A stretch of DNA of 64,000 bases from Lama glama. Its lineage: Eukaryota. Positions 1-64,000 of the stretch are shown one piece after another. Both the position numbers and the translations under genes were made by a program. Position 1 is the stretch's first letter, and every line of letters begins with the position of its first letter. The stretch lies in contig CM052816.1 of assembly GCA_028534125.1 (NCBI GenBank), positions 19,656,001 to 19,720,000 of the forward strand, written 5' to 3'. Below the pieces are notes generated by a model that worked only from the letters and a program-made list of their open reading frames with translations, had not been told where the DNA came from and searched no databases.

Positions 1-482
1 GGAGATGGGTGGTGGTGATGGTTACACAAATGAGAATGTAATTTATGCCACTCAACTGTATCCTTAAAAATTGTAAAAAGGTAAATCTTGTTATGTATAT
101 TTTACCATAATTTTTAAAAATAGTTTTTAAAAATATCTTCCACTACTAGTATTCAGTCAAGTGGAATGAAAACCCATCAATAATATGCTTTTTTTTCTTT
201 GGGGATATGATTTTTTTTCCACTGAGATATAATTCACATACCATAAAAATCACACTTTTCACATATACAATTCAGTGGTTTTTAGTATATTCAAAATAGT
301 CCCTATTATTGAATAGTTTTTCAACAATGTATCTTCTCTATTCTTAATTGCACAGTCCATCAAAGTAAATACAAAATATTAGAAGAACAAATTTTATAAG
401 ACTAGGTGAAAACATGCATATTTATTCATATCAAAAGCAACAATTACACCTTTGTTAATGTAAAAAAAAAAAAGATCCCCAC

Positions 483-641
483 CTTTGGTGCACCGAATCC
501 TCATGACTGCCTCAAAGCCAATCTTTCGAGTGAGGTATCTCTGTAGTTCCTTGTGTAATTTCTGTACTTGGACTGGGTTGTGCTGATGGTGGTAAGAGGG
601 ATAGTAATAGACACTACCTGCTGAATACCGAGAAATACAAC
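483..641 (-). CDS. SEC24A: SEC24A exon 15 (later exons lie outside the window)
   Basis: Acceptor tttcag|GT, donor AAG|GTGGGG; 159 nt; GCISRYSAGSVYYYPSYHHQHNP...GFEAVMRIRCTK. Confidence 0.95.
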
Positions 642-977
642 CTGAAAAAGAACACATACTCCTTTTAAATTCTGCCACTACTATTACTATTAATACATTC
701 TATTACTACACCAGTAACCATAGGCATTTGGATCAATCTTTCTTTAACTTCTTAAATACTGTCAAAAAATGATTATTTCATCCCTTTAAATAGTAATATA
801 AAAATTTCTCTATTATAAATGTTTAGAATACAAGACTATAAGGTTTACAATAGACTAAACTGACTAATTCTCCCAAGGGAATAAGAATTCGTTCACTTTG
901 TCCTCCATTTAGAAAACCATCATATAAATACCATTTTGATATTCACGTGACAAAAATAATCATCAGAAAGAACTTAC

Positions 978-1098
978 CCAGAGAAGCCAAATCAGAATAC
1001 TGTCCACTGAGAAGGAATAAGTCAACGGCTACCTGCTGACCAGAACAGTCCAAGGCTAATTTCTTATAGAAGTCAGTTGATGGTGTCAAGTGAATGTC
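978..1098 (-). CDS. SEC24A: SEC24A exon 14
   Basis: Acceptor aatag|GA, donor TGG|GTAAGT; 121 nt; DIHLTPSTDFYKKLALDCSGQQVAVDLFLLSGQYSDLASL. Confidence 0.96.
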
Positions 1099-1909
1099 CT
1101 ATTAATCATTAAAAAGAGAAAAAAAATTTAAATGATTAAATTGTCATAAAATTTAAATACCTATCTATATATACCAACAGTTGACAATTATTCGTGGGCA
1201 TTCTACAAAATCCTTTTGTTTTGTAATATGTTCTCTCTTTTCAGTAAGAAACATGTACTGCTTAAGAATTTTCTATTTTGTTTTACCTTAAAAAAGAAAT
1301 ACACCTATTATACTAATTTTGCTAATCTATTGAATGCTTAGTATGCTGGAAACTTCTAAATTCACATGTAATATTTTTCAACTATCATAAGAGATGGGTA
1401 CTATCAATATTTTTACATTATAAATATAAGGAAACAGGGAGGCAAAGGTTGCACATCTAAAAACCAGTGGAACTTAGGCAGACTTATTCCAAGGTTGACA
1501 CCTTAATCATTATAGTATATGGTCACACTTGCATAATCTTTTGAGATATACACACACAAGGTGCTCAAAAGCAATCCATGGCAGTCAACATATAAAATTA
1601 TGACTACTTTTTACTGGTCATCAAGGTTCTAATTTGTCCCTAGCAAGCTTCTTCTCTTGGTCTGCCCAATTTTCTTGTCAAAGGCAGACAGCATTGTTAG
1701 TGGCCTGCTAAATATCTAAACACAAGGTAAGGGTGAATCAAGCAGAAAATAGTGTAATAAAATAGAAATATCTACATAAAAGAGTAATGTTTTATCTATT
1801 TCCTTATATTCTCTCCTCTCTACAACTGAAAAATAAATTTTAAATAAGCCCTGTAGTCAAAGGGACAAAGCACAGCAAAAATCTTGTACATTTGATAAGA
1901 TTTTCTAAC

Positions 1910-2116
1910 CTTAGCAGATGATCTTTGGTTGGGCTCCTCTCTTGGTTTCAAGGCTCCCACTCCAAGAGTTGGGAGCTGTGTTTGAAAGACAGACATTCGA
2001 CCACCAGTTGGGGACATCAGCTTAAAGGCAGCCTGAAGTGCTGGACCCAATGCACTCTGGGTCTCTAGGGTCTTGGTGAACATTTGTGGCAAACTTTTCA
2101 GTAAATCTTGGACAAG
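1910..2116 (-). CDS. SEC24A: SEC24A exon 13
   Basis: Acceptor cacaag|CT, donor AAG|GTTAGA; 207 nt; LVQDLLKSLPQMFTKTLETQSALGPALQAAFKLMSPTGGRMSVFQ...RSSAK. Confidence 0.96.
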
Positions 2117-3202
2117 CTTGTGAAATAAAGCAAGAAAACTCAAGAGTGTTACAATTAATTTTTTTCACAGTAAGTCAGTAACTAATACAACAGACAAGAC
2201 ACTGAGTCATGATGATGGTCAGAGAATCTACAGACAGTACAGTAAACAATGAAGTTGGTCAAATGACAAGAAAGCCATTTTAAGTCAACATTATAAATTG
2301 GCAAGCAAGACAAATCAAAATTGGGGCCTTACAGTTCTTGCACATGCAGTAGTCCAGCAAGACTATAAGTCCAAAGTGTATCCAAAAGAACCATCAGTTT
2401 AGAGATTTGATTTATTTAAATGCCATGAAATATGGCCTTCTCAATCACCTCTACACACTTTATTCTTTTCAGTTCCAAAGTGAGTTTAACTCTTCCCCTT
2501 TGCAAAATCTAAGATAGCCAGTAAATTTGCCAACTAGTAATATCACTAAAAAGAAAAACAAAAAACAGCTACCTATTCAGGTTAGGTTGTACAAATAAAA
2601 AGAGTTAATGGGAAAAAAAATACTTCGCAGTATGGCGAAGTCACCGTTGCCAACAGCTGAGACCATAGACTTGCTAGTTAAAATGTTACCCCTACGGCAT
2701 ATATGCATGTACAGGGTAGACAACATCCCCCCTTCAGACACATTCTGTTCACCTCTCACTGTATTATGTCATGGCAATTTCCAGGCAGGTAATAAGAGTT
2801 TCTTCTGAACTGACCCCAATGACACTCTGTGAATCAGAAAAGCAAAGGGCACTGAAAGCAGCCTAGCTAAAGTGCTTCTATGTAGTGACCAGAAGCTTAT
2901 CTCAGCAACCCTCCCAATTTCCCAAATGGCGGGCAAGGCAGGTTTCCTTCAGGTTTTCCTCCTTTATGGAATAGGCTTATCGTCTACCCTACTACAAATT
3001 GATATATTAAACTTAAAAACAATCAGTTCAAGGGCAAACTTAAAAGCTGTTTATCTGATGAATTTTAACTAACAGCAAATATAAAATGCTACACATATTA
3101 GAAATGTCACAGAAAGAAGAAAAATTCTACTTAAAGTTCATTTCAAAAATATAATCCTTCAACATTTCAATTAAACATGTCAGATAGGAAAGTGTCTCTT
3201 AC

Positions 3203-3258
3203 CTCTTTACTTTCATTTAAATTTACTAATAAGTTCTCAGGCATAGGTATAAAAACAT
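3203..3258 (-). CDS. SEC24A: SEC24A exon 12
   Basis: Acceptor ttcag|AT, donor GAG|GTAAGA; 56 nt; DVFIPMPENLLVNLNESKE. Confidence 0.94.
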
Positions 3259-4089
3259 CTGAAAGAATAAAGAAATATTTCTTTTAAACAAAACTTGATT
3301 GTTAAAGGTGTTCCAAATACGTAACACTGATAAAGTTAACCACCCCCATACTTACAGAAAAGCCACCACCTCCACCACTTTTACAGCAATGTCTACATAT
3401 GTTCAAAGAGTCAACAAAAGAGCAATGATTTAGGTTTTTATTACAACTTATTTGTTACCATATAAAAAGTAAATAGCCTCTCAAATAGAAAATACTGATG
3501 CATAAGCACTCAGTAAGGGTTTGGACAATTGCTCTGCTTCTTAAATTAAAGACAATTTAGAATCCTGCTTCAGAATTGCTTAGCCCCAGAAGCAGCCAAA
3601 GAAACACTCTTGGCATTAAAAAAAAAAAATGTTGACTAAGATGACACACAAGAATTCTATGTCTTGACACAGAATACAGCCCACCAACAGCTCTGTCATT
3701 CAAAAAGCAGATACTTTGTCATAAATAAGTCCCCCATTCTACTTATGGTACTATAAAACAAGTGAATCAGAAGGTGTATCAACTGGCCACATCAGATGAG
3801 TGTCTCAGGATTCAAATTTACTCTTAGGAATTAAATGCCCTTCCTCTGAAGGAAGTAAGCTGAGAAGGAAATGTAGGTGATGGTGGAGCACTATAAGGAG
3901 TCTCACTTTCTCAAAAAATGTTTCACATTTTTGTACTATTTATTTTTTATTACAAAAATTAAAGCTCATCATAATGTTTATAAAACACCAACAAATAATT
4001 TGAAACATTAAATATTTACTTTCGTTGTCATGTAAAAAAAATCTACTGTCCACTGTTTGGATTTCTTCTTTTTGTTTAAAAAGATTTAA

Positions 4090-7075
4090 AAGTGTTATTG
4101 AGATATAATTCACATACTACAAAATTTACCCTTGTAGAATACACAATTCAGTGATTTTTTTAACACATACAGAGTTGCACAACCATCACCACTATCTAAT
4201 TCTACATCCTTTTCATCATCCCAAAAGGAAACTTCATACCGATTAGCAGTCACTCCTCATTTCCCCACCAACTCCCACAGCTCTAGGCAGCTGCTAGTCT
4301 TCCCGTCTCTGGATTTGCCCTTCCTGGACATTTCAGATTAATGGAGTCACAGTATGAGAGGTCCTTACATTTAGTATAATGTTTTCGAGGTTCATCCATG
4401 TTGTAGCATCTATCAGTACTTTATTCAGTTTTATTGCTGCATAACAAAACATTTCATTGTATGGATATATTTCATTTATCCACTCATCAAATGAGGGGCA
4501 TTTGGGTTGTCTCCACTTTTTGGCCATGCTGTTACAAACATTCATGCACCCATTTTTGTGTGGACATGTTCTGTTTTCTTTTGTTTTTTAATAACTCATA
4601 TTTAAGAATTTTTTAAAAATTGAATTACAGTTGACTTAAAGTGTGGAAAAGTTTTTAATTTTCTTGAGCATTGTATTGAATGAAATTGCTGGGTTATATG
4701 ATGACTCTACGTTTAACTTCTAAAAGAACTGATAGACTGTTTTCCCTAATGGCTGTACCATTTTCCATTCCTACTAGTAGTCAATGAAGGCTCCAATTTC
4801 TCCACATCTTTGCAAATACTTGTTATTGTCCTTTTTAAAAATGTTTGCTATGTGACATCCAGTAAGGGATATTCCATTTATCAGCTTATGTAAAAAATTG
4901 AGAGGCTGGACAACATCATAAATTCACAACTTGGCTCATCATCAGAATCACCTGCTCAGTGATTTTATTTTATGCCAAGTAAGTAGACAGATTAGGGAAT
5001 GAATGAATGAATGAATGAATGAACTGGCTGATCTGTTGTGAGACTTAGAACAACCAAGACAGAAGGGGGCTCTTTAACTACTGCATTTTAAAGATGTACA
5101 GTTAACCCTCATTATTTGTAGATTCTGTATTTGTGAACTTTCCTACTCATTAAAATTTATTTGTAACCCCAAAACCAATACTCATGGAACTTTCATGGTC
5201 ATTCACAGACAAGCCCAGAACAACAAAAAATTTTCGAGTTGTGTTTGAGAATTTTTTAACTAGTGTGATGTGGCATTTCATTGTGGTTTTCATTTGCATT
5301 TCCCAGATAACTCATGTTATGGAACATCTTTTCAAGTGCTTACCAGCCAACTGAATATACATTATACTGAATATGGTGTACTGAATAGAGATATATCTAT
5401 TCAAATCCTTTGGCTATTTTTTTAATTAGGCTGTGTTTTTATTGTTAAATTGTAGGAGTTCTTTACATAATCTAGATACGTACTTTGATCAGATATATTG
5501 CAAATATTTTCTCTCATTCTGTGGGTGTCTTTTCACTTTCTTGATGGTATCCTTTGAAACATGAAAGTTTTTAATTTTTAAGAAGCCCAGTTTATCTATT
5601 TTTTTCTTTTCTTATTTGTGCTTTTGGTGTTATATCTAAGAAATCACTGCCTAATTCAAGGTCACAAAGACTTAATCCAGTGTTTTCTTCTAATAGTTTT
5701 AGTCTCACATTCAGGTCTATGATCCATTGTGAGTTAATTTTTTAAACTACAGTAAAATATACACAATATGCAAAATCGATCACCTTAACCATTTTTAAGT
5801 GTACAATTCAGTGGTATTAAGTACATTCATAATGCTGTGTAATTATTATATATTTTCAGAACATTTTCATCATCCTAAACAGAAACTCCGTACCCATCAA
5901 ATAATCTTCCCCTTCTCCTAAACCCCTGGTAACTCATAATGTACTTTCTGTCCCTAAGAATTCATCCACTCATACAAGCAGAATCATACAACTTTTGTCC
6001 TTTTGCATTTGGCTTATTTCACTGAGCATAATGTTTTCAAGGTTCATGAAGGTTGTAGAATTCATCAGAATTTCATTCTTGGACATGAATAATATTACAT
6101 TTTATGTAAATACCACATTATTTATCCATTCATCTGTTGATGGATACTTAGGCTGTTTCCAATGTTTGGTTATTGTGAATGTTACTATCAACGTTGGTAT
6201 ACAAGTATTTCTTTGAGTGCCTGCTTTCAGTTCTCTTAGGTATATACTGGGAAGTAGAACTGGTAGATCACAATGGTAATTCTGTTTTAAGTTTTTGAGG
6301 TACTGCCAAATTGTTTTCCATAGCACTGCACCATTATATATTCCTACCAGCAACATACATCAGTTCCAATGTTTCCACAATTTTGCCAGCCCTTGTTATT
6401 TTCCATTTTTTTGCTAATAACCATTCTAATGGATATGAAGCAGTATCTCATTGTGGTTTTGATTTGCATTTCCCTAATGACTAAACATGTTGAGCATTTT
6501 TTCACATGCTTATTGGCTATTTGTGTATCTTCTTTGGAGACTTGTCTATTTAAGTTCTTTGTCCATTTTTGAATTGTGTTATTCTTTTGTTGTTGAGCTG
6601 AAGAGTTCTTTACATTATTCCTTCATCATATATATGACTTTCATATGTATGTATTTTCCCCAATTCTGACTTCTCTTTCACTCACTTGATAGTGTTCTTT
6701 CACGTACAAGTTTTTAACATTGATGAAGTCCAATTTATTTATTTCCTTTCGTTGTCTCAGCTTTTACTGTCATGTCTAGGAAATCACCACCAAACCCAGG
6801 TCATGAATATTTCCCCCTATGTTTTCTTCTAAGAGTTTTATAGTTTTAGTTCTTAAGTTTACGTCTTTGATCCACTGAGTTTGTTTCCTATATAGTTTAA
6901 GGTAAAGATCTAACTTCATTCTTTTGTATGTTCACTTTTCCCAGAACCATTCGTTGAAAAGACTGTTTTTTCCTCATTTAATGGTCTTGGTATCCTTGTC
7001 AAAAAATCAACCATATATGTGAGGGCTTATTTCTGGGCTCTCTATTCTGTTCCACAGTCTATGTCTATCCTCAAA
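4090..7075 (-). mobile_element. Cluster of nested old L1 3'/ORF2 fragments (L1M-type)
   Basis: Minus-strand ORF2 C-terminal peptides (WRQPKCPSFDEWIN; WKQPKYPSTDEWIN) and typical L1 3' UTR text; interrupted by other repeats. Confidence 0.8.
5099..5240 (+). mobile_element. Tigger-family DNA transposon fragment
   Basis: TA|CAGTTAACCCTCATTATTTG...AAAATTTATTTGTAACCCCAAAA resembles a Tigger4/MER46-type end. Confidence 0.55.
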
Positions 7076-7341
7076 TAGTTCTTGAATGAGATTTAACATT
7101 AACTTGCTTTTGTTGCCTTGCTCAGAACTCACTTTACCTCCATAGTTCTGTTTCCTCTTTTGTAAAATAAGAGATTTGACTGAAGGACTCTTACATTTCC
7201 AACAATTTTATGATTTTATACTCAAGGTTTTCCTCAATACCATAGAATCATACCACACATTCCTAATTCGTCAGTCATAAAATATTTCTAAAACTAAAAA
7301 TTCTTAAGGCAGTTAAATAATTTTACATATACAATATATAC

Positions 7342-7460
7342 CTTCAATATCTGAAACTATTAGCATCTGAGGTTGAGAGAGACCTTCTTGAAGACTGTAG
7401 AAGTGGATTGTACTATCAAACGTTATGAAGCCAATTTTTGTCCGAGTGTTGCCAGGAAGC
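7342..7460 (-). CDS. SEC24A: SEC24A exon 11
   Basis: Acceptor ttttag|GC, donor AAG|GTATAT; 119 nt; LPGNTRTKIGFITFDSTIHFYSLQEGLSQPQMLIVSDIE. Confidence 0.95.
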
Positions 7461-8833
7461 CTAAAAGCAAATTCAGAAGAGTATTTTATCAAGTTTTCCC
7501 ATATACATATATATACCTAGAATATCTGCAAAGACTTACGTACAAATATCTACTTTTGTAAGATGGAAACTGTCCCAAGATAAATATTTTAACCCATGCA
7601 GTGATTAGTCACCATGAAAACATACCCTACTCAAAGTGAAAACATTACATATAAGCCAAACAATCAAACAGCAATAATACAGCAACCCAAAACTCACTAT
7701 ACCCATATAAAGTTATATTAATCACTGAGGAAATGACACATTAAAAAATACTGTAAAGTATATACAAAAGTTTGTAGATGATTTTAATTTACAAAAAATA
7801 CTTCAAAAAAATACCATATACCAACTCCAAAATGCAATATAGGGATTTAGGTAGTGCATATCTTAAAAAAAAAAGTTTGCCCAAACCTCTTCTTATATTG
7901 TTTAATGCATTCATTTAAGAAGATCAGTAAAAGAATCTGTTTCAAAGAACTTATATATATAGACCTTAGTTTCATAGGAGAAAAGATAAACTAGTTTTCA
8001 TTCTTGTTGTTCATGCTTGGGTGAGTCAATGAACTCTCTTATCAACAGATAATCCCTATATACAACCTACAACATTAAAAATACAAATGCTGGTAAGAAC
8101 AAGAAAGCCTTTCACCAATGTGAGGGAGTTAGTCCATTTCTGAAGAGATTTAGTCCTGCACATTCTTCCTTACCACACAAGAGCACAATAGTACTTCATT
8201 ACGCTGAAAGCTAGCTTTTACGGGTTACAGTAAGTATCTAAGAACCATTTAAAGTAAGGTTATTTTAAGGAACTTAAGACATATGACAAGCAAATGCAAT
8301 GTGTAGACACTGTTTTAGATTCTTATTCCAACAAACCTATAGTAAAAAGACATTTTTGAGACAACCAGGAACAAAAATTGAACTGGGTATTAGATCATAT
8401 GATGGAATTACTGCTAATTTTGTTTGGTGTGATACTCATATTTTAGTTAGGGTTAAAAATAATTCCAAGTATTTTTTAGGTAAAATAATATGCTTACAGA
8501 GATTTGCATTAAAATACTCTAGTCGGGGGGGGAGGGAACTGTGTGCTGGGCTGGGAGGAGCAGGATTACATGAAGGAAGAACAGATAAAAGGTTAAAATA
8601 CTGAAGTTGAGGAACAGTACCTGGAAGTTCATCAAATTCTTTCTATTTACTACATGTTTGAAATTTTCCCATAATAAAAAGTTAAATTAATGTTTCTCAG
8701 AGAAAGTGAGGCCTAAAGCTAACAACTGATTTAAGCGGACCTTTAGAACATAATTACATCACTTTTATAAAAATATTTTAAAATTACTTATTCCTTTTAT
8801 AAACCCTGTTAGTTTCTAATTTAAGATACTTAC

Positions 8834-8946
8834 AAATCCAGATTGTCTAACAGACTCTGGCAAACTGAATTCAAGTACCCCGTTTCAACTGCATTGTGAG
8901 AGACATCAAATACAAAGAGGTACACTGGAGGTTGAGGTGGTCGTAA
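8834..8946 (-). CDS. SEC24A: SEC24A exon 10 (start of trunk/vWA-like domain)
   Basis: Acceptor ttcag|TT, donor TTT|GTAAGT; 113 nt; LRPPQPPVYLFVFDVSHNAVETGYLNSVCQSLLDNLD. Confidence 0.96.
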
Positions 8947-10054
8947 CTGAAGGGAAAAAAGGATCTCATTAAACACATTTAACAGGATTATATTTAAGCT
9001 ATCATTTGTCATGCCTATATACAGCAAAACAATAAAACAAGCATTACTTACAGAGTGAGTGAAGACTATAATAAATAGTAATAGATTAAGAAAAACAATA
9101 TAGAAAGAAAAGCAGTTTAAAAAACAGGTAAAACTATATTATACTATTTTCAGATACATACTCAGAAAAAGAAGAATGAGGATGTGATTGTCTTAAGTCA
9201 GAAGAGTGCTTTTTGTAGGACAGGAAGGGGAAGAAATGTGATCAGAAAGGCGTTGGGGAGTATAGGCAATATTCAGTTTCTTGACCTGGGTGGTGCTAAC
9301 ACAGGTGTTATTATTATTGAGTAACCTATATATTCTTGTTTTATAGACTTTTCCTTAAGTACATTATATTTCACAATTTAGGGAAATTACAGTTCTGAAA
9401 ATGACAAATCAAGTTAGCCAGAGCTGATTATTTAACCAAGATATTTCAGCCAAGTTCCATAAAAATGTACAAGAATATTTTAAATTTCCAAATTCAAAGA
9501 TTTGTTTTCAATTCAATAAAAAGCATCAAATAACCACAATCAAAACTCAGCATATATTACATTAATTCTTATTTTTTTTTGCACATATCACTTGTCAAAT
9601 TCATAGGCTGCCCAAGAGGTGACTCACAAGAGCATAACTTCCAAATTTAAGACAAGCTTCCAAATTTAAAAAAAGCCATTTTTACAAAACCTGGAAAATA
9701 AACCCACGAAGGCCAATTCAAAAGAACAAATGCTTCCAATTTTTTGGCTTTAATTCAACAAAGGGACATTTACACTGCAGAAAGTATTACCAACCAGTTA
9801 AGTGTCACAAAAATGTTTTCTACACTGAAACTTCTATGTGGTGAAAAGAGACTGAATTCTCAAAATTTCTATACTAAAATGGCCCCAGTTAACCAGATAG
9901 AGATTACCACAAAAATATACTAAAATAAAATATTAAAAATTGGTATTAGTCTTATCTTCATATTCTTTTTCCTTATATTATGACATGGAGAAAGAGTAGC
10001 CATATGAAAAGTCCTGGATTTTTATGCAAGCTCTACCACTTACTAAAAGATACG

Positions 10055-10253
10055 TGGAGATAAACAACAAGGACCTACTGTATGCCACAGGGAACTATAT
10101 TCAGTTTATTGAAGAACTGGAAAAGAATCTGGATATATCTATCTATCTGTAGAGTATATATCTATAATTAGACATATATATGAATCGCTTTGCTGTACAC
10201 CTGAAACTAACATTGTAAATCAACTACACTTCAATAAAAAATAAGAATTAAAG
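10055..10253 (+). mobile_element. 5'-truncated L1 3' end
   Basis: AACAACAAGGACCTACTGTA..CACAGGGAACTATATTCA...TTGTAAATCAACTACACTTCAATAAAAA. Confidence 0.8.
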
Positions 10254-10347
10254 AAAAAGGTATTTGGCAATTCATTTAACTAAATCTGCTTTCACAGCTG
10301 TATCCCTAGCTTAATTAAGGGAGCTGTTTGTGATGATCAAAAGTACT

Positions 10348-12406
10348 TGTGCTAGAAAACAGATTAGAGGAAATTACCACTGCAGAATCAAAAAAAGAAA
10401 AAAGAATGAAAAGAAATGAGGATAGTTTAAGAGAACTCTGGGACAACATGAAGAGCACTAATATTCACATTATAGGGATCCCAGAAGAAGAGAGAAAAAA
10501 CCTAAGAAAATTTTTGAAGAGATAATAACCCAAAACTTCCCCAACTTGGGAAAGGAAACAGTCACCCAAGTCCAGGAAGCACAGACAGTTCCACACAGTA
10601 TCAACCCACAGAGGAACACACCAAGGCACATAGTAATCAAATAGACAAAAATTAAAAGATAAGGAGAAAATACTAAAATTAGCAAGAGAAAAGCAACAGA
10701 TAACATACAAGGGAACTCCTACAAGGTAATCAGCTGATTTTTCAGCAGAAACTCTACAGGCCAGAAGGGAATGCCACAATAAATTCAAAGTGATGAAAGG
10801 GAAAAACTTACAACCAAGAATACTCTATCCAGCAAGGCTCTCATTTAGATTTGATGAAGAAATCAAAAGCTTCACAGATAAACAAAAGCTAAAAGAATTC
10901 AACACCATCAAACCAGCTTTACAACAAATGTTAAGGGAACTTCTCTAGTCATCAAACCGTAAGAAAAGAGAACAAAAAGAAGAAAGAGGAAAAAAAGACT
11001 ACAAAAGATTGCTTTGACAATTTGGGGTATTTAGTGGTTCCATATAAATTTTGGAACTGTTTGTTTTACTTCTGTGAAAAATGTTATGAGTATTTTGACA
11101 GGGGTTGCACTGGATCTGTAGATTGCTTTGGGTAGTACAGCCATTTTGATAATATTGATCCTTCCAATCCAAGAGCACAAGATACCTTTCCATTTCTCTG
11201 TACCATCTTCAACTTCCTTCATCAATGTTTTACAGTTTTCGGAGTATAGGTAACTTCCTTCATTAAGTTTATTTGTAGGTATTTTGTTGTTTTGGATACA
11301 ATGGAAATGTTTATGCCAGTTCTAAAATTCTGGTTTTTGAAGTGAAAAAAAAAAAAGTGAATGAAGGGCCACAAATGGCAAAATATCCTTGTTACAGGTG
11401 AGTTGTATTCCATTACTTACATATGCTACATCGTCTTTATCCATTCATCTATTGATGTGCACTTGGGATGCTTCCATATCCTGGCAATTATAATGTTGCT
11501 ATTAATTGCAAGGTATATGTATCTTTTTGAATTACGATTTTTGTTTTTCTTGGATACATCCCCAGGAGTGGAACTGCTGGGCCATATGGTGGTTCTATTT
11601 CTAGGTTTTTGAGAAATCTCCATATTATTTTCCATAGTGGGTGCACCAATTTATATCACCACCAACAGTGTACCAGGGTTCTTTTTTCCTCCAAATGTTT
11701 GCCAACATTTGTTATTTGCGTTCTTTTTGATGATCATCATTCTGACAGGTATGATGTGATGTCTCACTGTGATTCTGATTTACATTTCCCTGATATTAAT
11801 GATGTTGAGCAACTTTTCATGTTCCTGTTGGCCATCTGCATTTCCTATATGGAAAAATGCCTGAAGTTCTTCTGCCCATATTTTAAGTGGGTTGGTTGGT
11901 TGTTTGCTTTTTAATTGAAGTACAGTTGATTTAAAATGTTGTATTAGTTTCTGGTGTACAGCATGGATGGACTTGGAGGGCATTATGCTAAGTGAAATAA
12001 GTTAGACAGAGAAAGACAAGTACTATAAGATAACACTTACATATGGAATCTAAAAAAATACAACAAACTAGTAAATATAACAGAAAAGAAACAGACTGAC
12101 AGATGTAGAGAAGGAACCAGTGGTTATCAGGGGTAAGAGGGAAGGGGAAGGGGGAGGTGGAGGATTAAGAGGTACAAACTATCAGGTATAAAATAAGATA
12201 CAAGGATGTACTGTACAATATGGGTACTATAGCTAGTATTTTATAATAACCATAAATGGAGTATAACCTTTAAAAATGTGTGAATCACCATACTGTATAC
12301 CTGTAACATATAATGTATATCAACTACAGTTCAATTACAAAAATATGATATTGTAAAACACATACATAAATTTTAAATGGTAAAAATAAATAAATAAATA
12401 AAATAC
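10348..12406 (+). mobile_element. Rearranged L1-derived composite, copy 1: sense ORF1 3' part, antisense ORF2 pieces, sense L1 3' end, (AAAT)n tail
   Basis: ORF1-like sequence to ~11006; minus-strand ORF2 peptides ([32 protein letters not shown]); candidate TSD AAGTACT at 10341-10347 and 12407-12413. Confidence 0.8.
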
Positions 12407-12666
12407 AAGTACTCTGTAAAATGTAAAATGCTAAACATTAGGCATAATTATTATCATTTTAAATGCAAGACCTCAGATACACAAATATGTAAAAGTAATT
12501 GCAAGAGGATGTGCATCATACCATTATTTGCAACAGAAAAAAACTGGAATGACCAAAAAGTAAATAGCATCTCAATATTATACTGCAAAATTCTCAGTGG
12601 ATACACAAGAAACGTAAGTGGAAACTTATATACACTTTTACCTTTTTTGTTGCTGTTGTTTTGTTT

Positions 12667-12788
12667 TGGGGAGGGTAATTAGGTTTATTTATTTATTATT
12701 ATTTTATTTAATAGAGGTACTGGAGATAGAATCCAGGACCTCATGCATGCTAAGCACACACTCTACCACTGTGCTATACCCTCCCCCC
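12667..12788 (-). mobile_element. tRNA-derived SINE (Vic-1-like)
   Basis: Reverse complement of GGGGAGGGTATAGC..GTGGTAGAG..CTTAGCATGCA..GGTCCTGG.TTC; shared AAACCTAATTACC tail. Confidence 0.85.
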
Positions 12789-12916
12789 TACACTATTACT
12801 TTTCAAACTTACTCTTATATACTAATTACTTTTATTATAAACAAAGATAATGTTTACCAATTTAAAAATCTGTAATTTTCCTAAAGAATTCTGTATTTGT
12901 CTGTTTGTTTGTTTGG

Positions 12917-13031
12917 TGGGAGAGATGTAATTAGGTTTCCTTATTTATTTTCAGAAGAGGTACTGGGGATTGAACCCAGGACCTTGTGATGCTAAGCATG
13001 CACTCTACCACTTGAGCTATATCCTTCCCCC
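12917..13031 (-). mobile_element. tRNA-derived SINE (Vic-1-like)
   Basis: A box and B box (GGTTCAATCCC) plus shared tail. Confidence 0.85.
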
Positions 13032-13105
13032 ACAAATTCTATACTGTTTTACTTAAAACCAAGTATAGTGAAATATTTATGCTATGTAAAAAAGTGAAAG
13101 TTTAC

Positions 13106-13215
13106 CATGTATTCTGAAGGAGCCATAAACTCAATAGTAGCATTTTGAACTTCAGGTCTTCTGTGAGGTTCTCCATAGACTCTGGTCAAAGGGTTGTACA
13201 TGAATTCTTCAGGAA
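13106..13215 (-). CDS. SEC24A: SEC24A exon 9
   Basis: Acceptor catag|TT, donor ATG|GTAAAC; 110 nt; VPEEFMYNPLTRVYGEPHRRPEVQNATIEFMAPSEYM. Confidence 0.96.
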
Positions 13216-14629
13216 CTATGTAAGTTAACAACATATAATGGTAAAACTGAAAGGATTAAGTTTAATACACTTATTAAAGTATATTTAATATATGTGCATT
13301 TGGCTGTTTTCTTAATGTACGAATTTATAAATAATTGAATATAGACTAAATATACTTTGATTCTGAGTTCCATTCAATTTCCCTCCAGAATGGCACTCAG
13401 TATTTTTTACTTTTACAGCTACAATCATTGTGATTTTTCTTTTCCTATCTTCTAATATCCTCTTTGTCTTAATTCTTGGGAAGTTGTTTCCTAAAATTAT
13501 TTGAAAGGAGGATAAAAACTCATTAAATGCCAATTACTTTCTTAAATGCAAGACTAAACTTTGTCTTAAATTTCACAATGATACAAGGATAGTAACATAT
13601 GACATATGAAATGTACAGACTGGCTGCCTCTAGAAGGCTCTGGTAAAAATACTTCAAAGGTTAAAGCCTAAAGGTTTGGTGAGTTTCAATAATTAATAAG
13701 ACCTCCTGGGAACATCAATTGCCTACTGCTCATAATACACTAGTGCTCGAAGACCATTTTCTAAATTATCATTGCATCTGTCTTCCCAGTAGCTGTTTAA
13801 AAATTCAAATTCCGATATATGCTGAAGGGTCACCACAGCTTATGAAATGGTATGGGCTGCATATGAAAGTGACTTCAACCTTTACAATTTAATTTCATAT
13901 ATTGAAGCACATATTTATAAGATTTTAAAGGTATACTAAACACTATACATACACGCATTTTCTGAATTATTCTGGAGTAAAAAGAATGTTCTTTTCCTAC
14001 CCTCACTTTACTCTACACCTAAAAAAACACATATAAACAATAAAAATGATTTTTAAAAATATCTCAAGTTCCTCCATTCCCCAATGTTTAATGAAATTTC
14101 CTTCTAAACAGAGACCTAATTTTCAATGTGGATATTGGCATACCCTTTTTTCCTCTCTAATCCTAATATAATGTTATTAGTTAGGTAATATTCCTCAAAT
14201 ATAAACTATGAAAGAGTTACTAAGAGAGATTTCCTCCTCCTCAATTACTGAGAAAACTACATTCAACTAACCTTCTAGCACTGCCCACCTCCCTTCATAT
14301 AGCAGTGAATGAAGCTAATGGCAGCTACTCTGTAGACTTATTTTCTTTCACCCTAGAGAAAAGGCATGGGAAAATTTCTAAATAAAAAATTTCTTAAATT
14401 ATAGGCTTAAATAATACCATGAAATATTATGCCAGTTATTATACATTTAATATAATAAATGTAACCAAGTGGTACAAAATAGTATCACTTTTTTTGCTTA
14501 AGTATATAATTATTTATATGTAAGTATAAATGCCCAGAAAAAAGCTAACAGACGTTTATCTCTGTGTGGAAAGATTACAAGTAAATAAGACATGGTTTGT
14601 TTGTTTGTTTTTAATTTTTTTGTATGTTT

Positions 14630-14752
14630 TGGGGCGAGGTAATTAGGTCTATCTATCTATCTACCTATCTAATGGAGGTACTGGGGATAAACCCAGGATC
14701 TTGTCCATACTAAGCATGTGTTTTACCACTGAGCTATATATACCCTTCCCCC
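14630..14752 (-). mobile_element. tRNA-derived SINE (Vic-1-like)
   Basis: Same consensus with internal (TCTA)n. Confidence 0.82.
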
Positions 14753-14873
14753 ATGACTGTTAATTCTTAAAGGACAAGGTTTTTTTTTTAAACTTCACAT
14801 TTGTGTTGTCTGATTTCCCTACAATGCATGTAGAAATGTTTAAATGTTTAAAACAAAACAACACAAAACATAC

Positions 14874-15000
14874 CATCATTGACTCGGTAACATAAGTTAC
14901 ATTTCCATCTTCTTTGATCAAGAAAGCTGACAAAAGGGTTGATGTATGTCCTGCAGGAACGGCATCTCACAATTGTACTGGAGGTAACCACAGGCAATTG
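14874..15000 (-). CDS. SEC24A: SEC24A exon 8 (Sec23/Sec24 zinc finger)
   Basis: Acceptor tttcag|CA, donor ATG|GTATGT; 127 nt; QLPVVTSSTIVRCRSCRTYINPFVSFLDQRRWKCNLCYRVND with two CxxC motifs. Confidence 0.97.
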
Positions 15001-16084
15001 CTGAAAAAAACAGAACTAATTTATTAAAGGCAGTGCTCATCATGCCTAAAGTTCAAGTAATTAATCCATAACGTCCAAATAATTGTTGGGATATTGTAAC
15101 ACTGGAGAAAAAAAAACAAGGTAGAAAATGTGTCTCCCCCTCAAAAAAAAAAAAAGAAAAAGAAAAGAAAAAACAGTAAAAAGGAAAAAGAAACAAACAA
15201 AAAAAAGTGTCCATATCACCCCACAAAAAATTATGCAAATTTGTTGATTTTTTAACCCCAGTGATTTTCCTTAGGACCATTCTCATTAAATTTTCCCTTT
15301 TAAAAAGTACTTATCTTCTTATTAAAAATTAAAATTGCAAAAACAACATAGTAAATTTACATGTATCTTTGAGATGAATGGCAAAGGAAGGATCAATCTA
15401 AAAAAATGACCAATTAATTAGGAAGTTTCTTCATGCTACATTAACAGGTCACTAAGTTCTCATGAAAGAACTGTCACAAAGTAAAATATAGTTAAATTAT
15501 ATTTAAATATTCAATATGCTCCTATTTATAGCTTATCCTATATAATAAAAGATCTAAAGTATTAAAATTTTTAAAAAGGCAATACAATCCTATCACCAAA
15601 AGGAGGTTTGTTACGGGTAAGTCACTTATGTACTGATCTTCTCAGAAGTACGTGGTCACATGTCAAGGACCCAGAGTCTTAGGACAATAGTAGAGGGGCT
15701 TCTTCTTTTTTTTCCCTTCTTCTTTTTGTTTTTTCTTTTTGAAACAGCTTCTTAAAGCAACAGATTTTACTCCAAGAATTGTAGAACTGGGAAATTGGGT
15801 AAAGTCGTTTAATGAGTAAACAATTTACAACTTTTTAATATAGTATGGTTCATTTATTTTTTTTCAGTACCTCTATTCTGTTCAGTACCTCTTAAATTAT
15901 TCAATGTTTATTTTATCTCATTGTGAAAGTGTTTAGTAATCAAATTTCTGGTTGAAATACAAATAAAGGAATCTGTTAATGGTCAAATTCCGAAAGATAG
16001 CTCAAATTATTGCACTAATGTAGAAAATTCCTCATCACCAAGATAATATCCCAGAAGACATTTACTTTCACTATTAAAACATAC

Positions 16085-16187
16085 CACTAGGTCTTTAAAA
16101 GGATGAAGTAGCAGTCCCAAAGGAAGTTTGGCTTTATTCAGTAAGGCCTGAGTCTGAGGGATGCTAGTCAGCGTGCATCGAAATAAC
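16085..16187 (-). CDS. SEC24A: SEC24A exon 7
   Basis: Acceptor tag|GT, donor GTG|GTATGT; 103 nt; ELFRCTLTSIPQTQALLNKAKLPLGLLLHPFKDLV. Confidence 0.95.
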
Positions 16188-17011
16188 CTATACCAAAGTA
16201 AAAATCGTGTCAGTTGTTACTACGATTTCTTTTGGATCAAAAAAAAAAAAAAAAAGACTTAACAGGTATACATTTTAACATTGGGTCACATTATTAATGA
16301 AATAGTTCAATAGGTCCTCACAAATTTTATCCTTTTTAAATATTTAAATCCTTTTTGGAAAGAAAGGGTGCATGGTAATAGCCCTGTTTTATATAATTAA
16401 AAGTCTCTTCTAAGCTTGTGTATAAAATAGTCCAGACTATCAAACAACTTATTTTTCTTTAAGTAAATCTAGATTGCACTGGAATTACAAGGTGATGGCC
16501 CAAATTTGTAAGTGCAAAGTTAAGTTTATTACTGAAAAGCTCAGTTTTGCTGAAGGTTCTAAAAAGACTACTTAAAAATAAAATTCAATTTATCAGAAAG
16601 TCTTCATATACACTTAAACTCACAATCAATTTTAGGAGAGAAAAGAATATTAAAATTACGTTTGGTATGAGAAACAATTTAAAATGAAAGCAGATAAAGA
16701 ATTATAAGATTCAAATCCCTATACTTTGGACTTTGAAGAAATAATGTAGCCACCGTAATGATAATGAATATCATAGTCCCATTAGAGCAGATATGAGCAG
16801 CTATTAGCTCAGGGGTTACAACCCTATTTCTTGACTTAGAACACTTCAAACATCAAGCAAGCAACTAAGCACTGTTTCCTACAGGCAGAACTACTTTCAT
16901 AACAATATATCTGTACAACTTGTCCTAACACATGAAGCTCCAAAAAAAGTGGAAAACTTTTACAACAAGTAGAATGTCATATTTAATAAGAAGCACTGTT
17001 TGAAGCCTTAC

Positions 17012-17184
17012 TCTGGGTTACAGTTGAGTTTCTGGATGTCCTCATGCAAATTTGGAACTGGAGGCTTCAAAGGTGATGATGGAAGCATGTTTCTTTCTTG
17101 AAGGAGATTGATAACTCTTAGCCCCTCTGGATGTAGACTTAATCCACTCATGCTTGCAGTTAAATGATTAGCACCTAAGGGAGT
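17012..17184 (-). CDS. SEC24A: SEC24A exon 6
   Basis: Acceptor cttcag|AC, donor AGA|GTAAGG; 173 nt; TPLGANHLTASMSGLSL...QKLNCNP. Confidence 0.93.
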
Positions 17185-17487
17185 CTGAAGACATTTAATT
17201 TTAAAGTAAGTAGCCTTCAGTTGAAAAGAGAAGAGTATAAGGACTCGGTTACTTAATTTCTCTCTCAATAACAAAACTGTAATCTACTTTCTCTGGTCAA
17301 TTTTTTGGTGTTAGATTACGTAACAGAACAAAAGCCTTATGAAATATTCCTTATCATTATAGTTGGTTAAAAATGTTCATTTTTACCTTCCTAAAACTTT
17401 TTCATTGGAATACAGTTTAAACTAAAAGATAGAATATAGGTTAAAAAAAAAAAAGGAAGAAAGAAAGAAAGAAAATAAAAAGTTTAC

Positions 17488-17648
17488 CTGAGTAAAAGCC
17501 TGTGGCCCACTTGGGTAATTCAAGGAAGAGGGTGGCATTCCCGTTGTACTAGGTGGTGGTGTGTTCTGATAACCAGGTGGCAAGGAGGGATATGAATATC
17601 CAACACTTCTGCTCATTGTGGGATTCTTATTAGTAAGCTGTGGTGTTG
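17488..17648 (-). CDS. SEC24A: SEC24A exon 5
   Basis: Acceptor ttctag|CA, donor CAG|GTAAAC; 161 nt; ATPQLTNKNPTMSRSVGYSYPSLPPGYQ...AFTQ. Confidence 0.94.
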
Positions 17649-18204
17649 CTAGAAACAAGGTAACTTTTAAGTTCTATTTTATACTCCAGAGTACTTTAAA
17701 TCAACACATAGATCCATTACATTATAGAAATTATAACTCCACAATCCTTTGAGTAATTTAATACTTTCACTTATCACTTTGGTAAAATAAGACAAATAAA
17801 CATGAATAACAAAGTAATAGCAATGATTAAAATCTAGCTAATGTGGACTTATAGCTGGAAACACACAAAAATAAGTTTAGTATAGTTGATTTCCTTTCAT
17901 AGCATGTACTAAAGTTTGTATTTAGACTAAAATACTAATTCAAAACAACTTAAAATATACTAACTGTTCAACTGGTTAAATAAATTTAAAGAGATCTAAT
18001 TGATCAAAATACTCTACAGTCATAACACAATAATAATGAAGCCAATAATCCCAATTCTGAATGTAAAAAAGCTAACAAAAGATCTAAAAGCATGGAGATA
18101 AAAAATGCTAACAGATACCACTGCATGACATAATTATGAAGTTTTCTTCTTTGTTTCCTACAAGGAACACATAAAAAAATCAAAAAACTTCCATAGCATC
18201 TCAC

Positions 18205-18282
18205 CCAAGAAGCCACCGCCTTCAATTTCATCATAACTATTGTGAACCACCATAGATCCATTATTAGTATTTGATGGAACAC
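18205..18282 (-). CDS. SEC24A: SEC24A exon 4
   Basis: Acceptor cttag|GT, donor TGG|GTGAGA; 78 nt; GVPSNTNNGSMVVHNSYDEIEGGGFL. Confidence 0.93.
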
Positions 18283-19873
18283 CTAAGAAGGAAGTTTATT
18301 GACAATATTTAAATTAGAACAATTATTACAATTTCTGCAAGATTTGATCTAATGTCTAAAATTTAAAGTAACTTTTGAAATGACAAATAGTATAAACCAC
18401 AGCCCAGGAAAAATATATAATGTGAAAATAAAATTCTCAAACAATGCAAGTTTTTAAATATATAAAATAAAGAATGGTACTTTGTGAAGTTTATAAAGTT
18501 ATATACTATCTGAAAAATTTTAGCAGTTCTGAGAGCAGCATTAAAAAAACCTCTAAGGAGCAGTACACACTAAAAAGAAAGAATCACCAAAATACATGCT
18601 CTTTAAAGACAAAATTATCAGGATAAAAATCTTTTTTTCAAAATATGGAAAAACAGAGTAGAATCTAGAATTAATTTGAAGGTGATACATATTCATTAGA
18701 ACAACTGCACTTAAGTCTAGAGAACAACCACTAAAATGAATAATAAAAATTTATCTCTAGGTACCTCTGCTATTTATTAGCTCTAATTTAGGTACAGAAG
18801 AAACTAAAATCAATGAACAGCATCAACCTCTAGCACATAAGAAGAAAGGTGCTAATTTTAACAGTCATTTTAACACCAAACAGGTAAGTTTAATAGCTTC
18901 AATAAAGTTAGTAACTTCTTTCAAATTCTCAAGACCATCATGACTTTAGCCATGAGTTGATACAGGGGTAAACATTAGTCAAACTATTTATACAAACAAA
19001 CAAACAAACAAATAAAAAGGGCATATTTTTAGTTGGTTAAAAGTTAAAATATTTATTGTAGTTTGATTTTCAAAAATATAATGTGGCAACCAGTGGGACA
19101 TTGCTTTATCATTTTGTTAGTCATTTTTAACACCATTCTTTTCGAATTATTCACAGGTCAGTTTTTTCCCTACTTGCAATACTAAAAAAAGGAAATGCTA
19201 AAAGAAAAAACAAAAACAGTAATATTGATTGTATTGAGTAGTGCGATATAGGCAGTGGTTTTTATCCCTCCTCTTCTGTTTTCCTATTTCAACATCTTGT
19301 TGCAATGGTTATATTTCTGCTAAAATCAAATTTCTAATTTTACAAAATATTGTTTAAATTAATAAACTTATATTTTAAAGTTATATCTAAAGACAATGCT
19401 TTTAAACATTTTATTTATATAAAACATCAAAATGATTGTATATTTAACTTTTTACTTAAGCTCATAAATATTTGTTAATATTTACAATGACAGTGGCAAT
19501 CAAAATACTGCTTCCATGGAAAACAGCCTATATATTAAAAGGATAGCTATAACACCAGGTCCATGTTCCCCTCTCGCCTCCATCTCCCAAAAGGCATCTA
19601 ACTTTTTAGCCATGATTTTTAAATCTGCACAGCAACAACAAAAAAAAGTTAACAGCAGTGATCCCAAAAGCTAGTCTACATTCTAGCATAGGGCAGGGAA
19701 TTCTGAGGAACTTTTTTAAACTCTAAATTCCTAAGGGAATTTAGAATTTCCCTAACCCAAACAACTAGTTTTTCTGAAAAAAATATGATTTGAATGCACA
19801 GAATTCAGATGATATTGATCCTTCCATCCTCAGTCAAAACTTAAGGACTAGACTTGGTTTTTGCCACGCTTAC

Positions 19874-20044
19874 CTTCTTGGTTGCTAGCTGAATTAAACG
19901 AAGGCGGGGGCACAACTTTATGTGATGATTTCTGAGAAGTAAGGGCCCTCACTGGAGGTGGTGCTCCAGTTGGAGGGGGCCCAAGAGGAGCTCCTGGTTG
20001 AAAAGTGGTAGGCAGAGGTGGATTCACTAAGGGGGGTGCAGATC
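19874..20044 (-). CDS. SEC24A: SEC24A exon 3
   Basis: Acceptor ccatag|GA, donor AAG|GTAAGC; 171 nt; GSAPPLVNPPLPTTFQPGAPLGPPP...ASNQE (not in the ORF track). Confidence 0.93.
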
Positions 20045-21076
20045 CTATGGAAACATTGATTTTTCATAGGTCACTTAAGAACTTAAGAAAAAAGGCCAAA
20101 ACAGCCTTTTTCCATATCTAAGTAACTTCCAAATTTATATTTTAATTATAAACTGACAAATTACCAGAAATAAATTAACGTTCCAGATTAATAGCTTTTT
20201 AATTCGTATGCATACTTTATACATTTCCAAGTCTCTCCTACCATAATTCTTACCTGTCAATTAAAGTAGTATAAATATAAAATCAGCTTCAAATCACTTA
20301 CAGAATAGATACAATGCCCTGTTTAATAATTTTTCATTAACTGATCACAGAGTTTCAACAGGCCACATCAAATATTCCAGTAGAAATTAAGATGAATAAA
20401 ATTTTATGAATGCCTATCAATAAGGTCCATTCAATTATCATCAATTAGGTTTAGAGTTAGCTTTCAAAGCATTGTGGGTATTCTAAATTCTCCAAGTTTT
20501 ATTTCATTTTGCTTCACTTTTATTGGGGATATAACCTGTTAAAACTAGATTATAAATTTGTACTCTTTTCAGTGTTTACCTAATAATAATTAAAAGTAGT
20601 TTATTTTCAATATTCACTTAAATACTGTGTTAAGAACATTCCCTAGGCTTAAAAATTAGGCAACAATCCAAAGTTTATGTATAAATCTTATGAAACACTG
20701 CTAACCAAGAGGTTTAAAACTATCCATCAAACTAAACTAAGGATGACATGGTATCTCTTCTTGTATCTACCAGTATCTCACTAACTCAGTTTCACCAATT
20801 TTCTATTAGGACAGTAAGTTCTGACTTGTATAAAAACATTATCAGTTACTCCTGGGGAAATTCTTCTATGTGACATGGAAAATTCTGAAACCCATAACCA
20901 CCTGCTCATTCAAATCAATAATATTGCTTCTACCGTCTCATTTGCCAAAGAGGAGGAACAAAGCAGATAAAATACTGATAAAATTCACGTGATTTAATTT
21001 TTCATTCCAAGGATTTTTATCCTCTGAATTTGTTAGTGAAATAGGTAACTAATTTTACTTATAATATACTCTACCT

Positions 21077-21218
21077 GGGGGGAATATATTATACTCAGTG
21101 GTAGAGTGCATGCCTACCATGCACAAGGTTCTGGGTTCAATCCCCAGTACCTCCGTTAAAAAATAAATAAATAAATAAACCTAATTACCTTATTCCCACC
21201 CTACCCCCAATTTTTAAA
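21077..21218 (+). mobile_element. tRNA-derived SINE (Vic-1-like)
   Basis: A and B boxes; TSD AATATA(C/T)TCTACCT at 21063-21076 and 21219-21232. Confidence 0.87.
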
Positions 21219-22854
21219 AATATATTCTACCTGTATTTTGTAAACTAAAGGAATAAAGATACCTAAACATGAAATTTTTCAATACATTTCCTCAATACTG
21301 TTCAATTCTCCAGGGCCAAACTGAAAAACGATCTCCAACAAGACTGATCAGTGCCCTGTTGTCAAAAGTGAAGACAAAGATTACTGCCATGTAACTCTCT
21401 TATCAAACAAGCACATATACACTCTATGGCAATATGGACAAGTTAAAGGAACAAAAGGGCAAGGTACATTAACAACTCAGCAAGAACAAGAATGTATGAT
21501 ACATCTGGCCACAGAGATGTAACAACCTAATGCTTAACAGAATACAAGTGAGCTTATAGAGATTTTTTCACAGCTTTAAGAGGAATATTCTTGAATCCAA
21601 AACATGCTACATTTCATAAAACAGACATTATTTTTTCAACCTGAATGAGTCTTATTTAGAACACTAATAGCTAGAGTTTCAGAATCTGCCTTCTGAGATC
21701 CCTAAAGTTAATGTAAAGATGCTAAAGGGTGGCCTCTTGGGGAAAAAGTCAGAGAATTTTAATCTGTGAACTAGAAACTTAGAATAACTTGGTTTTGAGA
21801 TCAATCAGACACCTACTATAAATGGTGGGTTAAAAAAACAGAGGTAAAAAAAATGGGGAATTTTTTAAGAGATCTTATTAAGAAAAAAGAAGAGTAGTCA
21901 TACATAAACTAATAAATGAACCTAACAGAAATGTATCTTTTATAGGTAAACCTTATAAGGTTTTAGCACCTGGTTGGTTATGCCTCTTTTACCACATCTG
22001 TGCTGCAATCAAGGTTCTCTAGCTGAAGGCCTGTTATAGCAAAAAAAAATTTCAGATAATTGATCATGTGCATTTTAATGAGAGGCTACACCTACTCTTA
22101 AATAGTTTTTAAATAGTATCTTTTCCCAAACTGTTTTCTTGTGGCTTTGGGCAAATTATTCAAATCTCACACTTCTTATCTGTAAAACATACTGCTGTAA
22201 AAATTGAGTCAGGTTAACATGCATAAAAGTTTGGTAAAGTGCTGGAAAATAACAATAGTCAATAAATGTACCTATAATTCTTAATAATGAAGTGAATATT
22301 CATTAATTTAAAGTGATTAATGCTCACTCAGTGTCAAATGAATAAGAATAAAAGTAACAGAAGGGTTTTGGTTCTAACAACTTTGGGTCAGAAGATAACT
22401 CCAAAGAAACTAAGTTTCTAGAAGCAGCCTTAGTCTAATTTACAAGGTCTCGTTCACAAAATACATTCACCAGGGCCAGCGGATAGTCAAGAAGCTAAGA
22501 AACACAGTTTCATCAGTTAACAAACTACAAAACTGATTAAGTGTATGTAGTATATAGATGCAGAAATACGTATGAATATATAAAAAGGTAACTACTGATA
22601 TTACTATTTCACCTGGAAGCTTTTACTAGCTCATTTCCTTGAGGATGTCTGCTGAGCTGAATCAACCTGCAGATCCCAATACAGAATTTGAAATGCTTTT
22701 CAAAGAAACACTATTAATTTTAATAAGCACATATGACACAAATTTTAATAGCAAAAAAGGAACAGTGAAATAGTTAAATGAAGCTACTTTTGAAATAGAT
22801 ATGACCAAATACTGACGTTAAAAAATAAAATGATCAAAGTCAGTCCAAGAATAC

Positions 22855-23345
22855 ATAGCTTTCTTCCCAAACTCATGTACAAATTCAGCACAATTCCTAT
22901 CAAAATCACAGCTGTCTTTTTTTTTTTTTTGCAAAAATCTACAAGCTGATTCAAAAATTTTTATGGAAATATAAGGGACCCAGAACAGCCAAAACAATCT
23001 TGAAAAAGAAAAAACAGTTCCCAAATTCAAAGCTTACTATGAAGTTACAGTAATCAAGATGTTTGGTCCTGGTATAAAAAGAGACATATAGATCAATGGA
23101 ACAGAATTCAGAGTCCAGAAATAAACCCTACATTTATGATCAAGTGATTTTCAACAGGGTGCCAAGATCATTCAGTGGGAGGAAGAACAGTCTTTCCATC
23201 AAACAGTCCTGGGACAACTATATATTCACATGCACAGAATGAAGTTGAATCCCTACCTAACATCATAAACAAAATTGACCAGACCCATAAACGGAGGAAC
23301 TAAAATTATCAAACTGTTAAGAAAACATAGAGATAAATATCCATG
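22855..23345 (+). mobile_element. Old L1 ORF2 fragment
   Basis: Degenerate ORF2 text (ATAGATCAATGGAACAGAAT...CCAGAAATAAACC). Confidence 0.75.
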
Positions 23346-23848
23346 TGCTGCTTTCTGACCAAAGATGTGCTCAAAAACACTCCTTACTCCAAAAGTATTG
23401 TCTGTTTTCACCTGTCCCTCCAGGATCTGATGGTTTCTGGAGCGAAAAATTGTCTAAGCCATAATAAAAAGATAAGCCAAGCCTCAGATCAAGTCCAAAG
23501 AGACACCACAGGGACTGAGCTTCCCTAGAATACAAGATGGAACCCCATTAATAAAAGTAATGGACAGTCCTTAAAGAAGTGTTCTGCATGCACACCTGAA
23601 ACTCTGAAATACTATGGGTGACTCAAAGAAACTCAGAGGATACCTTCAAAGGAAAGAAGCAAAGCAGGAACAATCCATGGTTTTAAGTTAACTCAAAGGT
23701 TAAAGAAGTAATCTATTTAAAGATTAACAATGATTTTAAAAAATTAATGGCCTTCCATACAATTTTAAGGTTGAAATGTTAATTCAAACATTTAAACAAG
23801 CAAAATTTTCCCATTTCTACATTTTAAGCACTCCTATAAGAACTCTAC

Positions 23849-24331
23849 CTGATTTCATGAAGTTGTTTTGAAGTGAAGTATCTCCAGAAGAAACATACTG
23901 ATGACCTGTCAAATTTGTATTCCCAGACATGGTTGGTTGGGATGACGTACGAGGACAATGGTTTGTCTGTGATGGGTAGTTATATTGCCAATTCAAAGGT
24001 GGTGGTAAGTTGGTTCCAGGAAGAAAGCTACCAGAAGGCATTGGTGTAGCAGCTGGGTTCTGAGAAGTAGGTAGTGGCATTTGGGGAACAGGACCACTAC
24101 GGATTGAAGATGTCATTGGATTAGAAGCCACAGGTGGTCTATAAAGAGTCTGTCCAGGTCCCTGATAATTACTTAATGGAGAAACACTCTGGGAACCACC
24201 ATAGTTAGATTGTTCAGAGACTGGATTCAAAGTCTTTGCTGGTATTAGGTGAGGGTAGGATCCAGGAAGCTGAGAATTATATCCTTGGCTCACTGAGACT
24301 TGTGAAGACATCAGTGCATTTTGGACAGGAC
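23849..24331 (-). CDS. SEC24A: SEC24A exon 2 (Pro/Ser/Gln-rich N-terminal region)
   Basis: Acceptor ggaag|GT, donor CAG|GTAGAG; 483 nt, phase 1-1; GPVQNALMSSQ...NNFMKS. Confidence 0.95.
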
Positions 24332-24409
24332 CTTCCAATGAGAGGAGGAAAAATCAGTCTTAAAAACAAAGCAACACTTAAAAAAAATACAGTAAAACAT
24401 ATGGTGCTT

Positions 24410-25230
24410 TTACAATGCAATAATAAAAAGAAAAATAACCTAATTAAAAATGAGCAAAGGATTTAAACAGACATTTAAATATACTTCCCAAGAGGTAAAC
24501 AAATGGCCAGTAAGCACACATTAAAATGTTCAACACTGTAAGCCAGTAGAGAACTGCAAATCAAAACCACAATGAGATACCACTTATACCAACTAGGATG
24601 GCTAAAATGAAAAAGATGGAAAATAACAAATGTTGACAAGGATGTGGAGAAATTGCACCCTCATACATTGCTAGTGGAAATGTAAAAATGGTGCAACTAC
24701 ACTGGAAAATAATTTGGCAGTCCCTCAAAATGTTAACATAGTTATCATATAATTTAGCAATTCCACTCCTAGTCTGCATAAGAAACTTGTATGCAAACAC
24801 TCATAACATCATTATTTGTAACAGCCAAAAAGTAGAAACCACCCAAATGTCCATCAACTGATAAATATTTGATAACAAAAGGGGTATATCCATACAATCG
24901 AATATTATTTGGCTATAAAAAGGAATGACGTACTGATGACATCGTACAACACAGACGAATCTTGAAAATTTTATGCTAAGTGAAAAGCGTTAGTCACAAA
25001 AGACCATACATTACATAAATTACTTGTATAAAACGTCCAGAATAAGAAAATCCACAGACACAGAGGTAGATTTGTAGTTACAACAGCTGGGAGAAGGAGG
25101 TAATGGGTAGTAACTGCAAATGGGTATGGAGTTTCTTTTTTCAGGTGATAAAAATATTTTAAAACTGATTATAGCAATGGTTGCAAAATTCTGTGAATAC
25201 ACTAAAAATCACAGAATTGTATATTTTAAA
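24410..25230 (+). mobile_element. Old L1 3' region (L1MB-type)
   Basis: CAAATCAAAACCACAATGAGATACCAC...CCCAAATGTCCATCAACTGA and 3' UTR. Confidence 0.8.
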
Positions 25231-26716
25231 GCCATTATTTTAAAAAATCTCTAGAATTACCACTTCTCTACTCAGGAATATGCTATCATTTCTGTCCATA
25301 AAACCAGACTATAAAAAGAAATAAGATGAATATTTTTAAAAAGATATCACTCATACAAACTTAATTTCTTTGGACTTTTTACATTAAAAGATATAAAAAG
25401 AAAATATTTACCTTCTAAGTATACCCCCTCATTCCATACAACCAGTGTACAGTATCATCAGCCTAATCTGAATCCTTTTATAAACTACAGTGTTTATACA
25501 AACATGCATATGCATACACACAGAGAGGTAGGACTGGGTGGCCTACAAAAGCATATACATGTAAATAGTTTGTAGCTGGGAGGAGGGAGTTAGTCTAGGC
25601 ATTGCTCCGTGAAACAAAAAATACAGGTATCCTTTCAGGACAAAAGAAATAGATCCAAATGCGTTAGCTGCAGCACTGTCTATAATAATGAAAATCTCGA
25701 AACGAGTATCAATCAACAGGAAACCGAATAAACAAACTGTAATTAGCCACACAAGGGACTAATTATCAATAAAATGAGTAAACCAGATGTACATCTATCA
25801 ACTGGGATAAACTACAAAGAGAATATTAAAAGAAAAAAGGGAAGTTATAGAGAGAAGATTTCTTATAAACCTTCCTATTATGAAAAATTTCAGACATACA
25901 CAAAATTTAAGACCACTTTATGCAGTCTCCCACACACAAAAAAAGTGAAATGTTAGATTTTGGATTGACATTTTTATGATAGAAAGTTTTTCCACTTAGA
26001 AACATGATATACCTCTCCATTTATTCAAAACTTATTTTGTATCTTCCAATTATATTTCATTTTTTAAATAAAGATGTCTTATACCTTATTTAAATTAACT
26101 TGTTGCTAGTCTATAAATTTTGTAGTCTGTAAGTACTATGAATAGAACATTTACTTTCATTTCTAACTAGTTAAAAGGCTATTATTCAGAGTACCATAAA
26201 TGCCCAATTATAACATAAGATATTCCTCAAAAAATATTTCTCAAAAAAGAAGTCACCTTACATGAGTCTCTACAAAGGTTCTCAATGCACAACAATGCTT
26301 TATTATAGTGGATTAATACTTCTTCAAACAGTGGGTACAATCATTAATGACTTATGAAATCACTGAGTTACAAACTATATTTTTGTAATGAAATAGAAGT
26401 AGTTAAGAATGGAAAATATCACAAGACGTTACATGTAATAAGGGCAAGTACTGTGTGGTTTCATTATAAATATATAAATATATGAATATATATACAATAT
26501 TTCTTATTGTAGATTATAGTGAAAGTCTGAAAGCCATCTGACCAACTGATAACTTTGCATCGTCCCTTATCCCTCTATGATTTATTCCCTACACATCCTA
26601 CTATCTTTTAAAACATGGATCATATCAACTCCCTACTCAAAACTTCCAAAGTCCTTATCTTAGCTTATACATGATCCTCTTCATCCCTGGCTTCCTTTCT
26701 GGTCTCATTTCCTACT

Positions 26717-27349
26717 TTCGTTTTTTTTTAATATTGAATATTCATTTTTTTATGAATGCCAGGATAATACATATGTTCTTTCTGATCTGGCAGTTAGTAT
26801 CCAGCGGTCTTCTGATTCTATCTGTTTCTTACTTGTTCTCTAAGCAAATGTTGGTATAAAGTCAAATTTTTCTTTAAGATTAGCTTTAACATAGGTTATG
26901 TTAACTCAGAAAAGTGGCTAATGTCTTGAACCATAGATTCATTAGATTTATCTTTGTCATATTAAGTATGACTCTTCTCTCATTAGGCTGTTCCTGTCCT
27001 AATTTGATTTTACTATTAGTTAATAATTTCTTCATCTGTATAAGCCAAGGAGTCTTTTTATCTGATATCTCTAACTCTGGAAAGATGTCTATGCAGGCTG
27101 TGCTTAGGCCAATTTGGAGCAGTGTGCAATTCCAAACACACACACGCCTTTACAAATCTACCTTATAACAATTTACTATACAATATAAAACTGCTTAATG
27201 AATAATTTCCAATAAAGGCTGAAAACCCCTTTTAAATATGTATTTATAATGGAACCCCTCTTCATTGAGTGTGGTAAGGTCACTATGTAAACTGACACTA
27301 ATTACCCTATTTAATGGCCAAAGGTCTTTACTAGCAAGCTATTCAAAGA
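26717..27349 (-). mobile_element. Retroposed insert of unrecognised sequence (processed 3' fragment or orphan transduction)
   Basis: T9 run at 26721-26729; exact 10-bp TSD ATTTCCTACT at 26707-26716 and 27350-27359; interrupts an L2-like remnant. Confidence 0.65.
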
Positions 27350-27994
27350 ATTTCCTACTACTCTTCCTCTCTACTCAGCTCCAGTCAAGCCCAAGAACAC
27401 TCTTCCCCCAGATAATCTCACTCCATCTCTTCTTTCAAGCTTCTCTCAGATACAGTCTCCTCAAAAAGGCATTGCCTGAACACCATATCTAAAATAACTC
27501 TTCCTTCATTTTCTTCCTCTCTGCCTTATTTTTCTTTCTAGTGTTTACCTGACACTACGTTATTTATTTATAGTCTAATTCACTGTAACGTAAGCTCCAT
27601 GGATGTCAGAACTTTCTTTGTTGATTCTTTGTTGATTACTGTATTCTCAGTAACTAAAATGTACCTATCATATAGCTGGTACTTGGTAAGTATCTGTTGA
27701 ATGCCTCAAAGAATAAATATTATAGCACAGAATCTCTCTTACTTTGAACAATAAGCTACTATTTGGGGAAAAGTGAGAATCGACTTTAATAAAGGCCAGT
27801 TTCAATTTCTATAACTGATCACTTGATGAAATCCCTTAAAATAAAGGTAAAGAAATTATTGCACGATACAGCATCATAATGCTGGATATTCTTGTAAGCA
27901 AGACTTTTAGATAAGCTAAAAGACAAAACAGTCTCTCTCCTGAAAAATTCAGTCCTAAAGACATTAGGTGAGGTAAGCATTCGCACTTAAGGAA

Positions 27995-29220
27995 ACTGAA
28001 ATTGAGTAAGGGGGCAGCCCCAGAAATGGAAGAATGGTTACATACAGGGGAATTGTCAAATAAATATATATGAGATAATGGAAGAAGTCTCTCATTTCTC
28101 AGAGAAGGAACTCACAAATAAGGAAAGAGGAAAAGAGAATGAACCTAGTGGTGGTAGGCCTGCATCAGAGGTTACAATTGAAACTCATGGATTTCAGTGG
28201 ATATATAGTTAGATTCCCTAGCTCCGCCTGCTAAGACTGAGAGCAGAGACATTCTAATAGCACTAATCTCATCTAGTACTGCGATCCTGGTTTTTAAACA
28301 CTATTCTCCACCAAAAGGAATCATGGCTGATTCCTGAGCTTGCAAAGTACAAGGTAAGCCTTCAATATCTTACTGTGCCAGAAAGTAAGGAAGTACCCAA
28401 GAATGATGAGATATGACAAGAGGACACTGAAGACAGCTTGAAGGGGCACCCACAGGCCAAATGTGAGGTTACATAAGCATCAAAATAAACAATGATAATA
28501 ATGGATTATCACCCACTGAATAAACAGTCCATACCAATAAAATAAACGAATAAATTAAAAGTCTAGAAAGGAATGAGTTATGTACATAGTCTCAAAGTAT
28601 ATTTCCACAAACAATTGCAAAGGGAAAAGGAGTAACTTTATCATGGAGATGCTTGGCAGACACCACCTCAAGTGACCCAAGTGAACGTCATTAATAATGG
28701 AAAAAAATGAAATCATGTGCCACCTGATGAGATGCAATGAGAAGTATCTCTTCTGTAACAGTCCTGCCATAGTGCCTAATCTGAATCTCATCATGATGAA
28801 ATATCAGACAAGTCTAAAATGAGAGATATTCTACAAAATAATTGGCTTGTAATTTTCAAAAGCATCTAGGTCATGAAAGTCAAAGAAAGACTGAGAAACT
28901 GTTTCAGACTGAAGAACAATCCAGAGGCACAATTAAATGCTAAATGTGATCTGGACTGGATTCTTTTGCTATGAAGAGTTTTACTGAGACAATTGGTGAC
29001 ATGTGAATGGGGTCTGAGAATTAGATGATAGTAACGTATTAATGTCAATTTCCTAATTTTGATAGTTGTATTGTGGTTATTTAGGAAAACTTTCTTATGT
29101 GTAGGAAATAAAAACAAAGTGTTTGAGAGTGATGGAACACCATGTCAGCAACTTACTCTCAAAAGGTTCAGGAAAAAAAAAGTTCTCTGCAACAGACTTG
29201 CACCTTTTCCATAAAGCTGA
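27995..29220 (+). mobile_element. Old L1 3' UTR (L1MC-type)
   Basis: Characteristic 3' UTR blocks (GGCAGACACCACCT..AAGTGA.C.AAGTGAACGTCA; CAGCAACTTACTCTCAAA). Confidence 0.6.
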
Positions 29221-30105
29221 TATGATAAAACTTTTACATAAATTAAATGTAAATTAGATAAGAGTTTTTAGGTGAACTATTTAGGAATAAATTCTGTTTT
29301 ATTACTGTTCACTTAAAAGTAGTTTCTCTAAATCTTTTTGGGAACTTGAAACTTAGGTTTTGCTAAATGAAGTTAAACAATGGAAATATCTAAGTCATTC
29401 CCAAATAAAATAAGATACTGTAACTTTAACTACTGAACATAGGCTTCCTTTTACAGAGAAACTAAAGATATTTAGTACTATTAATAAATATGTTTGGACT
29501 GTAAATCAACTAAATTTCAATAAAAAATAATTATAAATAAATAAATAAATGTTTGGTGTCTCACTGAAAAAAAAATTTATGTTGTATAAGACAGCATGTG
29601 TTCTTTAGAAATCATAAATAGCCTAAGTTGACCAATCTACAGAACACTAATATAAAAGACAGCTCTTAATTGTTTACTTCTTGGTTTTCACTAGAAACTA
29701 AGGTTTTTAAAGGTTAAGAATTCTAATTAAAATATGTAATTAAAACTATTTTAAAAACTAATAAGGAAAACATCTTTGTAAGCAAAGAAAATTAAGGTAT
29801 AAGGATAGAAATGCATTTTGTTAAGGGAAGAGAAAGTAATTTTGTTCTAAAGCTGTTTAATTCTAAATGGGAAAGAAAATATAGGACAAAATATAGATAT
29901 GGAAAGTTGTACAGGTTTGTGAGGAAAAAAAATCTTTAGAAAGAAATTCCACGTATGGTCAGGACTAAGATTAGAATAAATTTAACTGAGTAGATAAATT
30001 TTAATAATAAAGGTAAAAGGGTGCAAAATCTGAATTTTATTTTTTTCTTTGTTAAGAGGACAAAAGTTTCTTAGAATACTGATCTGCTTTTAATAACAGA
30101 TTGTA

Positions 30106-30244
30106 GGGTGTAGCTCAGTGGTAGAGTGCATGCCTAGCATGCACAAGGTCCCAGGTTCAATCCCCAGGACCTCCATTAAAAATAAACAAACAAACCTAAT
30201 TATCACCCCCCCCAAAACAAACATATTTAAAAAAAATTTTTTTA
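30106..30244 (+). mobile_element. tRNA-derived SINE (Vic-1-like), nested in the ERV
   Basis: TAGCTCAGTGGTAGAG...GGTTCAATCCC; exact TSD AATAACAGATTGTA at 30092-30105 and 30245-30258. Confidence 0.9.
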
Positions 30245-30426
30245 AATAACAGATTGTAAAGTTTCTTTACCTTTCAAGTAATCTGTTATAATTTTCTATA
30301 TCTGCCTTGAAAATTTTTATTGTCACTTGGTTAAGTGAATATTATTTCACAGTGACCTGTGATGCAATCCGACTGCTTTTAAAATCCTTTTGAAATTTTT
30401 GACAAAGTTTCCAAAGATCAAATTCT

Positions 30427-30866
30427 TTTTTTTAGGGTGTGTCAGTTTTAGTTTGTTCATAAAAGGAAAGTGAAATATTATACACTCTCAACAATTATGC
30501 ACTCCAGAAAAGAACACACAATTACATGCCAAAAGGGAATCTGATTAAGGAAGTAAAATAATGAACATTTATTGGTTTATAATAATAAATTTTTTTTCCT
30601 TTTTTAAAGAAAAAGAAGAAAGCCTTGTCCAGTATCTGCTACTAACTAGCTACGTAAAGTGAATGTTTAACATTCATAAGTGTTACTTTTCTCTGTTAAG
30701 TAAATCAGATATGCTTAATCAGATGGGCTTCTACAGACCTCTTATGGTTCAAATTCCACCATGTCAACATTTTCTTAATTTTAATTCTCTTTTGTCCAAA
30801 CACTATTTAATTGTTCTTTATCCAAATGTGTTTGTTTATTTCTATCTTAAAGTTTTACTTCTAATA
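30427..30866 (-). mobile_element. Retroposed insert of unrecognised sequence inside the ERV
   Basis: Exact 15-bp TSD CAAAGATCAAATTCT at 30412-30426 and 30867-30881; adjacent T-run; TT/AGAA L1 endonuclease-type site on minus strand. Confidence 0.75.
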
Positions 30867-31240
30867 CAAAGATCAAATTCTAACTGAAGTTTCTTTGTCC
30901 TCTAGCTAACTTTGAGGTTTTCCAAAGGGCCCCCAGAACACTGCAAGAAAACTATTTTCTCCCACTATCAAAGAAAGATATTAAACTAATTAGGCTTATT
31001 TGGTATGTTAAATTACACAAAAAGCATTGTCAAATGAGTGATAAACCTTCTTAGATTATACTGCATGGATAAATTCAATTAATATCGATATTCTAGAAAT
31101 TATACGGAATTCCTAAAAGTTTGGTATGGCCTTGTAAAACATTATCAGCCATAATTCTAGTTATTATCTTAAAATTTTGTATGCCACAGCAATAACCAAG
31201 ATTATTTGTCAAATACATGTAATCAGATCTTTAATCATGA

Positions 31241-31372
31241 CTTTTTTGGGGGGTAGGGTGGAGGGAGGTAATTAGGTTTATTTATTTATTTTTAGAAGAG
31301 GTACTGGGGATTGAACCCAGTACTTTGTGCATGCTAAGCAAGCACTCTACCACTTAAGCTATATCCTCCCCC
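31241..31372 (-). mobile_element. tRNA-derived SINE (Vic-1-like), nested in the ERV
   Basis: A and B boxes and shared tail. Confidence 0.86.
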
Positions 31373-31707
31373 AGCCATGATTTTTAGTCTTTTGTCATTC
31401 ATACAGCTGTACTCTGATATCATTGTGGAAAAAAAAAAGCTTCATCTTCAAGAAGATTCATATGCAGGACTTTCTGACAAGTAAAGGTTTTTGGTAACTT
31501 TCAGATCATACTACTGAACTGGGTAAGAAATTGAAGAATTCTAATGTAAAACCTGATGGCCTCATAAAACTGTTCATAGAAGATTTAAATCAAGGATTAG
31601 TCATACATCAAAAAAAAATGATTAGTCACAAAGGACTAAGCAAACAGACGAATATGGTTATAATTTGGAGGGAGGAGGGGTTTGTCTGAAATATTACTGG
31701 TTTTTAA

Positions 31708-31893
31708 TCTCCGTGCAAACAAAAGTCCAGGACCGGATGGCTTCACTGGGGAATTCTTCCAAACATACAAAGAAGAACTCATACTGGTCCTCCTCAAACT
31801 CTTCCAGAAGATTGAAAAGGAAGGAGTACTCCCAAAATCAGCCTATGAAGCCCCCATCACCCTGATACCAAAACCAAAGACACTAACAAAAAA
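31708..31893 (+). mobile_element. Short internal L1 ORF2 fragment with TSD
   Basis: [48 protein letters not shown]; flanked by TGAAATATTACTG(G/T)TTTTTAA on both sides. Confidence 0.85.
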
Positions 31894-34035
31894 TGAAATA
31901 TTACTGTTTTTTAAATCTTGTGTTTTCCAAATATAAGGAAACCCTTCCCCTCAAGCTAATTATGACTTACAGCTATTGAGTAAATTATACCTTTGTAAGC
32001 AGAAGTGAAACATTCATCTTTTCTCTCTACCTGATTCCTCCAGAAACTGGAAACTCTTAGGTTCCCAGTAGTTTTACCAGGTGAATAATAAAGGCTACCT
32101 CGTGGCAGGTGCAGGAATATCTAGATATTCTGGAGACCCTGAGGAGAGAGAAACCCATCAAAATTTATAGATATCAGAATACGACAGCAAGCCCTTGGCA
32201 TGGCTTTCCTGGTCTTGGGAGGCCTTTAAAAGTTCAATTTCAGATTCATTATGGAAATTCCAGCTCAGCCAACTTATAAGAGCCTACAAGATCAATTATA
32301 TTTATGTAAATAATTAGGCCAAGTTTATTGAAACCAGACTCATTTTGCAAACAAATTAATCTTAACTTGGCTATATTTGGTAGAAATTAGGGTAATTTTA
32401 AAGAGAAAAAAACTGTTTTAGTGGATATTAAGTTCTAGTGTTGTCTTTGAGGGTTTTTTTGTATTTACTACCTACGACTCACTTCTCAGGTGGCTCCTTG
32501 TTATCATATTATTGTATAGTTTAATTACAACTCACTTAATTGAATTATTAAGAGGACATTATAAGTCTGTTTCTGAAGCTTATCACAGCAATCTAATTTT
32601 GGATGAAGATCAGATGCCCTATGACCTGCAACCAGGAAATTATGTGTACTGGAAAAGACATCAGATAAAGGACTCTTTGCAGTCACATTGGAAGGGGCCA
32701 TTATCAGGCCTCCTCTCCTGAACAGATTGCAACTCCTGTTTCTGTTGCCTGGTTTCAGCTAATTGAGACCAGCACTACCAGACCAGGATGAGAAAACGAC
32801 ATCTGAAGTAGATAGCTGACCCAAGATGCTGGACCAGGCCCAAATCCTAATGACTCTGATAATTGCACACACTTTTGCTTATGAGCCAAATGCAATTCTT
32901 TCTTGGGCTCAATCATATGCTAAGTTTCAAAAATCAATGATTGCTGGATTTGGGCCAATTAGCTATGTCTAGTACTCTTGGGTTACCTTGGTAGATCTCT
33001 CCTCTCCCAGGTTCTAAATGCATGGCCCTTAGACACTTTATTTTAGAAGAAAGAAACTCTAGTACCATGCAAGTTAATACCAATATCACTCAGTGGGACT
33101 CTCTTACCTGGCCAGTTAATGACATCTGTTCTGAACCTGGCCATAAATACTCCTTTCCACCAGATGTTAAATACTGGGTAGCTCCTAAAAGGACCCAATG
33201 GACTTATGGAACAAGTTAATGGCCTTGGCTCTCTCCAGGTTGGCTAGGAAGATGCACAACTGGTTTCCTTTGGGCTTAAAGTCACCTACAGGTGGCCTCG
33301 GAAACAGGCCCTGCCAATTTGCCTTTAATTCCAGCACACTGGGTTCAATCAGTTTTCCTATGATATGACCATTTAGCCACAACATTCGCTATTTCACTTG
33401 AAAAAGAAGATATTCTTACTTATATAGAGGCTTTAACAAAATTTACTCAGGAAGCTTTGAATGACAGTCATCAAGCCATCAGCTTGCTCAATTTGGAAGT
33501 CTCCATGATGAGAAAAAGAATAGTGTGGCCCTCAAGATTCTAACTGCTTCCCAAGGGTGAACTTGTGCTATAATATATACTGAATGTTGTGTTTTATACC
33601 CAATGAGTCTCCTGATACAACTCATCTTATGACTCACGAAGAATCAAATTTCCACTCTGAATGATCCTCTTACCAGTTCAGGAGAAATACTAGGAAAATG
33701 GTTTGGTTTTGGAGAATCTCGGCTTAAATTTCTTAACTATTGATCACATCTATAGTTCTCTATAAATTAATGAACCTGCACAATGAACATGCAAAGCAAA
33801 ATTGACATAAGTCCTATTGGACAACTTGGAATTGACCCTTAGTCCTTGCCAGACATCTTACTAGTACAAATGCCTAAAAGAAAAGAAAGAACTGGGCTAT
33901 TAAGACCCAAGACCCAACACTGAGAGACATGACAGACCCACGGCAGGTAAGCCATCACCCTGGGATCTAGAGACCAAACATTTGATCACCTAATGCTTTC
34001 TATCAAAAGATTGATGATCAAAGGGAGGAAATTAA

Positions 34036-34429
34036 TGAAATAAATTTCTTACTTTATCGCAAGACAAGAAAAATTTAAACAAAAATTTTCTCTGCCTGTT
34101 TGGGCCTCCTCCCTTTAGCACATATTGTGCATCTATATTAGCCAGACCTACTTAGGAGATAACCTTATTAATCTTGTAAAGGAGCATGAAGATCCACTAC
34201 TAGTTTTGTACATTCGGATCTGGGTTGCGTAAACTGTCCATACATTATCTGATGTATAACCCTTTATTTTAAAAAAGTACATAACTGTGCTTTGACCTCT
34301 AAATGGTAGAATATTCCTCAGAGCTTTCTGAAAGACTATTTCTCAATCTGTAATCCTCAAGTTGGTTGGAATAAAATTTTCCATTTCTTTCTTAGACCTT
34401 AAGACTATTGACGGATTTTACTGTCAACA
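34036..34429 (+). mobile_element. 3' LTR of the ERV
   Basis: Starts TG shortly after the PPT, AATAAA at 34370-34375, ends ...TCAACA. Confidence 0.7.
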
Positions 34430-35418
34430 CTATATTTAGGCTAATCATTCACTTTATTCCAAATAGTTAGGAACATTCTATTCATTTCCTGGTTGAAAAG
34501 ACAAATTTTACTAATATCTTCTGAGGACACAAGGTGAATAAGGTCCTCTCCATCTCTGCTCTCGAGTAACTTGCAGTTCAAATGGGAAGACAAACAACCA
34601 GGCAAGGACAATAGAGAGTGAAATCTTAAGAAATAATAGGAGTTAGTTCCAGGAAAAGGGCTGTCAAGAGTGTCCTCAGAAAAAAGAACAACCTGTGCAA
34701 TAGCCTTTGTTCATGAAAGGGGATTCTGAAAAATCAGTATGGCAGAGCAAAGTCAAGTGACTGAGTCAAGTGCCTGAAGTGAGGCAGGAGGTTAGGACAT
34801 AAAAAGAACCTCTTTGGAATTAAAGGAGAGATTAGAGACTAGAAGAAGTCTATGGCAGTAATTCAGGCAAGAAATGATTGACTAAATAGCAGCAGTGGGT
34901 ATACAGGTGTGTCAATCAATAAAAACACTTGTAAAAAGTTAATTTATAATCATATTTTAGGTCATCTGGATAAAAAACAACATCTCACAGCCTAGTGTTG
35001 CCACAAGATTTCATGGTTCACTTTTGTATTTTTATTTACTGTTTTATCACAGGCTAATAATATGCTAGAGTCCTTCAAGTCAAGTCCAGCCAAGTGAAAG
35101 CCAAAAATCATCAAAATACACAAAATAAGCAGAAGTCTTACAGTACATCGATAAAAAAATGAAAAGAATATGCAGTCATAAGACCACATGATGTAAAGAC
35201 AAATAGAAAAGAACCTGCTTTGTAGTAGTCACTATCATAGATCCATTTTGAGTGACTATAACATGAAGATTTTATTTTTATACGTACCAACTTGCAATAG
35301 GTTATTAGAAGTCTAGTAGTAAATATGTAATCAAGTTTTCATTAAATGAATTTGAATTATTTTATTTTGGCATCATTAATAAATTAAGTAGTCCATCAAA
35401 ACAATGGATCAGAGATTT

Positions 35419-35924
35419 TAAAGGGGGCCAGAATATACCACAATGGCATAAAAATTATTCTGAGCAGAGGGCATGAGTTCCTGATCACTTATTGGCCTAA
35501 AAGAAGAGCCTCCCAAAAGAAAAAATAATTAAGTTGTCATAAATCTCCTCCCCAGGAGCAACCACAGAAGACTGACTCATTACCTGAGATGAGAAGTCTC
35601 CACACTACACCTAAACATACACTGTCACAAAATGATGAGGTCTCCCCTCTATTCCAGGGGCCCATTTATCTTTCCTAAAACTAATTTATTTTCCCGTAAG
35701 TGCCTTCTTTCTCTCTCTCTCCCTGCTTTCCTTATTAAGATGGTATATGATGGCATACAAGTCCCAAATTCTGTCTGTCTCACTGAGTCACATTTTTATG
35801 AACCCTCACATTACAAAAGTAAATTTTGTCTTTTTTCTTGCTAATTTGGCTTTTGCCAGTTTAATTCACAGGCTCCCAAACACTAAAACTAAGACGGCAG
35901 AGGAAAAGTTTTCTTCTTCCAACA
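35419..35924 (+). mobile_element. Solo LTR, MER34-like (ERV1)
   Basis: Start AAGGGGGCCAGAATAT...TGGCATAAAAATTATT and end GAGGAAAAGTTTTCTTCTTCCAACA resemble the MER34-type consensus as I recall it. Confidence 0.6.
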
Positions 35925-38079
35925 ACTGAAAACAAGTTTCACCTTTAAAAAGGAAAACTGGTGATCATGATAATCATCCAAATGATACTACAACATGTTC
36001 AAAATCAAAAAACTAATCAATTTTGGCTTCAGCCAAATATAATCCATCATATCATTTAATGTTTTAAAGTTTGAATTATGTGGCTTTTGTAGACTTTTTA
36101 CTTTAATTTGTTTTGGTTTACAATGGTATGACAGCCATAAACATAAGGAGTTTATACATAGTTTTGTGTTTGTATATACATTTTATAAAAACTAATTAAA
36201 CACGGGTTGCAAAGAAATATTTAGCACCTATACATTACTTATATGTTAAAAAATGATTGAGGAAATAGAACTGATGAGACTTGATATGGAATTGAATATG
36301 TGAATTGATGTAGAACTGAAGAGACGGAAGAATCAAGGATTATTCACAGGATTCCAAAGTGAGCAACTCAGTAGACGGCAATGCCATTTACCAGGATAGA
36401 GGAGGAGAAAAGAATGGGGGAAGGCAGGGAATAGCAAAGGGAAGAGGGACTGAAGAATCACTTTAAACATAATTTTAGGAGCCACCAAAAAATTCAAGTG
36501 GAGATGTCCAACAGAAAGACATCTATCTGCAGCCAAAGAGATGGGTTTTTAGCCTATGATACAACTTTGGGATTCACTGGCATATGTACAATATTTTGAT
36601 ACCATGAGAGTTAATGATCTCATGCAAGGAGTATGTAAAGAGTAAAAAGAGAACCAATCACAGCAATTATGTGAAATAGTAAGTGTTTTGTTTTTTTTTT
36701 AAAGAAAAGAGAAACAGGTCAAAACACTGCAAGGAACATCAACATTTTAGGGAAAAGAGGGAGCAACTGAAAGATAGAACTGAAAAATATTTTTTGTACT
36801 TAATAACCAAGAAGTCATCTGTGGCCTTACTAAGCACAGTTTTGGTGGATGTGTGGAAGTAGAAGCCAAATTAGAAAGGGTAAAAAATAAACAAATGAGA
36901 GATTAAATTAAATGATTGAATCTCAATCACCCAACCAGCAGCTCCAGAAACAAAGACATGTTAAGTTTCACCTTTCTAAATTTCTATTCTATAGGACTCT
37001 ATGGACTCTTAGAATCTGCATTAGTAAAAATTTCATGTACTGGTATTTCTCATGTACTCCAGGATGAACTTCATGAACTTTGGAAATCAATGATGCATAA
37101 AAATGATTGAGACATTATTATTTATGAAATCTAGAACAAAAAAGTTAAAAGATATTTCTGATATATTATCCTAATGAATACAAAATGTAAGTTATTAATT
37201 TTATAAGTTTCTTCAAGAAAGCCTACTCAAGAGTCAAAAGAACACACTCAATAAACTATTCCTTTTAAATAAATTTAACCTTAAGGGGGAAAGATGCTTC
37301 CCAGAATGGTTTCCCCTAATACTCCAAGTAAAACAAAAACTTAAGATCTTGTATTCTTCAGCAACTGATTCACTAATCCATTCAGTTAACATACACTGAG
37401 CTACTATTTGCCAGGGACAGTTTACACTTTCCACCTATCATTCATGAATCCAACTGAATAACCAATTTAAATTAATTCAAGGCTCCTCTGAATATGATTC
37501 TATTAATTATAGTGTCCTACATGAAAGTACAAAAAAAAGTCACAGTAAAGTAGCCAAATATTCAAAAACATTGTGCTTTAGATAGCAATGTGTTACATAA
37601 TCCTCAGAAAGTTCCTTCTGTGTATGTGCTTTTAAATACAACAGGTTTGAAAGACAAGTATTGGGGGGGAAAACTGAGCACCTAAGCCGCACATCAAAAT
37701 ACAGTCTGATCACTTAAAGAGCTGACTACTTGAAATTGTAAGTGCAACAAAGGGATGCTACTGCTTGAGTACAAATTGTGGGTCAGTCAATAAACATAAG
37801 GGCTTTAATAAAGCAACTGAGGGGCAAGAGCAAATACTAAGAATCAAAGTAGGGGTACAGGCAACTTCAGGATCTACAAAACATTTATGAAATGTGATGT
37901 TGAAACAACAAAGAAATGGACTAAATACGAACAAAAGTGAGAGACAGACTATGTATTAATTATAATACAAAGGAAAATAAACGAGGTGGCAGTTTCGAAA
38001 AATATCAGCAAATATTTACTATAATTATATGTATACACCCACATAAAGAAACCAAAGAGAAGGTTCTGATCTTTGATAA

Positions 38080-38300
38080 TAGTGGTTAAGTAAGACTGCC
38101 TAGTTTAAATCTAGGTTCCACAACTTATTAGCTGTGTGACCTTGATCGAGTTGCTTGACTACTCAGTTTCCTTGTTAGTAAATCTAACAGTTCTTATCTC
38201 ATAGGGCTGTTGTGAGGATTAAATGAGATGATGCATATAATGCAATCTAGCACAGTGACTGGGCACAAAGTAAACAATAAATGTTAGTTCTTATTATTAC
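38080..38300 (+). mobile_element. MIR remnant
   Basis: CTTATTAGCTGTGTGACCTTG...CTCAGTTTCC...GTTGTGAGGATTAAATGAGA core. Confidence 0.75.
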
Positions 38301-39715
38301 TATTGTATATATTTCAGGAGCTCCCCGTCTATCAGAAGAGACTAAAAAGAAGCTCAACACAATAAGATCTATTAGAGGCATGCAAGGAGCCCAAAGTTAC
38401 TGCCCTGACTGAAAACATTAGCCCCAACAATCAGCATCCTAGACCATATGCCAATTTTATTCTCAGCATGCTTTGATCACTACTAAGGACTTCCTGTATT
38501 AAAAATACAATCATAAATATGGTTTACCTCATAGTGAAACTAAAAGATTTACACTTCTGTCAGCCTAGAGATATGAACACAAGTCTAGCATTTAAACTGA
38601 AGACCAATCTGCACCCATATTCTATTGTTTTAGCTGATGATATTGTACAAAAATCCACAGAAAAATTTACCAGAAAAAAATTAAGTCAATACACGTTTAA
38701 TGAACTAAATTGCAAAATATCCAATCCTAAGAATTTCATTCAATAAAACTGGTAACTCCTTAAATGTGCTAGATACCATGTGGGTCTGATGGAGAGAGGA
38801 TGATGTGAAAAAAAAAAAGATATTCTTGTCATCATAGCATTTACAGTCTAGAAGAGAAACTGGTATTATTTTATAAAATTAGAATACAACAGGAGGATCC
38901 AGGGGAGGGAGGATGTAAAATATCCCTCTAATTCAATCTATATGGGGAAAAGTTGAATACTGCATAAATACTATAAAAAATAAAATTAATAAAACTACAG
39001 TTTTTAACTGCCTTGGCAAATTAACTCAAATAGTCAACAAAGAAGCTAATTAAAAGTAGGAGTCACAAAATAACAACCAAAAAAGTGAGAGTCATGACTG
39101 GTCTTTAGCTTTATTATATGGTAATCAGATGAAGATCTGCCAGCTTAAGAAGTCTTGTAGTTCCACTATCAATTTTTGCAAAGGAAATATGTGTACACAA
39201 ATCTACATGGGAACTTAGAAAAACCAGTCTAGACAACTTTCGGATTGTAGTCAAGGTAACAATCTACCACAGAAATAGATGTCTAGGTATGTGAAGGATT
39301 CTGTAATATAAAGACACTATACAATACGAAAGCAAGTTATAGAAAAATGAAAAAGGCGACTACTCGATCTTTCAATTATAATCTAAAAAAATGTGAAGAT
39401 CTAATTAAACTGCAATATGTAATTTAAGCAAGCTACATTAAACCTAAAGTTTACGAGTTGTCAATAAAATACTTGTAAGTGCCTACAAAGAGTTAACCAA
39501 AAAAATTAGATTCCAGCACTTAATTTAGTTTTCACCTTCTAGAGAAATACCCTCCCCTCCAATTCTCCACCATAACCCTACTCTATTAGTCATGGTATGA
39601 ACAATAAAGGAACCCAAAACAGACATTAGCCATTTTACTGAGAATATTAAAAAAAAATCTTTAGAAATAAGGCTTATAAAAAGACTGAAAAAATTATATC
39701 TTAACAAGGGTATAT

Positions 39716-40230
39716 ACCATAAGACTCAGTTATTCCACTTCTGGGAATTAACCGAAGAACACTAACTTGGAAAGATATATGTACCCCTCTCTGTTCAATG
39801 CATTATTTACTACAGCCAAGATATGGAAACAAACTAAGTCCATCAATGTTTGAATGGATAAAGATGTGGTATATATACACAATGGAATATTTCTCAGCCC
39901 TAAAAAGAATGAAACTCTGACATTTGCAAGAACATGGATGGAAGTTGGTAGTATTATGTTAAGTGAAATAAGCTAGGAAAGACAAATATCTTATAATTTA
40001 ACTCATATTTGGAACCTAAAACAAACAAATGAACAGACAAAACAAAACAAAAACTCACAGATATTGAGATCAAATTAGTGGTTACCAAAGGGGAAGGGAT
40101 TGGTGGAGCAGGTGAAATGGGTGAAGGAGGTCAACTGTATGGTGTTAGATTGTTAACTAAACTTGTGACGGTGATCACTTTGTAGTGTAGATGTCATATT
40201 ATAATGCTGTATACCTTAAACTTATTTTTA
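39716..40230 (+). mobile_element. 5'-truncated L1 3' end
   Basis: ORF2 C-terminal text plus 3' UTR. Confidence 0.78.
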
Positions 40231-41589
40231 AAAGGGAGAAGGAGTACATTTGCAGTCCTATGATTGCCTTCCCTATCTGACTCCTGAATTGGCTCTGAGC
40301 GACCTGTGTACAGGGACTGTTACTCGCTTTTATATTGTTAAGGACAGAACTTAGGTATGCAACAAATATCTGTTGGACTGGGTCAAATCAACATAGTGAC
40401 ATCTCCAGTACAGTATATACAGTGTCTAAACTGCTTGAACATTTCAAAATTATCAAAACTATACTTACATGTAAGTTTACAAGCATATTTGCAAGATTTA
40501 CCATTTAAAGCTCATGTAAAATTACAATTTATAGATTGTAAGAAGCCATAGCCATATGACATATTGCTTAAGTTTTTTTTTACCTTAAAGTAAATGTCTC
40601 AAAAGCATTTCACCCTCAGTGAAATTGTAACTAAATAGCCTAGAATAAAATGTAGTTTACACAATCTGTTACCATAAATTTAACAAAGAACAACTGGTTC
40701 AATTTAACACCATTCCGGTGTTCACTCCCACTTATTCTTGCTTCTGCCTACCTATCTGCCTACTCACATTTTTAAGTCTTTTAGAGCTTTCTTTGTAAAG
40801 AAAACAGCAGTCTCTAAAAACAATGTAAATTAATTATTTTATTCATTGGTTATTTTCTAGAATTTCACAGTAATATTAGATTCCAATGGGCGATTTAAGC
40901 ATTTTAATATTATTATTCTACCATTTTGTTTCCAAGAGTCAAAGATTTACAAGCAAACTGGTAACTTGGCAAACTGTTGGCAGAAAACCTGTCTTTATTA
41001 TACCAATTATGATTAACTTAGCAAATCACAATATAGGACAATGAAAAGAATTCTAGAAGAAATATAAAATTATAAGACATCATCATACCAAATGACAAAT
41101 AGTGCCACATGTACACGCTCCTTAGAGGTTCAGAAACTGTGTCCAACCTCTTTCCAAGTGACGTAAAGACTTCTTAAATCAAACGAGATCCTCTCCTGTA
41201 TTTGGTTGTTTCGAAACTAAAAAACTGAACAGGTGGCCTAACTACAATTCGGGGAAGATTCTGGGAGACATGAGCAGGCCCTAAAGAAGTCTTCGTAAAG
41301 CACAATCATTCATTCATCTCCGCAGATTCACACTGAATACGACCCCCACCATACTGCGAGACCGAAATGGATCAGATCCCAAACTATGCTCTCCAGAAGA
41401 CAGGGATGAGGTGGCGCGAAGGAGGAAGACACGTAAACAGACACCAGGAGCTTTGTATGAGAGTTCTGAGGTATGGACTGAATCTGTGTTTTTCACCCAT
41501 GTATACCCAGGGCGTTACATACAGCAAGTGCTCACCAACTATTTGTTGAAGGAATGAATAAATAAATAAATAAATAAATAAATGGGAAA

Positions 41590-42620
41590 CACTAAAACGA
41601 GCCCGGGATTGCGGCTGCATATTCGCCGTGGTCTCCGTGGCCCAGCCCGCCACCTCCATCTGCTCCTAACCCCGACAGGGAGGTCACCCTTCCCTCCTGT
41701 GCCGTCTCAGACGGCGGCAGAAACCAAAGGTCAGGTCGAGTCGGGGACCAAACTTCGCCGTCCCCGGCCACCCACCCCTCGCCCCCAGGAGGCACTTACC
41801 GTTGGTGTAGGGAGACCCCGAGGCCGAGGCGGCCCCGTTCTGGGCCTGGAGGCCCGTAGGGGCACCGCCGGAGGCCGGTATCCCGGGCTGGGACATGACG
41901 ACGACGATGTTTATCAAGGTTGGAAGGGGCTGGTCTGGGTCTGCGACAGCGCCAAGCCGAGAGCTGAAAAGACGGCCGCTGGAAGCGGAGGGAGGGGGCT
42001 AACGACTTAAGACTGAAGGCGGGATAGAAAGAAGGCGGCGCATAAAGCTCTAGGCATGGCGCCGCATTTTCCCCAGCCCGCCGGCGGCCGCCGCCTGGCC
42101 TGGGTGCTCAGGCTTGGGAGTCGGGCCGGTGGGCCCGGGAACGCCGGGTTGGGAGGCAGCAGCCAAACGCAGAGACACCCTGCGAGGCCCCGGCCGGAAC
42201 TGCCTGTCAGCCGGAGCCCGCGCAGGCGCAGTCGGGACACGTGGCACTTCCGGCTCCGGCTCCGGCCTCGCGGCGGGCTCGGCGGTAGGTGATCTCTTCT
42301 CTCCCAGCGGGGCTGCCCAGAAGCCACCTGACAGCTCGGGGTGTCCCGGCCCGAAGGACCATGCTCGGTCTCGCCTGCCACGTCACTGACTCTTACCGTC
42401 GGCCGGAAGTGGCGTGTGTCACAGCCACGGAAATCCCCGCCGTCGTGAACGTCATCGCTCCCGCACGGTCGGGATCTGAGGGCAGCTTTCGTGGAGTGGG
42501 ACTGACAGTTCCTCTCCTCCAGTTTTTGTGACGATTACCTGAGATCTCAAACGTCTTCGTCCTCTGTTGAGGCTATACCTCGGGTAGCTGAACCGATTAA
42601 TAATCATCGCAGTATTTCAT
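41590..42620 (-). promoter_or_regulatory. SEC24A: CpG island / SEC24A promoter and 5' UTR
   Basis: Abrupt GC- and CpG-rich segment covering exon 1; ETS motifs (ACTTCCGG ~42246, CCGGAAGT 42403-42410); TGACGTGG on minus strand at 42378-42385. Confidence 0.9.
41800..41896 (-). CDS. SEC24A: SEC24A coding exon 1 (start codon; MSQPGIPASGGAPTGLQAQNGAASASGSPYTN-G)
   Basis: ATG at 41896 in GTCGTCATG context within a CpG island; 97 nt; donor G|GTAAGT; N-terminus matches mammalian SEC24A as I recall it. Confidence 0.96.
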
Positions 42621-43559
42621 TTCACATTTTGTCATTATATTCCAGGTGTAAATTGTGAGGGCATTTTTTAAAGGGGTGGTTAATAATGTACGTGTGTTGA
42701 AAAAAATCAAGCCGAAGAGGAGGTCTATGCTTTTGAGGGGTGGGGGTGGGGGTCTTTGCTTTTGACCGGGGATTTGAGAAGTAATTTTAATTTGGAAACT
42801 TGCTGATTCATAGCATGGTCATGCCAAAGTTCATTAACAACATATTTAGATGGCAGTTTTATTTCCTCTCCCAAGAGTTTACAGTAAGGTAGAACATTCA
42901 AACTTCCTTTCTAGGCAAGACATTTTTTTTTTACTTTTGAGGTCAAAGGGAGGTAGAAATTGGAGTGATTAGACAACACTGTTAATTAATGAACTAAGTA
43001 ATCATCTTAGCCACTTAAATTATACTTACATTTTTCCTGTTCTGACCTGATGATCAAGCCCTTTAAACTACAGATTTGTACTGTTGATTAAAATGTCAAG
43101 AGTTTAAAACCCGAGGGTGAAATACATCTTTACTTAATTCATTTAATGTCAGATACCTGCTATGAAATGCTATATTACACACAAAGAGATGTAAACTGCT
43201 GTGTAAGGCCCGAAAAACAAACAGTAAGAGTTGAAATAGTTAAGTGTTAACTTTTATCCTGATTTTATCATTTGCCTTAGAACCTAACTAAAAATGTGTT
43301 TGCTATGTGTGGAATTGAAAAATTGAACTCCTTTGTGCAAGGTGCAAATACAAAGTCTTACTGAGGATGAAGATGATACTTCTGGACAAACTATTTTCAG
43401 CTTAGAGCCCCTGTAACAAAATGCCAAATCATATATAAAAGAACACAAGACTTTTAGTGTTTTAAAGAGAAAATGGACCTACCTGAGGTCAGACAGAAAC
43501 TCAGGGTCACTCTACAAAAGGGGAGGTGCTTAGCCCTGGTCTCAAGCTTGCATTAAATT

Positions 43560-43697
43560 CTTTCTTTTTAAATTTTTTTGGGAGGAGGTAATTAGGTTTA
43601 TTTATTTGTTTATTTTTAATGGAGGTACTGGGGATTGAATCCAGGGCCTCATGCAGGATAAGCATGCACTCTACCACTTGAGCTATGCCCTCCCCCA
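43560..43697 (-). mobile_element. tRNA-derived SINE (Vic-1-like)
   Basis: A and B boxes and shared tail. Confidence 0.86.
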
Positions 43698-45619
43698 TAA
43701 TCCTTTATTTTTTTTTAATGCAACTCCTTAATGATCTTGGTTGGTTGACCTTGACACAGGAGTTTGATCTGGTTAAATCAAGTTTTCTTTAGACTTTGTT
43801 CTGTTTAAGCAATGTCTGTGTTCAGAAAAAAACTGATGGAGAAGGATGAGCCATTTTAGAAAGTAACCTCTGGCTAAATCAGGTTAAATAAACAAATAAT
43901 TTGCTAATAAGTAAACAATGCTTTTTCTAAAGTTTGTTCCATCGCTAAGTATCCTGTTGCTATTATCAAGTGCCCCTCAAAAACAAACAAACAAAACTGT
44001 GGTTAAGTCTTTCAGATGTTTTTTACATTTTCAGTGTAATCAGCTTTAAAATATTGAGCGAAAAAGCAGCATTTATCATTTTCACACCCTCAGGAAAATA
44101 GTAGGAAAATAAGTTTAAGTAATTTAGGTGAGATAACATATTTTAAAAGTTAAGTAATTTTCATTTTATATATTATCTACACATTGTCAATTCCTTCTCT
44201 TGCTTTTTAGTGTATGGCCACATGAATATTAAGGAAAAATTATTAGTGCTACTACCAGTTGTTAAGGGTATTGATATGTCTTTGGTCAGTTACCTATTTC
44301 TACCCTACACTACCATACACTTTTCTAAACTAATGTAATAAATTCTACTTTGTTATTCTTGTTTTCCAGAACAAGACCCTCCTACCACATATGTCCCTTC
44401 ATGTATCTATGTATCAGGTTTTCTGCACATTATTTTCAGAGCCTTCAACCTTATTTAAGAAAATTATAAACAACAAAACAAGTGACACAAAAATGTTTCA
44501 GTAATGAGACAGCACTATACAAAGACTATTAAATTAAATTTGATTACTTATTTAGACCCCAAAGAGGGAGATAAACCTTCCTAATAAAATTTGTTGATAT
44601 GCAGAAGTGGACTTGGGTTCACACCAGTCTAAGTCCACTTTGCCTGCCTGCTCATGACTGTTTAATTGTCAGCTGATAAGCAGGACCAATTCTGTTTACT
44701 TTTCAGGATGGGGGATATTATTTTAGCTCTCTTAATTATTTTTTTAATTATTCTATTTCTATTTCAAACAAAAGTTTCAATTACAAACAACAGGTTTGTT
44801 CTGAAACTATCCTGTACCTCCATTTTAGGAACAGTTCCTTTAGCCTCATTTGCCTCTGACAGAACATCTGTTTGTATCTAAAATCAGCAGCTCTGAAGCT
44901 GCAAGTACACTCATCCCACACCAAGCCAGTAAATCCCACTGCTTTCTTGGAAAACTTTTCACCTTTATGTAGGTATTGCCATTCTCATTGCCCACTCTGG
45001 TTAGTTTTCATCATCTTGTACTTGAACTACTGGGGGGTAGTCTTTCTGGTTTCAATCTCTCCCATCCATCCTACTTGTTGAATTAAGCTCCTAAATACTG
45101 ATTCCATTTTTATTTTCCTGTACCCCAAAACCTGTAATGCTCCCTGTGCCTGCCCCATCAAGTTAAAATTTCTTTGCACGGCTTTTCTCATCTCGTGCTG
45201 ACTAAAATCCAAAGTCCTACTCATAGCCTTCGAGGCTTCACATGACCGGGCCTTGCTACCTCTCCCTCCTCATCTTCCCCACTCCCTCTTACTCACTCCA
45301 CTCCAGAAACACTAGCTGTTTCCCTAGCTACCCAAGCACAAGCCTGCCGTAACCCTTATTTCCATTACCTGGGACGCTCTTCCCCAAGACACCCGTGTAG
45401 CTCTCAATCTTTGAGTGTTTATTCAAATGAGACCTTTTGACGAGGCCTTCTCTGAACACCCTATACAACAGCATACCCTCCCTGCTCACTTTCTATCCCT
45501 CTCACCCTGCTTTTTTTTCTTCATAACACTTCTCATCATTGTCATACATTTGTGTTTATGTTTCTCTTTCTCCATTGGGATAAGATTCTATATGCATCCT
45601 GACAATTCTAAGGTAATCA

Positions 45620-45891
45620 TTTTTAAAATTTTTTATTGAAGTGTAGTTGATTTACAATGTTAGTTTCAGGTGTACAGCAAAGTGATTCAGTTATACACAC
45701 ATACATATTTTCTTTTCAGATTCTTTTCCATTATATTATTACAAGAAATTGAATATAGTTCCTTGTGCTATACAGTAGGTCCTTGTTGTTTATCTGTTTT
45801 TTATATAATAGTGTGTGTCTGTTAATCCCCAACCCCTAATTTAGCCCTCCCTGCCCTTTCGCCTTTCATAACCATAGTTTGTTCTCTGTGG
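45620..45891 (-). mobile_element. 5'-truncated L1 3' end inserted in an L2 remnant
   Basis: TTTTATTGAAGTGTAGTTGATTTACAATG...; exact TSD AAGGTAATCA at 45610-45619 and 45892-45901. Confidence 0.85.
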
Positions 45892-48800
45892 AAGGTAATC
45901 ACTTTTCATTTCATATCTATCTCCTTGTTTAGACTGTAAGAGAGTAGAGACCAGGGACTGTGCCCTGTTTTTTGTTTGTTTGTTTGTTTGTTTTGACTGT
46001 GCCCTGTTTACCTCTGTATTCTCAGCACTTGGCTTGAGGCCTTGCACTTAACAGGTGTTCAATAAACATTTTTGAATGAATATATTTAAAGTGTCATCCC
46101 TTCCAATCTTCTATTCTGAATACTTTGACCCTCATTAATTCACTACTATGAATTCATATGCATTTGTAGCCTAAACTCCATCACTAGCGCTTGTTTCTAA
46201 ACTGTGTTGTTCTCTAATTCTTCTACATTCTTAAAACAATGCTGTGTTGTGTCCCATGTGATACAGACCTAATAGTATAGCCGAAATAGTGTCAGCCTCT
46301 GGTCAGGTCCTATCTTCCCTGGGTAGCACTGGAGGTGCATTGTTAAATGCCAACTCTTTCCTTTTTTAACTCTAAATACATCGCTCCATCCCTACCCCCT
46401 CTACACACACCCTGGCACCATAGTATCAGAGATCTGAGATACAAATTTCCCTTTAAATCTATCTTTTTATCATACTTTCTACTGAATGACCTCACCAGCT
46501 CCTTCATTCATTGATTGATTCATTCATTCAACAAATATTGATCAAATGCCTTCTAGATGTCAGGCACTATGCTAGGCACCAAGCAAAAACAGAAGAGGAC
46601 AGACAGGGTCTCTTCTTTTTGTGGCGTTTACAGTGGAAGAAACAAAAATGTGAACAAGTATGTATTTTTTAATTTCAAATTTGGTAAGTGCTGTTGAGCA
46701 ATTGGTAGTGAGAAGAATAGGAAGCAGGGACCTGATTTGGATAGGATGATTAGGAACAGGGGTGACATTTAGGCTCTGATCTAAAGGATGAAAAAGCTAG
46801 CTATACAAAGAGAGAAGATGGGGAGAAGAACTCTGGGCAAAGGGAACAACACCTACAAAAGCCTAGAGACAGGAATGAGCTTGCTTTAGTGAGCAAGGCA
46901 AAATGGCACAAGATGAGATTGGAGAAATAGAGGTGGCCAAAACAGACAAACAGACAAACAAAAAATAGAGGGGGCCAGAGCAACAAGAGCCTTATAAAGC
47001 ACTGTAGAGAGTTTATAGACTTTGGGAAACAATTGAAGAATTGTAACCAGGAATGTAATTGGATCCAATTCATGCTTTAAGATGAATCCATTAAAAAAAA
47101 AAGTCATTCCAACAGCTGTGAGGATGATAATTGATTGGTGGGAAATAAAGAATTGTTGCAATAACCTAGGCCAGAGATGATGGTGGCCTGCAGTAAGGTG
47201 GCTGTAGTTGAGATAGAGAGAAGTAGACTCACTAATCCAAGTTAAAGCTTTGGGCTCTGATATTTCCTTGCTTTTGCTACCAACATGCAATCAATCATGA
47301 AATCACATAGGTTCCAACCTTTACATTTTCTTATTATTTCTCTGTTCCTGCTGACCTGTCCCAGTCCCATGTTACCTCTCCCCTGCATGATTGCAGCTTC
47401 CTCATTACTGATTTCAGCTTTCAGTCCTGACCTGAAACCCACACACTGCTGCCAGGGCAAACTTTGAGGAAACACGGCTCTGACTGTGTTCCTGCTTTGC
47501 TCGGAACCTCCAAAAGGCTTTACAGTTTGGGTGTCAAGGTCCCCGGTAGTCCAATCCAAATCTATTCAGTCAAGCCATAATACTTGCCTAGTTCTTTTCC
47601 CATCTCTGTTCCTTTCTGAATGTTATTCTCTCCTTATTACATATTATCTCTTCTGGGCATTAGTCCCCATTTTACATAAGCAGGAACTGAAACTTTGAGT
47701 AGCCAATAATGTTAGAACCATAGCCTGTAGCTAGAGGTGGTAGTCTTAACTATTAATACTCTATTAAAAATGCAGCCATTTAAAATTCATGATTTAGAAG
47801 AATACTTAATTACATGGGAAAGTGCCCATAATAAATAAGTTTTAAATTTTAAATGTTTTACAGAACTGTTTATAGTATGATTATCATCTTATAAAACTGG
47901 TTATATCCTTGAGACGTGACTGAGGGTGATTTTTTTTTTGTTCTCATTATATTTTTCTGGATTTTCCAAACTTTTTATCATTACTATGCATTACATTTAT
48001 AACAACAACAATCATCAAAAAGATTGGGGGTAAACATCCTATACAGCCTTTAAGGCTCTCCTCAAACACTGATGTCTGCGGCCTGACCACTCCCTCACCC
48101 CTACTACAAGTTTGTACTTTGTTATCATTTTTCTACTCCTACCTTCTTTTATAGTTAGTTGTGACCTAACACACTTCCCTGCCAATCTGAAAGGTCCTGG
48201 AGGAAAGAGACTATATCTTGCTTATTGTCATTTCCCCACTCCTAGTCATTTTACAATCTGTTGCTGAAGCCAGCAGGAATCATAATTTAGTTTTTTTTTT
48301 TTAAAGGGTGACTTAAATGCCAGGGATATCAGGAAAGAAAGGCAATCCAAGAGAAGATTTGTGGAGTAATCTTGAGGAGCCTAGTGAAGTGCCTCAGGCC
48401 ACTTAAAAGTATTTATTAAACCAAACTGGATTCAAGATTAGGTGAATGGAAAGGAGAATAGACAGAAACCCAGGCTGGAACAGCAGGTTCCTCCAACTCA
48501 GACCAATGGACTCTAGGGAAATTCTTTAACTCCTTGAGGACAAAAGTGTAGCTAGGAGTCCATATTATGAATGAATCACTTGTTAATATGTATTAAGTGC
48601 ATGTTATATGCCAGGCACTGAAAATGGGTTCTAGAGGGGAAAAGGCAAATATAGTCCTTGCCTTTAAGAAAGCGCAAAGAATGTCAGTTGGGGGAGCCTA
48701 TAAATAAATAATCATATATATTTAATTGAACAATTATAAGCAAGATATCTTCAATGATAAGGTAAATTGTAGTTTCTGGAGAAACTGTAATAGAGAGCTT

Positions 48801-49211
48801 AACCAAGTCTGAGAGAGAGGCTTTGACAAGAAAGGACTGTTGGTGCTGAGACCTGAAGAGTATGGAGGAGTTAGCTGGTTGGAGAGGAGAGATCTAGGGA
48901 AGCAGCTCTGGCTCTGGCAGAAGGAATGACAGGTGCAAAAGGAGGACCCATGGAGTAAGGCATTTCCTGAGGCTGGAATCAAAGAGGAGGATATCCAGCA
49001 GAGCTGGTTATAGGCTTTGTTGGGAATCTATTGAATAACATCTGCTTCTTTCCCCAAACACCTCCTTGTTCTGTCCCCATCACCTAGAATCCTAGGCTTG
49101 AGAGCAATCTTGGAAGCACTGTCACATACTTTTCATTCAAGGCATCCAAGTATTCCCATTTGAATACATTTAAGAAAGGTAACATCCAGTTCCCGGGTTT
49201 CAGCACCAAAA

Positions 49212-49272
49212 AGAGAGAGACAGAGACAGACACAGAGACAGAGACAGAGAGACAGACAGACAGAAAGAAAGA
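49212..49272. repeat. Compound (GAGACA/GACA/GAAA)n simple repeat
   Basis: Directly visible. Confidence 0.85.
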
Positions 49273-49406
49273 AAACATCCATTAGCAAAGAGCGGCAGTG
49301 GAGTCAAGACAGCCTTGTTTAAGGCTCAGTACCGAGTACCCAATATATTATCTGGCACATAGTTCACATTTTGTAAATTACTTATTGAACTCAGGAAAAA
49401 GGTGTA

Positions 49407-49584
49407 GTTTGTTTTTTTCCAATTCTTATTTTTTATTGAAGTGTAGTCGATTTACAACGTTAGTTTCAGGTGCACAACAAAGCGATATACATATATATTT
49501 CTTTTTTTCCTTCAGATTCTTTTCCATGAAAGCTCATGACAAGAAACTAAATATAGTTCCCTGTGCTATACAGTAGGTTCTTGT
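49407..49584 (-). mobile_element. 5'-truncated L1 3' end next to the SAR1B CpG island
   Basis: Same L1 3' consensus; imperfect TSD A(G/A)GAAA(A/C)AGGTGTA at 49393-49406 and 49585-49598. Confidence 0.8.
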
Positions 49585-49689
49585 AAGAAACAGGTGTACT
49601 TTAAAAATGTATTTTTTAAAAAAAAAGATGTCACGTATAATTTCTCCAAACTAGGAACTGGTGTTCCTTTCTCTGCCTAGGAGGCCCCG

Positions 49690-50350
49690 AAACCCGTTTA
49701 AACATGTGTGGGGAGCCAGCCGGCTTCAACTCGGGTTGCACTCAGCCGCAGGACTGGCGGCGGAACCGCCAGGAGGCGGAACTGCAAGCGCGCGGCGCTG
49801 CAGTCCTGCGAACCTTCGGCAGTGAAGCACCCGCCGGTCCGGAAGGAGCTGACGCGAATTAGGGCCGCGGCAGCCATAGCCCTTTGCAGTTTGGTGTCCG
49901 AGTGAGTAAGGCCAACGCTAAGAAAGGAATTGCGTTCTCTCCAATCGCAGGTGAGTGGCGGCATCTCCTCCGGGGAAAACCGGCAGGCGGCAGCTGTTGA
50001 CCCCAGGGAAGGAGCACTTTTCTGGCCTCGGCCCGCCCGCCCCTGCCTGCAACCGGGCGAGGAAGGGACGCTTGTTTTCCGCCCTGGAATCTGGCGGCTG
50101 GAGGGAGGACGGGTTCCTTTCATGCTCCGTGGGGCCAGCCGTTTTGTACGTCATCCTGGGACGACACCCCTGGTGTCAGACGGTGGGTTAATTCAAGGAA
50201 GAACGAGATGACTCTGAACTGCAGGCGAGTCCTTCCTCTCTGCCTCAGTTTCCTCACCCGGTCAAGTGAAGGAGGCTGGGATCATTGACAGCTCAAGAGG
50301 TTGTGACGCGGCGTGCTGTTTTCAGTTCTCCCAGTTAGTGTGCGGACAGA
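49690..50350 (+). promoter_or_regulatory. SAR1B: CpG island / SAR1B promoter with non-coding exon 1
   Basis: CpG-rich island with plus-strand donors GA|GTGAGT (49902) and CAG|GTGAGT (49951), upstream of the SAR1B first coding exon; exact TSS not determinable from sequence. Confidence 0.82.
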
Positions 50351-51429
50351 TCGAATAGTAGTTAACGTATTGAGCTAGCCCAAGTCCCAGTTGAGTAAGG
50401 AAAAGATACACTTTTGGGGGGAAAACAGTAATGGCTTATAAACTGTTCCAAGAGTTTCCAACAAGGTAGAAATTGATTTTGACAACAGTTAAAACTTTGA
50501 TATCGTTGACCAAAAGAATCAAACTTGTCAAGAAATTTAAGGTATTAGCATCTTTGGGCAAAATAAGGTGAAATTTTTTAATCTGAAAAATTAAACCTAA
50601 TGTTAGTTGCACGTTTTCATATCAAGATCTGTGCTATCACTGTGTCTCTTAAGAATGTCCGGTGTTCAGTGTTAAAGTACCATTTACAGTAAATCACAAT
50701 GAAGCAAATGAAAGAAAAAAAAGGAACATTTATTGTCTACTATGTGTAAAGCGCCAGCTATGCACACAACAATCCATTAAGGAAGTAGTAGTATCACCTC
50801 TATTTTACATATGAGGGATAAAGGATGATTTACATTTTGTCAATAACTGTTGATGCTGATATTTTAAGGCAATATGTGTATCTAACACTGTTCTAGAGGA
50901 CTTGCATTCCTCATCAAAATATTTTGAACTTTAAACACTTAATAGTTTGTTAGCATTTTCTGAGTTTGCAGAAAAGGGAGGTGATGCCCTCATTTTAGAA
51001 GTATTAGAGAAGCATTATCAGAATATGAAGATAAGCAGTTTCAATAAGTTAAACAATTTTAACGTTCCTTTGCCTTGCACTTCAAGCAAGAATTGAGACA
51101 AAAGATTAGGCTATCAGAAATGAATGTCACTGCCACATCATTTGAAGCTTATAAATCAGAATTCTGCAGTAATGATTCATTATTTCTTCTTAAGTACATT
51201 ATTTCTTCTTAAGTACACTTGGCTGGAATTCATTTAAATTATTTTTCTGCAAAACATTACCAAGCAAATAATTTTAAGATCACGGTATTGAAAAGTTTCT
51301 CTTCTTTGTGTATAGAACAATCTGAATTAAAATTATTTTAGTGATTGAATTTGTTATTGCTTATGTCAGTTTTTATTTTCTTAGTTCATTATAGGCAAGT
51401 TCAGTACTCAGGGTCTCAAACAACTTTTT

Positions 51430-52205
51430 AAAAATTAACTTATTTTTATTGAGGTGTAGTTGATTTACAATGCTGTGTTAGTTTCAGGTGTACAGCAAAA
51501 AATGATTGTACATATACATACATATATATTCTTTTTCAGATCCTTTTCCATTATAGGTTATTACAAGACACTGAATACAGTTCCCGGTGCTATATGTAGG
51601 TCATTGTTTATCCATTTTATATATAGTAGTGTGTATATGTTAATCCCAAACTTCTACTTTATCCCTCCCTCCACCCTTTTCCCCTTTGGTAACGATAGTT
51701 TGTTTTCTGTGTCTATGAGTCTATTTCTGGTTTGTAAATAAGTTCATTTGTATCTTTTTTTTTAAGATTCCACATAAAAGTGATATCATGTGATATTTGT
51801 CTTTCTTTGTCTGACTTCACTTAGTATGATAATCTCTAGATTTATCTGTGTTGCTGCAAATAGCATTATTTCATTCTTTTTTATGGCTGAGTAGTATTCA
51901 TTGTGTATATACTCCACATCTTCTCTATCCATTCATCCGTTGATGGACATTGAGGTTGCTTCCATGTCTTGGCTATTGTAAATAGTGCTGCCATGAACAC
52001 TGGGGTGCATGTATCTTTTAGAGTTAGAGTTTTCTCCAGACACATGCCCAGAAGTGAGACAGCTAGATCATATAAGTCTATTTAGTTTTTTAAGGAATCT
52101 CCATACTATTTTCCAAAGTGGCTGCACCAAATTATATTCTCACAAACAGTGTAGGAGGGTTCCTTTTTCTCCACATCCTCTCCAGCATTTATTATTTGTG
52201 GACTT
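51430..52205 (-). mobile_element. 5'-truncated L1
   Basis: L1 3' UTR and ORF2 C-terminal text on minus strand. Confidence 0.83.
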
Positions 52206-52523
52206 TTTAATATATAGTTTTTCCCCCCTTTTCTCTTAAAAAAATCCTGTTTGTATTTGTCATAGATTTAACTTATGTATATCAAGTGTCACTTTTCCTT
52301 AAAGAAATACTGAGTATGTACTTTCTGTTCATTACACAAACCAAAAGGTTTATTTCCATTATTATAATTGGAGCTCATTCAATCCTAAAGTGTTTTCTTG
52401 AATTTTTTATTTGCACCACTGTTTTAATACTATAAAGGTTGTAAAAAGAAAATTAACAATTTTGGGGGAAAGTATTTATAAAGCAGCATTGTCTTAAAAC
52501 ATTCAACATTGTCACTGTCCATT

Positions 52524-52653
52524 TTTTTTTAGGTTTGTTTGTTTGTTTGTTCGTTTGTTTATTTATTTATATTTGGAGGAGGTACTGGGGATTGAACCCA
52601 GGACCTTGTGTATGCTAAGCATATGCTCTACCTCTTGAGCTATACCCTCCCTC
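52524..52653 (-). mobile_element. tRNA-derived SINE (Vic-1-like)
   Basis: A and B boxes; exact TSD TGTCACTGTCCATT at 52510-52523 and 52654-52667. Confidence 0.88.
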
Positions 52654-52676
52654 TGTCACTGTCCATTATTTTAGTA

Positions 52677-52997
52677 CAGTTGGCCCTCCATTATGAGGAT
52701 TCAACCACAGATGGAAAATATTTGGGGAAAAAAATTCCAGAAAGTTCCAAAAAGCAAAACTTGAATTTGCCCTATACTGGGACCTATTTACATGGCATTT
52801 ACATTATTTACAACTATTGGCTTATCATTTACATTGTATTAGGTATTATAAGTATGAGAGATCACTTAAAATATACTGGAGAATGTGTGTAGGTTACGTG
52901 TAAATACTATACGAATACTATGACATTTTATATAAGGGACTTGAGGATGGGGCAAAGGGGCCTGGAACCAATCCTCTAGGACACCAACGGACGACTG
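52677..52997. mobile_element. MER2/Tigger-type non-autonomous DNA transposon
   Basis: TA|CAGTTGGCCCTCC ... GGACGACTG|TA: terminal inverted repeats with TA target duplication. Confidence 0.7.
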
Positions 52998-53319
52998 TAA
53001 TGCACTGGGGCTTGCCAAAATTCTGCAAAACATGATCAAGCAGAGTTTGGCCTTTATATTTCTAGTATTGTTTGATTTTGAGAGAGAAGTGTGTATAGTT
53101 TACAGATAGTATACTGATCTTGTGGAATTTGTACATATTTTAATCATAAGCCTGACAAAATTGTGTAGAAAATTATGATTAATTTCTTCTAGTGGAATTT
53201 CTTTACCTGTATTTGAAAGAAACTATTCTAGTGCCTTTTCTGCTGACAGTGATGATATTGTTAATATTTAAATAAAATCAGAACATCATTAAAAACTTTT
53301 TCATATTAGAAGTTATTAA

Positions 53320-53636
53320 TGTATGTGGAATCTAAAAAAAAATGACACAAATGTACTTATTTATAAAACAGAAACAGACTCACAGACATAGAAAACAAAC
53401 TTAAGGTTACCGGGGTACGGCAGGCAGAGAGAGAAAGTGGGAGTTTGGGATTTGCAGATACCAACTACTGTACATAAAATAGATAAACAATCCTACTGTA
53501 TAGCACAAGGAACTATATTCAATACCTTGCAACAGACTATAATGAAAAAGAATATGAAAAAGAACATATTATATAACTTAGTCACTATGCTGTACACCAG
53601 AAATTAACACATTGTAAACTGACTACAATTTTTTTA
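53320..53636 (+). mobile_element. 5'-truncated L1 3' end
   Basis: GTGGAATCTAAAAAA...ACAGACTCACAGACATAGAAAACAAAC; TSD AAGTT(A/G)TTAA. Confidence 0.8.
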
Positions 53637-54877
53637 AAAGTTGTTAAAACTGAAGTTAATTTGAAAACTGGCATTTAAAGTTTTATGTTTTGAATGTCAG
53701 TTAATTTAGTCTGAACTGTGTAGTATTCAAAGTGTTTTCATATACATTATTGTATTTAATCATTTGCACCATTCTGTGAGGCAGGTGGTATTTCCCCTTT
53801 ATGTAGGATCAAACTTGGGCTCAGGAAGATTGGCATTCCCAGAATGAAATAATAGTATTTCAAAAGATGCATATTAACTTTAGATTTTTAAAATTCTAGG
53901 ATAGGTACTCCATCCATTTTACTACAGTTCTACCATGCATTGCTTCCTGAAGTTACTAATGTATTGATCCTAGAATCCTGTTCTGATAATTGTATTTGCC
54001 TCTTTAGAATATTATAGCTTTTATTTTCTCCCAGCACTACTTTCTGGAATATTTGTATCTTGTCATCTTATGTGTATTTTTTCCTCAGGTGTATTTTTTT
54101 TAAGTTCAAACCTAAATGACTTTGCTAAATTACTTATATTAACTACCTGTAAATATTAAAAGTCCATGTGAATTTTTAAGTTAATTTTCTTTAATTTTTT
54201 AATAATAGCTTTTTTGAGAGAGAGTATATACCATAAAATTTACCCTTGTAAGTGTACAATTTAGTGTCTTTGGTATATTCATAACATTGTGCAACCAGCA
54301 TCACTAACTTCAGAACATTTTCATCACCCCAAAAGAAACCCATTAGCAGCCAGTCCCCATTTCCTTTTCCCCCTAATCTGACAACCACTAATCTGCTTAC
54401 TGTAAAGATTTGCCTATTCTGGACATTCCATATAAATGCAATCATCCACATAAGTTTAATGGGACAAGACTTTAAGAAGTTTTTGTAATCTGAGAATTTC
54501 TGTTCCATTACACCCTTTGGACTGATTTTCATGTTACTTGAGTAGATCACTTCTAATCTGCATAGCGACTTTTCTTGTTTGGTGCTCATGCAATAAATAA
54601 ATCTGCTGACGTGTATATGTTTCCTTGTTCGTGACCTTTGCTTTTCACATGTCTTAATAGTGTGTTCATGGTGTTGTGTAACCTGTTCTCAGGGCTCAGG
54701 TATCTGTTTGTGGCTAAGTAACTTTTATTCTTAGTCGGGCATTTTTACTTCTACTTTAAAGTGGCTAATGACTCCTAGCTTGTTTTAAGGATCTTAGAAA
54801 CCATAACTTTTTTAGAAAATATAAATATCTCGTTATCCTTTTTGTTAATATAAATTTGAAAAAATTTAACCCATTAT

Positions 54878-54990
54878 ATTTATGTATTTATGTATGTATT
54901 TATGTATTTATTTAGTGGAGGTGCTGGGGATTGAACCCAGACCTCATGCATGCTAAGCACACAGTCTACCACTGAGCTGTACCCTCCCCC
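54878..54990 (-). mobile_element. tRNA-derived SINE (Vic-1-like)
   Basis: A and B boxes; (TATG/TATT)n tail. Confidence 0.84.
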
Positions 54991-55849
54991 TTTATTATCT
55001 TCTAAAGAAGAGTTTCCTCATGTATGTTACTAGATTATTTACGTTGGGACAAATTTTACAACAGCAAATTGGTACCATCCTTATGCCGAAAATCCTTTTA
55101 CCTTCATGTCTTACCCACTCCACCTTCCACCAGTCCTCATGGCTCTCACCTACCAACAGTCATCCTCAGTGAGGACTTTGCCACTTGATTCACAGTCTTG
55201 CTTTGTATAGCACTGCCCTCCAGTCTTCTAGATGATGCAACTGCCTGTCAGTGTGGACAGTGTGCCCTGTAGCACAGCCTCCCATATCTTTCATCCAGTT
55301 CTCTTCAGCTGTCCATGCTGGAGCCAGGTCTTGGAACTTGCCACCACCCAGATGTGATCCTTTCTTGAACTCTGAACCCCACGTTTTTCTGTTTGCTGGC
55401 ACAATTCTGACCCACCTTTCACTTCTCGCACCCGTTTACTTCACCTACACCTGCTTTTCGACTAAAGGCTTTTCCCGTGTTCTCCCAGTTCTATTCTCTG
55501 AGGAGCCTGCCTTTGATCCCTACCCCATTCCCATATACTGTCTGCCTTTACACCTCTATCCACTCAGCCTGAACTTCTGATCAGATCACTTCAGAGGATG
55601 CTGTGTCACTAGTACTCTCAAGGTGCTGTTCCCCTGTCTTTTCTCAGTTGCTGTTCTGAAAGTCCCTAAATCCCCATTCACTCAATGTTTCTTTCTCATT
55701 CACTCATGTTCTCTAAAGCTGAGCACTGCTGAGAGGGTTGGGTAGGGGAGGGATAGAAATCAGTGCAGATTGGCACTGCTGTGGGTGTTTTTCAATCCTA
55801 GCAATTGGCTCTTTTTAGCAATCTTTAAACTTGATCTTTTCCCCACAGT

Positions 55850-55962
55850 TAATTAATAAATTTATTTGTTTTGGGGGGGAGGTAACTAGAGGTACTGGGG
55901 ATTGAATTTAGGACCTTGTGTATGCTAAGCATGCAGTCTACCACTTGAGCTAGATCCTCCCC
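55850..55962 (-). mobile_element. tRNA-derived SINE (Vic-1-like), internally shortened
   Basis: Recognisable head and GGGGGGAGGTAA tail. Confidence 0.8.
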
Positions 55963-56142
55963 TGCTCCACAGGAGCTATTCTAATCCTCACTCTGCTCCC
56001 CAGAATTTCTCCACACCCCATTTGTCTTTGGATTTGGATTCCTGCCACCTCCACTAGACATTTCCTGGCCTGCCTTCTTATCTTAGAGGATGAGTGTGCT
56101 CTCAGCACAGGCTCCTCTTGAGACTTTGCTCCTATTGGTTAA

Positions 56143-56145
<3 letters not shown>

Positions 56146-56195
<50 letters not shown>
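56146..56195. repeat. (CT)n microsatellite
   Basis: About 25 uninterrupted CT units. Confidence 0.95.
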
Positions 56196-56201
<6 letters not shown>

Positions 56202-56988
56202 AACCTCTCCCTTGCCACTAGCTTCTTCCTTTCAGTTTATCAACATTCTCAAACCTCACCCTTCCCTCAGAAGAAAATCTCCTTTCCTTTATCCCATTTC
56301 AAATTTTTGAAAGAGGAATTTCCTGCCTCCACCTATTAACCTCCTATCCCATTCTCTTCTCAGTAATAGCAGCAACCAGGTGTTAAATACTTATTTTGTG
56401 TGTTTTATCTCATTTGATCTTTAAAACACACTTAAGAGATTTTTAACTTGTCCAAGGTGACACAGCTCTGCTGTGCTTTAAGTACTGGCCATAGGCTCTC
56501 CCGTACTACCACTCCACTGCAGGCTACTCATGCTCTCAACAGTTGTCTTCTTGTCACCAAAGCTAGCTGTGACCTCTCTGCACTTAATGTGGCTAACTTC
56601 TTTCCTTGCCTCTCTCTTCTAGTTCTTTTACCCTTCTTGGGTTCTGCTGGTGCTCCCATGTGTATCTTAAAGACCATCTCAAGTGAGAGTTGATTTCTTC
56701 CTAGCATTCGGATGGTGCTTGAGGCAGGAGGACTTCAGGCAGAGATGGCGGGAGAACATTCTGATGTTGGGAAGGATAATGGGCAGAGGTTTTAAGGTAG
56801 TAAAGTACAGGTCACTAGCAGTGAATGGCAAGCAATTTACTTTGGCCCAGGGAAGTAGGGAAATAATATGTATTAAGCTTGGAGAGGTGGCTAAGAGATA
56901 CCCAGTGGAATCTGGAATACTGGACTAGGAGTTTGATTGTATCATTTCTTAGCTCACAAACCTCTGATGGCCCTCCATCCACAAGCAT

Positions 56989-57116
56989 AGAGTGGCCATA
57001 TAATTTAACACCTAAATCAGCATCCTATTGAACGTGAAAGGAAGCACTATTAATAATTACACTGAGATAACTTTGCTGAGACTGTCCCCAGCAAACTGGG
57101 AGTTACAGTCACCCTG
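56989..57116. mobile_element. MER81-like hAT MITE
   Basis: AGAGTGGCCATATAATTT...GTCACCCTG degenerate inverted ends. Confidence 0.5.
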
Positions 57117-58081
57117 ACTATACAACAGATTCAAGATGACATTTTGGTGAAGCTACTTTGGAGGGTATGTATAGATGGGGAGAAACACATTTGGATACTA
57201 AGATGGTAGTTTAGGAAAGTGATGTAAAGTTCTTCATCAGGTAGCTCCTGTGGGAATCAACGCTTGAGACTTCACCACAGAAACTGAGAGAATTGAGGAA
57301 TAACTAGATGTGGGATGTGAGGGAGAGGAAGGAATTACATGTCAGAGTCATGAGCTGGAGTAATTAAAAAATGGTACGTAATCATTTAAACAACTTTAAA
57401 ACTATTGTTAAAAAGCTTTAGAGAGTCAGTGCAGTGTAAGGAAAGGGGGATGGACATGGAAGTCAGAAAGACTCAGGTCTGAAATTTAGATGTGCCAATC
57501 ACTAACAGTTGAGTTTTATTTACTGTAACTTTAGCTTCTTCAGTAAAATGGGAACATGATATATTCATTTTGAAAGGTTGTTGGGGTGTTTAGCGGTGAT
57601 AAAGTGCCTAGGACTGTGGGCCGTATAGGAGAAGAAATAATAACAACAGCTAAAATTGGTACCTCCTCGGTGCCAGATACTCAATGCTTTGTGTGTAGTA
57701 ATTAATCTTCAACACAACCATCTCGGGTAGGTACTATAATCCCCATTTTACAGATGAGGAAAGTGAAGTAGCTTACCTAAGGTGGATGGCAAATGGTAAA
57801 GCCCTAGCTCCAGAGCTCCTGCTCTTAAGCTCTAGGCCATAATGCCATAGGGGTTCAGTAAATGGTAACTGATTTTTTTTGTTTATTTTGCTTTGTTTTA
57901 TTAAATTGAAAGACTGACTTCGTATTGTTTCTTCTTAAAAGTAGCAGGCATGAAGAACACATGTCTAAATTTAGTCTCAGATTTGTTTATTAATCTGGCT
58001 CCTGCCTCACTAATTAGCACCTGTTGATTTTTACTCTGTTTGTGGTCCCTAACCCCAATCATATCATTTAACAATTCCTGT

Positions 58082-58191
58082 GGGGAGGGTATAGTGCAAG
58101 TGGTAGAGCATATGCTTAGCATGTATGAGGTCGTGGGTTCAATCCCCAGTACCTCCTCTAAAAAGATAAATAAACCTAAAAAAACAAAACA
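58082..58191 (+). mobile_element. tRNA-derived SINE (Vic-1-like)
   Basis: GGGGAGGGTATAG..GTGGTAGAG..GGTTCAATCCCC; TSD AACA(A/G)TTCCTG. Confidence 0.88.
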
Positions 58192-60269
58192 AACAGTTCC
58201 TGACTTTTTGCTGTACCCATTCAGTTTCAAGATTCAGGCTAAACATCATCCAAGAAACCTGTCCTTAGCTGTACCTTGATGCTGCCATAGAGGACTTTGG
58301 ATGTAGAAACAAGCAGGACTGGTTTTCTTTTTTTATATTTAATATGTAAAGAGCACTTGTGAGCATACCATGCCTCTGGTTGGTATGCTCACAAATACAT
58401 CATATCTCTTCTATTATTTATTTTTATTATTTTGTTTTTATGCTCTTATGATCATTAATCCTTTAGTAGTTTAGGATTTAAAATATGGGCGGGTTTTTCC
58501 TTTTATTTGTGTAAGTCTTGAAACTCTATAAGGTAAGTTGTTACCATTTTAGATAATATCCTATTCAGTTTTAAAATTTTTCAGTTCAATTGCCTATGTG
58601 TAGCTAACTTATCAGTCTATAACCTTTTTGAGAGAAAGAGCCATGTTTGTCATCAGTATTTGTACTCCTCATGATGTCCAGCTTGGATGTAATGTGAGCA
58701 TGGTAAATATGTACTGAATTTAATATATCAACACACTTCTCCTTTGAGTCTCTACAGTGAAAATTATGATGATACCCTAAAAATCTTTGGATAAAATGAG
58801 CCACTTGTATATATTATCTCTGACTACAAGTTTCAATTTATACATGACCTAAAATGATAATTAGTAGAAGGAGGTGTAATTTTGAACTTGAGTAAAATAA
58901 GAACTTCTGAGACAGTAGATTCTTGTGTATTTATGCTGCTGTTGTAGTTCTCATTCTTGTGATACTGGCACGTGAAACTATTCATAATTTGCCAGTCACT
59001 CTGTTTTAAACAGGATTTGGCTAGTTGCGAAAACAAAATTCTTCATATACTAGTTCAACTAAGAAGGGGATGATAGAAGAGGGAGAGACTGTTGTCAGGA
59101 TCCTGGCACTCTCCTAGTAAATACTGCTAGGCCTTGTACAAGCTGGAGGTAGGTTGTCTCTTTCCTCTGTGTTTCATTCTCAAGGTGATATGGTCTCTTA
59201 ACATCTTATCCTCCAGGAATTCTAAGTTTGGTGGGCCCATCTGTGTCCAGCTTGGCAGCTCACCAGAGGGAGAGGTGTTAAAGAAAGCAGTGTTGTGTGT
59301 CATACTTTGTCTAAAGAATATCAAAGATAGCACAATCCTACAAACTTTCTGGACTTGACCCAAGTTTTGGGCCTGGGTTCTTTTGTTCAGCTCTAGAAAA
59401 TGAACTTTGTTGATCTAAAAGCGTATTTTTATATAAGTGATCTTTCTTTTCTCAAGAGTCTTTTTTCTCTTATTTTCCATATTAGCTATATTAGTTTATC
59501 AAGCACGTGTCAAGTAAATGCTGAATTGAACTATCCTGTGCATTTCTACTGCGATTTCATAATTTTTTTTTACATTTAGTAACATGATTAAAATTTGAAA
59601 TATGCAGGAAGATAATAACCCCCCAAATTTACTGTCTGGTACCAACTGTTACAAAAGACCAAAAGAAATAGAAAAAGGGTTTTTACACCACATAGGTATT
59701 ATTAGACTTAGAAATTTCATGATCATGAATTTCCTTTCTTCTCTTTTTTCCCTTCTTTCCCTTCCCCCACTCCAAGGTTTTGGTAAATATTTCATAGGCC
59801 ATATATAGTGTATTTGATTTACTACTGAACATAGATTATCTCCAAAATTTTTCCTGTGTAACACTTTGATGCACATCTTTATACATAAAGCCTTTCCATA
59901 GTTAGGACAATTTCTAAAAGTAGAATTCTTGGGTCAAATGGTATGGTACAGTATTGCCAAATTGGTTTTGAAAAAGATTTGTACCATTTTATACTGCCAC
60001 TAAGAATGTTTTCTAGTCCTGATTGTTATAATTCTTTTTCACATTTGCTACTTTGATGGGCAAAGAATGGTCTCTACATGATATTTTAATTGGATTTTGT
60101 TTTTTATGCATCAATATAGATGAAGTTAGACCAATATAGATATGGTTAGATAAGAATAACTTTGGATAAGAGTAAGGTTGTTGCAGGATTATTTACTCAA
60201 AGTTAATGTTTAATGTTGGCTACTAAATTCAAAACACTTTTTTCTCCCCAGATCCTATAAGATTTGGAT

Positions 60270-60327
60270 ATGTCCTTCATATTTGACTGGATTTACAGTG
60301 GTTTCAGCAGTGTGCTACAGTTTTTAG
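60270..60327 (+). CDS. SAR1B: SAR1B first coding exon (exon spans 60252-60327), MSFIFDWIYSGFSSVLQFL-G; N-terminal amphipathic helix of the COPII small GTPase
   Basis: Acceptor tttttctccccag|AT, ATG at 60270, donor TAG|GTAACG; peptide matches the SAR1B (not SAR1A) N-terminus as I recall it; adjacency to SEC24A fits known synteny. Confidence 0.95.
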
Positions 60328-61731
60328 GTAACGTTGGCAATTTGTTCTCTTCTGTTATCCCATTTAATCCTACTTATATAAAAATGTCTTTTATTTGTCT
60401 AGAGCCTCTGTGTTATATAACCTAGTAGTTATAAATGTGGGCTCTAAAATCATACATTTTAAGTTACTCATTATACTTGTTATAAAGTGTGTAATCTTTG
60501 ACAAATTACTTTCTCCACTTTAGCCTTAATTTTCTTATCTGTTAAAATAGTAATAATTGCTACCTCTGAAGGTTGTTGATAGAATATTAACAGGAATAGC
60601 TACCATTTATTAGCCAGTTTATCAAAGAGCTTTAATCTCATTTAATCCTCACAAGAATCCAATGCATTATTTTTTAATTATAAACATGCATGATCCATGA
60701 ATGCCTTGTATATCATAAATGACAGTTTATAACCTGCTAAATGAGATTTGTTTACCCAACAGTTCTGACTAGTGATTTTCCTCTCTTTATACATTTTAAA
60801 GATAGGAAAAATCTTAGCTTCTTTTTTTTTTTTACTGACATCCTTGACTTAACACGTTTTTCAGTGAAACAGGCTTTTGATTAACTTTTATGTTGGGATA
60901 TGCACAACATTATTATTGTAATAACTAATGAAAATATTTCTCATCTCTCTTTTCAAATTTTGCCCTAAGTTTAGTCTCTCTGTAATCATCTTGTGAACTG
61001 GCTGAAAGAGAAGCATTTCATGTAATTACAGGGTGGTCAACATAGTTTCAAACTGACCACTGTTGTACTTATGGAATGGTGTCTCCTATGCAAATATTCT
61101 TTCTCCACAAACATAATCTTAACCTGGAAAATAAATTGTGTTTGGGAAATATAAATTTTTTTGACTACTGTATATTAAAGGGATAAAAATGTAAGCTCAA
61201 ATTTTGTCACTGTATTTTTATTTCTTAGTTGAACTTTAACATTTGCAAATTTTAAAAACCCAGGATGTTTTCTTTTTCTTTTTAAAAATGAAATTCTTCA
61301 CACTATTTTATACTACTGCTCTACTACAGATCAAATGTCAGATCTCTCTATACTACCAAGAGAATTCTTAAATCTTTCTATCAGACTGAAATATTTTGTC
61401 ACGTATTTGTAACAACTGGGTCAGAAATAGGGCTTTTTAAACTATATTATACTGGGATTTGTGGTTATAACAGGTTGGAATCTCTATCTCAGTTTACAGA
61501 ACAATGAATCTATGTGAATTATGTTGAAAAGGCAAAACAGATTGCATCATAATCAGGAACAAGAAAGTTAATAGTGCTAACACTAGGAAGCAGTGTAGAG
61601 AAATGGAAATGAACCAAAGCTATGGGATTAGACTTGCGTTCAAATCTCAGATCTGACTCTAGCATTTAAACAAGTTAACTCTGAGTCTTCATCATTTCCC
61701 CACTGTGAAAAAGAGGATAATGCTACTTCAA

Positions 61732-63051
61732 CAAGATCGACCCAAAGAGGAATACAACAAGGCACATAATATTCAAATTGACAAAAATTAAGGATAAGGG
61801 GAAAATAATTAAAATCAATAAGAGAAAAGCAACAAATAACATACAAAGGAACCTCCTGTAAGGTTATCAGCTGATTTTTCAGCAGACTCTACAGGCCAAG
61901 AGGGAATGCCACAATATATTTAAAGTGATGAAAGGGAAAAACTTACAACCAAGAATACTCTATCCAGCAAGGCTCTCGTTTAGATTTGATGAAGAAATCA
62001 GTAGCTTCACAGACAGACAAAAGCTAAAGTAATTCAGCACCACCAAACCAGCTTTACCACAAATGTTAAAGGAACTTCCCTAGTCATCAAACTACAAGAA
62101 AAGAGAACAAAAAGAAGAAAGAGAAAAAAAAGACCTACAAAAGATTGTTTTGGCAATTCAAGATCTTTTATGATTCCATATAAATTTTGGAATTGTTTGT
62201 TCTAGTTCTGTGAAAAATGTTATATGAGTATTTTGACAAAGGTTGCATTGGATCTGTAGATTGCTTTGTGTAGTATGACCATTTTGATAATGTTGATTCT
62301 TCCAATCCAAGAGCACAAGATACCTTTCCATTTCTTTGTATCATCTTCAACTTCCTTCATCAGTGTTTTACAGTTTTCAGAGTACAGGTAACCTCCTTGG
62401 TTAGGTTTATTTCTAGGTATTTTGTTGTTTTTGATGCAGTGGAAATGTTTATGCCAGTTCTAAAATTCTGATTTTTAAAGTGCAAAAAAAGAAAAAGAAA
62501 AAAGCGAATTAAGGGCTGCATATGGCAAAATATCCTTCTTTTTTGTGGGTGAGTTGTGTTCCATTGCATATAAATGTTACATCTTCATTATCCATTCACC
62601 TATTGATGTGCACTTAGGACGCTTCCATGTCTTGCCAATTGTAAATATTGCTTCTATTAATAGCAGGGTGTTATGTATCTTTTTGAATTAATGTTTTTGT
62701 TTTTCTTGGGTATAGCCCCAGGAGTGGAATTGCTGGGCTATATGGTGGTTCTGTTTTTGGGTTTTTGAGAAAACTCCGTATTGTTTTCCGTGGTGGCTGC
62801 ACCAATTTACATTACCACTAATAGTGTACAGGGGTTCCTTTTTCTCCACATCCTTGCCAACATTTGTTATTTGTGTTCTTTTTGATGATCACTATTCTGA
62901 CAGGTGTGAGATGGTGTCTCATTGTGGTTTTGATTTGCATTTCCCTGATATTGGTGATATTGAGCAGCTTATCTTGTTCCTGTTGGCCATCTGCATTTCC
63001 TCTTCTGGAAAAATGTCTGTTCATTCCTTCTGCCCATAATTAAAAAAAAAA
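61732..63051 (+). mobile_element. Rearranged L1-derived composite, copy 2, inserted in a MIR remnant
   Basis: Same segment order and junctions as 10600-11880; A10 tail 63042-63051; candidate TSD ACTTCAA at 61725-61731 and 63055-63061. Confidence 0.8.
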
Positions 63052-63619
63052 GGCACTTCAAAGAGTTACTTTGAGGATTAAATGAAATAATTTATGCAGG
63101 TGCTTAATAGTACCTACCACAAAATAGGAATTTAGTCCAACTGAGTTTAACGATTAAAGATTAAATGTTCTTTCTACTTGTTGCCTTTTGGAATCTTAAC
63201 CAGCACACTTTTACTACTTAAAAGCTAGAATGGTAAGCTTGATTGCATCAGTTAGAAATAATCTATGTAGACATCACTTAAGAACTAGAAATATTTAAAG
63301 AAATTATTAGTCAGTATTCATAATTAAAGGAGAGATGTAGTACCCCAGCTCAAGTAAATATGGAAGGCAGTCTTCTCCTTAAGATCAGAATTGTTGGTCA
63401 ACAGGTGATCAAAAGATAGAACTTTAAGTAATTTACTTCTTAAACTTGAATGTGGGTAAAGAACTAGATGTTATTTTGACAGGAACTTACTAGAAAATGG
63501 ATGGCCTGAATCTTTAATTGCCTAGTGTCTTAACATTTTCAATTATTGGTTGTGTAAATATATTTTTGAGCTGCTACAGTGTTCCTCATGTAATTTCGTG
63601 AGTGTTAGACAATTAAACA

Positions 63620-64000
63620 CATGAAAAATTAAGTTCAGTACTACTGCATACTTGTTAAAATGCCCAAAGTCCAGACACTGACAACACTAAATGCTGGTGA
63701 GGATGTGAAACAACAGGAACACTCATTCATTGCTAGTGGGAATGCAAAATGGTACAGCCACTTTGGAAGACAGTTTGTTGATTTCTTATAAAATTAAACA
63801 TACTCTTACATTCAGTCCAGCAATCATGCTCCTTGGTATTTACCCAAAGGAGTTGAAAACTTATGTCTACCCAAAAATCTGCACACAGATGTTTATAGCA
63901 GCTTTATTAATAATTGCCAAAATTTGGAAGCAGCCAAGATGTCTTTTGTTGGGTGAGTGGATAAATAAACAATGGTATATCCAGACAATGGAGTATTATT
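63620..64000 (+). mobile_element. Old L1 ORF2 3' fragment (runs off the window)
   Basis: AAATGCTGGTGAGGATGTG...GGAAGCAGCCAAGATGTC. Confidence 0.8.

Follow-up and report, generated by a model that had tools for sequence, protein, structure and literature searches.

Two old insertions in a 64-kb stretch of the Lama glama genome share one rearranged L1 body and are probably copies of a HAL1-like element

Two insertions with one rearranged L1 body

The window analysed here, a stretch of 64,000 nt from Lama glama (GCA_028534125.1, CM052816.1, positions 19,656,001-19,720,000, forward strand), contains two old, dead insertions with one common rearranged L1 body: copy A (10348-12404), which sits in an intron, and copy B (61732-63051), 51 kb away. 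The introns at the two sites belong to SEC24A and SAR1B. A 10595-11886 and B 61731-63044 align with 85.7% identity over 1,318 columns (E 0.0), the sole long self-match within the window. Homology running into the flanks, which would point to a local duplication, was looked for and not seen: in the A/B comparison nothing is shared beyond the element ends on either side, and the flanks are unrelated. Both copies are 5'-truncated, with only the 3' part of ORF1 left, and a promoter or ORF1 start was seen in neither. B is wholly within A's extent, with both of its ends falling inside A, and is also 3'-truncated, stopping at an ATTAAA and an A-run inside the second flipped piece. The sequence-only reading had held that the same mosaic occurs twice. 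This is so for the junctions, the linker and the antisense ORF2 C-terminus, but not from end to end, since A is ~520 nt longer at the 3' end (20 nt of antisense ORF2, a 56-nt antisense L1 3' terminus, the sense end of ORF2, the 3' UTR, a short extension and the tail).

Table 1. Positions of the pieces of copies A and B in the window
Copy	Feature	Position	Strand	Remark
A	5' candidate TSD	10339..10347	+	8/9 letters match the 3' repeat, 7 exact; A-run at its start, in the manner of L1 endonuclease sites
A	truncated L1 ORF1, ~200 codons, stops and frameshifts	10348..10948	+	stop codon 10946-10948
A	start of presumed ORF1-ORF2 spacer, up to junction 1	10949..11007	+	place after ORF1 stop seen directly; label assumed from L1 anatomy
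A	flipped ORF2 piece, human aa ~760-860	11008..11310	-	frameshifting deletion in common with B
A	linker, A-run inside	11311..11366	.	not significantly similar to any of four L1 references
A	flipped ORF2 C-terminal piece, human aa ~1065-1245	11367..11906	-	1-nt deletion in common with B
A	antisense L1 3' terminus, 56 nt, at inversion junction (A only)	11908..11963	-	
A	sense ORF2 end and L1 3' UTR (A only)	11961..12341	+	start within 2 nt of the flipped C-terminal piece's end (L1 coordinates)
A	short extension past usual L1 end, then A-rich tail, four overlapping AATAAA (A only)	12342..12404	+	
A	3' candidate TSD	12405..12413	+	
B	5' candidate TSD, 7 exact; longer imperfect version possible	61725..61731	+	
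B	truncated, broken L1 ORF1, ~117 codons	61732..62083	+	stop codon 62081-62083
B	spacer up to junction 1	62084..62143	+	
B	flipped mid-ORF2 piece	62144..62448	-	
B	linker, A-rich run longer than A's	62449..62514	.	
B	flipped ORF2 C-terminal piece, ~20 nt short of A's	62515..63044	-	
B	ATTAAA into A-run, candidate premature poly(A) end	63039..63051	+	
B	3' candidate TSD	63055..63061	+	

Three internal junctions, plus the linker, are common to A and B. As the sequence-only reading had described, the flip from sense to antisense falls at one common junction (A ~11007, B ~62143) and is followed by a common linker of ~60 nt and the antisense ORF2 C-terminus; the linkers are identical at 54 of 59 aligned letters, and both copies re-enter ORF2 at one identical base. 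Compared on either strand with four L1 references, the linker gave no match above shuffles. These references (L020 and the others) are contaminant L1 stretches from related-locus scans and were used for coordinates only.

L1 ORF1 is in sense orientation with its stop codon in place in both copies; the piece matches the C-terminal domain PF17490 (E 4e-23) as well as human ORF1p, and an ORF1 scan of viral contigs returned no related locus. The mid piece matches ORF2 aa 779-850 and the second flipped piece aa 1072-1142 and 1194-1242. The ORF2 frame is gone: aa 1-759 and ~861-1064 are missing and the two remnants are antisense, with common frameshifts. The ORF2 pieces had been described as out of order, which holds when the minus strand is read. 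On the plus strand, however, the order is that of a normal L1 (ORF1 end, ORF2 ~760-860 flipped, linker, ORF2 ~1065-1245 flipped and, in A only, sense ORF2 end, 3' UTR and tail), each piece being flipped in place, and the term "scrambled" overstates the arrangement.

In A, the second flipped piece and the following sense piece meet at L020 reference positions 3469 and 3472, and at the same place on an L1 copy in the window. The 56-nt terminus resembles A's own sense end less (73%) than three further L1 ends of the window (82-85%). Inspection by eye for a TSD belonging to the inverted and sense module showed only that the end of the linker and what follows the L1 end are weakly alike and A-rich. 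A's 3' part showed no unusual folding (z 0.89; 82 of 100 shuffles fold equally well). In twin-primed human L1 insertions, the inverted and sense pieces lie within 20 bp of each other in 132 of 287 cases (PMC12016303), and the near-contact in A resembles this. Twin priming, as described by Ostertag and Kazazian 2001 (via PMC12016303), yields a single inversion whose ends are specific to the event, with no sense ORF1 ahead of it. In contrast, both copies here presumably inherited the module, which stands behind ORF1 and another flipped piece and in A has an extra L1 end at its joint. Twin priming had been put aside because the copies share their junctions; A's 3' module nevertheless has exactly the twin-priming geometry, presumably inherited from a master.

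Common lesions, divergence and ORF1

Within the mid-ORF2 piece, 8 of 80 residues are ones that A and B have in common but that few of 120 database relatives possess, and each of the two ORF2 pieces carries a frameshift common to both copies. These rare residues and frameshifts indicate that decay of ORF2 predates the split of A and B. In the ORF1 overlap of 115 codons, no stop or frameshift is in common. Both ORF1 pieces do have Cys in place of a Trp found in 89% of relatives and in human ORF1p. Purifying selection on ORF1 was not detected between A and B over the 115 codons (pN/pS 0.74-0.96, p 0.27-0.53), a comparison of two dead copies that has little power.

Divergence outside CpG sites is uneven by segment (8.5, 9.6 and 13.6%; chi-square p 0.035), which is not what one single duplication predicts. 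The overall A-B divergence of ~14% would correspond to roughly 30 million years at an assumed mammalian neutral rate.

One database protein, P0001, carries four of the eight rare mid-ORF2 residues and is the only one of the 120 relatives to do so (p about 0.01-0.06 after correction). It has neither the common deletion nor the other four residues and is possibly an earlier-branching relative. Three rare ORF1 residues are also common to A and B; none of 120 ORF1 relatives has two of them.

Ends of the copies and the search for others

Each copy has its own A-rich tail and is bounded by exact direct repeats of 7 nt, in keeping with the differing flanks, separate tails and separate short candidate TSDs reported from the sequence alone. 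A repeat of at least 7 nt arises in ~2% of random 20-nt pairs, a figure that is approximate as the windows were chosen after looking. Because the repeats are short and the copies old, tails and end repeats lend moderate support to retrotransposition. The A-run at the start of A's 5' repeat fits the L1 endonuclease preference (PMC12016303).

B's ATTAAA hexamer is not present at the equivalent place in A; it may be the mark of a derived subfamily, or partly tail, and part of the A-run could be target-derived. L1 and SVA insertions 3'-truncated through premature polyadenylation have been described (PMC4859970), and B resembles them in ending at ATTAAA and an A-run well short of A's 3' end, although its site lies in antisense ORF2 sequence.

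No third copy bearing a junction or the linker was found among the listed protein matches (0/120, 0/1 and 0/149), which contain only ordinary L1 frames. A linker-side motif scan of metagenome contigs gave no match, a junction-1 motif scan of the same kind of contigs gave 16 loci attributable to chance (no homology past a short A-rich extension), and a linker motif scan of genome contigs gave one chance locus. These blanks say little, since DNA of this animal is scarce or missing in the collections, which returned no match from the window itself. Within the window there is no shorter, 3'-only copy. At least half of the words sampled from the stretch around A occur in each of fourteen public runs; the five RNA runs among them are not evidence of expression, because A lies in an intron. 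The literature searched, with the repeat libraries Repbase and Dfam outside its scope, yielded no earlier description of the element, which is not proof of absence, and no camelid HAL1.

Two copies in one 64-kb stretch become likely only if the genome carries about a thousand copies or more. An abundant family is only a probability argument from two copies.

Origin of the two copies

Elements that keep ORF1 and have lost ORF2 are already known as HAL1 (half-L1), and copying by a borrowed enzyme is a known way of life. HAL1s retain ORF1 without an ORF2 frame, carry a poly(A) tail and TSDs and need the ORF2p of full L1s (PMC5753468, PMC5322556, PMC13756887); HAL1-type elements had several separate origins in mammals (PMC5753468). 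Lineage-specific Repbase families include HAL1_Ssc in pig (PMC6501411) and HAL1-1A_ML and HAL1-3_ML in bat (PMC3342881). A and B are like HAL1 in their sense ORF1, missing ORF2 frame, A-rich tails and end repeats, and differ in a 3' body of two flipped ORF2 remnants and a linker, and in the use of two 3' ends.

We conclude that A and B, both dead, probably arose as separate insertions of a non-autonomous L1 derivative that resembled HAL1 and was mobilised in trans. This is favoured by the three junctions and linker held in common despite unrelated flanks, by separate tails and end repeats that would each be rare by chance, by ORF2 decay older than the split together with the lack of any common ORF1 stop or frameshift, and by the recurrence of HAL1-type elements and the precedent for premature-polyadenylation truncation. 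A rearranged master mobilised in trans had been proposed from the sequence alone, and on these grounds it is still the best reading; the position of B inside A nonetheless keeps a local copy as its rival, one with which unrelated flanks are compatible.

The anatomy of such a master is seen in the copies: ORF1 and the spacer, as the front half of an L1, are followed by the two flipped ORF2 remnants and an L1 3' end. Its 3' module may have come from one twin-primed L1 insertion or from an in-place inversion of equal geometry. The master would have retained the L1 5' promoter, kept by neither truncated copy, and would have been transcribed and polyadenylated. Having no ORF2 protein of its own, it would, by established L1 biology, have borrowed that of autonomous L1s, its own ORF1 protein possibly helping in cis. 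Target-primed reverse transcription would then have produced the 5'-truncated copies, whose tails and short end repeats are present, A presumably using the L1-derived 3' end and B an earlier poly(A) site within the flipped piece. Both copies have since decayed.

Several observations were counted against this master: the number of copies, with no third bearing a junction; the nesting of B in A, as expected of a copy of A; the thousand or so copies needed, yet no 3'-only copy nearby; the unconstrained ORF1 with its altered Trp; and the intact site in P0001, the possible target origin of B's A-run and the missing promoter and ORF1 start.

Alternatively, no family need exist: A could be one L1 insertion altered in situ or assembled from nested insertions, and break repair could have placed a DNA-level copy of its middle, B, 51 kb off. 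We regard this as unlikely, though it is the main rival: B's ends inside A, the proximity of the copies, the want of a third, and A's ends, which with their one end repeat could bound one L1 insertion whose pieces are in L1 order, all suit it. Human repair-mediated local duplications lie mostly within 5 kb, those of the proximal class measuring at most 619 bp, with a TSD in 6 of 39 proximal cases and a poly(A/T) tract in 0 of 39; the distant class extends to 3,424 bp (Pace et al. 2009, PMC2671141). B resembles them as a segment repeated on one chromosome without its flanks and, on a weak match, apparently inside an older repeat. With a tail, a length of 1.3 kb and a distance of 51 kb, it falls far outside the proximal class (~5 kb, ~620 bp, no poly(A)) in size and distance, though the rarer distant class could accommodate it. 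Its own ATTAAA, A-run and end repeat, the uneven divergence and the hint of a third lineage in P0001 also argue against a local copy. The older repeat that B appears to split is MIR-like, colinear on the two sides and weak: of 300 shuffles each, 12 reached the score with one target and 59 with the other.

There is only a slim chance that a rearranged L1 locus merely gave rise to a handful of passive retrocopies, in the manner of a processed pseudogene source, without founding a lasting family and without ORF1 playing a part. The retrotransposition hallmarks on both copies and the state of ORF1 agree with this, but 100 copies or fewer in ~2 Gb would give fewer than 0.2 64-kb windows genome-wide with two. 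Two independent ordinary inversions are already refuted by the common junctions, even if 5' inversions occur in 18-22% of human L1 insertions (PMC12016303), for A and B have in common three junctions, a non-L1 linker and more than one lesion; an assembly artefact has practically no chance either, given a 14% difference too great for a duplicated contig and the fourteen public runs.

If the trans-mobilised family is real, it adds a further independent half-L1 origin, in a lineage with thinly curated repeats, and is a natural setting in which to ask whether antisense L1 sequence aids or hinders mobilisation of an RNA in trans; should B be a mere local copy, the pair is an ordinary curiosity. A bolder extension, which we hold to be very doubtful, would make this an undescribed and abundant retroelement of camelids in which ~840 nt of antisense ORF2 have a function: either its RNA would pair with helper L1 mRNA, docking its own tail beside newly made ORF2 protein, or its dispersed copies would supply, genome-wide, antisense small RNA against the L1s it depends on. 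Antisense docking, if true, would be a route of trans-mobilisation without 7SL or tRNA structure. Under standard annotation, either copy would appear as four or five L1 fragments with no relation to one another, and L1 inversions would be miscounted.

A rearranged L1 body present twice

Self-comparison of the window gave a single long match, between two old L1-derived insertions here called copies A and B (85.7% over 1,318 columns), and this match begins and stops at the boundaries of copy B. A and B flip where the spacer ends, carry a common linker between two antisense ORF2 remnants (the flipped pieces), and begin the second of these at the same point. Homology reaching into the flanks, which the sequence-only reading had named as the sign of a local duplication, was looked for between A and B within the window and is absent, the flanks being unrelated. 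The two carry separate A-rich tails, and an exact 7-nt end repeat brackets each; exact repeats of at least 7 nt occur in 1.9–2.2% of random 20-nt pairs drawn from the window. The shared mosaic is genuine: self-comparison, common flip, linker and piece start, and unrelated flanks bear out the claim that it occurs twice, and the reported different flanks, separate A-rich tails and short candidate target-site duplications (TSDs) were likewise found.

Features of the two copies and of the window
Feature	Coordinates	Orientation	Description
Copy A	10348-12404		
Copy B	61732-63051		
Long match, A side	10595-11886		
Long match, B side	61731-63044		
A piece 1 (first on plus strand)		sense	ORF1 end and spacer
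A piece 2 (after spacer)		antisense	ORF2 aa ~760-860
A piece 3			linker, about 56 nt, with A-run
A piece 4 (after linker)		antisense	ORF2 aa ~1065-1245
A piece 5	11908-11963	antisense	L1 3' terminus, 56 nt
A piece 6 (last)		sense	ORF2 end, 3' UTR, short extension, tail
Extension in A	12342-12381		~40 nt between usual L1 end and final tail
AT-rich palindrome	12421-12464		imperfect, 77% over 44 nt
MIR-like repeat	61590-61731, 63061-63170		colinear with 38090-38285
SEC24A-type first coding exon	near 41896	minus	
SAR1-type first coding exon	near 60270	plus	
GC-rich island	41500-42600		
Short SINE copies	12646-13050, 14619-14771, 21078-21208, 30105-30263, 31249-31373, 43574-43714, 52544-52654, 54887-54991, 55887-55962, 58068-58195		
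L1 3'-end pieces	10058-10262, 45617-45890, 49405-49584, 51420-51830, 53322-53665		

Order, decay and divergence of the pieces

Pieces were mapped on human proteins and on L020, a contaminated contig with a continuous L1 ORF2. By this mapping, the plus-strand pieces retain the normal L1 order, with two of them flipped in place and the intervening stretches lost; of the scrambled layout first described, the sense/antisense flips stand, and the disorder is seen only when the minus strand is read. The linker matched none of the L1 references compared. On L020, the second flipped piece runs to position 3469 and the sense piece starts at 3472, and the same abutment is seen on a second reference, an L1 copy inside the window. 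The flipped/sense 3' module of A has the geometry of twin priming, for which PMC12016303 reports the two ends within 20 bp of each other in 132 of 287 human cases. An in-place DNA inversion would look identical.

The left end of the second flipped piece falls on the same base in A and B. Since B stops 20 nt short of the right end of A's flipped piece, at ATTAAA and an A-run, A's longer form is ancestral and B truncated at both ends. The antisense L1 terminus lies exactly at A's inversion joint, is closer to other L1 ends in the window than to A's own, and has no clear TSD around it. In a centroid fold it is predicted to pair with 12288-12341, the whole fold being no better than shuffles. The extension before A's final tail is possibly flank brought along from the locus of the master, the putative source element of A and B.

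In the mid-ORF2 piece, 8 of 80 residues are common to A and B yet rare (1.7–6.7%) among 120 database relatives, and each ORF2 piece carries one shared frameshift; by these lesions, the ORF2 pieces had already decayed when A and B split. No shared stop or frameshift was found in the 115 overlapping ORF1 codons, a contrast with ORF2 that is not significant over so short a stretch. ORF1 differs between the copies by 10 synonymous and 24 non-synonymous changes, and the pN/pS of 0.74–0.96 is what would be expected of dead copies. At one position both encode Cys, whereas 89% of relatives, like human ORF1p, have Trp there. Divergence outside CpG is uneven across segments (8.5, 9.6 and 13.6%; p 0.035), a pattern better matched by masters of differing history than by a single duplication, though locally varying rates, or gene conversion of one repeat by the other, could also produce it.

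A probable dispersed family versus local copying

In a model of random insertion (genome of about 2 Gb, 64-kb windows), the expected number of windows with two copies is 0.16 at 100 copies, 16 at 1,000 and 360 at 5,000. By this reckoning the pair reflects either a local event or a family of roughly a thousand copies upwards. We consider it probable that A and B come from a dispersed non-autonomous family. Counting against this, the window holds no short 3'-only copy of the element, B lies entirely inside A's extent, and a portion of B's A-run may be target-derived.

A third junction-bearing copy was seen in none of the 120 proteins listed among 735 matches, in neither the single protein of a further junction-spanning search nor the 149 newly listed of 191 matches in another, all weak negatives in which the window's own frames were not returned. 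Motif scans of metagenome and genome contigs gave chance matches only, again a weak negative, the window itself not being returned. Among the 120 listed, one unnamed protein resembling the mid-ORF2 piece (P0001) has four of the eight rare residues, 90 have none, and no other has more than two; its p is about 0.01 over the 120 and 0.06 over all 735, for matches selected for likeness to A. It is without the deletion common to A and B, and may be an earlier-branching relative. A contig of a viral collection and three records of bacterial genomes (L020, about 1500-3950; L017, L018 and L019) contain mammalian L1 ORF2 sequence, the result of contamination or of chimeric assembly in the public data.

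That B is a local DNA-level copy of A is unlikely. Human repair-mediated proximal duplications do carry a TSD in 6 of 39 cases, but B is 1.3 kb long, lies 51 kb from A and is tailed, whereas PMC2671141 places 824 of 1,136 such events within 5 kb, gives proximal ones of at most 619 bp and reports a poly(A/T) tract in 0 of 39. A small number of passive retrocopies from a rearranged locus is more improbable still.

Probable half-L1 kinship, and genomic setting

HAL1 (half-L1) elements have ORF1 as their sole coding region, carry a poly(A) end and TSDs, rely on full L1s and are described as having several origins in mammals (PMC5753468, PMC13756887, PMC5322556, PMC4161310), with named families in pig and bats (PMC6501411, PMC3342881). 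The A/B element would work alike: three of seven defining features are present and none of the seven is contradicted. The repeat is genuine, its anatomy is plainer than the first description made it, and it most probably belongs to the half-L1 kind as a new member. Repbase includes alpaca L1 entries, such as L1-2_Vpa, as cited in a casein-cluster paper (PMC6726744); the main text of a camel repeat survey, whose consensus libraries may sit in supplements, contains neither 'HAL1' nor 'ORF1' (PMC8605555).

The master likely began with an L1 promoter and ORF1, followed by rearranged ORF2 remnants. Its transcript would have received poly(A) at the L1 end or at an earlier site and been reverse transcribed by ORF2 protein that autonomous L1s supplied. 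In A and B, the anatomy, tails, end repeats and common lesions are seen directly; the promoter, mobilisation in trans and whatever part ORF1 played would follow from established L1 biology, as outlined in PMC4859970 and PMC5322556. A bolder and improbable reading would have the antisense ORF2 tracts dock on helper L1 RNA or silence it.

The window holds SEC24A-type exons (PF04811) on the minus strand and a SAR1-type exon on the plus strand, at loci we take to be SEC24A and SAR1B. Copy A lies in an intron of SEC24A, in antisense orientation, and copy B in sense within the SAR1B intron 3' of the first coding exon. The two genes are head to head; the GC-rich island contains the SEC24A first coding exon, and that of SAR1B is ~18 kb downstream of it. 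The palindrome lies a few nucleotides beyond A's 3' end repeat. Copy B seems to interrupt an older MIR-like repeat, by a statistically weak colinearity. Five short L1 3'-end pieces are 71–82% alike; one lies ~100 nt upstream of copy A, and two have identical letters 3' of the poly(A) signal. A short SINE of 75–150 nt, presumably of the camelid Vic-1 type, has at least eleven copies in the window, 73–90% alike.
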